Part shown: in pieces, positions 1 through 64,000 of the stretch
Position numbering within the stretch: position 1 is the stretch's first letter
Layout: every line of letters begins with the position of its first letter
Assembly: GCA_905178155.1 (NCBI GenBank)
Contig: CAJINV010000028.1
Coordinates: 107,235-171,234, forward strand
Direction of reading: 5' to 3'
From: Amoebophrya sp. A120
Lineage: Eukaryota; Protista; Dinoflagellata
Length of the DNA: 64,000 nucleotides
Position numbers and translations under genes: made by a program
Notes under the pieces: generated by a model
What the model saw: only the letters and a program-made list of their open reading frames with translations
Told to the model about the DNA's origin: nothing
The model's database searches: none

Positions 1-29
1 CTGCAAGTTTTTCTTTTTTGACTCCAGGG

Positions 30-617
30 CAGACCAGGGCGGCTGTTCAAAGTGCATGCGCCGCTCTGCGTCCCCCGGGGGGGGCGCGGCGCCACGCCCT
101 AACGTAGGCGGCCACCTAGGGTGGCCGCAACTTCACACAGTGCCCGCGCGCGGGCGCCAGGTGTCGCGTCTTTGTAGCGTCGCGAAAGTGGTTGCGACCA
201 AAGTAGCGAAAGTTTTTCTCTGCCCGTTGTCTCTCGGCGCAAGCATAGCGCATTAGCCTTCGCAAGCACATGCAGGCCCCGCCGCGTGCTCGCTGCCTAA
301 CAGGATTCCAGCTCGCCACCTTCTAGAAGCGGCGTTCCTCCTGTTCAGGGTGCACACCTGCAACAAACTCCCCCTCCAAGAAAGGCCAACAACCTCCGGC
401 CCCGGGCGCTGCTTTTTTCGGAAACAAAGAACGCAGGCCGCGGCGGTATCGCTGCGTGTGTGCGCTACGCTTTCTGGGCCAACCCCGTCAGACCGGCGCG
501 GCCCCGCCTGCTTTTTTGGCTGTGCAGCGGCGCGCCACCCTTGGCATTGCCTTCCCCGTTGGAACACCTCCCCCGAACAGCCTCCCTCCCCGGCGGCCTC
601 CGCCGGGGGGTGGCTGG
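30..617 (+). mobile_element. GC-rich non-autonomous repeat, Helitron-like (copy 1)
   Basis: About 140 bp at the 5' end and 120 bp at the 3' end match 6419-6879 in reverse complement; the middles differ. Contains the palindrome GCGGCCACC-TAG-GGTGGCCGC and a 3' hairpin CCCCGGCGG-CCT-CCGCCGGGG a few nt before CTGG|T. Confidence 0.6.
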
Positions 618-1246
618 TTATTATTACGCAAGATGCGAAATAAGTACTTAGTATGTCCTGTCCATCTTGAAGATTTCCTATGTGACACTGCCATACTTGA
701 ATTCGGAACTGGAACGGCGCTTCCGGTGTCGTACTCGTACTTGTAGTCGTTTCTATCTTCAAGCGGAGATCTATCTGGGTCCTCTGGAACCTGCTTCTGA
801 TCGTGGCTTCTGCATGTTGATGACCAGGTCATTTGTTCTACTTCGTGGATACCCCCCGCGGAACAATGGTCGTGCACTTCACGATCTCCACCGCCTTCGC
901 CCACTATGTAGATTTCCTGGTCCTGAAGCTGCCCCGCGGCGTTTTTACTCTCCGCTTCCGACAGATATCAACCGCAAATGTACACAAGAACTCTGGGAGG
1001 TTTGGATGACATTCACATGTGTCTGCAACGTTCGAGAACCGTGGATGACACGTGGAGTGCTGCGCCCTACGCTACAGAGCAGGAGGCGCATCAGAGATTA
1101 TTGGTTGAAACCAAGACAAAGGTTCAACATGTAGATTGCTGGGCACATAGACACTGACACCAGTACGACCGCACTTTTGCATGATTTCCCTGCCAGCACA
1201 TACACATTCACATTCTTAATTGACCAATTTCCATGCTTGTGTTTTT

Positions 1247-4200
1247 ACCAGACAGAGTTCTCATATCTTTCAATGAATACGGAAGACGCCGCCAGGGCCT
1301 TGTCGTTGTGCTGCAGATGAGATGGCAACGGCCTGCTGCCCTCAGGCGATAATTCGTGTTTCATGCTACTGTCCACCCCCTCGTCTGGCACCGACGCCTC
1401 GCCGTCGTCCGCCTCAGATGCCGCGACGTCCTCGTCGTCTAGACTTCTATATGGATTGTAAAAGTGTCTGGGTCTGGAAGGATGCGAACTTGTGATGCGC
1501 ATTTCACAACTCAGAGAAATCCCTCATGCATAGGCAGCAAAAGGTGCCCACTTCCTGTCACCAAAGTGGGGGATTTGTCATGCGGATTCAGCAATGCGGA
1601 AGCTTCTCGAAATCTCTCATGCTAGGCCTTCCATGACAGACATTTTGCGTCATGCAAAAACAGCATGACAAAAATCTGCATTCTTTCAGACCCAGACACT
1701 TTTACTTTTGATATTCTAGACGACCGCTCTGATGCCTCCACGTCGTCCTCCAACAACATCCCGTCGTCTTCGCACTGTGACTGTAGTGGCGACGTTGAAA
1801 GTCAAAAATAAAATTCAATTTTGATGTTGAATGTCAAAAATAAAAGTATAAACACGCATTTCTGATTCTTCCATGTGAAATTGAGATTCATCGGAGAGAA
1901 AATACACATGCTGCTGCTCCGCAGCAGGGTGCTTGAGAAAACAAATTGACTTTGTTTCTAGAAGTAGCAAATTTGTGACTAGAAGGTGGCACGAGAAATA
2001 AATAGATACGAACAAAAACCGGTACAGGAAAACAGAATCCGTGGAGTCATTCTCAGTCAGCAAAACGAGAACCAAATACATATGTTGAAGAAAGTCAGCA
2101 CAAGATCGTCATGCAGATCTCGTAACAAGAAACACGATCACGAAGCATTAAGTGATCCCGTCATAACCATCAAACTCAAAAGCCATGTCGTAAGTAGAGT
2201 AATGCCTGGCCATCTACATCTTCTTTATCGGCACCGTGCGCGGCATCGTATCAACTGCAAATATGTCTGGGTCGGGAAAGATGCAGCAAGTTTGTGTTGC
2301 TGAGCCTTGTATGACAAGCCATGTCTTGTTGCACGGTCTGAATGCTTCACAAATTTCTGCTCGAGGAGTGGTATTACGAGCTCTATCGTGTTTCGCCTGA
2401 CGAACTGGCTTCCAGCACAACAAAGGAAGTGGCTACTTAATACTCGTCATCGGGCATCACAGATCTTGCGGTCTTTGAAGTTTCGCATCACCAATCCAGA
2501 TGACGCGGACATTTTCGCAATGCATACACCGGGCAAATCGACTGAGTCTGCATTTCCGACACGAAAACTCGACCCGACGACTTCATGTGCTGGCGCGTGT
2601 CCTCGCTCGGCTGCCTGCGGTGGTTTTGCTTCTGGTTTTGCGGCCGGGGAGCCTTTAATACTCTGCCTTGCCGAGGCTGAGGACGACTGTGGGACCTTGC
2701 TGGATTTCGCTGCGTCCTTCTTGCTCTTCTTCATTGTCTTCTTGAACTTCGCCGGCAGTGGCACTCCCCGATACTTCTTTTGCGTCTCCGCCCGAATCCG
2801 CTCTTGTCGCTCCGCGCCGTAATTTTCCACCTTGAGCACCTTGCCCAGATCGATCTCGTAGTGTTTCACGCCCTCTCCTATTTTCACGCTATAGAGGGCG
2901 AATAAGTGACCTTAGGGAGTGCTGCTAAGTACCCCTAGGAAAGGTCGCCGACTGTCACGCGGATTTGCTAAGTATCTTCTCGTGTTTTGTCATGCAAAGA
3001 GCACACGAAAACCACCACTCACTCACTTCCATGCAGTCCGGAGTCATTTTGATTTTTGGCGGGCGTTTTGCATCACATAAGGAGCTTATACTATAGACGA
3101 ATTCGCATCGTGACAGGCTGCCTTTTTTCTTCGGACTAGCAGCAGCCGGGAAGCTCACTCATTTCGCGTCCATACACGTGTAACCCATTCGAAAACTCGG
3201 CGTCGACAGCTTCCTATCCTATGGAAAAACGTCCCCAACCCAGAGTTGTGTAAGTATGCAAAAGCAAATCTGCATGCTGAAAATATTTCTCATGCGAAGT
3301 AGTCCCAGGAGAAGCAATTTTCGGTCGTGTTTCTTCGGTGGAATTTGACATACGGCCCCGATCAGCATGATAGGCTAGATCTGTGATGCTACAACTGAAC
3401 CAGCTAAACAGCACTTTTGCTCTACGAGGTCAAAGCTTGGTGATTTGTCTAGCAGATGCCTCATCTTTTTCTTTACTTTCGGGTGGGGACGCTTTATTTC
3501 CACAGGATACTTTCTCGCTCTCCCTGATCTCCTTGAACTCGACTTCGAAGGTGGGCGGCTCGGACTGGTAGCCGTTTCGGAACTATCAGACGGAAATATG
3601 TCTGGGTCTGGAAGAATGCAGGAGTTTGTCATGCAGATTTTGCATTACAACCGATGAGTTCTGTGATGCATGCCCTACTAGCGTCAGAGACTCTGCGAGG
3701 AATTTCTGATGCTCATACCGCATGAGAAATGCCCCTTACGCGGAGCACAAATTGCCCCTTTTTTGCTTTCATGCGCCACTGATTTTATGTGGAGTCCAAA
3801 GGTAGGATCACAAGCTGCATCCTTGCAGATGACCTAGACACATTCGCAACGCATAGGAACCGGACTCGCTTGAACTTCCGAAAGGTGCTGAAATTCTCGG
3901 CGGCTCGGTTCTCCTTGCTGATGAAGAGAGCGTGATTGCGATCCTTCCAGTCCCTGTATTCCACTTTTTTCTCGCCCGTCGCCATCACCTCAAATGGACC
4001 CATTTCGAGAACGAGCTGCAGCACCTCTTCCACCTCTGTTTCGTCGCTTTTGCTGTTCGTGCCGAGCGGTAGTTTAGAAGAGGACGCGCCTGCTTTGGCT
4101 TTTTTTGCCGGCCCCCGCCTTCTTTTTTTCACTTCGTCATCGTGCGGCATGTCGTCACCGCCCTGCGACTGTGGTAAGGTAACCTTAAGAATTTGAAAAT

Positions 4201-7200
4201 TACGAATTTCTTACTGCGCGAACATGCATTGTGGCGAGAATGTAGCGCAACCGCAACCAAAATTGGAATCATTCATTCTATAGTAGTGACGACTTGAAGA
4301 CAAGGGCAAGGACGACGATTTGATCAACAAAAAGTAAAACATAAACAGGTGCTGGAGATGTACAGAAAAACCCGAACCCGATGTAAGTGCTAGAGTCAGT
4401 CAGCGCAAATACGTTGAAAATACAGGCTGCAACAAACGTAAGCACATCTTCATCATGATCGGGACGATTATACATTGCAGGAAGAAGCCGCGGGGGCGGT
4501 TTCTCGCACTCCAAATTTCCCTTCTCGTGGCCGCATATTTGTCAACATGTCGACAGAAACAGAAATGTTTCCCGTTACGCTCGCAGTCCTGTTTGTTCGC
4601 GACGTCGTATTCTGCTCTTTCGCGGTGCTGTTGTTCAGCACGCCCACCGGCTTATTTCGCGCAACCTGTAATTCCATCTTCTTCGTCGCGCCGTCCTGTG
4701 GAACAGCAGGATCTTGACGTTGTGGAGATGCAGAGGCATTTAATACCGCGTCTCTGTCCGACATCTCCCGCATCTTCACCTCCTGCACGGAGTCGGACTC
4801 TTCACGCTCCTCGCAAGACCTAGTTTCGAGTTGCAGTTATTTGGTTAATATAAATATTCCTTTGAGCGATAACAGCGACAGTGCGTCGCATCACATTTTC
4901 CGCAAAAACTGGAAATCTGGGGGGGGCGTTCTGTTGCAGATGAGATCTTTGTTCCAACTACACTTGTATGTCAACATCAAGCAAAGAGAACGCCTTAGCT
5001 TACACTAACGGCACAGGTTCTTGCTCGGTATGGGTAAATTGGTGGACGCTGATACTACAGTGCTACTGTTGAGCATGCAGAAACTACACGCAAACCAAAC
5101 TATGTGGATCATGATCGGGATACTAGTAAGTTAGAGGAAACTACAAGCCCGGCCGGAAAACGGGGCTACCTTTTCTCTTGAATATGCACCACATTCCTAG
5201 GCCGCAGAAGTACTTACCAGTCGACCCACGGTCGTAACCGGAGCAGGACCCGCGCGGCTGCTTGCTCCTGGCTTGCCTTGGCATCCAGGGACAGTTTCGC
5301 TTCAGACCCATCCACGCATTTTCCATTGGGCAGGAAATCCGCACGAATCGCCGAAAACGACCGGCACAGCAGAAACGCCAGTATCAAATGCAAATAGGTA
5401 TGTCTGGGTCTGGAAACTTGTGATGCTGGACTATGGATGATTGAAATCATCGTCCCAATGCAGCCAAGCATGACAAGTTTGCCGAACACTTACACTTTCT
5501 GATGCGCGGTCGGCATAAGTAGAAGCTACGATTTTTTATGACAAAAAAGAGCGGCTTTTTGTATGTCACGCAATACAGATTTTACCGGAAAAATGTAGGC
5601 CTACAAGTTTCAGCTGTCGTACAGACCCAGACATATTTACAACCGATACCCAGATCGCTGGACACATCTCCATATGTATTGCAAAAGCATCGTAGTCGTA
5701 CTAGTTCTAGTACAAATCGCATGACAAATTTCCTCAGCATGAAAATGCGATTCGTAATGCAAAATTTTCGCCTAGAAAAATATAGATTTGTCATGCAAGA
5801 CCAAGACTGGCATTAATACGATCGCGATACCTTTATTGCACAGGATACTGCAGCGGCTCGCCGCCAGTCTTCGGTGTACTCGCGGACGGTTATGAAAGTG
5901 CACAACTCCCCCTCCCCCTCATTTGTAATGTAAAGTACCAGCAAAGAATCCACATGTTGTTTGCAGTTGTACGCACAGCTGTTTGCATGCGGTATTTTGG
6001 AACGACCACGAGCAGTGCTACAATCCGTGTGCAAATTTTTCATGCGGAAGCCCCCTTTCTGGCGTTGCTTGTGTTGCTGCTGACACTCTTTAAATGAGGG
6101 GGAACAATGGGAGTTGTTGTGCACTTTCGTAACGGTGAAGAACGGGTGTAGCCGAGGAAGCTTTTTATGCGGGCCGGCTGACGCAGCTTCTAGAATCGTA
6201 TGCATGGTAAACATGTCTGGATCCTCTTCGGGAAGATTGCGAGAAATCCCTTGTGGCAACCTTGATGCGGCCTTGGCGATGGCAGCCTGCCGGTACTCTA
6301 TGAACTGCAAAAGCATCGTACTAGTACAAATTGCATTTACAAATTTGCTCAGCATGAGTAATGGAATTCATCATGCTGTTTTACTTTGAAAAGAAGATTT
6401 GTCATGCATATACTGCAACCAGCCACCCCCCGGCGAAGGCCGCCGGGGAGGGGGCTGTTCGGTGGAGGTGTTCCGGTGGGGAAGGTGGCGCCAGCAATGA
6501 ATCGCTGCGCGCCGCTACACAACCAAATAAAAAGAGCCCGGCCCATGTTTCGGCATCGGTGGGCACCCTGGGGGGCGCGCCTCAAGGGCCCTGCCTGTGT
6601 TACTAATAGACGGCGCCAGGGCGCGTCCTACACTTCCACCTGCTGCTGCATGCCCGGCCTTAGTAGCTGCCTGCGCGCCGTAGGAAAATGCGCGCAGGAA
6701 ACTACTTCCGGGCGCCATTGTGCGAGACGCAACACGGGCGACGCACCTGCTGCCAGCGCGCGCGGGCGCTGTGGGAAAGAAGTTGCGGCCACCCTAGGTG
6801 GCCGACCAGGTTAAGGCGGGGCGCCGCGCCCCCTCTGGGGGACGCAGAGCGGCGCGCGCACTTTGAACGGCCGCTCTGATCTGAAAGCAAAAGCAATGCC
6901 AGCCGGTCGCTGCGCCCTAGCGAGCTCCTTGAGGAGGCGCCACGCGCAGACAGGTGGGCAGGCTGTGCTCCTGGAGGTGGTCCGCGAGGGGGTCCGCGAG
7001 AGGGTCCGGGAGAGGGTCACGGAGAGGGTCCGGGAGAGGGTCCCGGAGAGGTTCGGAGAGGGTCCGGGAGAGGTTCGGAGAGGGTCCCCGAGAGGATCCG
7101 GGAGAGGGTCGGAGAGGTCCCGAGAGGGTCCGCCGAGAGGTAAAGTAGAGGTTTCCGGAGAGGATCGCGTAGAGGGTCGCCCTATACTACGCACCCTCTC

Positions 7201-8248
7201 CAACCCTCTACACCCTCTTCCCCTACCCTCTATTTGACCTCTCCCCAACCTCTACCCTACCTCTGCGCGCGTATAGCCGCGCTTTAAGGGCGTCTATACG
7301 GCTCACCCTCTCCCTACCCTCTCCGTTACCTCTCGTTTTACCTCTCCCCGACCCTCTCAATTTGGCGGACCCTCTACTTTACCTCTCCGGCCCTCTATTT
7401 TACCTCTCTAAAACCTCTCCCCAACCTCTACTGTACCCTCTCCCGCCCCGTTTTCTTCCATATATAAATATATTAATTAGTACGACTACGATACTTTTGC
7501 ACAGGATATACTCCAGGTTCTTGATGATCTGCTGGACGATACCGTTCTTGAAGATACCTTTGCCCTATAAAATGCAAAAATGCTTGGGTCTGGAAGGTTC
7601 TGAGGCTTGTCATGCACGTTTTGCATGAGCCATGACGTCTGTGATGCATGCCCTAGCATCACAGATTTTTTGAGGGCTTCTTGACGCCTATTCCGCATGA
7701 CAAATGCCTTTTCCGCGTAGCAAAAAATGCGTTCCCCTTGCTGCTCATGCAACACAGATTTTTTTGAAATCCATATGCAGCATCCCAAGTTGCATTCTTC
7801 CAGACCCAGACATAATTTTTGCATTTGATATGCCTCCACTCGACGTCGGGGCAGCAAACCGCGGATGGAGCCTCAGCAAGCGAGCGTTGGTGCATCTCCC
7901 CCCGCACGCGTGGCTGTACGTCCAAGAGGCCCAGCCGGATGGGGCGTTCACGGTGGAATCGCAGCATAGGGTACAATACGGCGAGCGGGAGTCGGGCAGG
8001 TCGACGACATAGAATAACAGTTGGTAATCCTTTTCCGCATCCGTCAAAAGCGAACCACAGTTGTTGTCTTGTGCGGCCGAGAGGACTGTGGCACTAATCT
8101 TCTCCATCACGGTCTTCTCCTCCTCCTCCATCGGTGAAAGAGGCGGCTCCTGCACGTCGGCGTTGGACGAATTGTCCTCTGAGCGCGGCATTTTCCGGTG
8201 CGGCACTTTTCCTTGCGGTGATAACGATACCCTCCTCCTGCTGGGCAA
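1247..8248 (-). CDS. Multi-exon protein with an ASCH (PUA-like) domain, otherwise low-complexity; start and end approximate (may extend to about 654)
   Basis: Exons join in frame from about 8248 to 2205 after removing 9 IR/DR elements and two GT-AG introns (4820-5217, 4184-4473). The link across about 1800-2200 to the exons around the tenth element (1450-1713) is unresolved. Rebuilt domain: LQLVLEMGPFEVMATGEKKVEYRDWK...KRVRFRNGYQSEPPTFEVEFKEI...FSNGLHVKIGEGVKHYEIDLGKVLKVENY. Confidence 0.75.
1450..1713. mobile_element. Introner-like non-canonical intron, family A
   Basis: Perfect TTCTA direct repeats (1445-1449, 1714-1718). TIR TAT..GTAAAAGTGTCTGGGTCTG. Removal gives in-frame ..SERSSRSLDDED.. 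Confidence 0.9.
2249..2526. mobile_element. Introner-like non-canonical intron, family A (degenerate right end)
   Basis: CATCG/CACCG direct repeats. Ends TATCAACTGCAAATATGTCTGGG ... TTTCGCAATGCATA. Frame stays open across the junction. Confidence 0.8.
2890..3174. mobile_element. Introner-like intron, family D
   Basis: CACGC/CACGT direct repeats. Ends TATAGAGGGCGAATAAGTGA and (rc) TATGGACGCGAAATGAGTGA. Removal gives SNGLHVKIGEG. Confidence 0.75.
3215..3509. mobile_element. Introner-like intron, family C
   Basis: CTTCC/CTTTC direct repeats. TIR TATCCTRTGGAAA..CGTCCCCA. Removal keeps the ASCH frame. Confidence 0.85.
3584..3855. mobile_element. Introner-like non-canonical intron, family A
   Basis: Perfect GGAAC direct repeats. 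Removal rebuilds the ASCH motif RVRF|RNGY. Confidence 0.92.
5382..5648. mobile_element. Introner-like non-canonical intron, family A
   Basis: GCCAG/CCCAG direct repeats. TIR core TATGTCTGGGTCTG / CAGACCCAGACATA. Frame restored. Confidence 0.88.
5673..5847. mobile_element. Introner-like non-canonical intron, family B
   Basis: CTCCA/CTGCA direct repeats. Ends TATGTATTGCAAAAGCATCG ... TTGCACAGGATA. Confidence 0.87.
5891..6131. mobile_element. Introner-like intron, family E (stop-free, hidden inside ORF 5813..6355)
   Basis: Perfect ACGGT direct repeats. TIR TAYGAAAGTGCACAAC..TCCC. Element + 5 = 246 nt (3n). Confidence 0.82.
6419..6879 (-). mobile_element. GC-rich Helitron-like repeat (copy 2), nested in the 6299-7508 element
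   Basis: Reverse-complement match to both ends of 30-617. On the minus strand it begins A|TC and ends hairpin + CTGG|T. Confidence 0.6.
6973..7445. repeat. Fold-back array: GAGAGGGTC-type tandem units facing ACCCTCT units
   Basis: Roughly 17 units of 10-13 bp GAGAGG(G)T at 6973-7180, then roughly 20 complementary ACC(C)TCT cores at 7193-7445 (counted by eye). Confidence 0.85.
7566..7830. mobile_element. Introner-like non-canonical intron, family A
   Basis: TGCCC/TGCCT direct repeats and family-A TIRs. Removal gives TSSGG|KGIFKNG in frame. Confidence 0.9.
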
Positions 8249-10191
8249 GAATAAACTGGCAGAGACCTCTTGCTCCGCGATCCTCCTGGTGTCCTTTGTG
8301 GATAGTTCTTACAGGCACTGTTACCGTGGTCGCCTGCGGTCGTTACGCTCATTGATTTTCTGAGATTCTGAGACGCCGCCACAATGTCTTTCGAGTTTAC
8401 AAAATTCAAATATCTTTAATATTAGGTCGACCACCAAATGGAAATCAGAGAAAATCAATGTAACTGCGTCGTTGCTCTTTTACTGTGTCCGGTCCATAGA
8501 TATGATCATGTTCTAGAGCAACTTCTTTATTACAACGGGAAGACATCAAAAAGCAACAATATTTTTAAAGAACTACTCTCTCAGGTAATAAATTGTACTG
8601 TCGAGGAAAGACGAGGCCATGTTGAAAAAGACAGTGTTGATGATCAGTATACAAAAATTTGCTTTACCAGAATGTTGACAAATCGCACTGCTAGGTGCAC
8701 CCCCGATGGAAAAAAAAAGAACCTGAACTACAACACCGACCAGCGCAACTACAAGGACGTTACCGCTGCCGCTCGTGGCAAATCAGTTTATATTTCTCTA
8801 ATATGCCTGCGCGCAGTGGTGTTTACAGAATTTACAGCAATAGCCAAGAGGATCATCAACAAACTACAAGTTTCAGCCGCACGGCGGATGCGAACGTTGA
8901 TCTTCTGGTGAAACGCAACGACTCTACTACAGCAGTAGGCCCGCCAGAAATCATTCATCTGCCAGCTGACTCAACAATGTCCTTCATGATGGCCACACCT
9001 AAGGTCGTTCCTCAGTACGACCTCTGGATCATTTATTTGTGCGTCTCTGGTGCACCACCGGGTGGTTGCAATGAATGTTACGGATCGGGATCGCACGTGA
9101 TCATACGTTACTCCTGATAGAAAGTTGCACATGATCTTCACAAGTAGACAGCTGTCAACGTGCTCAGCCGTTGTAGGGATCACTCGAGCGGAACAATGCA
9201 TCTTCGACGGAACCACAAGATAGCGACAACGATCGCAACATATCTTCTCGGACAACCGGCGGCAGATTCAGATTCAGTATTCTGAAGCACTCGTGGATGA
9301 GTGTTACAGATGCTCGCTCGTGGTGAGCGGCGGTAGAAATGTTTTTTCTCGAGATAGGCAGCGAAAGACCAAAACTGCCACGCTCAACCCTGCTTAGCCT
9401 ACGCACAACCTTTGACCTGCTACCAAGAAACCAATAGAGGGCGCAAAAGCCTACGCCTACCAACCAGAACTACCGTAAGTGCCTATCATAGCCAATGCTT
9501 CTTACCTACCGATACTAAAACAAGCGCAAGCCTGCTCCTTCGCATAAGAAAAGTGACCAATGAATAGAGCCAACCTACCTAAATACCAACCAATAGAGAG
9601 CCGACCAGCAGTCGTGAGTGCCTATGAAATATATAACTATAAGGGTTTTTAGATTTCGCTGTGTAGCAGTACAAGAGACAACACTCCTTCTGCGCCGGTT
9701 TTCCTTTTACCTTTCGAGGAGCATGCCCTTTTGCCTCTTTTAGAGACTTTGCTTTATTTTTCGAAAATTAGTTATAGTTTTGTATATTCTTATTTCGCCT
9801 GTACCGTTGCTGTGTGATCGTTTTTCACTCTGACAACATCTTCTTTATGATATATATCAAGTACAACTGTAGGTATATGTAACTATAATCTTTGCCGACT
9901 TAGTTTTACCTCTTCTCCGTGACAGAGTGATTCAGATATTCATTTTATTGAAAAGAAAATATGATCATCACGCCGTTTCTTGTTCAAATCTCGATGAAAA
10001 AAAACGAGCGGACTTTCGATGATGACGTACAGGTACAGGTCCGAGCACTACTTATTCCAGAAAGTGACTCTGGGTGATATAGCAAAAGTTTTTTCAAAAA
10101 GTTGACATTGGCACGAAAGCCGCAATTTTTTAGTTTTCAAGTTTAAGACCGAGAGCGAGATCTTAAGCAATGTGTTGCAAAATAAAAAGCG

Positions 10192-13171
10192 TCAGCCGCC
10201 TATGCCAAATTCGAAGAAGCTCGGCGGGACGGCCCACCCATAGACTTGTTGCTGCGTCTCGTTCGTCGGCCAGGGTGTCGGTGGCGTCGTCGCACCAGGT
10301 TCCGGTTCCGATCCGGCGCGCACGCCTGCTGCTGGAAAGTTAGCCGCGTTGTTGCTGATGTTTCTTTGCACCATGACCCTCAGCTGCGTCTGGTAGCCCA
10401 GGGGCCTGCGGCGCTCCTGAAGCCCCGAATTGCTCCGTTGCAACAAATCGCCTTCCTCTACTTCGGGTGCGCGGCTGCCGCTCGAAGTGGGGCTCCGCGC
10501 CAAAAAGCCGCCGGTTGGAGAGGTGCCCCGACGGTCGTCTCCAACCGATCCGGTACTGCCATAACGCCCACTGCTGGTAGCCCCCATGCCGCTCGGCTGC
10601 AGGTGCGGAGACAACCCGGCTGGAAAATAACTGCTAGTAGCACTACCTGTGCCCCCTGCTGTTCCTCCCTGCTGACGCGCCGTGGATTGCGCTTCTTTTT
10701 CCTTCGCCTGCTTCCCACGCGGGGGATCCCGGTCCGGCAGCGGAATCGGTCGTCCGGGCATGGACCAAAAAGAGGCAAGGCCAGCTGGCCCACCGCCCGG
10801 AGCCGCACCGGCCGTGGGAGACATGAAGGGTTCATGGCGATCCATCCGATTGCTCTGCGTTTCGTTTCGTCCAGCACTAGACAGCTTGTCCGTTTCCCAG
10901 TCGCTCTGATCCGACAAGTCCGTCAAGTGCCCGTTCCAGGAGGAGCCCGAGGGGCTCGAAGATTCCCGTCGAGCTTGTTCTTGTTCCCCTTCTTCCACCT
11001 CCCGCCGCGGCTCCCGTCCTCGCAGACCCTGGGGCAGCAGGGCAAACTGCTCACGGTCCTGAAGATTCGGAGTCCGCGGCGTCGGCTGCAGTTCTTTTTG
11101 CAATCCGTCTTCCACCTCCCTCTCGTCCTCACTGGAAGATGAAACAGTGCGGGCGCTGGAAGTTGTGCTTCTTCGCCGCGGGGCCGGGAAGAGAGGACCC
11201 GACTCTAGGTCCCCACCGCCGGAGGGAGCATGCGGAGGCGAAGCCGAAGCTCGACGCTGGTCCGCGCGTTGGTGCTGTTGTCCGTCCCTCGCGGCCGGGT
11301 CAATCAAAGCACCCCTGGAATGTCCACCACGAAAGTCGGCGGCTGCCTGAACGTGCGGTTGCCACACGGAGTTCCTGCCGAGAAAAAGGCGCCCTGGCCC
11401 ATCGCCGTCCTCGGCCAAAAGACTGTCGGCACGAGCTGCTGGCGGAGGCCGAGGCCCAGTGTTGAAATTATCACTCGTCGGTGCAGATGAAATCGAAAGC
11501 CGTGCCAAGGTACCAGCGATTTGTTCTTCATCTAGTTCTTCTTCTTGGACGTCACCACCTTCCATTGCTTCTGTGGTTCTCTGCCGCGGAGAGTACAGCA
11601 CACCATTTTCATCTGCAGCTTCGTGCGACTGGGACAGCAATACACGCGCATTGGATAGTACGCCCGCAGTGTGCTGGTCCAGGATGATCGGCTGGTTCCT
11701 GATCGCAGTTCGCCGCAAAGCCGACAGCAAGGGCTCGGCTTGTTCCAACCGCTGCCGCCGGATGTGAGGATACATTAGCGCCGTCGAAGTAGCGAGAAAC
11801 TGTCGCAGAGCAGAGGGGCTTGATATGAACTACAAATAAAGTATCGTACTGGTAATCGTATAAATGCATAATACAAATTTTCTCAGCATGAGAAATGAAA
11901 TTTGTAAGTAATGCTGATTTACTTTGAGAAAAAAATTTGTAATGCAAGGCTTGCATTTATACGAATGCGATACTTTTGCACAGGATACTCGAGAACTGTA
12001 CACGATAAGCAGGGCATCCTCTGTCCAGCTGCTGTTGCTGAGTTGCGGTTTCACGGGACACGTCGACGGACAAAGTAGAGGACGCGGGCGTGCCCAAAGA
12101 GTTGTCTTCCGGATCTGCGGACATCACGACGAGACCCACGTTTTCATCAGGAGGATGACCATTGTAGTAGACGACGAACGGCAGCTGCGACGCGACATTG
12201 TTTTTGTCTTCAGTTCTTTCGGCGGCACCGGCAGCGGACGTCAAGTGCAAGTCCTCCGCGGCCAAGAAAGTGCTTGTCTCTTTTTGTTCCGGCGAGGGGC
12301 CCCGGGGGAACGCGGTCATTCCAGCAGGACCTAGGAAGCCCCCGCTCGAAGAAGAGGTGGCTCCACGCTGAGCCGGACCGCTGACACAGAGAGCAGAACC
12401 AGCCCCAGACACGTTCATCTCGTGGTCTTCGCCCGGCGTGGTCTGGCGAGACCATGCAGCAGCAGGAGCCCCACCCCCAGACTCGTTCATCTCGTGGTCT
12501 TCGCCCGGCGTGGTGCGGCGAGACCATGCAGCCGTCGATGTGGGAAGCATAGTGCTGCAAGAGCTGCTTGCGACCGATGCCTGCTTCTCCCAGGGTATCA
12601 GGACGTCGTCGAAGATGTCTGCCGATCGGTCTTCCTCTTCCTCCGTCCGCATCGGAGGTGCAGCTGCTGTAGTACCACAACCCTGGCGCAGAACTTGATG
12701 CTCTGGTCCTCCACCGCCACTGTGAACCACGACCCCCGCGAAAGATGGCGCGTCTCCTGCGATGCCCGCCGTTGCGATTGCCGGATGTTCATCTCCCATG
12801 TGGTCACTTGTTGCCGATGCACATTTGCCGCCCCACTTTTCCCCCGCAATTGTACTGTTTTCGTTTTTTTCCTGGTCACGTTTCATGCCGTGCTGTCCCT
12901 GCCCCTGCCCGCCCGCAGCGGAGGCGTACACGACTCCGCTAGCAATCCCCGGCGGACCGGAAAGAAATCGAGAGAACGCGAGGTCATGACCAGGGGCGAA
13001 AAAGTAGTACATAATCATCGTAGCACCGGCAGCAGCGGTTCGCGCACGTAGCCCGTGCCGTGCACGAAGTGTTCCCTCCATCCTCCAGCTCCGGCGCCCT
13101 TCCTTCGTCGGCAAAATAAGAGCCCGCGCCGGGGGGCCGGAGCGCGATCTGTGAGCGTCTGGCGAACACAT
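10192..13171 (-). CDS. Hypothetical low-complexity protein (two exons, start uncertain)
   Basis: ORFs 11957..13171 and 10192..11775 fuse in frame (QFSS|PSALRQF..MYPH) when 11824-11987 plus one direct repeat is removed. Confidence 0.7.
11824..11987. mobile_element. Introner-like non-canonical intron, family B
   Basis: CTTGA/CTCGA direct repeats. Ends TATGAACTACAAA ... CTTTTGCACAGGATA. Interior resembles 6299-6412. Confidence 0.88.
12403..12532 (-). repeat. In-frame tandem duplication, 72-nt period (AAWSRxTTPGEDHEMNxSG x2)
   Basis: Two near-identical copies in DNA and in the ORF translation. Confidence 0.85.
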
Positions 13172-14889
13172 TCGACTACCGGATGCAAGTCGATTGAGAT
13201 TACGTGGCGCGTAATAAAATAATAGTAAGTTAGATCAAACAATATGTTAATGTTGTGCGTTATATGGTATTAACAAAAAATGAAAGCAACTTGATAAAAA
13301 TCCAATAAAATAGAGTATTTTGCTAGCCGATTCGGTGTTTTTTAACCTCGGAGCCGACGTTTAGACTTAGGGCGCGTTCTGACATTTATCTTGATATTAT
13401 AATATTAATGGAACAACTCGTAGCTTGGAAAGTAGGTTTAACCTATTTTTTCCTTCCTACCTTATTCAATCGAAGACCAAATGAAATTGAAAATGAAGTA
13501 CCGCAACAACGCAAGCAGAGCGAAGGCCCTGCAGCTATAAATTTGACAAATGCCAATGCGGGTGTTAGTATAGCAGCGACAAACCAAAGCACAAACTTAA
13601 TCCTCTAGCTCGCGCTCCAAATCGGCAAGAAGTTCTCTTTATTTTCTTGTAGATAGTGGACAATTACAATACATAGGTATGGCAAGAAAATCCTACTTTT
13701 ATTTTCTCCTAAAAAAATTTTCAGCGCTGGACCACAGTCGTGGCGTTTCTGTTTCATCTAGCTGCAACTCCAAAAGTTGACCAAGAGTTGAAATCGCTGG
13801 AATCAACGTAAGTATTTATATTTTCATTTCACACATTGACTCATCAAACATTGAATGACATTATATTTTACCTCAGTAAATGCGCGCTGAGCTGAAAAAA
13901 AGACCCCGGATAGGACGGAAAATAAGTATCCAGCTGAGCTGTATCGACGAAATCCCGATATTTGTGGTGAACCATAGATGTGAATCGCGTGCTTACCAGT
14001 GAAACGCTGCGGATCTACGTTGCACGAACTTATCTCGCTTCGGATCTACTGACGCGTTCGCATTGACATGCTCATGTTGTACATCCGATGGCGATGGAGA
14101 TGGTGCAGACGCCATTCGAATTATACTGTGCGAAATCATAGGATCAGAAAAATCACATTGCGCCGCTGCCGCAGAACACCACCCATAACAACAAAATGCG
14201 TTGCTCGCACAAATCATGATATTATCCGGAACAACTTCAACTGCAAAGCAGCGCCTTGACTTTTACTCGCATCAACTACTTGAGCCTTCATTTACATTTT
14301 CTACATGTGATATTAGCTCGTCACCGTCAACTCAGTGTTTTCGTCTCATGAAGATAATCAAGCCCTTCTTGAGTTCAGTCCTACTACAACTACATATGGG
14401 TAAAGTGAATTTTCTGATTGGTCCGCGGCTTGGAATTCCTTACTTCTCCTTTTAGCTCGTTCTTCATTGTCACCAAGCGAATCTTATCATCAACCTCGTC
14501 AGTATTTGCTACCCATAATTTCTTCTAAGCCCGAAAAAGCAGCGGGATCCAATGGCAATGAATACTCGCAGTTGCCTCGTGCGTCTAACTACTTCTGTTT
14601 CTCTATAAAAATTGCTGATCTTGCTATACCCTCTTACTCATTTACCCATTTTCCTAATTTTATCTTTTTTCGTAGGTATTAATTCTGATCCGTAAAAATT
14701 GTGCTGCTATTTTCATCGCGGGTTTGAAGACGTTCATCCGCCGGTCCTCAATGAATGGGTTTCAACAAGAGACTCACCACTTCGTTTGTTTTTAATCCTG
14801 TCTTTTCAAAATTATACTTTTCTGCTTCTCTGACACTTGATTTGATTTGGATTTCGACGTTTTGCACTCACTAAATAATAAAATTAAAT

Positions 14890-17800
14890 GTTGTACTTGT
14901 AACCACGCAACGACTTGTGCTTGTCGTATTCAATCTTTACGCAGCCCTCGAACACAAAAACTGAATCTAGAAGAGAAACATTTTTTGCTCTTTCTATTCT
15001 GAAACAGCAACCCGACTTTTATGCATGACAAAAGCATCTCTACTCGTCGTAATCGCAATCATGCGCCATTTGCAAATCTTCATCCCAATGCCAATGTTAA
15101 TCAGCGTGACAAACATCATGCGTCACGCAGACCTAAATGTGTCGCGATGCAAATATTACTAGCGCGATGCTTTTGCAATGCATAACTATTCGCCCTCGTC
15201 CATTTTTTGCCTCTTCGTCGTCGCCTCCTGACTGCCGCCGGAAACTCGGGACTCGTCGCCGCTTGATGCGCCGGGCTGCACAAGACGGCCAGAAGATGTA
15301 GCGGAGGGCAACGCGTCGAATGCAACCTCGAAGTCTCGTTCTACTTCGATGAGTACTGCTTCCACGGGTTTGTGTCCGAGTTGAGGCTTTGTAGTTTGTA
15401 TCCATAGCAAAGATATCTGGGTCTGTAAGTTTCCGAGATGGTGATAGTGTGTCCACTGGGAGTATACAAGAGCAAGTACACTGCATGAGCACCCAAAGCT
15501 GAAGGCTTTTTCCTTTCGGAATTTTTCATCCAGCGGCCCGCGAGGCACTGCCGAGCCTTCTGAACGAAAATTCCGTGAGAATTCCAAATGTTTTGGGTCA
15601 TGCGGAGAAGCAATCTGCATCACAAGCCTCTGTGTAGTGTTCCAGACCAAGACGTGTTTGCACTGGATAACTTGGTCGCTCAAAAATGCGTGCCGGTCGG
15701 CTTTTGTCTCCCCCAGGGTGCCAGCGCGACCGCAAAGCAGGACGTGGCGGAAACTGGAAACAATGTCGCGCCACTTAGGAGGAAGGACTACTGTATGCAT
15801 TGCAAATATCTTTTAACTTGGGGTCCGAAATGGAAATTACAATGCAGGGTTGGGATGCTTGCTGCCAGTCGCACAAAAATCAATACGATATCAAATCTGT
15901 ATGTTTGTCGATGTGTCGAAAAGCACGCACGCACGCACTTTCTGCATCGCTCTCATGCAGGATAGGTATCGCCAACCAAAAGCCACCTCCGCAGGTGGTT
16001 TTGTGATGCTGAGACACCGCAGAGTAATATGGATTTCGATTTAGATTTGGAGGGGCGGCTGCGCGAGAGTACTCCGTGCCAAGCAACATATTTGCATATA
16101 ATACGAGGACTGCACACGTTCCACAGGGTCCTGGTGGCCGTCGAGGCCGCTGCTGCCCGACGAGGAAGTCGACGGTGGCTCCAGCATCCCGGACGACGCG
16201 ACACTTTTATCCAAGAAAAAAACTGCGCTAGCGTAAGCGTGCATGCATGTGCAATGCAGCAGACCCTGCCCGGGCACATTGACGTTCACACTACACATGT
16301 CCTGTCAACAAAATAAAACATAGAACTATGCCGCATCAAAAGACATATTCGTAATTCCATCATGTCGGTTCTTTCAGATTTCTGAAATCTGATAATTTGT
16401 TGTTCAGGTTCCACTACCACGCATGAAAAGAATCAGCCTTTTCTGTGTCTGCTCAACGACAAATCGATAAAGTTGCAGTAACGCAGTTCTTGTCTGGGAT
16501 AGCCTTCCTGCGCTTGATGCCTCTGCTCGATGCACTGGTCGTAGACCTATCCACTGCAAAACTATCGTATGCGTTTCGTCTTCAACGTCTTCGTACTACC
16601 AGTAGCAATGATGCATGACAAGTTTCGCTTCGTCTCAGGTTACTTAATTCACATTATTGCAGATTCTTTTCGCTTTTTCACGGCAGCAATCGCCCAGTTC
16701 TTTTTTATTCATTTTTTTTTTCCTATCCAATCAATGTCAATCATACTTCTACCGCGGCTGCCATGACGCAAGAGTACTTTTGCAATGCGTAATACTTTGT
16801 CCATGCCGACCTTCTCTAGAAACTTGACACCACGCAGGAGCGCTCGGGGCGCGGCGCTTGGGGATCCCTCCAGCAGAAGTGTAGACCGGAGGGCCGCGAT
16901 CCGCCGAGCAGCTGCATCGAAGCCGGCGTGGGTAATCTGCTGCGCGTCGATGAAGTCGGCAATCACCGTGAAGGCCAGGCTGGTACAATAGACGCGGTCC
17001 AGCACTTATGCGTTGCAGAAGCATCGCACTCGTAGTAAAACTTCTAACTAATTCACGCATTACAAATCTCGTCCTCAGCCTCATGGTAGATCCGCATTAC
17101 AGAAAATTTTCCATGCGATTACGATCAGTACTGCGATACTTTTGCGCAGGATAGAAGTTGCGTTAGTGTCCCTAACAACCACAACCAGTCGGCGTAGGAC
17201 TCATAGTCGAGGGGTAGGTCTTCGTGTCTCCAGAGCCCGTCAGGTGGCGGAAGCGGCCCTCCCATCACGGCCTTTCCTTCGACCCGCTTTATCAATCGGG
17301 AAACAATGCTACTCAGAAAGACGGGCCATCGTATCTGTTTTTCGTGCCTTCTCGGGTGGAAATTGAGTGGTAAAAAGAATCAACATGAAGCGGAGTTGTC
17401 AGAGTCAGCAGTGAAATTATGTTTGTGTCCTAACTACTATGTTACCTCAAAACTACACTCCACACGCTGTTGTATCTACTTCTAATAAATCTCAATTGTT
17501 TAGAAGTATTCAGATTCGCAAGGGTCAAATACAAATGTTGAAGCCAACCTCCTTGACTTCAACTTCTGCTTCTTCTTTGTGAGCTTCAGGTCCTATCAAC
17601 GAAAAAATGCAAAACGTACTGCCACCATAAACCATGGCGAAGAGTGACGCGTCGCCAGATGGCCAACGAGCAGTTGCCGCCATACTTTATATCTCTTCCA
17701 TGGCCGTGTTCTGAGAAGTTCCAGACAGAGTTTGCTGTGCATATTGCCCAACGCAGGAAACAGCCGACGCAGCTCCGTCCAACCCCTGCTGCACAGCTCG

Positions 17801-20800
17801 GCAACTGCGGGCAAATCTGTTCCAGCGCTCACACCCCAGAACGCGGCAGGAGATTGCTCGGTGATGTGCATACCGAACGCGGCTTCCACGAGGCACCAGG
17901 TTCCCGGCCGTCCCTTCTTGTACATACGCCATGGCTGCGGGGGAAGCTGTTGATATGATTTGGATTCAGATTCGCATTCAAAATCAAAGCCGCAACATTA
18001 TGTTTTTGCTTCTGGAGTAGCGATATCGCCCTTTGCTTCTGGCAACACATGCGCGGGGACGTCAACTACCACGACGCAAGCGACTGCGTGCGCTCATCTA
18101 TGTTCATCGAAGAGAGTTAGCAAAGTGCGCCCACTTCGCGCGTTGATACCTGCGGCGACGCTTCTCCCGCAAGGAACTCCGCTAGTCCTCGCTGCTGCTC
18201 CTCAGCCAGGACATCCAGGAAGCTGGTCAGCTTTTCCTCCTTAGCGAGCTGCGCAAGCAGAACGCCGACCAGGCTCCTTCTGAGCTCGTTATCGCCCCAC
18301 AGTATGCGGGAGTGGTCGCCTAGCTCCGTGTGCAAGAAGATCCGCAGCGGAAACAGTTCCGCGACCGCAGACACATCCACCCGCAGTCCCCCGGTTTGCA
18401 TCGCTGTGCGGAAAATGCTCGCGATCAGCGTTGGGTCGGTATGCTGCAGACTGTCGATCGGCAAGCCGGACAAGAGGGCCTCGGGTCTGGAAATAATGCC
18501 GTAGTCGGACAGCAGCACGCGCTGCAGTGCTGCTAGGATGTATTCTCCTCGTAATCTGCGTGCCACGTCAATGGAACCTCGCTGTTTTGTTGTACTTGAA
18601 GCGCTGCTCGCTGGTGCTATTTGGTACATTTCCTCGTCTTCTGCGCCGTACGTAAACCACTCTTCGGGCGACAGCTCGAGGAGCGCGAAATCGATGTTCG
18701 CGAGGCGCGAGTTCTCCAAGAGCACTTCGTTCAGCACCAAGCTTTTCCCGGCGATGAACTCGCCCAGCCCGAGAATGTCCCTGAGCCACTCCATGACGCT
18801 GGGGTTCACCGCGTCGTACGTTATGACTTGCCCGAAAACGTTAAGTCGGAAGTTTGCGAGCCACAGCACAGGCATGCTCTTCACGACGGAGCGTTCATCA
18901 GCATCTAAAGGAACATCAAACACGTTGCACAGTTCCTCCCACTCGGGCGCCAGATTTGTGTACCGGGCCCAGGACAGCCCGAACACGAACGCCCGTGCCT
19001 TCTTCATCGGTAGCTGTTCGAAGCAGAAACGAAAAAAGCAGTCGGCATTCTCCCTCGATCTGTCAGTGTCAGCAAAATGTTGCCGAAAAAACATTGAGTG
19101 GGCCGCCTCCTGCTTCAGGGGGTTGATTACGCAGGACGACGACCACTTCCTGATCCAGTCTACGGGTTGCAGTTCACCACCTCCTGCTGTATTGCTAGAG
19201 TCCAGTCCTACGGGCTGCAGGCCGTCTATTCTTCCTCCGGTATTGTTCGTGCTAGAACTTCTTGTCGTCGTCGGCACAACCAAAGCAGCATCCGCCAAGT
19301 TCCGTTGCTGATCTTCGCTGGCATCAGATGCATCTTCAAGGTTGCTGCCCAAAGCCGCGTTTCGGGGAGAAGAGGAATTTTCGGGTCTTGATCCACCAAA
19401 ATTTTCCAAATCGCCATCGGAGAAAAGAGTAAGACTGGGTGTGTCGTCCGGAACATCCTCTATTTGCTCCATCACCCCTTCCCATGTGCCGACCATGTCC
19501 TCAAACAACACCGCCAGCTCCCCCAGGATGATCCTCTCAAAGTCGACGCTACACTGTCGGAGGAGGCCGCCGTCTTCGAGCACGAGCGGAGAACGATGCA
19601 GAGGCGCGGCTTCGACGACTACAAAAGTGTAGATGAAGTCGCACTGAACAGGATCGAGGTCCGACAAAAAAGGTTCTTGAACTGCGTCGATAGTACAGAC
19701 TTGGACCGGTAGCCAAATCTCGTTTTCCGGGTCCACACTGTTCTGCGGAAAATTTCGGAGGCAGAACCCGATCGAGTCACCGTCTGCTATCGGGACTGAA
19801 GTACCCGGCGAAAGAACAAAGGGAGACTCTTCTTGTCCTCTTTTCTTGAGCTGCAACTCCCAGGACTGTGTTTCAACGAGGTCCTGTGGTCGTGGTCCCG
19901 CCTGTAGCATGAACTGCCCGCCCTGCCAATCACCGACCTCTTGCTCTTGAACAAGTTCACGGGCTGCGGCCTGTCGTCTTTCAGTGTGATCTTCGGGGGA
20001 CGGACCACATCCGATTGGGCTTCTGCGGAGAAATTTCTTGGCCAGCTTCGGCTCGGCACCATTCGTGTGTGACTGCCCGTCTTCTCTGACATTGAGACAA
20101 ACCTGTTACGTACAGACGAAAAAACTCGTTCTCAATTTCTTTCCCCTCTCTGATGTGCAAGGGTTAGAAGCGAATAAACAAAAAAGCAGATGGAGATGAA
20201 GAGAAAAGGAAATAAGGGTGAGGCAGTGCAAGCGCAGTTACAAAAACCGATTTGATTGAAAAAACCAAAAGTCAACAACAACAGGTAACAAGTACGGTTC
20301 CATCGCCGTGAGCGCACAGCTGGGCGTACAGGAACGGCCCCGGAAGCGACCGAAATAGCTGCACTTTCTGGCTCGTCTCCGCTGAGTCTGTGTCTCCAAA
20401 AAGTTGGATGAGGTGAGTGCCGCTATTTGCACCTTGTGCCGCCCCCCAGATATTGACTTCACGATGCGCGCCTTCAACAAAAACACGATTGCAACACCAG
20501 ACTTTTTCGCAACGCCGCAAAAACCAGGAAGCGCTGCATGGTGGATCGGTCTTCGCCGGAACGGGGATCTCCAGAAACGAGCCGGACACGGACTCGTTGG
20601 CATAGTGCAGAAATCCGTGTTCCGCTGCCTCCCTGGTGTTTGATGGGAACTTCAAAACGACTTTCCGTTTGCCCGTACAATTCTCGATTTCACCGGAGCC
20701 ACGAGAAATTGCGTCTGCGCTGCGGCTGCTTGTACTTCCTGGTTTTGCACTTTGCGACGCCGCTCTCTCCTCCACTCGCGAACTTCCGCTCGCCGGCGTA

Positions 20801-20817
20801 CTCTCGCTGGCCATCAT
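14890..20817 (-). CDS. Large multi-exon hypothetical protein (ends approximate; probably continues toward 14.0 kb)
   Basis: ORFs 20272..20970, 18117..19910 (open upstream to about 20100), 17596..17925, 16709..17005, 16041..16298 and 15186..15800 link through phase-compatible GT-AG introns (e.g. 17947-18134) and five IR/DR elements. The junction near 16.3-16.4 kb is unresolved. No confident domain. Confidence 0.6.
15020..15184. mobile_element. Introner-like non-canonical intron, family B
   Basis: ACTTT/ACTAT direct repeats. TIR TATGCATNNCAAAAGCATC. Removal gives DEGE|KSGCCFRIE. Confidence 0.85.
15399..15669. mobile_element. Introner-like intron, family A (3n, stop-free in host frame)
   Basis: GTTTG/ACTTG repeats. 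Ends TATCCATAGCAAAGATATCTGGGTCTG ... CAGACCAAGACGTGTTTGCACTGGATA. Confidence 0.8.
15794..16103. mobile_element. Degenerate introner-like intron
   Basis: Both ends read TAT-N4-TGCAAATA and element + 5 is 3n between same-frame ORFs, but the direct repeat is not conserved (TACTG/CGAGG). Confidence 0.55.
16548..16791. mobile_element. Introner-like intron, family B-like
   Basis: AGACC/ATACT repeats. Ends TATCCACTGCAAAA ... CTTTTGCAATGCGTA. Removal gives MDKV|YDQCIEQ. Confidence 0.75.
17007..17153. mobile_element. Introner-like intron, family B
   Basis: GCACT/GAAGT repeats and family-B TIRs. Removal gives WLLGTLTQ|VLDRVY. Confidence 0.82.
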
Positions 20818-21246
20818 GTTGCTGCAGCTCCCTGGTGTCGGTGTGTAACGACTACTGGTACTGCCCGCGACGGACACGGAAGGTGTTTCGCCAGTTTTTT
20901 CGCACCGCCATTTGACACTTATGCAAGGGAAAAAACAGCACAGCTGTCGTGTTGTGGTACTTACCTTCACATCTGTGTTGGGCAGCTGCGTGCAGTATGT
21001 GCGACTGTCGCCTACCGGTTCAAGTACTTAGTTTTCTCTGACTTCTTCGCCAGCCGGTAACGACAAACGAAGCTGGTCCGAGCCAAATTATATTTCGAAT
21101 GCAAGACCACTACCTGTGCCTCTGCCTCTCTTGCTGTGCGCCAAATTTGAAAGCAAAATCAACCACGACAAGAAGAGTTCTTATGCGATGGATACTGAGA
21201 TGCTCGGGTGGAAAAGGTTTCCCTTCGAAGAATCCCCCGAGAATTT

Positions 21247-21453
21247 TATGCACTGCAAAAATGTCGTACTCGTACCGTAGCAGTCGCTGTTATACATTAC
21301 GCACCGATATCGAACTCTGAATCTCTTGTTCAAGGTAAATCCGCATTGCAAATCTAAAAATTTCTCATGCTCAAGAGGAAATTCACTTGATGTCATGCAA
21401 TTTACCGTGGTACGTCTACGTGTACGATACTTTAACTGTTCTTGCACAGAATA
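21247..21453. mobile_element. Introner-like element, family B
   Basis: Perfect AATTT direct repeats. Ends TATGCACTGCAAAAA ... TTGCACAGAATA. Host frame not resolved. Confidence 0.85.
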
Positions 21454-23665
21454 AATTTCCCGTCGTGACAAATCCCGTGGGCTATGGCAGTCTCAAACGT
21501 GGTCACATTGAATAATCCCTTTAAAGTACATGACTTCATTCGCGTTGATTTGTCATGTAAGAACACCAAAAGCAAAAAACGCACGCAAGAACACCATGTT
21601 CAAGCTCGGTGCTATTTTGTGCAAAGGAGCCTTGTCTTCATGCGAACCAGCTTAGCTTCGAGGAATCTTTATCCTATCAGTCTATCTGATAGGTAGCGGC
21701 TGCGGCTTTGCGTGACAAATCAGGCGACATTCATCACGTAGCGCCAAATACTGCAACGTTTGAGATCGCCATAAATTCGCACAGTTTCGTTGGCATGATC
21801 GACTTTGACAACTATCTCGATTATCACCAGGAGAGAAGAACTGCCTTCGTCCAACCGTCCACCGTGGTCTAGAAGTACTATTATAGGGCACTTCCGTAGC
21901 TACAGCTAGGTTTGCGCGTACGACCGCGAGTCCGACTCGTGGCATTGATGTGCTCAATAAAGTTTTAGAATCAGACAGGTGGATGCACAAAGACGTCGTC
22001 AGGCACAGTCTAGAACAACTTCCATCATTCTGCGGAGCCTACAGAAGGGGCAAGGACCTCTGTAGTAGCTTGTAACAGTCAAGCTGATAGATAAATCACA
22101 TTGTAAATCTGTGTTGCCTGCAGCACTGTATGCTGTATGTTGCGTCACAAAAAAATGCAAATGCAACTGCAAAAGCAAACTCATCAGAAGTTCCATGCAG
22201 GACAAATCTCCAACGGAGGACGTGGCGCTCGACGAGATGACGGCACTGCTTTCCTCTAAGATACCGTTATCGGCCATGCTATTCCCTGAAAATTTACCAG
22301 CCTCATCTATCTTTTGCATGGCGGAACCAAAAGTGAAGCCAGATCTTTTACTTTCATTACTAGACGTTATGTTTCGCATGATAGCTGTGCTCGATGGGAA
22401 TGGCTCATTTTCAGGGGATACATGTTCCGTATCCGTATTGTCTTGCTCATGTTTTTGTTTTTGCCACTTGATACCGCGGTCTGGGAACGCTGGGATCTGT
22501 CTCCGCATGTTGCGAAATCCCGGAAAAAGGCCTCAAGGTCGTCATTCGTGACCGTGTCCACCTCACCAGCTGCTGGCTGAGGCAGGGAGAGACCTGGAGG
22601 TGGAGCCTCCATCTTCGCAATACCTATTCCCACATGCTGCTCCTTCTACACCTGCTTCTCCATGCTGCTCCTACACTGGTGGAGCCTCCATCTCTCACCA
22701 CCTGCTGCTCCTACACCATGCCGAAACAAATTTTGAATACTCCGCCAAGCACGAGAAAGAATCTTCACTCATTGACGTGGAAAAAAAAACATCAGAAGGA
22801 AAAAACAAACCGATCAAGAACATGATATTAATTTTCGCTTTCTTGCAGAAAAAAAAACCGAGAATAAACCTCGAGCGGTCCTCCAGGAAGTAAGTAGGTC
22901 CAATTGGTTTTGGAAAAAAAAACATCAATGAAGGCGGTGATGACCGAGAGAGTCAGTCACTCAAGGTGCAAATTCCGCTACTTCTGCTTCAGCGTCGTCG
23001 TGGAAAGCGCATGCTGACTTCTTCACCGCCAAAAAGCGCTGGAACACAACGATAAAGGAATTCGTGGTCTTGCTCCGTGTTCCTTCTACTTTTGAAACCG
23101 CAAAGTGTGAAGGCAAAAATATTGCGAAATTCTACTGCTCCATCGAGACTGATGAAATTGTAATTGAAATTTCTTGAGAGTATAAATGATAGATTTCGTG
23201 GACAAAGTGCGAGTTAGTTTCCATTTTGATTTGTAACTACAGAGACCCAGTGCCAGTTTGTTTCCGTATTAAACCTTCGTAAAACAGTTCCAGTTTCTGT
23301 TGTAGGTGTTACCATGGCAACGACCAAATACAAGTAAATCAGTTGCTAGAGCGCGATCTTCGCGAGTCAAATACGACATCACACTGTTGATGACGCAACA
23401 TGTAATAGCGAGCATGAGCTACTTCCTTAACAGCAAGGCGCTTCAAAAAATTTTCCTCCTTCGTCCTGATATTTATTGGAAAGAAGAAGAAAAAATCCGC
23501 GCGAACTTGCATAGGATTTTTCAGTTTATATGCAGCAACAAGTGCACCTTGTAACGACCAAAACCACTACAGGTGAGACAGATGTTGAACATACCCGGAC
23601 ACCCGAAACCGATGCAAATGGAGTCTTGTCAATCTCCGCACTGATACGTCGTCGTGTGTGCCTTT

Positions 23666-26600
23666 TCAAATTTGTTCTTCGGCAAGACCACCGGCCTTTC
23701 GGGTAGTTTCGGTGCTAGGACTGCTATTCTCGCAGCGTCGTTTGCCGGAGAGGTACGGGAAGCAAACGACGGGCACCGCTCTGCTGCTGCGCGGCTTGAG
23801 CTTGTCCAGCAGAGAGATGCTGTTGGACAGCATGCGCAGCTCCCTGCTGGCACAATCCGCAACCGCCGCTGGCCTAATAAACTTAGTCAAGGGAACAGCT
23901 ACAGCTGCACCTGCAGTGACGGGTAAAATTAATACGGAGCCTGAAGTTGTCTTGTTCGTCGCTGCTGTGGTGGGAAACATGCTGACTGCGGTTAAGGAAG
24001 AAGTCGCGGCTGCAGTGCATGGAACCGAGGCCCCTGGCATCGTCCTCCGTTTCCCGTTTGTTCTACTGCTGTCCACCGACGGAGAAGCCGCTTCAGGGAT
24101 CTGATTCATTGACGTGTCCTCTGCTTGCTGCGCGAACAAGCCGTCGACGTTCTGCTGCTGCTGCATGCTGTGATCATGTTAGTCCGCCGTACAAATCGCT
24201 GCAAAGCTCCAACTACATCAATCAGCAGGCAACACTCCCAGTTCCTCCAGCTCCGCCCATCGCAGCAAACTTCTTCCAATACGTCCCTTGCTCAAAGCGT
24301 ACACGACCTGCAGCTTCAGCTTGCAGCCCATTTTACTTAGTCATCGTGCGACTTCGAAGACTTGAAGTTGCTGTCCTCAATGGCGCCGACAACACGGAGC
24401 AGCAATTGGTCGTGTGCGAACTTTACGCCAAAGTGGTGGCCCCTTTATCGGGCTCGTGGAGCAGGTCGGAAACGGGTCGGCAGGCATTCGTTAAGCGGGA
24501 GTCTGAAAGTTTGCAAATGCCGTCGTTCGTGGGCATTTCGTTGTTCAAGAAGGCGTTCGCCCGGGCCTCGTTGGAGAAGACGGTGCTGTCGGCGGTATCA
24601 CAAACCGCACTCTGTCCACAAAATGCTCCCGCACTGCCCCTAGCTTCTGGTCGTCCACTTTGTATGATGCCGCAATCCCAGTGCATCACCAGCTCTCGAA
24701 CAAGCATATCTACATCTCCCGCGAACTCAAGACGCGAACTTCAAGCGTCCGATGTATCGATACTTCAAGCCGTCCAGCAAAGTCCCAACCAGCGGCGGCG
24801 CAGCAAATCTGCACCGGAAACACATGATGTCCGCGTCCCGGCACCGGGAATCCTCAGTTCACGAAAGGTTGCATGATGCTTTGGTTCGACCAAAAGAGTG
24901 CTCTTGACGGAAACATTCCTTCGGAGCTGCAGGACCCGTATGAATTTTGATTTCAGCATCGCGCTCCTTTTCCTTTTGTTTCCATCATTTCTGCATTCTC
25001 CATAACGAGAACATAAAGATAGACCGCATCACCGAGTTTGGTAAGGCCTGCGTGTTGCTGTGCGTCCATTTCTGCTCCCCCGCACGGTGTGGATCCTCGT
25101 CTGCGTCGAGTCCCGTTTCGGCAGTGCAATTCGTAGCCGCAATCCACGGGCCGCAAATTCCCTTGTCCCGAAAATTTATCATTTGCATGCTGGGGCAGGG
25201 GCTGGGACGCAGGTACTGCCACGTAGTCCGGAAAAAGAACTAGGCCTCCCGCACATCGAGGCTCTCCTGCCTGCAGGCGGCACCGGAGTAGGTTCCGCTC
25301 ATCGAGGCTTGGCCACATTGCGCACGGAGAAACTTGTTGGCAAGCGGCGCCATCCCCGCATTGCCCAAAAGAAAACTGCCCTAGCGGAGGTGCTCTTCAC
25401 TTTCTCCTTGTCCTGCTCCCCCTTGGCAGTCGTCCGTGCACTCGTCGGCGGTCAGTGTGGCGACTGCGTGAAATTTTTTATTTCCGGCTGGGGTCGACGT
25501 AGGGGGAGACCGAGATCCGCCCTGATGCCCCGCGCGGTACGTCCACAAAAAGGGCGCTCTTTATGAAAGCACGCGTCGAACAATCGAGTAGCAGATCTGG
25601 TGAACAAGCTGCCCGTGTTCAGAGTCGTCTTCTCTGCATTTTCCTACATGGCGTCAGCACGTACTACACGCACATTAGGATCCACGGAAGCGCTGCTGCA
25701 AGGTGCGTTTGAAGGAAGCTTACGCTTTCGGCAGCTTGACCTCTGTCCCTGCGTTAGCGTTGCTTCCAAGAACTCGCGTGGTTTCCCCACATTGCCACTG
25801 CTGGGCCTCGTCCACAGCAGGTCCCGCTACAGATGGCGCTACCGCTACCCGCAGTGTCGCTATAGTATGCATTGTCCACAAGCTTCGCCGCCCGTTGACC
25901 TGCTGCTAGAAGATTCGTCACCATGCCTTGATGCCTCAGGACCCTCTGCCTTGATGACCTTCGCGCACCCCGTGGGACATTGATACCTGCGATGCTCGCG
26001 CCAGCAGAGCTAGCTGTGGTGCCGCCCGCTGTTGCGTCGAGGTCAGCTTTCGGAGGTAGGGAGTTGTTTCCCTCCCATGTTGAGTCATCATCGTCGGCCA
26101 CGCTAGTGTCTTTCACCGTATGGACAGTTGAAATCGCGTCACCGGCTTGATGATGCGCGGCAATATTTCGAGCACCGACCGCTTTTTCCTCCACGCCATC
26201 AGCAAAGAACAGATTCTGGAACGCATCTGTGCCATCATACGCTCTATTTGGCCCTTTTGTACCCCCCCCCCGGCAGCACGGCTGGTATTGCTCCCTGCGA
26301 ACCGTGCTCCGAACGACAGACAGCTGCGAAAGGCAGTCTTCGATTGACAGGAAGCCGTAGTTGCCCTTGCTTCCAGCGCTGAAGGAAGCTCCTTCCGCCG
26401 GCTCACCGCGGCTCGCGAGCTTGCCGTCGAAACGTCCATCCTGGTCATCGCTATCTTTCTGACTAGCTGCTATTTCTTCGCCCGGCCGCTCGAGTGTGCC
26501 TCTGCATGATCCCCGCAGCCGCGTCGTTAACGAATCAAGAGTGCTTTCGCCTGGTGGGAGAGAAGGAGGTTCTTGTCGGTGGTATTATAGATCGCTCTGT

Positions 26601-27100
26601 CCACGCGCTTCCGCCTCGCTGTCCGCTGCTGCTGGTGGTCTAATATGTCGCTCAGCTTTGGACCTGGCATCGCATAATCAGGCTCACCTTGCTATGTCGC
26701 TCACCTTTTCTGCATCTTCCTGTATGTTGGCGTCACCGAGAGATGCCACAAAACGAGAGATGCTTGCGCCTGGTTGGAGAATTGAACGGCGATGGTACAA
26801 AGAGCTGCACTCACCTACTGCTGCCTCGCTGCCTGCTGCTGCCGGTCGTGGTCGTCCATGTGGCTCAACTGCTGCTCGCTCTGCTCGCAGAGATGGCGTT
26901 CCTCTTTACGTGCGCTTGCGGAGCGAGAGGTGGTGTTCGCTGCAGTAGTATTTGCGCCTTCCTCGCGGTTTTATTTAGCAACGACTCGTCACTCCCGATC
27001 CACTCTTGACTGTTCTTGCGTCGTGGAAAGACAGCACGGCCAACCCAAGCACAAGTCGTTACAATCAATCGCAGTCACTTCTTGCGCCTGTCTGCTGCGC
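23666..27100 (-). CDS. Probable exons of one or more hypothetical low-complexity protein genes (model unresolved)
   Basis: Minus-strand ORFs 23666..24166, 24423..24707, 25754..26194 and 26113..26448 have exon-like composition. No domain recognised. Confidence 0.35.
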
Positions 27101-29943
27101 TGCCCCAGTTGCGTCTGCAGCCTTCTTCACCCTGAGGCCGCAATCATCGCAAGTGTGGCCCCAAGTTCTGATCGTCGGCGCTGTAGTGTGTACTTACTCA
27201 TACATATAGTTTAGTAGATAGACAACTCTAGTATTTGCGTAGCCCGGGTCCAGACTACCCCGAGGGCATACCACTAACATTACCAGGGGCCTACTGTTTT
27301 TGGTTCGCGTTTTAGTGTTGCCAGTCTTGGTGCAGAACGGCGTCACCATACTAGATCCTTACTCGCCCTCATCATCCGCATCAGCATATGTTGCTAATTT
27401 ATTACTGAGTACCGCGCAAGTTTATGACGGTATTTCGCCGGGCTGTCGGAAGCCTCCTCGGCGGCTGCGTGCTGCGGTGCCTCCGCGGTAGTAGTTCACC
27501 GATGTCCTTTTTTTCTTACACCGATGGGGGCCGGCGCAATGCTGCCGCTGCCTACATTGAAAAAAAACCGAGAGGAAGCAAACATCTTGCGCCGAAGCAA
27601 CCGACCTTCCGACCATGGCTCGCGTGAGGATTCTTGGGCCGCAGCTAGGCTGTAGCTACTGCTTTACTTTCTTCGCGCACCACTCACTCGCACGCCCACT
27701 GAGATATATTATTCCTCACGCGTTACAGTTACTTGGGTGGCGCCCCTCACTCCTCTCACTCAAAACGAACCACACAACCGAAATCGTAACGACGCACGCC
27801 GCTGCGGCTGCGTTAATGCTGCAGTCTGCGTCAATACTGCAGCCCGCAACCAAGTCTTTTTGGCGGCGCCGGCGCCGCATGTGGATGCTCCTCGTGGCGG
27901 CGCTCGCACTTACAGACGGCGAAACCTGAAGAAGTGTTTTAGTTTTTTCTTCCGAAGAGCCAGAATAAACCTTGGAATGCGGCCGATATTTTTCCTAACA
28001 ACCCTTCGCATTGCGAAAAGGGAAGTTAGCTAAGGGGCGCAAGGCTGTTTATAATTACAGTGTATGCAAGTCGCTGTAAAGGCACTATCACTAGAAGACG
28101 TAAGACAGGCCTCGCAAATGCACGAACGTGCTTGTTGCATCAGTATACGGAAAACAAAATGAAAAAATCATTGTTTGATCGAGCTGCCTTGCTTGTTTTT
28201 TTGTTGCAGTTACTGCAGACGCACTACACCAGCAGATAAAGCGCATAGTGCATTCTACGCAGAGACAACCTGCGTTGTTCGTTGTACGGAAGTAAAGTGC
28301 ATGCGCCTGCCGCACAAGAAGGAGCAGCAGACGCAGCGTACAAAAGTTCCAACTGGATTTTCTATTTTTGGCCACCAGTCGTAGGCGAGTCGCAAAAATT
28401 CTGCAGGGCAATACTAATAGACTCCAAAATACTTATCTGATTTTACACAAGACAAAGAGCGCCCAATTCGGTTCTGTCGAGCGTCATGGATTAAACAACC
28501 TTTGCGATTTTGATTTACATTTTCAGATCTGCTTTTTCGGGCGCGAAAGTTTCGGGCGCGGAAGATGATCTTTAGACCCAGGTCTAATAAGTAGTTGTAG
28601 AGCCGCAGAAATCAAATGAAAGTGATCGACCAACCGCTTTAAATTGCAAAGGAGCCCATTTCTAAACGAAACCGCACTCACATACCAAAAGTCCAAAAGT
28701 TGTCATAGTTCTCTCTAGAAGCATGATCTCAAACGCCATGATTCTTGTCGGACTGAATCGTTGGTCTTGAACTAGCAACAGCAAGAATTTGCTGAGGACA
28801 TCGATAAACTGAAATCGAGTGCGAGTCGCATGATCTTTCGGTGCTGTCACTCCAGAGTCAGTCCTAGGTGCATTTTTGACTGCTCTTGGTTGTTCTTTTG
28901 CGATTTTGAAGTTGACGGCAGATCGTTTCAGAATGGGGCCGAAAACTACAACACCTGAACCGCAGGCACTTACTTCCTCAGAACGAATCAATACATTCAT
29001 AGGACCACAAACACGTCGTACACAGGTCGCACAGCCGCAACTTGATTGAGAGTGCGACGAAAGCCACCTCATGCTTTCGAGACTACATTGAAACCCGGCG
29101 ACAAAGTGCAGTTTCTGTCATGATGAGGGGATGATCAAGACACAATATTCGACTTTGGGGATGATCTCGATTTGCAGCAGCTTGCGTCAAATACGAAACA
29201 AATAAAAAACATGAGGATTTTATTCGTATTCTTGCCGAACGCGGAGGCGGACTGTAAGTGACCCCATGCCGCTATGTAGTGTGGCTGTGGACAGAGTGGT
29301 CCGGGTTGCAGCGAAGCCTCGTCCTCTGCGAGACTACCGGACTTGTCTCGCCACGCACGGCAAGCATTGTGAGCCATCCGCAGATAGGAAGTTCGTCGCC
29401 TGCCTCGGCGGCACACGGGGCTCTCGAGCCTCTTTTGTGATGCACCAGCGACGCGCCTCTTCGTAATATCTTCACTCTCCAGCCGCAATCCGGCGTCTTG
29501 TGCATTTCCTCCACTCTGTCATAGCGCTTGCGAATCTTCTACAGCGACGGTCCACAACCAAGAAGCTGGGTCGTGCGACCGCAGCACAGCACACAAACCG
29601 TCTGCAGCCTAGTTTCACTGTGCCTGCAGTTTTCGCTTGGGCACCGCACTCCGAGTGCGCTCGAAAGACGAGGGGACGATCGTCTTCACCGAAATCCACG
29701 TGTAGTGCTTCCACTGCATCAACCTCGGCTGAGAGGTTTAAGCTGAGGCTTCCAAGCCACCATAGTATTAATCGCCGTGGTCGTACCCCAGAACGAGAGA
29801 AAAGATGAGCAGAACGTGAGTGATAATTGGCGCTCCCAGTTGTCGTGCCGGAAATTCAGCGAAATGAGGACATCGGCGGCACCACAGGCGGCTTCTTGCG
29901 CGTCGGACGGAACGCAGACGCATTGCAACAACCACCGGCCCCT

Positions 29944-31955
29944 TCAGTCGTGGTCCTCCACGGTCAGGCTCGATGACGACGAAGAATTTGGAAGACCACC
30001 TGCCTGCTGGTGCAGCGTCGATTTCTGTTCTGTACCCGAGCCGGCCACGGTGGCAGAAATCTTCTTTCTAGGCTTCTTTGGAACTTTGTTGTGGAACTTG
30101 AATTCGCTGACACCGCTGAACGAGGGTGCCAAAAATGGCTCGTCACGTGTGGTGCTACTTTGTGCAACCGGAGTGTCGCCTCTTGTTCGCAAATGGTCAT
30201 CAAGAAGAGCAGGACGCGACGTTACCGAATTTTCCGCCTCCGTCAGCACTTGGGTGTCGACAGAAGAAACTTCCCCACCGTCGCACCCGCTCGACCGTGT
30301 GCCTTTTCCATCGAAATCCACCAACGTTTTAGATGCAGAAGAACCCAGCTCTTTTTTTGGAAGAGCGTGTGCTACGGAGGTGTGGCTCGGTTCTAGGAGA
30401 AGACACGTACTCGCGTCCTGCGCTAGTATCTCCCGCTGCCCCGCGTTCTTGTAACTCTGGCGCATTCGCCACGTTCTGATTCCTCGATAAGCTGTTCCTC
30501 CTGCCGTCCGCGGGGTTTCTCGTCGGAAGTACGGAACTTTCTTCGCCTGAATACCGTACAGGCGATGAGCGTTCCGTTCGTTTGCCTTCAGTACTTCTTC
30601 CGGTGTCAGATCTTTCACTGCGGCAACGCTACTTGCAATCTCCAGAACGTCTGCCGGTCCACCCGTGTTTACCGTGAAATGCGGCGAGTCGGTTTCGAGA
30701 ACAATGCGATCGATCGGGAGACGCTTGACCATGTCGACTAAGTTGACTTTTTTCGCGCGCCCTTGAGTTGTGTGCCAGGAGGCTGCGTTCATCTCGGAAA
30801 CGCGGCTGGAGCCGCCCGAATCGATGTCCTCGGTCATCTGATTCAGAAGTTCCCAATCTTCCGCGTACGGAAACGCAATGTAGCCGCTCACACCAAAGTA
30901 CGCGTTCGGAAACTCCCGGAGAATGAGGTCGACAACTCGGGGCGAGGCGATGGCGCTATGCCAATGAAAAGAATGCTTCCGCGGCAACCATTTTAGCAAG
31001 CATCGCACGAAGTCTGCCTCGCAATCGCGGGAGTGAAACTGGATTGGAAGATCCATCGCGATCGCAACCTCGATGTTCTCCCTGAGGATTTGTTTTTGTC
31101 GTTCGATTATGCATTGCAAAAACATCGTACTCTTTCTCGTACTAAAAATGTTGACCAAAGTCATGCATTACAGAGCTAGGTGTAGGTGTCAAGGTAAATC
31201 CGCAGTACAAATTCAATTCGGAATGCTGCTGGAATTCGTAATGCAATTTTTACTGCTAGTACGAGAACGATACTTCTGCAATGCATATCGATCTCTCCTG
31301 CAAAATCCTCGCCGACGTCCGGCTCGCGTTGGTAATCGGAGTAATCCAATCCGCATTCCTATGCACTGGAAAAGCATCGCTCGTATTACGTGTACATGAA
31401 TTGCAAATACAAATTTTCATCTCGTCAGGTGAACGTGAAACAAAAAAAGAATTTGTCTTCATGCTATTCATTCAGCTAGAAAATTAGATTTGTCCGGAAG
31501 AACTGAAATTATCAGTACCAGTACGATGCTTTTGCAATGCATACTTCTCCCCATGCAACAACTTGGCCCTCGCAACGCTGCATCGCATCGCGAAATAGTG
31601 TGACCAAGTCCGAGTCCCATTCCCACAGGGCACGCTTGGGGTGGGCCCCGAAGGAACAGTAAATGTGGCCCGCGCCGAGCTTCACGAGCCGCACCGTGTC
31701 CTCGATTGCTGCAGCGTCGCAGCACGACGTGATCACCGCAAACGGACCCGAGAGGGCGAGACCGAAAAGCGACCGCTGCAACTCCTCATCGGGAACATCG
31801 CATCCGCGCCGCCCATCGAGAATGAACTCCACGTGGGCATGCGTATCAATGAGTGGCAGATCATGGAGCTCGTCCGGAACTGGAAGGTGAATGATTTTTA
31901 TATACGTTGTTGATTTGCGCGAATTCATCAAATTGGGATTGGGACTGGCATTCAT
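29944..31955 (-). CDS. tatD: TatD-family Mg-dependent DNase with low-complexity C-terminal tail
   Basis: Motifs LIDTHAH, FGAHP, WGECGLDY (after splicing), LPIQFHSRD, HWHS, IVLETDSP, NAHRLY. Exons 31955-31545, 31355-31288, 31102-29944. Confidence 0.93.
31108..31287. mobile_element. Introner-like non-canonical intron, family B, in tatD
   Basis: Perfect TCGAT direct repeats. TIR TATGCATTGCA. No GT-AG at any register within the repeat. Removal gives GEI|ERQKQILRE. Confidence 0.93.
31360..31543. mobile_element. Introner-like intron, family B, in tatD
   Basis: ATTCC/CTTCT repeats. TIR TATGCAYTGSAAAAGCATCG. Removal rebuilds WGE|CGLDY. Confidence 0.92.
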
Positions 31956-32160
31956 TGGGCCACCAGCAGTAGTAGAAAGGTAGTAGAAACTAATGCGCCA
32001 AGAAAAAAGAAAGGAGAAGAACAGATTTCTTCAAAAACATGAATTCTGATACGACTACACGAAGTACTAGAAGCGCAACAAAAGTGAATCTAAGTTTTAC
32101 GTAAAGAAAATGTCAAAGAAGACAAATAGGTTCAGCTTTCCGATAAAAAAATTCACTAAA

Positions 32161-32878
32161 TCACAATCTGTTGATACTTGTGCAACTGCTGCAAAACCAG
32201 TTCGAGCCCCACCATTCTCCTACGACGGTGTTATTGCGTGGTTCGCAACAATATCAGGGCCAAATAAGTGTGGGTCTGGAAGATGAATGCGAGATTCGTC
32301 AACATGCCGATTTTGGTTTTCCAAGACCGGCGATGTCTGTGATGCATGTGTTCTAGTATCACAGATTCTGCGACGGCTCTCTGATGCTCATACAGCATGA
32401 CAAATGCTCATCTCTCCGCGTAACAAAAACTGGACCTCTACTTTGGCTTTTCATGCAATACAGCTTTTATGTTGAGATCAAAAGGTCGCATCGCAAGTTC
32501 CAACTTTCCAGACCCAGACAGATTTGCATTTGATAAACAGCACTTGCAGGATGCCTCGAGCGTGCGATCCTCCCGATCTTGCCGCAGGTACAATGTGCTT
32601 CCCCGGAAGAGTTGCCCGTTCACCAGTTGTATTGCTAACTGTGCGTGCCTGAGCGTCTGAAACTCGAGGACGGCCCATTTTTTGCCGTGCCCTTGGTAGA
32701 TGTTGACGTAAGTGGGTGCTGCCTGCGTGATGCAGCCGATGAAGTCTTTCAAGTCAGTCCACGTCGCCTCCTCGTCGCAAATATTCAGAGCAATGAGACG
32801 ATTCGTGCGCGCTTGTTTGAGTCCCTCCGCCTCCGGACCGTTGATGAGATCCTCTTCATGCCCCCGCACCCATTCCAT
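32161..32878 (-). CDS. RRM protein (Gbp2/hnRNP-M-like RRM) with Cys-rich tail; further upstream exons likely to about 34.2 kb
   Basis: ATWTDLKDF...WAVLEF...AQLAIQLVNGQLFRGSTLYLRQDRE. After removing 32252-32535 the frame continues CKCCCEPR...WFCSSC to a stop at 32161. Confidence 0.75.
32252..32535. mobile_element. Introner-like non-canonical intron, family A
   Basis: AACAA/AACAG direct repeats. Family-A TIRs and interior similar to 7566-7830 and 3584-3855. Confidence 0.9.
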
Positions 32879-34804
32879 GCTGAAGGGCCAGAATAATCAC
32901 GGTAAGCGCCGCAGCACGAGGGAATAAAGCAGGGAGGCAGCCACAGCTGCTGTGCATGTGCTGCTACTTCTGGTCTGCTAACCGCCGAAGGCGGGAACTC
33001 AGGATGCTGGAGGATGCATTTTGTTTTTGCACTGGAGGTTATTGAAATTGGCACTCAGTGTGTGTTTCGTGACGTGCAACTGCAGCAACAATTGAGTAAA
33101 AGTTATAAAGTACTAGGAGCAGCCATGGTGGAGAGTGAATATCGATATACGCGCTCCGTCGACGTTCTTGTTGCAGCACCAGCACCAGTGTGATGCATGG
33201 TAACAAGAAAAATTTGATGAAGCTGCAGCTGGGCTCGCTAGTAGTCACGGTATTTCAGAAACGTTTCTATGTATCCATTCTATTTCTTCCTTTTAAATGA
33301 ATTCAAAAAAGTGCGCGACCACCACCTTGTAGGCTCCACTATTCTCCCACAGGGAGTTCGACCTGTGCACGACTAGTTGATTGTTCTTGACTTTCAGTAA
33401 TTGGTAAATCTTCAGTGTCTTTTGAGATTCTTTCATGTGGAGAGAACCCAAATTATACCAGAAACGAGAGCAGCAAGGCTGCGAACAAAATGAAGAAATT
33501 CTAATTCATCCAATAGCAAACTGATGATTTTATTTCGAAGCTCCTGCATCTGCGCGACTAGGGTTTGGAGGACCTGCACCGCTTTTATTTGTGCGTTCTC
33601 CCTGTGTTCTCCTCGCTCTCCCGGAAGAACGCGATGTTGCAGCCCCCTATCTTTGGAGACACAAACAACAACTACTTTTGGGCATGATGCAATTCGAGTT
33701 TTTCCTTTTCCCATATGTCAAATTGTAGTTTTTGATCCGCCGCTGCTGTCGGACCTGGTTTCGAGCTAGCACTAAGTCGTTTTTGCGGTAGAAATAGAGA
33801 CTGCTCTGTGGTTCTGTATCTGTACTTGTATGTAGAAGATAATTATACGGGGATCCGTAAAACATTCTTACCAGTTGCAAATAGCAATACTAACTCGTCC
33901 AGCTACGTGATCTTTCAAATCAGCAAACCGCGAGTACGGGCCCGCTAGGCGGGCTCGACAGCAGTATACACCCCACCCGCTGCTCCGAAAAACCATCTCC
34001 CGCCGACCAGATATTCTTCTCGCCTGGATCTCCGGTCGCAGCGGCGCCGCGAAATTGCGAATACAAAACTGGGATCGTCGACAAGCGCCACCAGGTCTGG
34101 ATTTGTCTCCGACATCGCCCATTTTTTCCCCGCTATCGAGTTCACCAGTCCGGGAGATGTGTGCAAAAGAAAAAATGATGTGACATCAGGATGAGCACTC
34201 GGACCACAGCAGCAAAGAGAAACTCAAACGTCGACATGCTTCGTCAAGTATCGGTCACTGTCCTTGCCTCTGCAGCAGCCCGAGCCTGAGGACATGCATT
34301 ACTTTCATATACATAAAAGAAAACATGATTTTTTTTTTCCAGTCGTAGACCGAGAGTGACATAATTTGCTCCACATGCTCAAACTCAGAATTTTCTATTT
34401 CGACAAGAACGCGCACACAAAAAACGGGGTCCACTTAGGGAATGTGAATGACCGTAAAAGATACAGAATAAGCTGCACAAAGACAAACATCGATCATAGA
34501 AACAGCTGTGAGATTTTTCGAGCTTGCTTTGTCTTATCGCCGTGGCATGACGAGGTCATCGGCCTCCTGGATGCACATCACCTTCGTCCCGATTGGTAAT
34601 CGATGATGAGCTCCTCCTTCGTGTCGTCTGCATCCCCCGTAAAGCTCATATCCAAAGCAAAAGCTTTCCAGAGTAATCGCCAGATAGGTCGCAGCTCTCT
34701 AGAAGTAGAAGACAGTACTATGCGCTATTTCTATTTACCAACTTCGTGTTCGTCGTAGACAAAGAAATACAGAAAGTCTCTCACTACTCACCACGACTTG
34801 GAGC

Positions 34805-37800
34805 TCTATCTGCGCATGCCACTTTCCGTCGTGCCGCTCGTGCTCAGCGAGACTGAAAATGATATTTCTGCTGCCAAATCATGCCAAAACCGTAGCCGAG
34901 CCTTTGGTTGACTACTCCAGCACGGCCTTGAATAAAAGACAGTCTCGCTGTAGTTTATTTGTGTGGTAATATCCTGTGCAAAAGTATCTTACTCATTACA
35001 CTCTTTCTCGTATTAAAGTTAAACGCAGTCATGCATGACAGATCTGGTATGGCTGCGATGAATGCGTACCCAAAACTTCATAAGTATACAATTTGCATCT
35101 TGTTCTGCGAAGAACAAATTGTCTATATGCAATTTGAATTTCCAGCATGCAAATATTTACGTTTATACTTTTACACTGCATACGTGATGTGAGGCGAAGC
35201 CGATATCTCTAACTTTGGTGGCACCATGAAACCGCCACCCCCTCCATTGATGACCGCGTCGAAACCTTCAGAAGTCAGATCTGAGAAGTCCAGTATCTGC
35301 GCTTCACCATCCGTACCGCCCGCGCGATTCCGATTCTGTGACAAAGAAGGATCTTTATCATTGCAGTCCTGCTCCTGCGAAGGCGGGGGTTCCGTGAATG
35401 ACACAGACGGAGCCTGCCAAGTTTCGTGGTCCCGCGATTTTTCACTAGGCGACGACTCCATCGACACATCGGAGAGGTTTTGCGTCACAATTGCCTGGTT
35501 GGTCTCCGCTCGATCTGCTTCTTTCGATTTTCGGATCAAGTGCAAGTATGTCTGGGTCGGGATGAAAGCAGAATTTTGTCATGCAGCAGTTTTCAGGTGA
35601 CACTGACGACCAAGAAGGTCTGGCGTTGCAACTGTTAGTCGAGAAGACGCTTCAATGCCTCAGCCGCTTTGTACAAACCTGCTTCTCCTTCTGAGACATA
35701 ATTATACCAAGCATTGCAGTAACTGTAGCTTTCTTCGCTGCTCATGCATGACAGGTTTTTGCTCGATCTGAAGTGTGCATTTATAAGTTCGAATCTTCCC
35801 CGGCGACAGACACATGTTTACGCTTGATATTACCTGCAGATAGTGAACCGTCCTCGCCCTTGTCCTGTGATTGCAAGCACGGTGCTCCTGCAATATTAGT
35901 AGACAAAACCCTATCTGCGTCGAGAACTACGTCCTCGGCGTCTATGGCACGGTCCGCGGCGTTGTCCACATCCTCCTGACGCAAGACCGGCCGATCGCTC
36001 TCTACTGCGCTTGCCCCGCTGCTCCGTCGAGATGGAAACGCTTCGGTAACAACAGGCACGGCTACCTCCATGTCGTCGGCTCTTGATGGCTCCTCACACA
36101 GCAGAGCCGGGACTGCAGGTAGTACATGATTTGATGTCTTGGTGTCAGTTGCAGGTCGCGACGATTGTTCCTTGCGGAGGCAAGACTCATTCGTCTCACT
36201 GCGGTTTAATTTGTGGTTTCTTGTTTCGAGCAACGGCTGGGGCAACATGCTGCCAGCACCAATCTTGACACCGGGAGATCCATGGCTTGGGCGATGATGA
36301 GGAAGCTGGGATTGCGCCGTTGGTTCGCTCGGCTGCGACGGGGGGACAGAAGTCGGCTGGATCGTGCGGGGATCGGTAACGGCGCTTGACGGACGCGACG
36401 AGACTAGGCTTGCGGTAGCTCGGGGCCCGTGGTCGGCGAGATGCTGTAGGTTACTCGTCGCGCACGAAGTTGCTTCCTCGCCGATTGCTGGGTCTTGCTG
36501 TTGCTGTCGTTCATCCTCTGACACTGCCGGCATACTAGGACACGACACTCGACAACGTATCACTTTTGCCTCCGCTTGTTCCTCCGGCGCAATAGTAGAA
36601 CCAGTCATCTTGTTCTGTGCGACGATTGAATTACAGGACCTAGACTCGGGCGTAATCGTAAACCCCGGACTAAGCTCCTCCATGAATGAAATTGCCGCCA
36701 CCTGCATTTTGCTGCGAATTCGGTCTGCGTCCTCCTTTGCAACTTGCACCTCGAGCCGCAAGGCGTCTTCCCTTGCACGCGATGCTTCCCGCAAATCTTC
36801 CAGTTCCTGTGCCTTTTTGGCCTCGAAATCGCGCACTTGCTGCACACTCTGAGCTTTAGTTTCCTCCACCGCCTGCTGCAGAGTTCGTCGAAGCTCTGCC
36901 ACTTCTCGTTCCTTCTGCGCCTTGTACTCCGCGAAAGCCTTATCTTTCACCTGCAGTTCTTTGTTCGTCTCGTTTGCGGTAGCCATTTCCCGCGCTACGA
37001 CGTGCGTTTTTTCCTTTTCCAGTATGGCAAGCCGAATCTGCAACGACTTGTTTCTTGCTGCGGCGACCGAGTCAGCTTGACGTAGGGCCTCTTGCAAGCG
37101 TTTGCATTCGTCGCACTTCCGTCTAGCGGTGAAGACCGAAGTGTGGTCTGCACTGCGCTCCGTAAAGAATACGTCACCGTCTTTGGAACTGTTGCACGTA
37201 TCTGCATTTTTCGAAGACAGGTCTCCCTCTGCAGGAGCTGCTGGTGTGGAGATACAACTGCTTGTCGAGGGTACAATCAGGGTCGAGCCCCCTCGAGTCC
37301 CTGTGATCTCTGCTGCTTGTCCTTCGATATCGGTCCTTGCAGCTCCGTTCGCCTGAACAGGGTGAACAAGTTCAACATTTAAAAAGGCTTCTTGCTCGTC
37401 AGCGCCCATTCCGTAGTTCACCGAATCTGTACTAGCGGAGCCGGCTGGACGTGGACATTTTTCAGGAGCACCTGCAGTGCATGGAGCCGTACCTCCTCGT
37501 GCGCCGGAATTATCTTTTTCACGATGACGTAGTAGCGACGTGGGTCCAACACTCGCGGTTCGATCTAAGTTTTCATCACCGCACCGATGCACGGGATCCA
37601 GTTTTTCCGGTGGAGCCCCGCCGGCGTCGAGTTTTCTTCTTTTGCTATCTCGAGTTAGATCTGCAGTTCGCTTCAGCGACACGGTCCCACGATGCTGCTG
37701 TGCGTCCTCGGCAATGCTACGATTGGCCGATGAAGCTCCATCTTCCATTTCATGCCTTTCCTCCTGTTCTTGGTCGTCGGCCTTCTTTTTCTCCGCCGGA

Positions 37801-38539
37801 TGTTGGGGACTGCGCATTAAGGAACTTCTCGATGTTGACGTTGGGTGCGTGGTATTACAATTATTGACCTGTAGTCGATAGCAGAGTCAAGTTGTATCTG
37901 AAAAAATTTGCATCGCCGTCAGCGGGCGGATACACCTCGACTTTTCCTTCGGTGTGGCCGAACTGGTCAAAGAGAACACAATAGTGCTCAAGTCGCTGAG
38001 ACGAGAACAACCAATGTCGCTATGCCACAAAATGTTTGGATTTGAAGCTGGTGTTGGCATATTGCAAAAATATATGCAAGTCAAACGCACAGAGGCCGAT
38101 ATACAAATGCTATACGCGGCGACACCATGAAAAATATTAGATGACCGGCAAATAGGTGAGTTTCTGGCCGATCAAGAGTAAGTACCTGCGTGGTCCCCGT
38201 TCTTGTTCCTCGGTCTGTGCAGAAAGTTTCTGGCATCCTCTCCCCCGCGCCGCCTACATCTTGTCCCGAACTCGTTCTGGCATTTTTGCAGATATCTGCA
38301 CTAGGAGAAACCGTCCTCACCACGGATGCAGCTCTGCCTTCCGTCACCTTGTCAAGCTGCTGCACTGGTCCCGTACTTGTCATGGCCTGCCGCAGGTGGC
38401 GTTGCCCCACCTTAGGTCGATCTTCGCGGTCCTGTTTTGAAAGGTGTGAACATTGCGGCATCGGTTCATGTTGAAACGATACGAGGGAAAAGTGTAGTAC
38501 TACCTGACAGACCCGCCAACGCGAGCGGTTGATGCACAT
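34805..38539 (-). CDS. Hypothetical protein with central coiled-coil (multi-exon, ends approximate)
   Basis: The 678-aa ORF 35781..37817 has an E/K/Q/A-rich heptad segment and links to 35171..35545 and beyond across two elements. ORF 38081..38539 is a probable upstream exon. Confidence 0.6.
34970..35182. mobile_element. Introner-like intron, family B, inverted relative to most family-B copies
   Basis: GGTAA/CGTGA repeats. TATCCTGTGCAAAAGTATC is at the left end. Frame continues PHIT|TQINYSE. Confidence 0.8.
35528..35787. mobile_element. Degenerate family A element (boundaries approximate)
   Basis: GATCAAGTGCAAGTATGTCTGGGTCGG at 35534. TTCGA repeats at 35523 and 35788 give an in-frame join. 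Confidence 0.6.
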
Positions 38540-39599
38540 AGTACGCCGTCGCCGAGATAGTGTTAATATACATTGAGGCAGACGTGCAAGCAGGAAGACA
38601 AAATCAACAAAGTTGCCCGAAAATGGGCGATCCCTGATGCCGGAGCGAATGAACTATACCCGCCCCCGTGTTGCGCTAGTATACTTTTGAATCAGGAGCT
38701 CCGGATGCCGAGTACCGGGCTCGGAAGACGTTCCAGGCACATGCCCTTTTTCCACCCGCACAGCCGGCCCTTTGCCACTGCCTCGAGGTTTAGCGTGGTC
38801 GCCAGTTTTTTCATTCCCCTTGTCTGTGTTGGTCTGGTTCTCTAAATGCGCACCTACACCACCCGGCGGCCCGGAGGTCCTCGCGAACGGCAATGAATCT
38901 CTTTCTCGTCGCCCTGCTGCTCCTTGCTCAGGGTTTTTGGTGATTGCTTGAGCGGCAGTGGTCGTGGTCTGGAGTATTGTCATGCGTTTATAATTCGCAT
39001 CGATGACGATTTTCTGTAGTTATTGCACCTCTTTTTCCGGTCTGTGAACGTATTGCGGCAGTCGCTCGGCCCAGACTCATGCTAAGAAAAATGCGCCAAA
39101 GGTTTGCACATGCGCAGAAGATGCGTCAGCAGCCGCCTGCGCTTCTGGCAAGCATCTTCAAAGCGTGCGACTTGTTCTGTGCCTATTGCTAGAAAACCTA
39201 CCTGGCTAAGTCGTTTGGCTCCACTTTTGGTCGCCGGCGCAGGGGGCACTTTTGCGTTTTTGCTCTGGATGCAGGTTTTCGTTTTTCCTGTGCCACATTG
39301 TTTTCCAACTACACCCGAGGGACTCTGATTTTGAATTCATTTTCGATTCGCGGCGGTTGAGCAGACAACCTTCCACGTCAAAGAATATACCAGCTTCATT
39401 GAAAGTTGTACCAGTGTTGCTCAGACTATTGGAAACTATATTCTGCTACTAGCGCCCAACGAGTTCTTGCACGTAAATTCGAAACAAACTCAAGTATTCA
39501 AAAACGGGCGGCCAAAAACTATGCAACCTGCAACCACGACTACGACAGGTCGACTGCTGTGCTTCGCAAGAAACCATGAATGTCGTGAATCAGATCCTG

Positions 39600-40691
39600 C
39601 TATGCTCCTGCAACCAAATGGAGATGTACCTCATCGTGCGGTCTTTGCTGGAGATTGGGCCTTTCTTCGTTGGTTGGCCGCATCCGGGTTGTATCTTTGT
39701 CGGTGTTCGCTTGGGCGCATCCTTGCTTCTGCATTGCCTGCCGTTGCCGGTTTTGCAAGAGCAATGACGGAGCATCTTCATGGCGTGCCGAATCCATCGC
39801 AGTTGTAGCTTTTGTGCTCACCGATCTGCCACGCCTATGATTGGCGTTTTGCTGTTTCTGACTGCCCTGCTGTATTAGGCTGTCCTGTTGCCGAGTACTA
39901 GGCGCGAATCCAAGCCTCACAGATGCAGATGCAGATGCTGGTGGCGCAAGAGGAGCAGATCCTGATGTCGTCAAAGGACCGCCTTTCTCGCGGCCACTTT
40001 TAATCCTCCGATTCCCAGCGCCAGTGCTGGCCTGCTCTTGAGCGCCAATTTTAGCAACGCCTGAGACCACCTCTGAAGACGCTAAAACCGAGGTCGACGC
40101 TCCCATACGATCTCGATCTGGTTGTAGCGAGGAAGTGGGAGGTGGTACCGACTGCTGCAATTGCACACTACTGGAAGAGCTCGAGATAGGACCGCCCCCG
40201 CGAGCTGCGGGTGCTGTTCGGGAAACGGCGGGCTCCACAGCTTTCTTCGTCCCATGTTGGGCACCAATGCCGACAGCTATGCTGGAAGATGGCCTCGGGT
40301 TCATCTCGTTCATCTTCGGTTCAAGCCTTTCAAAAACAGCTGCGAAGTTAGTCGGCCCGGCGCTCGGCCGCCGTCTGTCAGCTACTCGGCGACACCCGTT
40401 GTTAGAATGGTCCGAGTTGTTTTTAGGCTGGGGCGCTGGGCTGTCCTCGAAAATTATGGTGCCGCCACTGGCACTGATGGCCTCCGGCGAGTCTGGTACA
40501 GGAGCCGGCGCATTTCTATTTCTGCCCCAACCACCACCTACAAACCGCGTCTTCATCCCCCCCTTCGCACCTACACCTTTTGCCTTATTTGCGCCGACCC
40601 TCGGAGGTGTGTTTGCGAGCGGCACACTGCCACCATCAACATTCCTGATACCTTTATAAGTGCCTTTCGAAACCTGGGCTGATGCTTGCAT
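39600..40691 (-). CDS. Hypothetical G/S/A/P-rich protein
   Basis: 363-aa ATG-initiated ORF on the gene-bearing strand. No domain; the 3' end may be spliced. Confidence 0.55.
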   Translation of the reverse strand: MQASAQVSKGTYKGIRNVDGGSVPLANTPPRVGANKAKGVGAKGGMKTRFVGGGWGRNRNAPAPVPDSPEAISASGGTIIFEDSPAPQPKNNSDHSNNGCRRVADRRRPSAGPTNFAAVFERLEPKMNEMNPRPSSSIAVGIGAQHGTKKAVEPAVSRTAPAARGGGPISSSSSSVQLQQSVPPPTSSLQPDRDRMGASTSVLASSEVVSGVAKIGAQEQASTGAGNRRIKSGREKGGPLTTSGSAPLAPPASASASVRLGFAPSTRQQDSLIQQGSQKQQNANHRRGRSVSTKATTAMDSARHEDAPSLLLQNRQRQAMQKQGCAQANTDKDTTRMRPTNEERPNLQQRPHDEVHLHLVAGA

Positions 40692-41029
40692 CTTGACGGA
40701 TGATGATCACGCTAATATTCAGATTCGATTTTCAACAAAAAATCTAATGCTGCTGCATCTTGCAGCGCACACGCCTGCGAGATAATTCGAAACCAGTATC
40801 TATCGTGGCCGGTATAAATTGATTTTTCTTGACGAGCTTGAGTGTTTTAGATGCACATGCACAGCTGCTTGTATGAATAAATACAGATGTCTTCTATCTA
40901 TCCTCAATACGCGACATGTTTCTTGCAGTCATCTGTCGTGCTGAAATGACGTGATCACGGAACTTAAATTCAGAATATGGTGAAAGTAAAAGTTGTTCTT
41001 GATGAACCACTTCACAAGGAATTCGAATT

Positions 41030-42000
41030 CGATGAAAGAGACAACTTGGAGGTGGTGCTGGTCACAACAAAACGGTAACAAGCTGTCCAGAACAAAAACA
41101 TGATCCATGATCCCTGCTTTTTCCAACCGCGACCACCTCCTCAGCAAAGGCGCACACACATCATCAGGATACGCCGAAAAGCTGCGATCCGGTTCTTTTG
41201 GTTCTTCTTGCTGAACGCTGTGGCTGTATACGCAAGATCAAGAAAACAGAAACAACTCATGGGTGCGTAGCACATCTGCAACGCACTTGCCAAGCATCAT
41301 CTGCTGCACCACATCAATTTATTGAGACTTTTCCTTTTCTGCATTGCAACGGGACTTCAGGATCAGGCTCAACGACAACATCAACATCATGTGGCTCGAC
41401 GTTCTTGGGAATCTTTGTTGCGATAAAAAGAGCATTTTGCGAAGTCGCGCGCATCAACAGGTGAAAGTGGAAATAACCACATGTCACGTCAAAATCGAGT
41501 TGATCGATCATAGCACACAGCAAAGTAGAAATTCGGTTTCGGATCATCATCTTGCACAGCATGGATCTTCTGGAACTCGAACTGATAGGTACTGGCACCT
41601 ATATTTGCTATTGTGAGTAGAGATACACGGTCTTGTTCAGTTGCTCTTACTGTCCTAAACCCCAAGTAGCGAACACGGCGGGGTAGCGGAACGCAGTCCG
41701 GGATGCGTTCGACAAAGAACGGAGGCAGACCAGAGTGAGATCTGGACTTTGCATATCTGTCAACTGCAATTTAGTGTTAGTAAATATCATATCATCATCT
41801 TTATTTTTTGTCATCTCTGCCGCGAGGTAAGATGATCTTGGTCGCAGGAGAAGTCCCTTCACCTCGATATCATCTTTCGCAGCGGCCTCTTGCCGCGAAC
41901 CACTTCCGTATCCGTGCTGGTCGATGTACTACTCCCTAGCGGCAACGTTCCATTCGAGCCGAGGGTCCCGCTCGTCCTCCCCGACGGCTGATTAGAGCAA
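41030..42000 (-). CDS. Probable exons of a hypothetical protein
   Basis: Short minus-strand ORFs 41647..41862, 41314..41598 and 40929..41159 have protein-like composition. Model unresolved. Confidence 0.3.
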
Positions 42001-42579
42001 CAGCAAGCCGCTGTAGAAATAGTTCAGAGATGCAACTGCAAGGACTCCACCTACGTCCAGCTCTTGCTGCAGTGTGTTGCGCAAACGAAAACTACGGACC
42101 TCTGCGTCGTCATGTTTATTCGCGAAGCAAATTCTGCTTCTCGGGTCAATTACCCTTCTTGCTCGCTCTTCACGAGCAGCGCAAGCTGCAAACACGGCTA
42201 CTCGCATCTCTCTTCTGCACGCCCTGCTCTCCGTGCCTCGGAAAAATCACGGCTCACTCAAAGAGGAAAGCGCTTCATTGCAGCTGCCTGTCTCACTGGT
42301 GGTGCTTCGCCCGTCGAGCTTCGTTGCCCAGGTCAGTCTCTCACCAAGAAAGAACCATCTCGACGGCAAGAATGCGAATTCAAATTGCGTCGCGATGCAA
42401 AAGCAGCTAGGAAAATAAGCAACGCTTCGTCCGCCTCAGATGCACAATTTGCAAGTGCGGGGAATATATGCTGTTGCCCTCGGTTCTCTCTAAGCGATTG
42501 TCCTTTGTATTGAGACCTTGCGCACCACGGAAGAGGAAACACAAACACACGACGACACGAACAACATATATATATATAA

Positions 42580-43230
42580 TCAACAGGCCACCCAAAAACT
42601 TGATGGGTAGTGTCAGTCCTCTTGTCGGGGCCGGTTCAGTTCTATTACGAGATACCAACGACAGTTACCAGCGCGGCACGGACGGGCCTGTACACAACAG
42701 CAGGCCACGGACCGCATGGTCAGAGGAGAGCTCGCCCCCGGGCAAGGATAATGAATTACCAGCACCCGGCCAGCCGCGAAACAACAGCGGCAGAGCCGGC
42801 GTGCAGACGCCCGGGGGTAAGCGGGTTACTGGCAACAGGCCCAGATAAACGTCGGGCCCGCGCCAAGGAGAGACAATGAGCGGGCCCAGACTAGTAACAT
42901 CGGACCCGCACAGCAGGCAGGTGAAACGGGCCACAAAAATCGGGCCCGCCCCTTAGGCCTGGTTTGTGGTGTATATGATTACTCACAGTCAGCGCGCACC
43001 AAAGGCGCGTGTGAACGAGGGCGCCGCCCTACTATTTAATCTCCGGGCGGCAAGGAGATGCACAATGGGCAGGCCCCGCAATCGGTGCGGGGCGGCCCTG
43101 GCGCTAGGGGCGCGCCCAAAAAGGGCAGGCGCCGAAAGTGTTGGGCCCGCACCGCAGACATGCGGGGGGCCCGTAATTTATATAGACAAAGGGCAAGCCC
43201 CGCGGTGAGCGCGGGGCGGCCCCGACGTCG
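42580..43230. repeat. GC-rich, hairpin-dense non-coding segment with recurring GGGCC(C)
   Basis: About 8 GGGCC motifs and several stem-loops (e.g. GCCCCGCA-ATCGG-TGCGGGGC, GCCCCGCG-GTGAG-CGCGGGGC), starting just after a (TA)n run. Confidence 0.45.
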
Positions 43231-46200
43231 CAGCTGTCGTGGCGGGACGCGCCTCCGTTTTCCTCTCCTCTTGATGTAGCCGAGGAGATGATTTGAACGC
43301 CCCGCACTTTGGAACGGATAGCGCGCCTTGCGCATCTGTTTGCAGCTGAATCCCAGACGACGGGGGGCGGCCCCAAAAGCAAAAGGGAACGGCTCTGCGC
43401 GACCCTCTTCTCCTGCACGCGTAGCATACGGGAGCCGGCTTTTTTCTTTCATTCTATCCTGGAGAACGAAGCCGTCACCGAGCGGGAACGTTTTGCTACA
43501 TGCACGATCTTGTGCCGCGTCGTGGCTCCCGCGTTGCTGCAGGAACAAGACCCGGCGCTGAGAAAAAGTTCCTCCGAGCTGATCACGGCAACCTTGGCGG
43601 AATGGGTAGCCTCTTCCCCGTTTTTGCTCGAGCGGCGTAGCACAGCTTGCAGGTGGAACAAGTGTACCACTTTGCATCGCCGGGCAAATGTAAATGATGC
43701 CGCAACGTGCTGACTTGCTGCTCGCTGGTAAATGCGCAATGCGCAATACAACCGCGACTGCGCGAGATGTCCGACGCGACGGCCGCGCATTTTGCAACAG
43801 GAAAAGTTCGCGCGTCATTCTGCGTCAAATTCCAAAAAATAAAGAATAGCTGCAGACGAAAGAATTATAATATAACATTAACATCCGAATTATTTTTGAG
43901 AATATTTCTCAAACTTGCTGTTGCTAGCACTCCGGGAAATTGTAAAATCTGACAAAAAAAAAAACCAAGCTTAGCTCTTCTCTCTTGCTTGGGGACTGTA
44001 CCTCCCGGAGTTACAACACGACATCCACCCAATTATTTCTTGCACACGGACACGACGCCTGCGCCGGTAGTCATACACAGTGGTCATGTCGCCTATCTAA
44101 CATCTCGGTAGAAGTGATGAAAACAAAAACATCGTGCTGAAATGAGTCACCGGTTTGCTCAACACGTGAAAATAGGACTCTCGGTCTCTCTTCCTGACCG
44201 AACTTCCCAAGACAGCGGAGCGAAGTCATATGTCTAGACCAACACCGCACTCAAACTCAGTATTGCGGATGAGAAAAGACAGCCATTGGGTCGGTCATTC
44301 ACTCTCAGCTGCCGTCCTCTTCCACAAAAAAAGCCGCGAGGAAAAAAACATTTCAGAAAATCTGAAAAAAAATTAGTAGCAGGGACAAAACCGCGGGAGA
44401 ACAATTCCTGGGTCAGCTAAGCGCGTTCGTTGCGATTGTGGGCGACACTCCCGCATGGTACCTCCACAAATTTACAATCATGTTGAAGTTGATGCTGGTA
44501 GTCCAGAGTACCCACTGTCTTTTCACCTGGTTAGCTGCAGGGAATTTTGTGCCACTTTCATCTACTTCTTGTGCAAGACGTGTCCTTCCAATCGCTGTGT
44601 TGAATTGATTACAATGCTCGCATATCTGCGCCGCAGTTCTCGGCCTTACAAACTCGTCATAGCAGCACATCCCGCCACCCTCGTCGCCAGTCCAGCGACA
44701 AAGCAACCGAGGTACCGGCAAGCGGTCCTCAGGGTTAAGGAAGTGCGGCGAAAGCTTTCAATTGACTACGGACGCCAGGATGCGATCTGGATGCAAGTTT
44801 CGCCCTTATCGTAGCGAAGTGACACGACTTGATATTTGCCGCGGTCCAGAGCGGCGTCGACTTTCTAATATCTTTGTCTCTTCAAACTCAACGGGACACG
44901 CGAGCATCTTCAGCATGCCGAGTAACAATCAAGCAAGCGAGTGCGGCGTGCCGAGGGAAAGATGATCTTGGTCCTCGTCGTGGCTGACGAATAGAATACC
45001 GACAAGTGTTCCACGGCTCCGTTCGGCCCGAGCCTCCGGAGGTGGAGGTGCACGGCAATTACATATTACGAAGTGGAAGAAGACATTTGCTGGCACACAA
45101 ACAAAAAAACAGCGATACCAAACAATGAATTTTCTACATGCAGGTGATGTGGCTCCAACACGAGGAAAAAATGTAGAAGTAGATGCGCAAACTTGCCTGG
45201 AAAATAAAGGCGTAACACTTTATCTGCATTCTCCGGCACAACCCCCGACTTGCTATATGTGTAAGCGCACTACGTTCGCAAGAACATCCAATCGCATGGC
45301 CCGGAGACCTTGAGCACCTCCCTGGCCTCGTCCTTAGGCTGGAGCTGGACACATCGTCAAAATCGGGTCCATGATAGAAAGACATGAGTGTTCACTTCAG
45401 ACTGCGCGAAACATGAGAATGAGCCCGCAATAATGCGAGGAGTTTTAGGACGTTTCATCGTGGTATTGATATCGGATCTATCAACGAAGATGCGATCATT
45501 CTTTTTGAATATGCGCACCAAATGCTACATCAAGATGAAGGTCACCAACAAGATCTTCTAACAAAATCGAATATACTTGAAAAGCGCTAGACAAAATGGT
45601 GGGCAGATTTGCGTTCTTACGTTTCCGCATCACCACAAACAAACAAGCATGCTCAATTGCTGGTAGTATACTATGCATCGAATGAAGGCGTCGTGTCGAA
45701 TCCGTATATTCAGTGTGCACCATGCTTCCCCTCGGCTGTACTCATATTCATGTTGTCGACATTCAAATTTTTTCCTGTATCTCCAACAAGTGTCACGAGT
45801 GGCGCCCGTGTAGTGTGTGAATTCCGGAGCCAGATATTTATTTCAATTTTCATGTATGCAACAGGCAGGGACTTGTGTATCAGCATCCTACTTTTTTCCT
45901 TCTTCTTGTAGTTGATTAGTCTTGTCATATTTTCCTGAAGCGGCCGTGGCTGTGACAAGTATTTCGTTCAGAAGAATGGAATTCCAAATATTTATCAGGG
46001 AAAGGAAAGCGCAAGTCTATTCTAGAAAAGTAGTAACAATAAGTAATCATAAATCTGTACACGAAACATCATATCCACGACTCGCACTGCAACGTAAATC
46101 CAAATTCGGTTCTGGTTCTTTCCGTGAATAAAACGTCATCACGTCGGCCGGGGGAGGTGGGAAAAGCCGTCAAGCTTGCTTGTATCCCTTGAAAAAGTGA

Positions 46201-46336
46201 CCCTGGGTGGTGATTCTACTTCATCTTTAATGCAATTTGTAAAACCGAAACTGACACTGGGCTTGGTGCGTACTTTCACTTTGTGAGTACCGGCGCCACG
46301 ACATATTAGTCTATGGCGCCCCTTTTCCTTTCATAT

Positions 46337-49300
46337 TCATGCCTGCGCAAATCTATATCTTTGATCGTAGTTGGTGTTGTGGTTAGAGTTACTGCTACTG
46401 CAACTGTCGTTGCCACTGCGACTGCAAGAAGCATCGTCGTGTTCGTGGCGTACTAGCATCGAAAAACAAAATTGCGCATTCCTACTAGAAGTGGATGAAC
46501 ATGAGTAGGCTCGAAGATCAACATGCACAACGCGGCCACTTTTCATGGGGTAATCTAGGCACTCGACAAGAGCCGGAATAAATCTGAGCTCTAGTTGCGC
46601 TAGCTGTGGACATAACTCCACCCGGGACAGTATGAAAGCAAAACAAACACCTCCACCTGGCTCACAGTCACACTCATCTCAAAGACGAGGTTCTACATAA
46701 AATCACGAGGCGCAGCATGTGCGCAACGACATCCGCAGAGGCAATCTGTACACTTCGTGCCTTTGTTGTAGTTCCGACGCGGAGCGCAAGCAAAAACTTC
46801 TAACCTAATCTCCGCTTGACATGCCATTTCTTTGGTTACTGGCACATGAAAATGATGAAAATTGAAAAGTATCCTAGGAGGTCGTTTTGGCCGATTGCAA
46901 AATCGTAAACAAATACAGCTCTCGGAGGAAGGGTTCCAGATGTGTGCCGATCGTGGCGCTCAAAATTTCGTCAACCATGCCTCGTCGCCCACGACTCCTG
47001 CCGAGCTTCTCATGTTGAAAATTTTTCGCGTTTCCTGTGCTCCTACCTCTTTTTCAAAATGATATCTCTTCGAGCGACCCGCCTGGTGTCGCAGGAACGA
47101 AGACGAGCTGGCGTTTTTACTGCCTGGATCACATGCATACTGAGATGGAGTCTTGGGAAAACACGAATTTCTGCTTGGTAGCACAGCTCCTGCCGCAGTC
47201 GGAAGTCGAGCTGCACACGAACCGCAATCCGGCGGAGCATCATTGCCAATAGGACAGGAGGCAAGATGAGATTGTCCTTCTTTTGCTCCTGCTGCGGCAA
47301 AGCAGGTGGAAGAGTCCCACTGTCGAACGGGCTGAAACTCTGCTTCTCTGTGGCTCGTGCCCTACTCATGAGCCGGGGGAACATACGGGAAAAAATTGCT
47401 TCCACTCTCTCTTGCATGCGGTCCCGAACATGTGTTTTCTGCCGGCTTGCTGCTGCGGCCCCGGGCGACGCTTGCAGGAATGCAGTCCCTGATTGTGCTC
47501 GCAGACTCCCCTGTCCTTCATGATGCTTCGCATCCGTGCTGCCGGCATCTGGTTCTGGGTCTTGTGTAGAACCAGCTCCGACCATTTCCTCTGCCGCATC
47601 CAAAACACGCACCGAGGCGCGCAACTCGAGGGAGGTATGCAGGCGAAACAGATCGGCAACCACAAGTCCTTTCATCTGGTTTTCCAGCCAAACCACTGAA
47701 GCAGAAGCACTGGCACTGTTGGTGGTCGAAGGAAGTTGTGAAACTGGTGCATCCACCACCTCCGTTCCTGGGCTGAGCGTGGATTCTTGCTGTGCTGCTG
47801 GCCTTTCTTCTGCACTCGCACCCAAGTTGTTCGCCACCGCAACGAACCGCTCCTTCTCGTGCTCGGTACGGCTGCGGCGATTTGAAAAAGGGTGATTGTC
47901 ATTGGCATTGTCGTTGTAGTCTTCTTCACCATATAATTCTGTAGGTCCTTCAGAAATCGCAAGTACCACATCGCCCTTCAACCGATCCCACAGTTCTTTA
48001 AGGCTCGCAGATTCCAGTTCCCGAGGAAAAAACCTTCCGTATCGCCGGCGCAGTACGATGCAGAAACGCTGCAGATGACTTATGGCCTCCTGTTCGAACG
48101 TGGCGCGGGAAGCGGAATCACTATCTTCATTACCGTGACTCGAAAACTCAACTGCGAACCCGAATTCGGCAAGTGACAGGTCTGGCTGGAGTGTTTCCAT
48201 CGCACGTCGGTTTGCATCCCGCTCAGCAGAGCTCACATGATCGAAATCAGAATATTTCAATCGGCACAAAACCTGTAGCCGCTCTGCCAGAGGGAGCTCC
48301 CGTAGGTAAACAGCTGTGCTGCATGACACTTCTTTCCCTGCGACAAGAACCGCGGCGTCTTCATCACGATTGCTGGTGGACGGCTTTGCTTCACCAGCGT
48401 CAGCGACGTCCATCACCACCGCTGTTCTGCGAACACCAAGTTGTATCTCTTGCACGGCCCATATGTCTAGGTTCTTTTTAGTGGCGCCAGACCCGCTCGT
48501 CTTCCCTGGCGCACTGGCGTCACCAAAGTCTAGGTTCTCACTGCGCTGCCTGCACGTAACAAGATGCTCGTCCAGCACTTCTCTCGTCGAAGACAGCGGA
48601 ATTTTTTGCGAAACGCCGCATTTCTCAATTAAATCCGTCAGAACGGTGCGGTTACCGAGAATTTCGCCACGGTAGGTGAAGGGAGCAAATCCTGTCTCTG
48701 CCATTTTGCCTCGGCCGGCTTGGCTTGAAGAGCCTGTTGTTCCGAGAAGTGCGGGCACTTGGCTGCGAATTTCGTTTCTTCGTTGCGCCAGCTTCGGTGT
48801 GTCCAAAAACACTTTCCCATCGATTGCGTGCTCTCGGATGTAGTTTTCCAGAAGTTCCCACGCCACACACAAGGAGCGACCAGAACTGCGGACACCGGGT
48901 TGGGAGTCGCGATGACTGTGTAGTTGCAATTTCGATGCTTGACTTTGTGTCCTTTCCCACTCACATGCAAAGCCACAGCAAAAGAACCCGGTCTTATGGA
49001 GCACCGATTCCGCGAACCAGGATGTGCTGAGAAGCTGGTTGCTTGTGAGACGCGGGACGTCTGTTAGGGGGACCGGGGCTGCTAAGGACGCAGCCGTAGC
49101 TGTCACGACGGTACGCGCGACGGGGATGATTCCGTTGTGCTGGCCGTGCCTAGTACAGAAAACTGCATCGGTGGAGTGCTGCTTTGCAATAGGAGAATTG
49201 ACCGTCCCTTCCGATGTGTTCGTCGTTGCAGCAATGCCGTTCTTGAGGTAGGAGAGCAAGAAGTCATTCTGAATATCAGCCAAAGCAGTAATTAGAAGCT

Positions 49301-52300
49301 TCAAGTACACATTCTCATCTTCCTCTCCATAACAACTGTAGATCAGGGGTGTGGTCAAACACATCTCGAATTTTGGCAACCGTTGACACTCGTGTCGTTC
49401 TAAGATGCCCCAGCGGCAAATCGCTTGATTCCAGACGGATGCAAACTCAGTAAACAGTTGTAGGGCACCGTCATCACACTCACACCTCACCGTGGTCCCG
49501 TCCCCGTTTTTTAGATCACGGGAGCGTGCCGTCCGATTATGATTAGGGGATGAAGACGGACAGAACTTGCACAGGAACATTTCCACCGAAAGATCGATGC
49601 GTGCTTCGTCCCGGGAAACACGGCCCTCCGCCTTTTCTTGCACTAGCTGCATCCATGCGACCACCTTTGGGATTGCGGCCACGAGCCCCATTGCCGCCAG
49701 TCGCCGATCGCCCTCGAGTTCCTGGCTTAGAAAATATCGCAACAACGGAAATTCGTGGTCGTGACTCCAAACACAAGTCGTTGACGAGGAAACCACGCCG
49801 TGAGGAGCGACCGCCGTACGATTGGCGTTGTCCATTTTCGTTGCGAGCTCGTAATCGGCGAAGGCGGTCTTAACGCACACCAGGAGATCCACGTCGGAAA
49901 ATCGGAGCGTTTTTCGCAGAAATCGGTGTTCCAACGTCTCCCTGGCTCTTGTGGCAGCGGCTTTCGCAACCGTGAGAGAATCTTCTACGCTAGATTGTTC
50001 AGCGGCTGTGCTGTCAGAGGATTCGATGGAAACCGTCAGCGGCGCATGCTGCTGTGCCTCGTTGCTTCCCAGCTCGCGGCTAGCAGCTGGTACCGATGGT
50101 GCCCAAATGCACTCATAAACTTCGGGGTTGCGTGTGTAGTCCCGGCGAGGCATATTGTAATCACGCCTCGCGTCACCGTGCACGCACCGATATTCCGGGT
50201 AGTCAAGCTGTTTAAACGGGTACCGCCTCGCGATTTCAAAGACAGGTCCGGAAGCAGACCTGAAACGAGTATTAGCTGCATCAGATGAGAACAATACGCG
50301 TTCGGCCAGAAGGTCGTTAATGCCGAAGCTGTGGTAATGGCAAAAGGAGTTCGACAAGGTAAACACCACCTTCCCGGTCTCCGGCCTCACTATTCTCCTC
50401 GCCAACGCGAAGAAGGCGCGCATCAGATCTCGGTGCGTCAGAGACCGGTCGTCGGGATCTGCAAACGGCATGTTGAACAGCAAAATGTCGACGTAACCCT
50501 CCGCGCCATCAACGGCAGGAGCTATGTGAGGATCTCCTGGACGATGGACTACACCCCGGAACGTTTGCATCACGTCCGCACAGTACTGCTTGATTGTCGA
50601 CACACAGTAGTCGGGCTCCTCGACGATGTCAATATCGCATTCCACGTGAAAGAGCGCGGTTTCGGGGTTGAAGGCTCGCTCGTAGATTCCACTGTAGCGG
50701 CCTAGCAGCTCGGCGCGCGTCTCCTTCGACGTCGCCACGTAGCATTGCTTCGAAACTCCATGTTTTCGACAATACGCCTGCGCAAAAGTAAAATTTCCAG
50801 CACCAATCTCGACGATAAGCGGTTGGTGTCTTCTTGCTCGATCGTCTCGGGATGTACTACTTGCGCCCCGCGCTCCATCCACTGTTTGCGGGCGCACTAC
50901 TTCGTCGATTTCCAACCGCAGCAAGTCGTTTTCGCCGTGACTGAGCTCCGCTAAAAATGAACGATGTTCTGCCGAAGCGGGGACTACAAAATCCTCCGCA
51001 AAGTTTCTTTCCCAAACAACGAGTTCCTCGAAATTGCGAATGCTCAAAGTAGTACGGTGAGCTCCGCTTTCGTCCTCGACCGCAGGATCGATGCTGCCCG
51101 TAGAAGTAGGCGACTCCTTGCCTCGTAGTTCAGGAGTACCTCCTGTTTGCTCGAGAAGTTTGCAGATGAGGCACATGAAAAATGAACACAACAGCTCCGG
51201 CCTCATGTCAAAGTAATGGAGCAAGGCCTGCCAATCAGCCTTGACATGGTGGACGTCAAACTTGGCCGCGTGCCCCAGGAGGTGCAAAACCAGAAACGCC
51301 TGTGGCGAAAGAGCTCTGGCACCACAAAGGGGATACTGGTGGTATGCGTGCTCCCAATAGCCGGCCCTGGTATCATTTTGGGTACTTCCAGTGCTCGATC
51401 CTGCCTCACGCGGGGACGGGCTCGTCCAGCTTTGTCGATTCGTCGCTTCCGTAGAAGTGGCCGCTGGGGTAAGCAACGTCCAGTTGTTAGGCCCTAGGAA
51501 GTTGCATTTCGGACACCTTTCATGGTCAAGAAAAAGGCCGTGCTGACCTCCCCCGATCGGCACACAGGACGTGTCCGTTGTTACCGTCTCTCCGCAGTTG
51601 GAACACAGGAGTGTTCGAAAGCTGTTCTTCATTCCAATTTTCTGCAAAGCATCACAATCGAGCTGCTCTGGCATTCCTGGCAGATAGACGCAGTTCCTCT
51701 CGTCCCAAAACTGCTTCGCGTTGTACTCCTTAATTGGTGCAAGCCGTGGAATCAAACACACCGCAGAGGCCTGTGCAAGCGAAATAAAAACGTAATCACA
51801 ACGTGGTTCTTTCTCCTCCTGCACGCGCAGACTAATACTAGAGGTAGAAGGGAGCAGCACACGGACCCTCCAATCCATGAAGCACACTGCGCAAATTTAT
51901 CGGCTAAAATGTGTCAGTTCAACAACCTGCAAAAAAACACAAAGATTGGAAAAATCCGAAAGGTCACAATACCAAATATTCTTCTATACGAGACTGAGCA
52001 GTTTCACCGGTGACATTTCATCAGTCCACGACGATATATCAATGACAAATTGGTATGCACATCTTCTGCATCTGCATCAAACATTGACATCTTTTGTCAC
52101 CGTCGCCGACTCTGGCCAGAATAATGAAAATAAGTTTCTTCCGCTTGCATAGAGCGCACAAGAGCATCGTCCACATACACAAGAGGTCCCCGTTTGCGGG
52201 AGCAACTGCGACTGCACCGTTTGCAGCAATTCTGTCCGCGGGTGGTGTTGCGGATTCACCAAATGTGCGGTCCAGCTGGTCGGCGACTTCGGCGGGAAGA

Positions 52301-55300
52301 TCCGACTGCTGCAGTGCCTTCAACCACCGATTCCCTTGGTGATCGGGCTGAGTGGCACTGAAGGTCGCGGCCACTCCGGACGCTACATCGAACAAGAGTC
52401 CCCCACCGCTCGTCCGACGCGATGTGCCGCATCCTGTTCCTGGCACCCTCCCGCCCCCGATGACGGGAACCTCGCGCTCGGACAGAGGTTGCGCTACAGC
52501 AGCTTTTTCCGCAACGCGGCGCAAAAGTGCTTGGGTCGCCGCTGCGCAAACTGCAAAACGCCGCGTCACGCTATCTGAGTCGTCCGCGCTGTAGCACAGC
52601 ACGCTCTGAGTCACCTCGAGCTCCTGGCGTTGCATGTGCAGTAACTCTGCAGTTCTGGACCTGCCGGAGCCGGGCGTGCCCTCCGCCATCAACTTCTCGT
52701 CAAGCCGGTCTTCGAAGTGACGCACCAATTCAACTGCCTGTGGCAGAAACTGGTGCAGAATGATGGAATTCTGACGGCCTCGATGGGTTGGGGGCACATT
52801 TTGCGTTTCGCCCGTCAACGAAACAGGGCCCCCAGTTGCAGTGCCCGCTCCGGCGAAGCAGTATTGAGAGGTTGGTTCCTGCTGCGAGTCGGGCTCGTCT
52901 GGGTGCTTCGCTGACAAAATTCGTCCCAGACCGGCAAAGTTATCGAGCACGAAATCAAGAGTCAAGACCTTCGATAGATACACTGCACATGGCCGATCGT
53001 GGCAGAGCGTCAGAAGCATCCGCTGCAGATAATAGTCCGTGTGTCGCCGGCCCTCGCCGAAAGAACATCCGGCCTCATCCGAGCTGCCTTCTCGCTGTGA
53101 CTGCGCAGAGGTGCTTCTGCTCCACACGGAGTGCTGACGTTGACCTCCTGCCTCGAGCAAAAACTCGTCCTTTCGCCGGTGATTTAACACTTCTGCAAGT
53201 ATACGCACCCACAAAGATCGCAAGAAAGTCAAACGGACACTCGGAGACCACCTTGGGGATGCGGACTCTAGTATTCCCGCCGTATCGTTTGGCGCCGCAC
53301 GCGCAGATGCTACTTCCGCTCCTGGCCCTGTCTCGAAATCAGAATCCAGTTTATCTTGGAGTCGTTGGAGTTCCGTGCACAACCTCTCTACTGCAAGAAG
53401 GCTTTCCTTGGTGCACCAACGCGAGGTTGGTGCTTGGTTACATCTTTTGCCATCGACCTTCAGTGCTGCTTTCGCGATCAGATCCAACACGACAGGCAAC
53501 AAGATCATGCTTGGGTGTTGTTGAAAATGAAATTTGGTGGAAGCTCCTCCTGCCGCGGATTCTACGGGCTCCATCCCAATCAACTGCACCCCGCCCACAG
53601 CCTGGTTTGCGTTCAAAGTAGTTTCTAATCGCTCGAACAAGGACTCCAGGTACGTCACAAGCAGCGACGCCCGTTGCCCCACACTTGATGCGGCTGTCGT
53701 ATCTGTGGTGCTGTTCCGTGCGGCTCGCAGCACTAGGGCATCCGGGTCATGCAGCAGCTCCTCCAAGTCATCCACTGATATGCGTGGCCGCAGGACGCAC
53801 GCAGTGATGCTTACAAGTCTTTGATGCTCCAATTCCGCTTGCAGTGCAGCTCTACTGCTTGCGCCACAGTCCTCTGCGTCCTCTCTTGGGGCTTCCCCGC
53901 AGAACTCGACCGCCGCGAGTTCCTGCAGGATCGTAGTAACCAATTCGCTGCTCGTCCTCCTCGTGAGCACCTTTTCGTCCTGCTTCTGAAAACGAGACTC
54001 AACGCAAGAAGCTGCTTTTGTAACGCGAGCACTTGTCGGAAATTCTGCGTCCGAATACTCGGCGTAAGCACAGCTTTGCCTATGATCTGCAGTATCGTAC
54101 CTATGTAATGTTTCCAACGCAAGATGTAGCATCAACCAAGATTTCTCGCGGTGCAGCAGGGTCTTGCCGGATCCAATCAAAGTCTCCTCGATAAAGTGTG
54201 GCAAGGTCGAATAAGTCGGTGCTGGATACCCGCGCAGCAATGCAATCCGGAGGACATCAAGGCCTAGAAAGTGACACTTGTTGCTGTCGCTTTTCGTCAC
54301 GATCTCTGCGGGCGAAGTGGATGCACAGGACAGGCTTTTGAGAGTGTAATCTGCGGCGCCGTGGTTCCCCATCGCAATCTGCTGAGCGAAGCCGAGGACG
54401 CGTGTCGCGCAAGCGGTCCACACTGTTCTGCGCGCTTTTTCGCAAGAAAGGTCGGTCGTCTTTTTCCTTTCGGGGCTGCCAACATGTCCAGGCTGCTGGG
54501 TGTCACCCTCACTGCATTTCCGAGTGAAGAGGCTGCTGTCATTGTCGTCAAACTTGATCATCTCCCAGACACACGCCTCCAGAAAGCCACCGGCTGCTAG
54601 ATCCTGGAATTTTTCGTTCAACAAAAGCCCCGCTGGCATCATTGACAGGAGCTGCATACACTGCAAGACGCGCTCCTTCTCAGTGGCCACGAACAGGTGC
54701 ACGTGGTATAGCCGAGAACTGGCGCGACGCCTGGGAGTCCATTTCCCCCCGATTTTCAGCCATTCGAGGTACTGTCCAAGCACAAGCTGCTGCTGCTTTT
54801 CCGAGGTTAGATGACAATTGCCCGCGTATTTTTCCGTAAATACACCTCCGACAAAGCCCACACGTAACACATCGAGCTCGTAGTCAGAGATTGCTTGCTT
54901 CATCTTTCCAAACTTCTTAGAACACAGCTGCACTGGATTTTTCTCAACATTCGGCGGAGTGCCTTCTTCGCCGTCACTGCCGCTGCCGAGAGCAGATGCG
55001 TCGTGGACGTCGGCAATACCTGAGCTATCTTCCACGAACTCTTTGATCCAGAGCCAGATCTCCATGCCGACGTACCGGGGAGCAACAATCTGATCAAATT
55101 CTCTTTCACCCGGCAGTTGCTTCTGCTGTTGCAGGCCGTCGCCCTGCAACGCTTGGCTGATCCGGTCGGCAATGAATTTTACGAATGGTGTGCTGATCAA
55201 CCGCACTGGTGCGGTCCAGCCTTCCTTGTTGTTCGTTTTTGCACTTCTTGCAACACGAGTTTCGCAGGAAAAGAACTCCGGCGGCAAGCGAAGGTCGTAA

Positions 55301-58300
55301 CATTCGGGGCCGCTTGGGTCGGCAACTTGCTGGAGCGGCATGTCGTCTTCTTCGTTCCGGGTGCCGAGTACGAAGCGTGCTGCGTCAAACCACTGGAGGC
55401 GTCGCATCGTCTTCCCTGTGCCGCTCTGCTCGATCGCGAGCAAGGAACCGAGCGCGCAGTGCTTTTCCATAAAAAACAACCACTTTGCGAGGCTCCGGTG
55501 CACCAGTCCAGAAAAGAATTCGCTGACTGCCTCACTGATTTGGGAAAATTGCCGGAGGTAGCGATCGTCATTCTGAAAAATTTCTTCAAACCAGCGCATC
55601 TTTTTCGAGAAGTCAGTATTTGCTGCACCGGAGTGAGATGAATCCGGCTCGCCCCCGTAATCGAGCTCGTAAAACTCACCAATCACGGGAAAGCACGCTT
55701 GTTCGGCAATGAACTTGACCAGCTCTTTGTCCTGCAAGATGAAGTGGTGTAACTCGTTTTGGTGCTGGAGTGGCGCTGCACCAGCTGGGTACCGCAAGTG
55801 CTCGAAACACGTCGCGAGCTTGCGCTCTAGGAGGCTTTGGAAGAAATCGTGGGTGGAGGACAGAACATATCGCACAGACCACTGCTCGCGCAGCGCTCGC
55901 ACGAATGGAAATCTCTCTGCGTAGACCGCAGGAGCTTTCGTGCCTGTGCCTCTCCTGGGCGGTAATGCAGCTTCCGCTGGCAGTGTTTTCATCACACATT
56001 GTGCTGACGACGAGATCGCTTCGCCCGGATCGCACGTCGTCACGGATCCGGCGGTTTTCCTCTCGGAAGATGCATCCACCAGCACGTCGTGCACGTCTTC
56101 AACCAGGCTCAGCTGCCATCCAGAAAGGAAGTTAAAGCCGCCAGGGAGTGTGTCTTGCCGGTCTCTTTTTGATAGGTGGACGAATAGGACGCAACACCGT
56201 GCGCGTCCCGCATGCTCCTTTACCAGTGTGAGATGTGGCGAGTCGGCGTGGCACTGTAGAACCAGAAAGCGTTCGCTTCTTGCTGAAGATGGAGCAGCTT
56301 TGACATCAGACGGAGCGGCACCACATAGTTTGTTATGATCCGTAACAATTCGCTCCAGATCGCGCTCTCTGCCAAAGGCGTCGGCGTTGTGCACCTCAGC
56401 CAAAGAAACCAGCTGCTTGTTGCGCAAGCGCAAGGACTTTGTGGTCTTCAGACAGCCCTCCTTGGAGAAGGTAAAGACTACAACTTTGGTACTCAAGTTC
56501 CTGCTATCCTGATCCTGCTCGATTGTATGCTCCATCGAGGACCTCTTATCAAGAGTTGAGGAATTTTCGCCATTCAAACGGCTTATCTCGGTCGGCATTA
56601 GGACTGCTCGTTCGGCACCGAAGAATCGCTCGAAGTACTGATTGCACCAAGCAAGCGTATTCTCATCATCCCATTGTGCGGCCTCACTGTAGCGTTCGGT
56701 GCGGAGCACCCCATCGCAGATTGCAAGCGGTAGGAGCAGCGCCCAGGCGAGTTCCAGTATCTTTCCCATCCTCATGGAGTGCCACTCCTGCTTCTGTGAA
56801 TCCAAGTCTAGTTGCTCCGCCCGCTGTGGCTTACCCCAGACGGTGTCCTGGGGCAAATGCAAACCATTCTGCGACCACCCAAAAGTCGGCAAATCGGCAC
56901 CAGCCAAAGAGCTATCTCGGTTTGTCGCTGGTCCACTAGTAGTGTCTGTTCTGCGCAACACAGCGTCGACGTGCTTGTCCAGAAAAAGCACGAGAGAGGC
57001 AAGCACGCACTCGTCAGCGCCCAAGCACACCTGCCAATTGGAGCTAGGGGCGTCGGTGCGTGGTCTTGCTCCACTGGAGGCTCCAGCGTCTCGTATCTGC
57101 CGCCGAAGTTGCTTTGCCAGATCTTGCAAGTCCTCGCGGCCCCGCAAGTAGTCCTCTACAGAGTGCACAAAGTGTTTCTCTGCCCGATTCAGAAACGCCA
57201 CGTCCACTCTTGTTGGATCGTCCAAGAGGATGACGCAGCGAAATTTTGGATGCACCACAACCTTCTTGTGAATGTCCGCGAGGGCAATGCGGCAACGAAG
57301 CTCGGCGTCACTCGATCATCACGCTGAGAGCACTGTGGTTTGCTTCAAAGCTCAAGGTCAAGGTACGATACAACGAAATGCAAGACATAAATCATAAACA
57401 TGCAACACAAGATAAGGCAAAGAGAAATCTTAAATGTCTGCTCATCAAAGGCGGAGCTTGTCAGCTCTACTGTGGCTAAACTTTTCATTCCGACGTGGCT
57501 CCGAAGGATGCGAGGACGACATCAAAGCCATGCGTACGCTCGGATTCAAAAGCCACTTGGTTGACAGTCACCACTCACGAAGACGGAAGAATAAGAAAAG
57601 CGTAGCTGCATGCAAAATAATTATCGTTAGGGGACCCTTGTTCGTAACCTGCAGATGGCTAGTAAAGATGCACGGCCACAGTTTGCTCATGTTGATAACG
57701 TGCGTTCATAATTCATGTTCAAGACATGAAACAGAGAGCCGTAGATCACATCGAGGTCGCGGAGCACAGCGATTGTGCCGCTTTCCATGCAGTGCATGAA
57801 CCGGTTTAGGACATCGGACGCGTAGCTTGCCGATTCTGAAACGGCGTCTTTCGGGAAAACGGAGCCCACAAACAATTCGCAGGGCTGACCGTGGCTCTCG
57901 CTGGCGAGGCGAACCAAGTCCAGTGCAATCTCGTAGTGTGCGGTCGACTTGCACACTAACAGCAGATGGCGCGCTTGATGCCCGGCTACAAAGTTCTTCG
58001 CGAGCATCTCCGGCAGGGTAAAGGATCGCATCTGGTTTTCGGCTTTATGGAACTCCGGATCGTTTTGCGGCAACTGCAGACACTGCAAAAACTCACTCTT
58101 CTCTCCGTTAGACGTCAGCCCTCCGAAGTTGCGCTGGGCGGCTTCGAAGAGAAACTGCAAGTAATTCGCCGGTTGGAGCTGGAGTGCGTGCTGTGATGGT
58201 CCAGTGGTGCGCTGAACGTGGGTGCGCGCAATGCTGCAGAAGGACTTTACGAAAAAGTAAAAGTCACGCAGCCCATGGAAATCAGGCATCTTCTGCTGCA

Positions 58301-61300
58301 AGTAATATCCCCGGTACGAGTTCACCATTATGTCCCGAACCTTTTCTTTGCAATACTGGGCCTTCGCAGTCTGTCCGACATTCTGCGGAGCCTCGAAAGC
58401 TTTTGTTCTGTCAAGTAGCTCGGCCGCGATATTTCTCAAGTCTGCGGGCTCCGGCATCGGCAGATTGATGGTTAGCCCCCGGCTCATCTTTGCGGCGTCC
58501 AGCTGGTCGTTCGAGAGCGCCACAAAAGCAAACTCAGGCTTTCGCAGCTTTGACTGCGCCGGCTCGAGCCAACTGTGCAGTACCTTCAGTGGGTTGTTTG
58601 GGCTCTGCTCCGCAAGCCCGATCTCGTCGAAGTGAAATAAAACGATGGTATCCTTGGGACTGAAATTCAAGGTGCTCTGGGACCGTGTGACCGCCGGCGC
58701 ACTGGCTGACGCACCGGGATGCTGCCTCGATACGCCCATAGTACTTGGCGCTGCTCCTCCAGCTGGAACTGTGTTCCCGGACCCGGACGCGGCTTCCGAA
58801 CCTCCCTGGCTCTTGCCATCATACGATTGTTGCATTTTCTGTGCTTGTTGAAAGCGGCGTTCTATGCCAGCACTGTTTGAGACGTCGCTCCCCTGGTAAG
58901 ACACCACATACAATTTGGGCATGTACTGCCAAAAGGGCATGTAAGACTCCTTGCCCTTCAGATTGCTGTCAATGATATTCAGCGCCAGGGACTTCGACAT
59001 TCCAGGCTTGCCTACGAGATACACTGGGTCGCGGTTCAACAGCCCAATCACGCTGACATAAATGTTCTCTGCGAGGGTGTTCGTCACGACCACGTCTGGC
59101 GGCAGCCGCATTAACTCGACCATTTTCTCGTGCTGCTCGCGATGCCAGTAGGACAAAAGGAAATCTTCGTATTCGCAGTGCCTCTTGACCTCCTCCCAGC
59201 TTCGAAATTTGCCCTCGTATTTTTGTTTTGCATAGAAAAACTCGTAAAGTACTGGCGATCGGGCTGTTTTTTCTCGCGTGCGCATCGTGTCTTGGAGTAA
59301 TCTTCGATACTCACGCCGCTGCTTTGCGTCCGGAATGCGAGAGTGGTAACACATCATGAGCCCGAAAAGCGTGGCGCTTAGTAACAAAATGTTTGGCATC
59401 AGCATGTAAGGCAGGTCAAACTCGCCTTTGTAGCTCTGCTTGCCAACATTCTCGTTGTGTAGCGTTACCAGAATCGTCTCTCGTGTCTTGTAGAAATGCA
59501 CCAAAAAATAGATCAGTTCCACGCATCGCTTGATGTCCCGCAGGCTCACCAGATAGTTGGGAAAGCGCTCAGTAATGAATTTTTGCGAGACCCAGAGCAG
59601 CCGGGTCAGGTCGTCCGCGAAGGTCGTGCGCTCTTCACTGCTCTGTCCGAACAAAGACTTAAACCTGGTACAGAAGAGCGACGCGCTGTTGTAGCCACTC
59701 TTATCTTTCCACCAAAACTTCATTTGCCCGACGTTGTCCAAGCGCTGCGCAAGCCCTTTGCACATAATTCGCACGTACTGCTCTTCCTCTGCGGGGCCAA
59801 GTTTGCCGAAATCGTACATGAACAGCATCAATTTCTCTGGCAGCGGATGCACCGAATACACTAAATTTGCGAACTTGCGGCGCGCGTTAGACGTCGACCC
59901 GGCGATGGCTTTTTCGTCAGCACTGATTTGATCACACGTGCCGATGCCGCCCTCGCTAGCAAGCACCTTTCGTTGAACGGAAGTAGAAAGTGATGTTTTT
60001 TTCTCTTCTCGCAACCGGTACGGATTTGCAGCGGCGAGAAAAACCAAGTTCTCCGCGAGCGGATATCCCCGGAGACGGCGATCCACCATGACGTCTGCGA
60101 TAACGCCTTGGTGCGCACAGGTATTGATCTCGTCGAGAAACACCCACACCTCTTGCGCATGCGACGCCTCATTTCTGGCCAGGTTGTCTGCTCTTTCAAC
60201 AAAGTCCAGGATGTCCTTTGCGCCAATACCCGCGTGGACGGGCAAGTCGAGAAACTGGACGCCCAAAATTTTCGCAAGCGTCTGCAACAGCGACGTCTTT
60301 CCGCATCCTGTCTCTCCTACGAGAATTACCGGCATCCGCGCTTCCGCACGCAGGGCCACACGAATCATCTTGAGAAAATTGTCCGGCGTTACCACATAGT
60401 TTGCTGCGATCTCTTCCAAAGCTTCCTCCTTCAACGGCACCGCAGCATTACCCACCACCTTCCACACCTCACGAATCAGCTCGCGTGTCGACATGTCACG
60501 GTACTTTGGTAACGGTTTTTTTTGTGTTTGGAGGAGACGCAGACAGCTGGAAAAGTGCGCATCCTTCCTAGCCGCAGTCTCGTCTCGCGCAAGAGGAGAA
60601 ACCGTCTGCCTGCCATTGCGATGAAACACCAGCATCGGAGCTAATTTGGACCAAGGGATCACATCCATGCCGCATTGCGAAACATGGTTATGAAGATTCT
60701 CCAATGTGGTGTGATTCTTGATGTGGAACTGCATCTGTTTTCGCAGGACAATCAGGTCCACTGACAGCTCACAAAAATCCAACACGAACCGTATGAGGCC
60801 TCGCACCACCTCGCTTCGCAGCCGTCTCGCGGATTCTTCTATCGCCTGCATTTGCGATGCGACGCTGTCGACTCGAAAGAAAACACTGTAATGAAAAGCC
60901 ACGAATTGCGCCGCAAGGATCGCCAATGCGCTCTGCAGTTGGGCAAAGCTCTGAATCTTCGGTGCAGGAAGGTTCGCCTCCTGAGCCACGACAGAGGCGG
61001 TTGCGCGGTCTTGAGAAAAGATGGCGTCGGCGCTGGTGGTGTCCTCGGATAGAGATTTCACGCCCAAATATTTCCTGAACAAGGCACGAATTTTGGAAGT
61101 CGGAATGCAGGTTGTGGCCATTTCGTTCAGCTTGCGAGCTGCAGTTCTCGGTGTCGCCGCGGCTGTTGTAGTAGGTGAAAATAGATCCAGGTCTGTCGTG
61201 TCGATCTTCGGGCGGCAGGGATCTGCGTCGGACCTCACATCGAGAGCGGCAAGCGTTTTTGCCACAATTTGGTCAGCGCTTTGCGGATCCTGTGAAGGCA

Positions 61301-64000
61301 CGAACCGGTCGAAGGAGAAATCCACATGAAGTGCCGCAGTCGGTTGTTGCGATGAAAACTAATCCCGCTCGCACACAATTGCATTTTTGTATAGAGGAAT
61401 CTAGTACGCTGACGATCCCGACGGCTGTTCCTATGTTGATGTATGATACCTATCAAATATACCAAGAAATTATAGTTGCTGTTGCGCAGCGCGAGGCGAG
61501 TTTTCATCACTATATGGGTGGGAAAAGCCGAAAAAACGGTATACAGCGACCTAGTGCAGCTGAGCCCGTGTCCGGCAGCGTCGCAGTGCTGGACAAATTG
61601 GCCACTTCGATGAAGAAAACCCTGATGTCTCGCAGATGCAGCAGTGTGTTTGTCGACTGCAAACTCTTCAGCAGCACTAGTTGAAATAGCATGTCTGAAA
61701 GTACGCGCGCATTCGAGTCCTCAAAGTGCGCAGCAGTTTCGTCAAAGAAGACGTCGTTGACCTGCAAGTGCAGACAGCAAGGAATCCCGGAGTTGTCTTT
61801 CCGCAGCACTCTGCCCTGCTGAGCGCAGAGACTGCGGTGTAGTTCTGCGATCACCGTTTCGAGCGCGTCCTTACCTGACATAGGCCCTCCAATCCGCACG
61901 TCGATCGGGTACAAGCCGCGGCGTCGAGCTTCCTTCTGGATGAACTCGGTCTTTCCGCAGCCCGGAAACGCAGAAGTGACTACGTGCACTTCGGTATCGC
62001 AAATGCGTGTCAAAGCGGAGGAGAGCTCCTGTAGCGGCAGTAGTGGGCCAACGGCAGGAGCACCGTGCAAAAGAAGTTCCTCTGGTGCTCGTCCTCTTCC
62101 CGTCGCATAGTGCTGTCGCATCGTATCCACTTCGAGAAGAGGCGTAAACTTGTTTAGCAAGTAGCACGTGGTGACGCCGCGGTGCGGAACCCCTCTTGGT
62201 CCCCCTGTGGCTAAGGACGCTCTGGTAGTGCTCGGTCTCATTCGAGATTGCAGGAGGCGTCGTCCCCCGAAATACTTGTGGGGCCAGACCGCACTGCTAT
62301 CTCCAGCCGCGCCAGTACTTGTGTTTCCGCGATGCTCCGCTACTGCGACCACGAGCAAATACGTTTCTGCGGAGGCTCCGGTGGCGGCAACGGCGTCATG
62401 TGCGTTGCCAGACGGCGCAAATTCGGCCACAAAGCGGATCTGCAGATCATAGTCGAGTTGCTCAGCGTTCACAAGACAAAACAGACTTTTGTCGGGACTC
62501 TCGCTTTGATACCTTGCCAGAAAGGCCTGAACCTGTTCCCAAGTCGTTGTCTGACTACAAAACAGCACTTGGTGCGGGTCAGGGCGAATTTGAAGGGCAG
62601 CGTGGCTCCAGATAATTGCCGGAAGAATGTCCTGAGGCCGTCGTAAACGAGAAAGATGCGGGCCTCAGTTACTTGCGACCAAGTACAGCGACAACTCTTT
62701 CTTTTCAGAAAGTCATGATCTTCGTATCTAGATGTACTTACATTCAGGAAAGCGGAGATCATAGTGATTTCGAGCAGGCTCAAGTTATCGTATATAAAGG
62801 CACTGTGATTAAACGTATCTGTATGTACATACTTCCCTTCATCTTCTTGTTCTTCCTAACCACACAGCTAGCACACTTTTTTTTTGATAAAGATGTGGTC
62901 GCTAGAAAAAATGCGTAGCGTCGCCGTGAGCTATGTCTTTATAAAGTTTTTTTTGGGCGGTTGACAGCATGATCCTGCGCGCACTCCTATGCGAACATTC
63001 GCTTTCTTTCGACGTCTGGCTATTATAGTATAGCAACATGTAATCTAAATCTGAGAGGCCCAGCAACTTAAACTTTGATAGCGATCGCGCGACACACATT
63101 AGCAAAGGAGGAACCTCCCGCCGAACTGCAAGCTTTCCGTCCGTTTGCACTTGTGATTCGACTTGGCTGCCACCATAGTACAGATCGCGTTTGCGATGCT
63201 CACGCGTTGCCTCCACATAGCCTTGCCACACTTTCAGAGTCGTTGCGTCTACTAGAGCTAAATCCAGCCCATGCTCGGAGGGAAGACGCAGGCTTTTTGC
63301 AGCACCAGACCCCTGGACGCGCATTGAAACCGTGGTGGCAACCGCAGAGTAGAAAGACGATACACAACGCCCCAGGGCGTCAAGCCAGGCTTCTGCCGTG
63401 GTAGCCTGCTGGAGACGTCCCACACCGCCGTCGTGTACTGCACTCGCCCAACCAGTTTCCAATGCTGACTCCGAGAAGTTGGTCTGGAAAAGGAACCGCA
63501 ACATATCGGACACTTCTTGCCCAACGTGATCGTTCGTCGTGAAAAAGTTTTCGACGACCCAAAGTTGCTGGCCAACGACGCGCGTAAGGATTCCATGCTT
63601 GCGCTGCGCGGCAGCAAGTGCGACCTGCCACTCCTCAGCATCCTTTGCAACCGCGGCAAGAAAATTTCCCAGGTCCCCGGAGGAGCTGAAGCCGACTTCG
63701 CGTTCGACCTTGTTTTTTTCCTTTTGAAGCAGCAGTGCGCTACTACTAGTACTCGTGCTGTCTTTGCTGCTCCGGACGCGATATTGGAAGTGTCCAGCGC
63801 GGCGGATCGCTGCCAGTAGGCCCCGTAGCTCGAACACCTGGTCCGATTGCTCGTGGAACACGCGAAGCAGCTCGACAAGTGTCTCTCGTTCCCGAACCGC
63901 TTCTTCCTTGCGCTTACTGTCCTGAGCCAGGTTCTGCCGACTGGAGGGCGTGCTGCAAGAAGCTTTTCTTACGTCAGAACGGCTGTCCAGCATCCTTGCT
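46337..64000 (-). CDS. RNF213: RNF213 (mysterin)-like giant dynein-type AAA+ ATPase, 5' end outside the window
   Basis: Collinear RNF213-type motifs: VLFCS..TTWEQV..FL, VVTSAFPGCGKT, YVVTPDNFLKM, GETGCGKT, VFLDEINT, AAANPYR, LVYSVHPLP, VSLRDIKR, LAENI, GKPGMSKS, SYQGS, FDEIGLAE.SPNNPLKVLH, LDAAKMSRG, FHGLRDFY, VHPKFRC, AFLNRAEKH, YLPGMPE, FPLLRYFL. ORFs 62902..63993, 61510..62568, 57687..61325, 52039..57258, 47043..51887, 46337..46621. Confidence 0.92.
46631..47139. other. Possible degenerate TAT..ATA non-canonical intron in the RNF213-like gene
   Basis: TATG at both ends. Removing element + 5 joins RLHLS|RVELCPQ in frame. TIR and repeat are weak. Confidence 0.45.
50100..50825 (-). other. 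BMT5/DUF2431-like class I SAM-dependent methyltransferase domain within the RNF213-like ORF
   Basis: LIVEIGAGNFTFA, YVATSKETRAELLGRY, DILLFNMPF, LMRAFFALARRIV, GKVVFTL, YPFKQLDYPEY. Confidence 0.8.
57317..57697. other. Non-canonical intron with subterminal inverted repeat in the RNF213-like gene
   Basis: GAGCACTGTGG / CCACAGTTTGCTC inverted repeat and right end ..TTGATA. Removing element + 5 joins LNMNYER|SSDAELRCRIAL..VHPKFRC in frame. Confidence 0.6.

Follow-up and report, generated by a model that had tools for sequence, protein, structure and literature searches.

The repeated inserts that interrupt genes in the 64,000-nucleotide stretch of contig CAJINV010000028.1 analysed here (the window) are the already described introners of Amoebophrya A120. 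We consider it likely that DNA retains them while transcripts lose each element together with 5 further nucleotides, and that the bipartite motif at their ends is the binding and cutting site of one putative DDE transposase. The published account of A120 introners (PMC7789003), in the portion used here, describes non-canonical introns with inverted repeats of TAT, seven less conserved bases and AAA, and with direct repeats of 3–5 nt; its search of A120 for a transposase was negative, and it regards the splice sites as varying in position with respect to the hairpin and general mobilization by a transposase as ruled out. The window elements conform to this description in belonging to the A120 genome, in their TAT-N7-AAA inverted repeats and direct repeats, and in being repeated and non-canonically removed from RNA (11 RNA joints). 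The end motif itself is already in print (PMC7789003), which caps the novelty of our findings; this is a known system, to which a sharper, testable splice rule is added. In contrast to that portion of the account, we find one register that fits 22/22 junctions, a strict 5-bp target duplication and an internal motif linking families across classes. Splicing of elements that lack TGCAAA is a further new detail.

Window proteins P0001, P0005 and P0006 are 99–100% identical to deposited Amoebophrya A120 proteins. The preliminary description implied 21 elements; we count no fewer than 27 complete elements and a further one truncated by the window start, reaching to position 35829 (Table 1). End statistics were computed on a candidate list of 25 elements (50 ends), in which 46183–46335 is doubtful. 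The RNA evidence consists of assembled contigs from one sample, with X3–X6 presumed to be RNA in records that carry no RNA label (X6 yielded 0 joints); raw RNA runs X10 and X11, of the same species label, gave 1 and 0 matching reads. The contigs represent spliced RNA, since they also lack three GT-AG introns.

Table 1. Introner elements and host genes in the window. A slash separates the joined positions of an RNA joint; k, splice register; Seq, identified from sequence only.
Feature	Coordinates	Strand	Evidence and remarks
Element truncated by window start	1..695		TAT end 693–695; holds nested GC-rich repeat
Host gene	697..8308	-	855-codon open frame once 11 elements and 3 GT-AG introns are removed
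Old element, decayed duplication	966..1279		RNA joint 961/1281 (both=0); register exactly k=4
Class A element, duplication TTCTA	1450..1713		RNA joint 1444/1714; stem fold z -5.6
Class A element, orientation opposite to 1450	2249..2526		RNA joint 2243/2527
Degenerate-end element without TGCAAA, spliced nonetheless	2890..3174		RNA joint 2884/3175
Class C element	3215..3509		RNA joint 3209/3510
Class A element, duplication GGAAC	3584..3855		RNA joint 3578/3856
Class A element, upstream of plus-strand micro-exon	5382..5648		RNA joint 5381/5848, 14 letters between
Class B element	5673..5847		RNA joint 5381/5848 (common with 5382..5648); fold
Class E element (TAT/TAC-GAAAG-TGCAC)	5891..6131		RNA joint 5885/6132; removed length same
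Class B element with nested ~1058-bp repeat (about 6417–7474)	6299..7508		RNA joint 6293/7509
Class A element, very high copy	7566..7830		RNA joint 7560/7831
Class B element	11824..11987		Ends and 4/5 duplication
Class B element at TAG stop codon	15020..15184		Left end itself is the internal motif
Host gene for P0005 (551 aa), a deposited A120 protein	15186..18794	-	
Class A element	15399..15669		P0005; pins k=4, first intron base T (non-G)
Old element	15794..16103		P0005; k = 4 or 5
Element	16208..16501		P0005; k = 3–5
Class B-like element	16548..16791		P0005
Class B element	17007..17153		P0005
Element	17290..17743		P0005; k = 2–4
Class B element, duplication AATTT	21247..21453		Seq
Short element, TGAAAA-type ends	22280..22420		Seq
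Host TatD-family gene	29944..31880	-	P0001, 100% A120
Class B element in TatD gene	31108..31287		P0001 and TatD relatives
Class B element in TatD gene	31360..31543		Conserved Cys requires k <=4
Class A element	32252..32535		Seq
Host gene for P0006 (1171 aa), a deposited A120 protein	33948..39797	-	
Element	34649..34934		P0006; k = 4–6
Class B-like element, opposite orientation	34970..35182		P0006
Class A-like element	35534..35829		P0006

A single splice register, k=4, in which the intron reads N-TAT...ATA-NNNN and the element plus 5 nt is removed whichever its orientation, is allowed at all 22 junctions available (11 RNA joints and 11 junctions of deposited protein models), while five of these junctions are incompatible with k=5 and four with k=3. 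The exact register is pinned by two junctions only, 966 (RNA) and 15399 (deposited model), and six of the 22 would accept any register; 15020, where the protein ends, and 34156–34599, a non-canonical intron of P0006 that departs from the motif at its 3′ end, were excluded. With k=4, nine introns start with GT and two end with AG, none of the 22 doing both, which sets them apart from U2 introns of the GT(GC)..AG type. Simulated sliding of an aligner inside the duplication reproduces the published spectrum of "variable" splice sites (r 0.97–0.99), although it leaves the register unfixed (k=4 best in 552 of 1000 bootstraps, every k giving r >=0.97). These observations suggest that one rule underlies the "variable" splice sites described from A120, and that sliding of the aligner within the duplication accounts for most of the published diversity of splice motifs. 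No AG preference was seen at acceptors (21/211), and a purine rule for the next exon was not borne out (61% versus 51–58% at other target positions). A drift of donors towards G, suggested by 4/5 window cases, was dropped given 6 versus 4 of 18 in a second genome.

At the DNA level, TATNNNNTGCAAA has 20 matches in the window for 0.59 expected, and 0/100 shuffles reach 20. The near-universal TAT-N4-TGCAAA of the preliminary description is a real motif, with an "N4" that is constrained and with T8 and C10 less fixed than the rest. Among the 50 candidate ends, 18 are exact, 38 have at most one mismatch and 47 at most two; 47 start with TAT. Across 684 ends, a set in which class B is enriched by the search pattern and positions 1–2 were required by the caller, T1, A2, T3, G9 and A11–13 are kept at 97–100%, T8 at 85% and C10 at 77%, while G/C accounts for 96% at position 4, A/C for 89% at position 5 and A/T for 91% at position 6. 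Variability of positions 4–7 was therefore only partly upheld: they are often unlike between ends, being the same in 4/25 candidate elements, and the pairs quoted earlier (6299, TATGAAC versus TATCCTG; 1450, TATGGAT versus TATCAAA) are correct, but only position 7 is random.

The preliminary description took the ends for a protein-recognition site rather than a product of stem pairing alone, and named base-pair covariation at positions 4–7, or equal decay of motif and interiors, as contrary findings. Neither was observed beyond weak covariation at position 6 (z 3.3). In 319 pairs, a sample that omits those matching at fewer than 4/5 duplication positions, left-right agreement was 0.41 versus 0.44 in permuted pairs at position 4, 0.48 versus 0.46 at position 5 and 0.25 versus 0.26 at position 7; positions 10, 14 and 16–19 do covary. 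In 254 copies found by their interior only, the core (T1 A2 T3 G9 A11–13) diverges by 1.9–2.9%, against 14.7% for interiors. The lack of covariation at positions 4, 5 and 7 together with this conserved core supports protein recognition of the ends. Some constraint on the motif may persist after insertion, as the core decays somewhat less than the target-duplication sites (45/2640 versus 22/491).

Alternatively, the motif could be kept chiefly as an RNA signal, TAT..G.AAA being read on the paired ends either by a splicing factor or by non-spliceosomal machinery like that of Euglena, with mobility secondary or RNA-mediated. We judge this unlikely. It would accommodate splice sites lying at a fixed distance from TAT/ATA, as well as a core decaying at 0.4–0.8 of the duplication-site rate, but the motif has decayed more in copies with older duplications (3–4% versus 1–2.5%). 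Deviations are also fewer at 5′ than at 3′ ends (21 versus 35), an excess of which two mis-anchored ends account for part. Positions 4–7 form a predicted internal loop (pairing 0.40–0.50, versus 0.85–0.97 at positions 9–15), and the pairing offset, +n with -(n+3), matches the Euglena N3CDG..CH'G-N5-6 geometry. On the other hand, fixed 5-bp duplications and the occurrence of both orientations require staggered insertion at the DNA level, and elements without TGCAAA (2890, 5891 and one end of 966) are spliced identically, which argues that the TGCAAA half is not an excision signal. Reuse of the motif for excision, as initially proposed, is thus largely unsupported, removal being from RNA, 1 nt off the element boundary and independent of TGCAAA; the only parts that might still act as a splice signal are TA(T) at the very ends and the long stem.

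Recognition by a transposase is consistent with how the elements insert. In the second genome, where these families also occur, end pairs were selected without any repeat criterion; of 210 such pairs, 157 are flanked by an exact 5-bp duplication and none by one of 6–10 bp (L001–L005 and L150 are left out of the counts). Target bases are near uniform, pointing to near-random targets, and the targets have no inverted arms; both orientations are about equally frequent (class B, 73 versus 66), strand being called at the locus level because codon usage gave the wrong strand for 2 of the 6 window elements on which it allowed a call. Exact duplications at random targets fit DDE-type insertion rather than a recombinase core. 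With terminal inverted repeats, fixed-length duplications and no coding capacity, the elements are probably non-autonomous TIR (DDE) transposons, or MITEs, and the "shared transposase end" offered by the preliminary description is the best, though predicted, reading of the motif. Four TG..CA variant ends also have perfect duplications; three TGT-ended class B copies, 77–79% alike, were rejected as a tight subfamily.

Tyrosine-recombinase sites, including those of Cryptons, have a fixed core common to the target and produce no target duplication. Joined ends were initially likened to such a core, and a tyrosine or serine recombinase acting on it in both insertion and excision is highly improbable: an arrangement of a short spacer flanked by inverted arms can be drawn, but the 5-bp spacer is the near-random target duplication, repeated on each side and different at each insertion, empty targets are armless, and RNA is cut 1 nt away from the boundary. 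An automated Crypton label on 2/58 published families gave way to a final TIR DNA assignment for both (PMC12130899). No recombinase ORF was present among the window and second-genome locus ORFs scanned.

Ciliate-type eliminated sequences are defined by removal from DNA, and elimination at some life stage, for which one could invoke TA-bounded inserts within coding sequence and the merely presumed RNA nature of X3–X5, is hardly tenable given that element-lacking contigs also lack the GT-AG introns, whereas DNA contigs retain the elements (record 8 covers 12485–18000 gap-free) and, among the joints listed, cross element ends at single-copy depth, which leaves room for rare excision.

The preliminary description also held the interiors to be unrelated. 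Every class carries a repeated GCAT-B-ACAAAT motif that resembles the end site: GCAT[GCT]ACA lies inside 87–100% of the elements of each class, at 11–17 per kb versus 0.12 per kb in window sequence outside the elements, and GCATBACAAA occurs 15 times in the window for 0.74 expected. Its orientation, inward or outward, is set by class. Such sites recall the subterminal transposase sites of other MITEs (PMC1636448).

The window and some 0.4 Mb of the second genome yielded none of the long same-ended elements encoding a DDE transposase or tyrosine recombinase for which the preliminary description had suggested searching: 132 merged loci gave one chance-like 1531-bp TAT-ended pair and no ORF >95 aa, Pfam searches of 150 locus ORFs out of 332 detected no transposase, integrase or recombinase, and the 14 + 10 window ORFs and proteins included no cognate transposase. 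Two end patterns had 2 and 3 matches in a viral collection, dismissed as chance since all of them lacked both a partner end and any resemblance to window sequence. Already published A120 families include one that combines integrase-like ORFs with TA/TA ends and a 5-bp duplication; in the portion of PMC12130899 used here, most other A120 introner families apart from family 38 are left "Unknown".

The closest ends are the TA..TA termini of IS3EU/GingerRoot, which, in the parts of PMC10045372 and PMC6839031 considered, also share occasional TG..CA ends, long inverted repeats and a target sequence that is not fixed. They differ in being kilobase elements with an integrase-like transposase, in having no intron role described in those parts, and in their 6-bp duplications, against 0/210 at 6 bp and 157 at 5 bp here. 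Within the integrase clan, Tdd-4 and Tdd-5 of the Ginger1, Ginger2/Tdd group do give 5-bp duplications, but have TGTNR termini, and other members make 4-bp duplications with target preference (PMC2836005, in part); our elements have TAT ends, with TGT variants at 4 ends only. As far as the sections of PMC12501133 used here go, non-conventional Euglena introns are likewise MITE-like and stem-closed and lack GT-AG; their unpaired 3′ arm is the longer one, and their direct repeats allow sliding. Their N3CDG..CH'G-N5-6/R signature places CDG/CH'G at +4..+6 with a purine as first base of the next exon; here TAT/ATA stands at +2..+4, and the pairing offset alone agrees.

In the transposase reading that we favour, the elements would depend on an enzyme provided in trans, probably a member of the integrase/IS3 clan. 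It would bind TAT..G.AAA at both ends together with the repeated GCAT-B-ACAAAT sites of the interior, and would insert the element at random sequence by cuts staggered by 5 bp; positions 4–7 may sit between the cutting and binding parts, letting each end drift independently. The transcript would lose from 1 base before the first TAT through 4 bases past the last ATA, as fits the 22 junctions, so that loss of N-TAT...ATA-NNNN would restore one target copy in either element orientation. Pairing along the long terminal stem would keep the two ends close and set the geometry, and a putative spliceosome lacking U1 may use N-T-A-T as its relaxed donor; TGCAAA would be dispensable at this step. More tentatively, with nearly an even chance of holding, the tens of thousands of "variable" introns of A120 might obey one code, N/TAT...ATA-NNNN/, arising from the geometry that pairing imposes on the transposon ends, with host machinery erasing the insertions. 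If so, a U1-less spliceosome or Euglena-like machine would erase insertions at any sequence and in either orientation, and a host pathway would hide from genes one transposon superfamily (unclassified, 5-bp, TA-ended, integrase-clan). The open questions as stated for A120 are how its >60% non-canonical introns are spliced without detected U1, and what moves them; a fixed register offers a defined substrate for the former, and the internal motif with the strict 5-bp duplication a bait and search image for the missing transposase.

Element depth reaches about 3000 times that of single-copy sequence; for 7566..7830, summed DNA contig depth is 140,821 against a single-copy value of about 45. The element at 6299..7508 leaves RNA as a single 1215-nt intron, and its nested repeat is absent from another copy in a DNA contig. 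RNA contigs over 1..695 end at 697, with a loose end continuing into sequence not placed on the window, and the GC-rich repeat nested in this truncated element matches 6417–6883.

A TatD gene exon showed 100% identity with a protein labelled Amoebophrya sp. A120, and two further genes reached 99-100% with proteins of that label. Both the introner system and its end motif are already known: the available text of PMC7789003 describes A120 introner inverted repeats as TAT followed by seven positions of lower conservation and three or more As, so that the shared end is already in print as TAT-N7-AAA, and it reports direct repeats of 3-5 nt, with 5-bp repeats shown according to its Fig. S19 legend. 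To this our analysis adds that the duplication is strictly 5 bp, that the families share an internal site and that the junctions examined fit one splice register. The texts covered by our search report neither a fixed register nor an internal motif; work on dinoflagellate introners published in Current Biology in 2023 was covered as a citation only.

The shared end is real: TATNNNNTGCAAA matched 20 times in the window against 0.59 expected, all matches lying between 2249 and 34982, and the example ends quoted in the preliminary description are correct. By pairing ends we recovered 27 or more complete elements, 141-459 bp in length apart from one that reaches 1210 bp owing to a nested insert; they are bordered by 5-bp direct repeats decayed to differing degrees. 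In a 25-element list, 18 of the 50 ends fit the motif exactly, 38 with at most one mismatch and 47 with at most two. Numbered inward with TAT as positions 1-3, the fixed core is T1 A2 T3 G9 A11 A12 A13; the four bases initially described as free are so at position 7 alone, positions 4-6 being biased towards G/C, A/C and A/T, respectively.

Two tests bear on the proposal that these ends are a protein-recognition site of transposase type, and both leave it standing. Left-right agreement (n=319) stayed at the permuted level at positions 4, 5 and 7 (observed/permuted 0.41/0.44, 0.48/0.46 and 0.25/0.26) and lay slightly over it at position 6 (z 3.3); positions 10, 14 and 16-19 covary clearly (z 4-7), and class B ends differ in preferred tetramer, GAAC or GCAT at one and CCTG at the other. 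Among 254 copies detected via their interior only, deviation from consensus was 1.9-2.9% in the core, 14.7% in the interior and 23-42% at positions 4, 5 and 7, and the core thus does not decay like the interior. Using duplication decay as a clock for post-insertion change, A/T sites differed at 45/2640 in the core versus 22/491 in the duplication, the latter counting two copies, and core deviation was higher in copies with older duplications. This suggests a constraint that falls mainly on the mobile lineage and is moderate at most once a copy has inserted, which is what a transposase site would show.

We extended the analysis to about 150 loci of a second assembly, obtained by pattern scan (JACKZZ01 contigs, 0.40 Mb once merged), whose families match those of the window at about 65-85% identity. 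Strict ends paired on proximity alone gave 210 pairs, with a 5-bp duplication that was exact in 157 and had one mismatch in 39; duplications of 6-10 bp occurred in none of the 210, and target sequences were near-random and without arms. This strict duplication is the signature of staggered DDE-type insertion. A recombinase core would have a fixed spacer without duplication; the site-specific recombinase core evoked earlier for joined ends is therefore excluded. Classes A and B, with class C ends too, recur across these loci (L006-L156) with mostly perfect duplications, which indicates families active in more than one lineage and argues against a "strain-specific" label. Four elements (L012, L044, L045-L049, L078) have one TGT end each and perfect 5-bp duplications.

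The interiors, earlier considered unrelated, share GCAT[GCT]ACA, running on as AAT, in 100% of class A, 98% of class B, 100% of class C and 87% of other elements. It occurs 2-3 times per element, a density of 11-17 per kb, compared with 1.3 per kb in flanks, where uncalled elements remain, and 0.12 per kb at the end of the window that lacks elements. Close to class B ends it is directed inward, and close to class A ends mostly outward. One variant of this motif is the common end TAT-GCAT-TG-CAAA, and the element end at 15020 is identical to the motif. Similarly, the transposase sites described for Emigrant/Lemi1 and Sleeping Beauty in the available text of PMC1636448 are partial terminal-repeat copies that recur subterminally in either orientation. 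By this analogy, the element families look like derivatives served by a single protein. No mobiliser was found in the window or the second-assembly loci examined, and the available text of PMC7789003 reports detection of neither a transposase nor U1 snRNA in A120. As far as the accessible texts go, IS3EU/GingerRoot elements resemble ours in TA..TA ends with occasional TG..CA but have 6-bp rather than 5-bp duplications (PMC10045372, PMC6839031), Ginger has TGTNR instead of TAT ends (PMC2836005), and A120 family 38, with integrase-like ORFs, is labelled "Ginger, 5-bp TSD, TA/TA termini" yet noted to lack Ginger termini (PMC12130899). An integrase-clan transposase is thus a lead, not a result.

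Removal takes place at the level of RNA. The elements are retained in DNA contigs at single-copy depth. Contigs from three presumed RNA runs of one sample (X3-X5) lack 11 of them, together with three GT-AG introns, and skipping yields an 855-codon frame versus 187 unspliced. At all 11 joints the skipped length exceeds the element by exactly 5 nt, and four target bases retained from the upstream duplication copy (k=4) is the sole value common to them: 966 fixes k=4, 5382 rules out 5, and 2249 and 5673 rule out less than 3. Eleven more junctions, from deposited transcript-based A120 proteins, are also compatible with k=4, which 15399 fixes with T as first intron base. The intron is therefore N-TAT...ATA-NNNN, a single register at the junctions tested; 6 junctions carry no information on k, owing to a perfect duplication or a silent change. 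Under k=4 the first intron base is G in 9, A in 6, T in 4 and C in 3, AG ends two introns and GT..AG bounds none. One other non-canonical intron, 34156-34599 in the gene of the deposited protein P0006, misfits, with a possible T-TAC start and no matching ATA end. Elements pointing in opposite directions are spliced from one and the same strand (1450 versus 2249 and 7566), and orientation is even among second-genome elements. TGCAAA is missing from at least one end of elements 2890, 5891 and 966, which are nonetheless spliced at unchanged length, so the TGCAAA half is not an excision signal, contrary to the suggested reuse of the whole motif. In predicted folds a long stem begins at position 9 and extends inward, with a loop at 4-7 and TAT/ATA partly paired. 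The closest splicing analogue in the text available to us is the Euglena N3CDG..CH'G-N5-6|R code (PMC12501133), with an offset stem of the same kind but different letters.

Splice sites are termed variable relative to the hairpin in the Fig. 3 legend of PMC7789003, in its available text. Annotated family 2 introns (n=9716; PMC12130899 supplement file 8) start with GT (27%), CT (19%), AT (16%) or TT (8%) and end with AG (27%), AC (21%), AT (11%) or AA (9%). Our simulation gave 269 elements a single true register and assumed an aligner that shifts junctions inside the duplication in favour of GT-AG or CT-AC; it yielded 28, 19, 16 and 8% and 28, 22, 12 and 10%, respectively (r=0.986). The correlation was at least 0.97 under every k, which the simulation leaves unfixed; it shows that, under this aligner rule, one register would suffice to account for the published variability. 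A single register makes the open splicing question testable.

Further transcribed or coding features of the window
Feature	Position	Strand	Remarks
GT-AG introns resembling decayed elements	17947-18149, 38432-38659, 38969-39201		G-TAT starts; one with internal GCATGACAA motif
Micro-exon, 19 nt, between two elements	5649-5672		RNA contigs
Long intronless ORF run, no called elements	47043-63993	-	includes BMT5-like methyltransferase domain, AAA ATPase
GT-AG intron	1781-2217		spliced and retained forms both in RNA contigs; second joint 1780|2206

The three element-like GT-AG introns are possibly introners turned canonical, and the ORF run without called elements stands apart from the first 36 kb, where elements are dense. 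At 15020-15189 an element is inserted at a TAG stop, kept by the upstream duplication copy, where the deposited protein ends. An end-like sequence, TATGCATGGTAAACATGTCTGG, within a spliced-in exon (6199-6240) is similar to the end at 35829 and may be either a relic or chance. A GC-rich repeat without TAT ends (6417-7474 and 30-619), with a GGAGAGGGTCC-type tandem tract, an AT-rich end and no Pfam match, is in both cases nested in a TAT element and is missing from a DNA contig of another copy. Another GC-rich region, 42500-43850, has recurring GGGCCCGC words and a 260-aa ORF without Pfam match, and is possibly another mobile element.

Follow-up and report, generated by a model that had tools for sequence, protein, structure and literature searches.

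RNF213 is a ubiquitin ligase of animal immunity and the moyamoya disease gene. The window analysed here, a 64 kb stretch of DNA from Amoebophrya sp. A120, raises the question of whether a protein of this type can hold a second enzyme and, if so, what that enzyme does there: a sequence-only reading had proposed that one uninterrupted frame encodes an RNF213-like ATPase whose C-terminal module is interrupted by a BMT5/DUF2431-type rRNA methyltransferase domain. A second enzyme-type domain fixed inside the ligase module across dinoflagellates, in hosts that range from coral symbionts to a bloom-killing parasite, means that the RNF213 scaffold can carry another chemistry.

Gene structure and transcript support

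All motifs quoted in that reading lie, in the order proposed, in a single frame on the reverse strand (47043..51896, 1617 codons without interruption in the ORF list of the 64-kb window). The open frame is real, but it corresponds to an internal exon region (the true exon being 47181-51767) within a larger spliced gene, and four further long frames lie 5' of it on the same strand and reach the window edge. The exon structure was taken from contigs of four runs (one sample, one study, with the RNA status of the runs guessed by the tool). The contigs behave as cDNA, since four stretches are skipped in them: 46179-46553, 46627-46908 and 47003-47180 in 4/4 runs, and 51768-52152 in 3/4. Joining the exons leaves a single frame of 3318 codons open between 57315 and a stop codon at 46141. 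Only for the last five exons does RNA show the joints, and the 5' end at 57315 is that of an ORF, not an RNA-supported border.

Each gap between the long frames (51768-52152, 57318-57696, 61351-61508 and 62669-62908) ends in a pair of inverted repeats; the first gap is the RNA-confirmed intron, and the repeats at the other three resemble its repeats. From the homologues spanning the junctions above 57315, and from these repeats at the three upstream gaps, we infer that these exons join into the same gene, and by the same route AAA core and E3 module of the window would form one polypeptide. Non-canonical introns with terminal repeats have been reported for Amoebophrya (PMC7789003). The three RNA-confirmed 3' introns are without GT-AG ends as cut.

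The segment encoding the putative methyltransferase is exonic. Spliced contigs of the one sample bridge its start (50754-51562, 50648-50869) and its end (49910-50349, 49832-50346), and no joint skipping the domain occurs among the listed contigs of the four runs; location of the domain within an intron was rejected, as was its identification as a chance neighbouring gene.

Table 1. Features of the RNF213-like gene in the window, in the direction of transcription
Feature	Position	Strand	Basis or remark
Upstream exon, open at window edge	62902..64000	-	long frame; gene start beyond window
Upstream exon, additional Walker A motif at 61974	61510..62664	-	borders inferred
AAA-core exon	57700..61350	-	Walker A GETGCGKT 60317, Walker B FLDEIN 60140, GKPGMSKS 59012, FDEIG 58631; borders inferred
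Exon, end of AAA ring and front of E3 module	52153..57315	-	5' border inferred; RING none detected
Non-canonical intron, 385 nt, terminal inverted repeats	51768..52152	-	joint in 3/4 runs; repeats 51771-51788/52135-52152
Exon with RZ-like finger, both flanks and methyltransferase	47181..51767	-	spliced-contig joints 47002/47181 and 51767/52153
Degenerate RZ-like zinc finger, CxxC ... C ... CxxC	51504..51605	-	aligns with true RZ fingers of relatives
RNF213-type E3-module segment before insertion	50901..51311	-	alignments with relatives
Flank motifs 5' of domain	LSPQAFLVLHLLGHAA 51311-51264, HVKADWQAL 51248-51222, WERNF 51014-51000	-	
BMT5-like (PF10354) class I SAM-dependent methyltransferase domain, in-frame insertion	50097..50822	-	Pfam match 50807-50184, fold; bounds from alignments
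Motif I, EIGAGNFTF	50784..50810	-	both glycines and last Phe common to stand-alone members; Glu specific to fused group
DIDIV	50622..50636	-	second Asp aligns with Asp invariant in 13/13 domains
FNMPF, counterpart of family NFP/QFP motif	50463..50477	-	Pro invariant; Phe to Met in both Amoebophrya
YPEYRCVHGDARRDY loop	50157..50201	-	P..Y..V.GD.R invariant in 7/7 fused, absent in that form from 6 stand-alone domains
RNF213-type E3-module segment after insertion	49257..49928	-	alignments with relatives
Flank motifs 3' of domain	FPLLRYFL 49751-49728, FASVWN 49445-49428, LADIQNDFL 49283-49257	-	
Three 3' exons	46909-47002, 46554-46626, 45367-46178	-	stop codon 46141-46139, 3' untranslated part after

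The inserted domain and its RNF213-like host

The host gene is RNF213-like, as had been proposed, but its ATPase lies in the upstream exons (57690-62664) and not in the frame first described. There, frame 57687-61358 matches the AAA core of RNF213 (E 3.8e-49) and also midasin (E 2e-24); its Walker motifs are intact and align with those of RNF213, the Walker A lysine with human K2426. Such a tandem dynein-like AAA core with aligned Walker motifs is common to the window gene and vertebrate RNF213/mysterin (PDB 6TAX, 7OIK, 8S24, 9G08, 9JW1), and the order of AAA ring, E3 module, RZ-type finger and helical segments would be common to them as well, the last corresponding approximately to human 4570-4910 through a fungal relative. 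The dinoflagellate proteins differ from RNF213 in that the methyltransferase replaces a short loop and in that no RING family was detected by Pfam scans of the window exons or the Effrenium model (a RING pattern scan, run with no positive control, adds little).

In-frame insertion into the C-terminal module is borne out by the flanks, which align with relatives that match RNF213. The link is transitive: a direct search with the window flanks gave no match to RNF213, and it is dinoflagellate and fungal relatives that match it (E 2e-5 and 3e-7). In the alignment the insertion replaces a short loop between the end of an acidic helix and an RL(F/W)R motif; mapped through the fungal relative, this loop occupies chain positions 4760-4777 of 9G08. 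With an offset of 40 between that chain and human numbering, inferred from C4516 and R4810, the site would correspond to approximately 4720-4737 of human RNF213, between RZ finger and CTD. The loop that tolerates a whole domain thus lies about 75-90 residues before the disease residue R4810. Among the proteins collected, 128 match both flanks, comprising 113 without the domain, mostly unnamed or animal with one fungal, and 15 with it, which are not independent (7 Durusdinium, 3 Symbiodinium; most from a search requiring the domain). The flanks are 49-57 residues apart in the domain-free proteins (81 in one) and 256-326 in the fused ones, and none of the 15 fused models with both flanks has the insertion at another site. 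RING-less RNF213-like proteins of animals and fungi (coral, lancelet, mollusc, Entrophospora) align over both flanks and are without the domain, with 49-81 intervening residues in 113/113.

Identity of the insert as a BMT5/DUF2431 domain is confirmed by profile and by fold. Residues 364-571 of the ORF match Pfam PF10354 (BMT5-like, formerly DUF2431) over profile positions 3-166 of 168, with 44 bits against a cut-off of 24.7 and E values of 3.9e-11 for the ORF and 1e-12 for the domain alone; all 30 matches of an ESM Atlas feature search are BMT5-like (best 0.93). The predicted structure of the window domain superposes on methyltransferases of class I (best Z 11.5, rmsd 3.4, 148 aligned), and the better model of the Polarella domain does so more closely (Z 14.1, rmsd 2.8, 151 aligned; Rossmann fold); fold matches range over RNA, protein and small-molecule methyltransferases, with no single family standing out. 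A 997-residue model built from 11 sequences (mean pLDDT 45.9, pTM 0.32) has fair confidence only in the domain and part of the following helices, and is too poor elsewhere to place the domain relative to the RZ finger; the absence of RNF213 among its listed fold matches is uninformative. Direct sequence search of solved structures with the window domain or ORF gave no significant match, an alignment-profile search gave no match, NCBIfam and PADLOC gave weak generic matches only, and an ESM Atlas search with one further protein gave no usable match.

Seven positions are invariant across 7 fused and 6 stand-alone bacterial domains (13/13), among them both glycines of motif I, its Phe, an Asp following the third strand and, in the NFP motif, the Pro. 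We take these to be SAM-site residues from class I motifs, and on that footing the window domain appears to retain the SAM-site residues common to stand-alone members. Particular to the fused group are a Glu in motif I, which reads E-[IL]-G-x-G instead of the V/I-G-[DE]-G of stand-alone PF10354 members, a His before the fourth helix, and the P..Y..V.GD.R loop, a candidate substrate loop. The window domain thus resembles yeast Bmt5 (Yil096c) and its family over 164 of 168 profile positions and in its class I fold, and is unlike Bmt5 in being embedded in a giant AAA+ protein and in having the extra invariant loop, residue comparison being with the bacterial members only.

Between the two Amoebophrya proteins the domain is 57% identical and the flanks 39-42%; between Amoebophrya and core dinoflagellates the values are 26% and 23-30%, and among core dinoflagellates 46% and 41-52%. 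Over 7 species, Breviolum not among them, 21 domain positions do not vary. Divergence is greatest in the Amoebophrya domains (44-45 bits to PF10354 vs 87-104 in core dinoflagellates), in which NFP is changed to NMP/HMP. Taken together, these comparisons indicate that the domain is under constraint at least equal to that on its flanks, which is not proof of catalysis. The stand-alone bacterial family is patchy, with 6/301 genomes above the cut-off. Three of these six proteins carry a CxxC...H..H zinc-finger-like tail (L001 4935-5780, L004 and L007), and the ORF adjoining one of the six genes (L001 3858-4772, reverse strand) presumably resembles a cytolysin of HlyE/ClyA type.

The ligase side is better preserved in core dinoflagellates than in Amoebophrya. 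In core dinoflagellates the RZ finger matches PF20173 with E 1e-12 to 1e-15, and its cysteine aligns with human C4516; in a Pfam scan neither Amoebophrya gave a PF20173 match, and the candidate nucleophile of the window finger is offset by two columns. The His zinc ligand of the RNF213 finger is replaced by Cys in core dinoflagellates, and the finger is degenerate in Amoebophrya. A general-base His has been described for RNF213 (PMC12075652, PMC11549300); at its column no His is found in 8/8 fused sequences shown, and some core dinoflagellates have one a few residues past it. A CTD-type profile (last 330 residues of animal and fungal relatives) matches 5/6 core dinoflagellate proteins and neither Amoebophrya protein. 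RNF213 is reported to depend for its E3 activity on the binding of ATP, on the RZ cysteine and on the CTD (10.1101/2021.05.10.443411, PMC12075652). From these alignments ubiquitin transfer seems plausible for the family and doubtful for the window copy. Where RNF213 has a Cys/His pair and core dinoflagellates have CxC, the window finger has CxxC, and its candidate nucleophile is followed by an insertion. In several coral-type relatives of RNF213 the zinc cysteines of the RZ finger are present and the catalytic cysteine is missing.

Distribution and descent of the fusion

The same insertion after the RZ finger was found in a second Amoebophrya and in Effrenium, Polarella, Durusdinium, Symbiodinium, Breviolum and Cladocopium. 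A search of 1.84 billion representative sequences returned 5 matches: two pieces of the window gene, the 2539-residue protein of Amoebophrya AT5.2 with the same insertion, a 113-residue unnamed fragment spanning the upstream junction, and a repetitive bacterial-type protein rejected as a chance match. An AAA-core search gave 568 long proteins, and PF10354 is listed in 1 of the best 120, an Effrenium voratum model with the order AAA, RZ finger, domain; Polarella glacialis also carries the fused domain. When long relatives were sought with the window's own region, none was found among 5055 candidates, a null that reflects the divergence of that region, since relatives exist. A profile of the fused region found 4 matches among 7992 candidates (1331-3800 residues), 4/4 with RZ and PF10354, from Durusdinium, Symbiodinium, Breviolum (a model without part of the domain) and Cladocopium. 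AAA core, RZ finger and domain lie within one gene model in Effrenium, Polarella, Durusdinium and Symbiodinium. A C5 DNA methylase was rejected as a part of the architecture, the PF00145 piece of the Cladocopium model (residues 542-649, possibly a mobile-element exon) falling outside the aligned region.

By the AAA matches the fusion, which had been called unusual, is rare, but it is not one genome's oddity: seven dinoflagellate genera have it in their public models, where it has passed without remark under names such as RZ-type domain-containing protein, rnf213a or HIPP41. The suggestion that no example is described has held so far, in that no description of an RNF213-methyltransferase fusion was among the papers listed by the literature searches (subscription papers and supplements lie outside that search, and RZ-protein alignments there may show it). 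The architecture is real, expressed and lineage-wide, and apparently undescribed.

Some public models would fit a fusion that is an assembly or gene-model artefact, or a domain that is a tolerated passenger. A public 953-residue protein, assigned to Amoebophrya sp. A120 by its source, is 100% identical to the window over the matched part, and its gene model, corrected here, begins downstream of the methyltransferase domain; the AT5.2 and Cladocopium genes are each split into two public models; and among the contigs listed none covers 50350-50436 or anything above 55345. Set against this are the single open frame, the contigs bridging both domain ends, the seven genera with the same site, and constraint equal to that on the flanks, so that artefact or passenger is very improbable and already largely refuted.

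A quick tree of 27 AAA cores places all nine dinoflagellate rows on one side of a branch with SH-aLRT 100, with Amoebophrya apart, although long branches meet at the dinoflagellate branch and warrant a long-branch warning. One dinoflagellate row is not labelled fused, its model stopping before the RZ finger, and for two the fused label is taken over from a neighbouring or clustered model. The tree is compatible with vertical descent, and a single insertion before the split of Syndiniales and core dinoflagellates would explain the common site. Pattern scans for relatives found none in viral contigs, none in metagenome contigs, and none, then one, in successive scans of prokaryote genomes; phages and plasmids gave no match to a partial domain, viral fold matches were generic, and none of these results points to a donor of the domain.

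Candidate functions of the fused protein

Our preferred reading, which we hold tentatively and at a little short of an even chance, is that the domain is an active SAM-dependent enzyme, likely acting on RNA, in an ATP-gated RNF213-type scaffold that probably serves surveillance or defence. A BMT5-family domain sits in a loop of the E3 module of an RNF213-like giant AAA+ protein and likely still binds SAM. Nucleotide binding in the AAA ring would license the E3 module, as in RNF213, and the RZ cysteine would pass on ubiquitin, a step for which core dinoflagellates are better candidates than Amoebophrya. An RNA target, either held by the ATP-gated scaffold or recruiting it, would receive from the domain an N-methyl mark, m3U by family analogy, whether that target is invader RNA or the RNA of a ribonucleoprotein being marked. 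On this reading the protein is likely to act as a methyl writer, probably on RNA, in addition to ubiquitin transfer or in place of it; RNA as the likely substrate is taken from the Pfam family. An RNA-handling module and an RZ-type ligase also occur in one chain in ZNFX1, likened to the fused protein through its RZ finger only, which combines an SF1 helicase with a Miz domain and RZ-type ubiquitin ligase finger (10.1101/2025.10.14.682297) where the dinoflagellates have AAA ring and methyltransferase.

An alternative is housekeeping in ribosome assembly or quality control: the AAA ring would remodel the particle and the domain would do the large-subunit rRNA job of Bmt5. In yeast, Bmt5 is a nucleolar protein that makes m3U on 25S rRNA (PMC3950682); midasin, a ribosome factor, is a further match of the AAA core, and plain vertical descent is compatible with the AAA tree. 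The match to RNF213 is far stronger than that to midasin (4e-49 vs 2e-24), however, a good RZ finger is kept in core dinoflagellates, and motif I and the C-terminal loop are unlike those of stand-alone members; we consider a housekeeping role unlikely, and a surveillance or defence role is favoured by analogy with RNF213.

The domain could instead be a sensor, adaptor or decoy, steering or switching the ligase with no need to methylate; it would bind SAM, RNA or a protein with which an invader targets the RNA methyltransferases of its host. Its position is suggestive, within the E3 module and roughly 50-65 residues past the loop that forms the second E2 contact of RNF213 (mouse 4605-4618; 10.1101/2021.05.10.443411); the motif changes in the Amoebophrya domains point the same way, and a binding module, too, would be expected to keep its SAM pocket. 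Against it, the domain stays at one site and has its extra loop invariant in 7/7 compared. Decoys, as known from the integrated domains of plant NLRs, are expected to vary or swap between lineages. The apparent vertical descent of the AAA cores likewise runs against the expectation of a fast arms race, a point that also counts against the defence role in our preferred reading, and is no less in keeping with a stable function than with an arms-race decoy. The sensor or decoy reading is doubtful yet a serious contender, and the effector or decoy role in defence first proposed for the fusion, drawn by analogy from animal RNF213, is not established.

A bolder version of the active-enzyme reading, quite unlikely, would make the protein a dinoflagellate surveillance machine with two chemistries, in which an ATP-gated RZ ligase is combined with a methyltransferase that N3-methylates uridines of captured viral or ribosomal RNA and so blocks base pairing; in Amoebophrya, where the finger would have decayed and the methyltransferase is the best-kept part, the scaffold would have turned from ubiquitin writer to RNA methyl writer. 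The methyltransferase domain is a small expressible unit for work on its substrate, and the fused protein may belong to the cell-autonomous defence of dinoflagellates, of which little is known.

Elsewhere in the window, a reverse-strand frame at 29944-31167 encodes a TatD-related DNase (PF01026, E 2.6e-22), and three long frames of 545-701 codons (10192-11829, 18117-20105 and 35781-37886, reverse strand) have no Pfam match.
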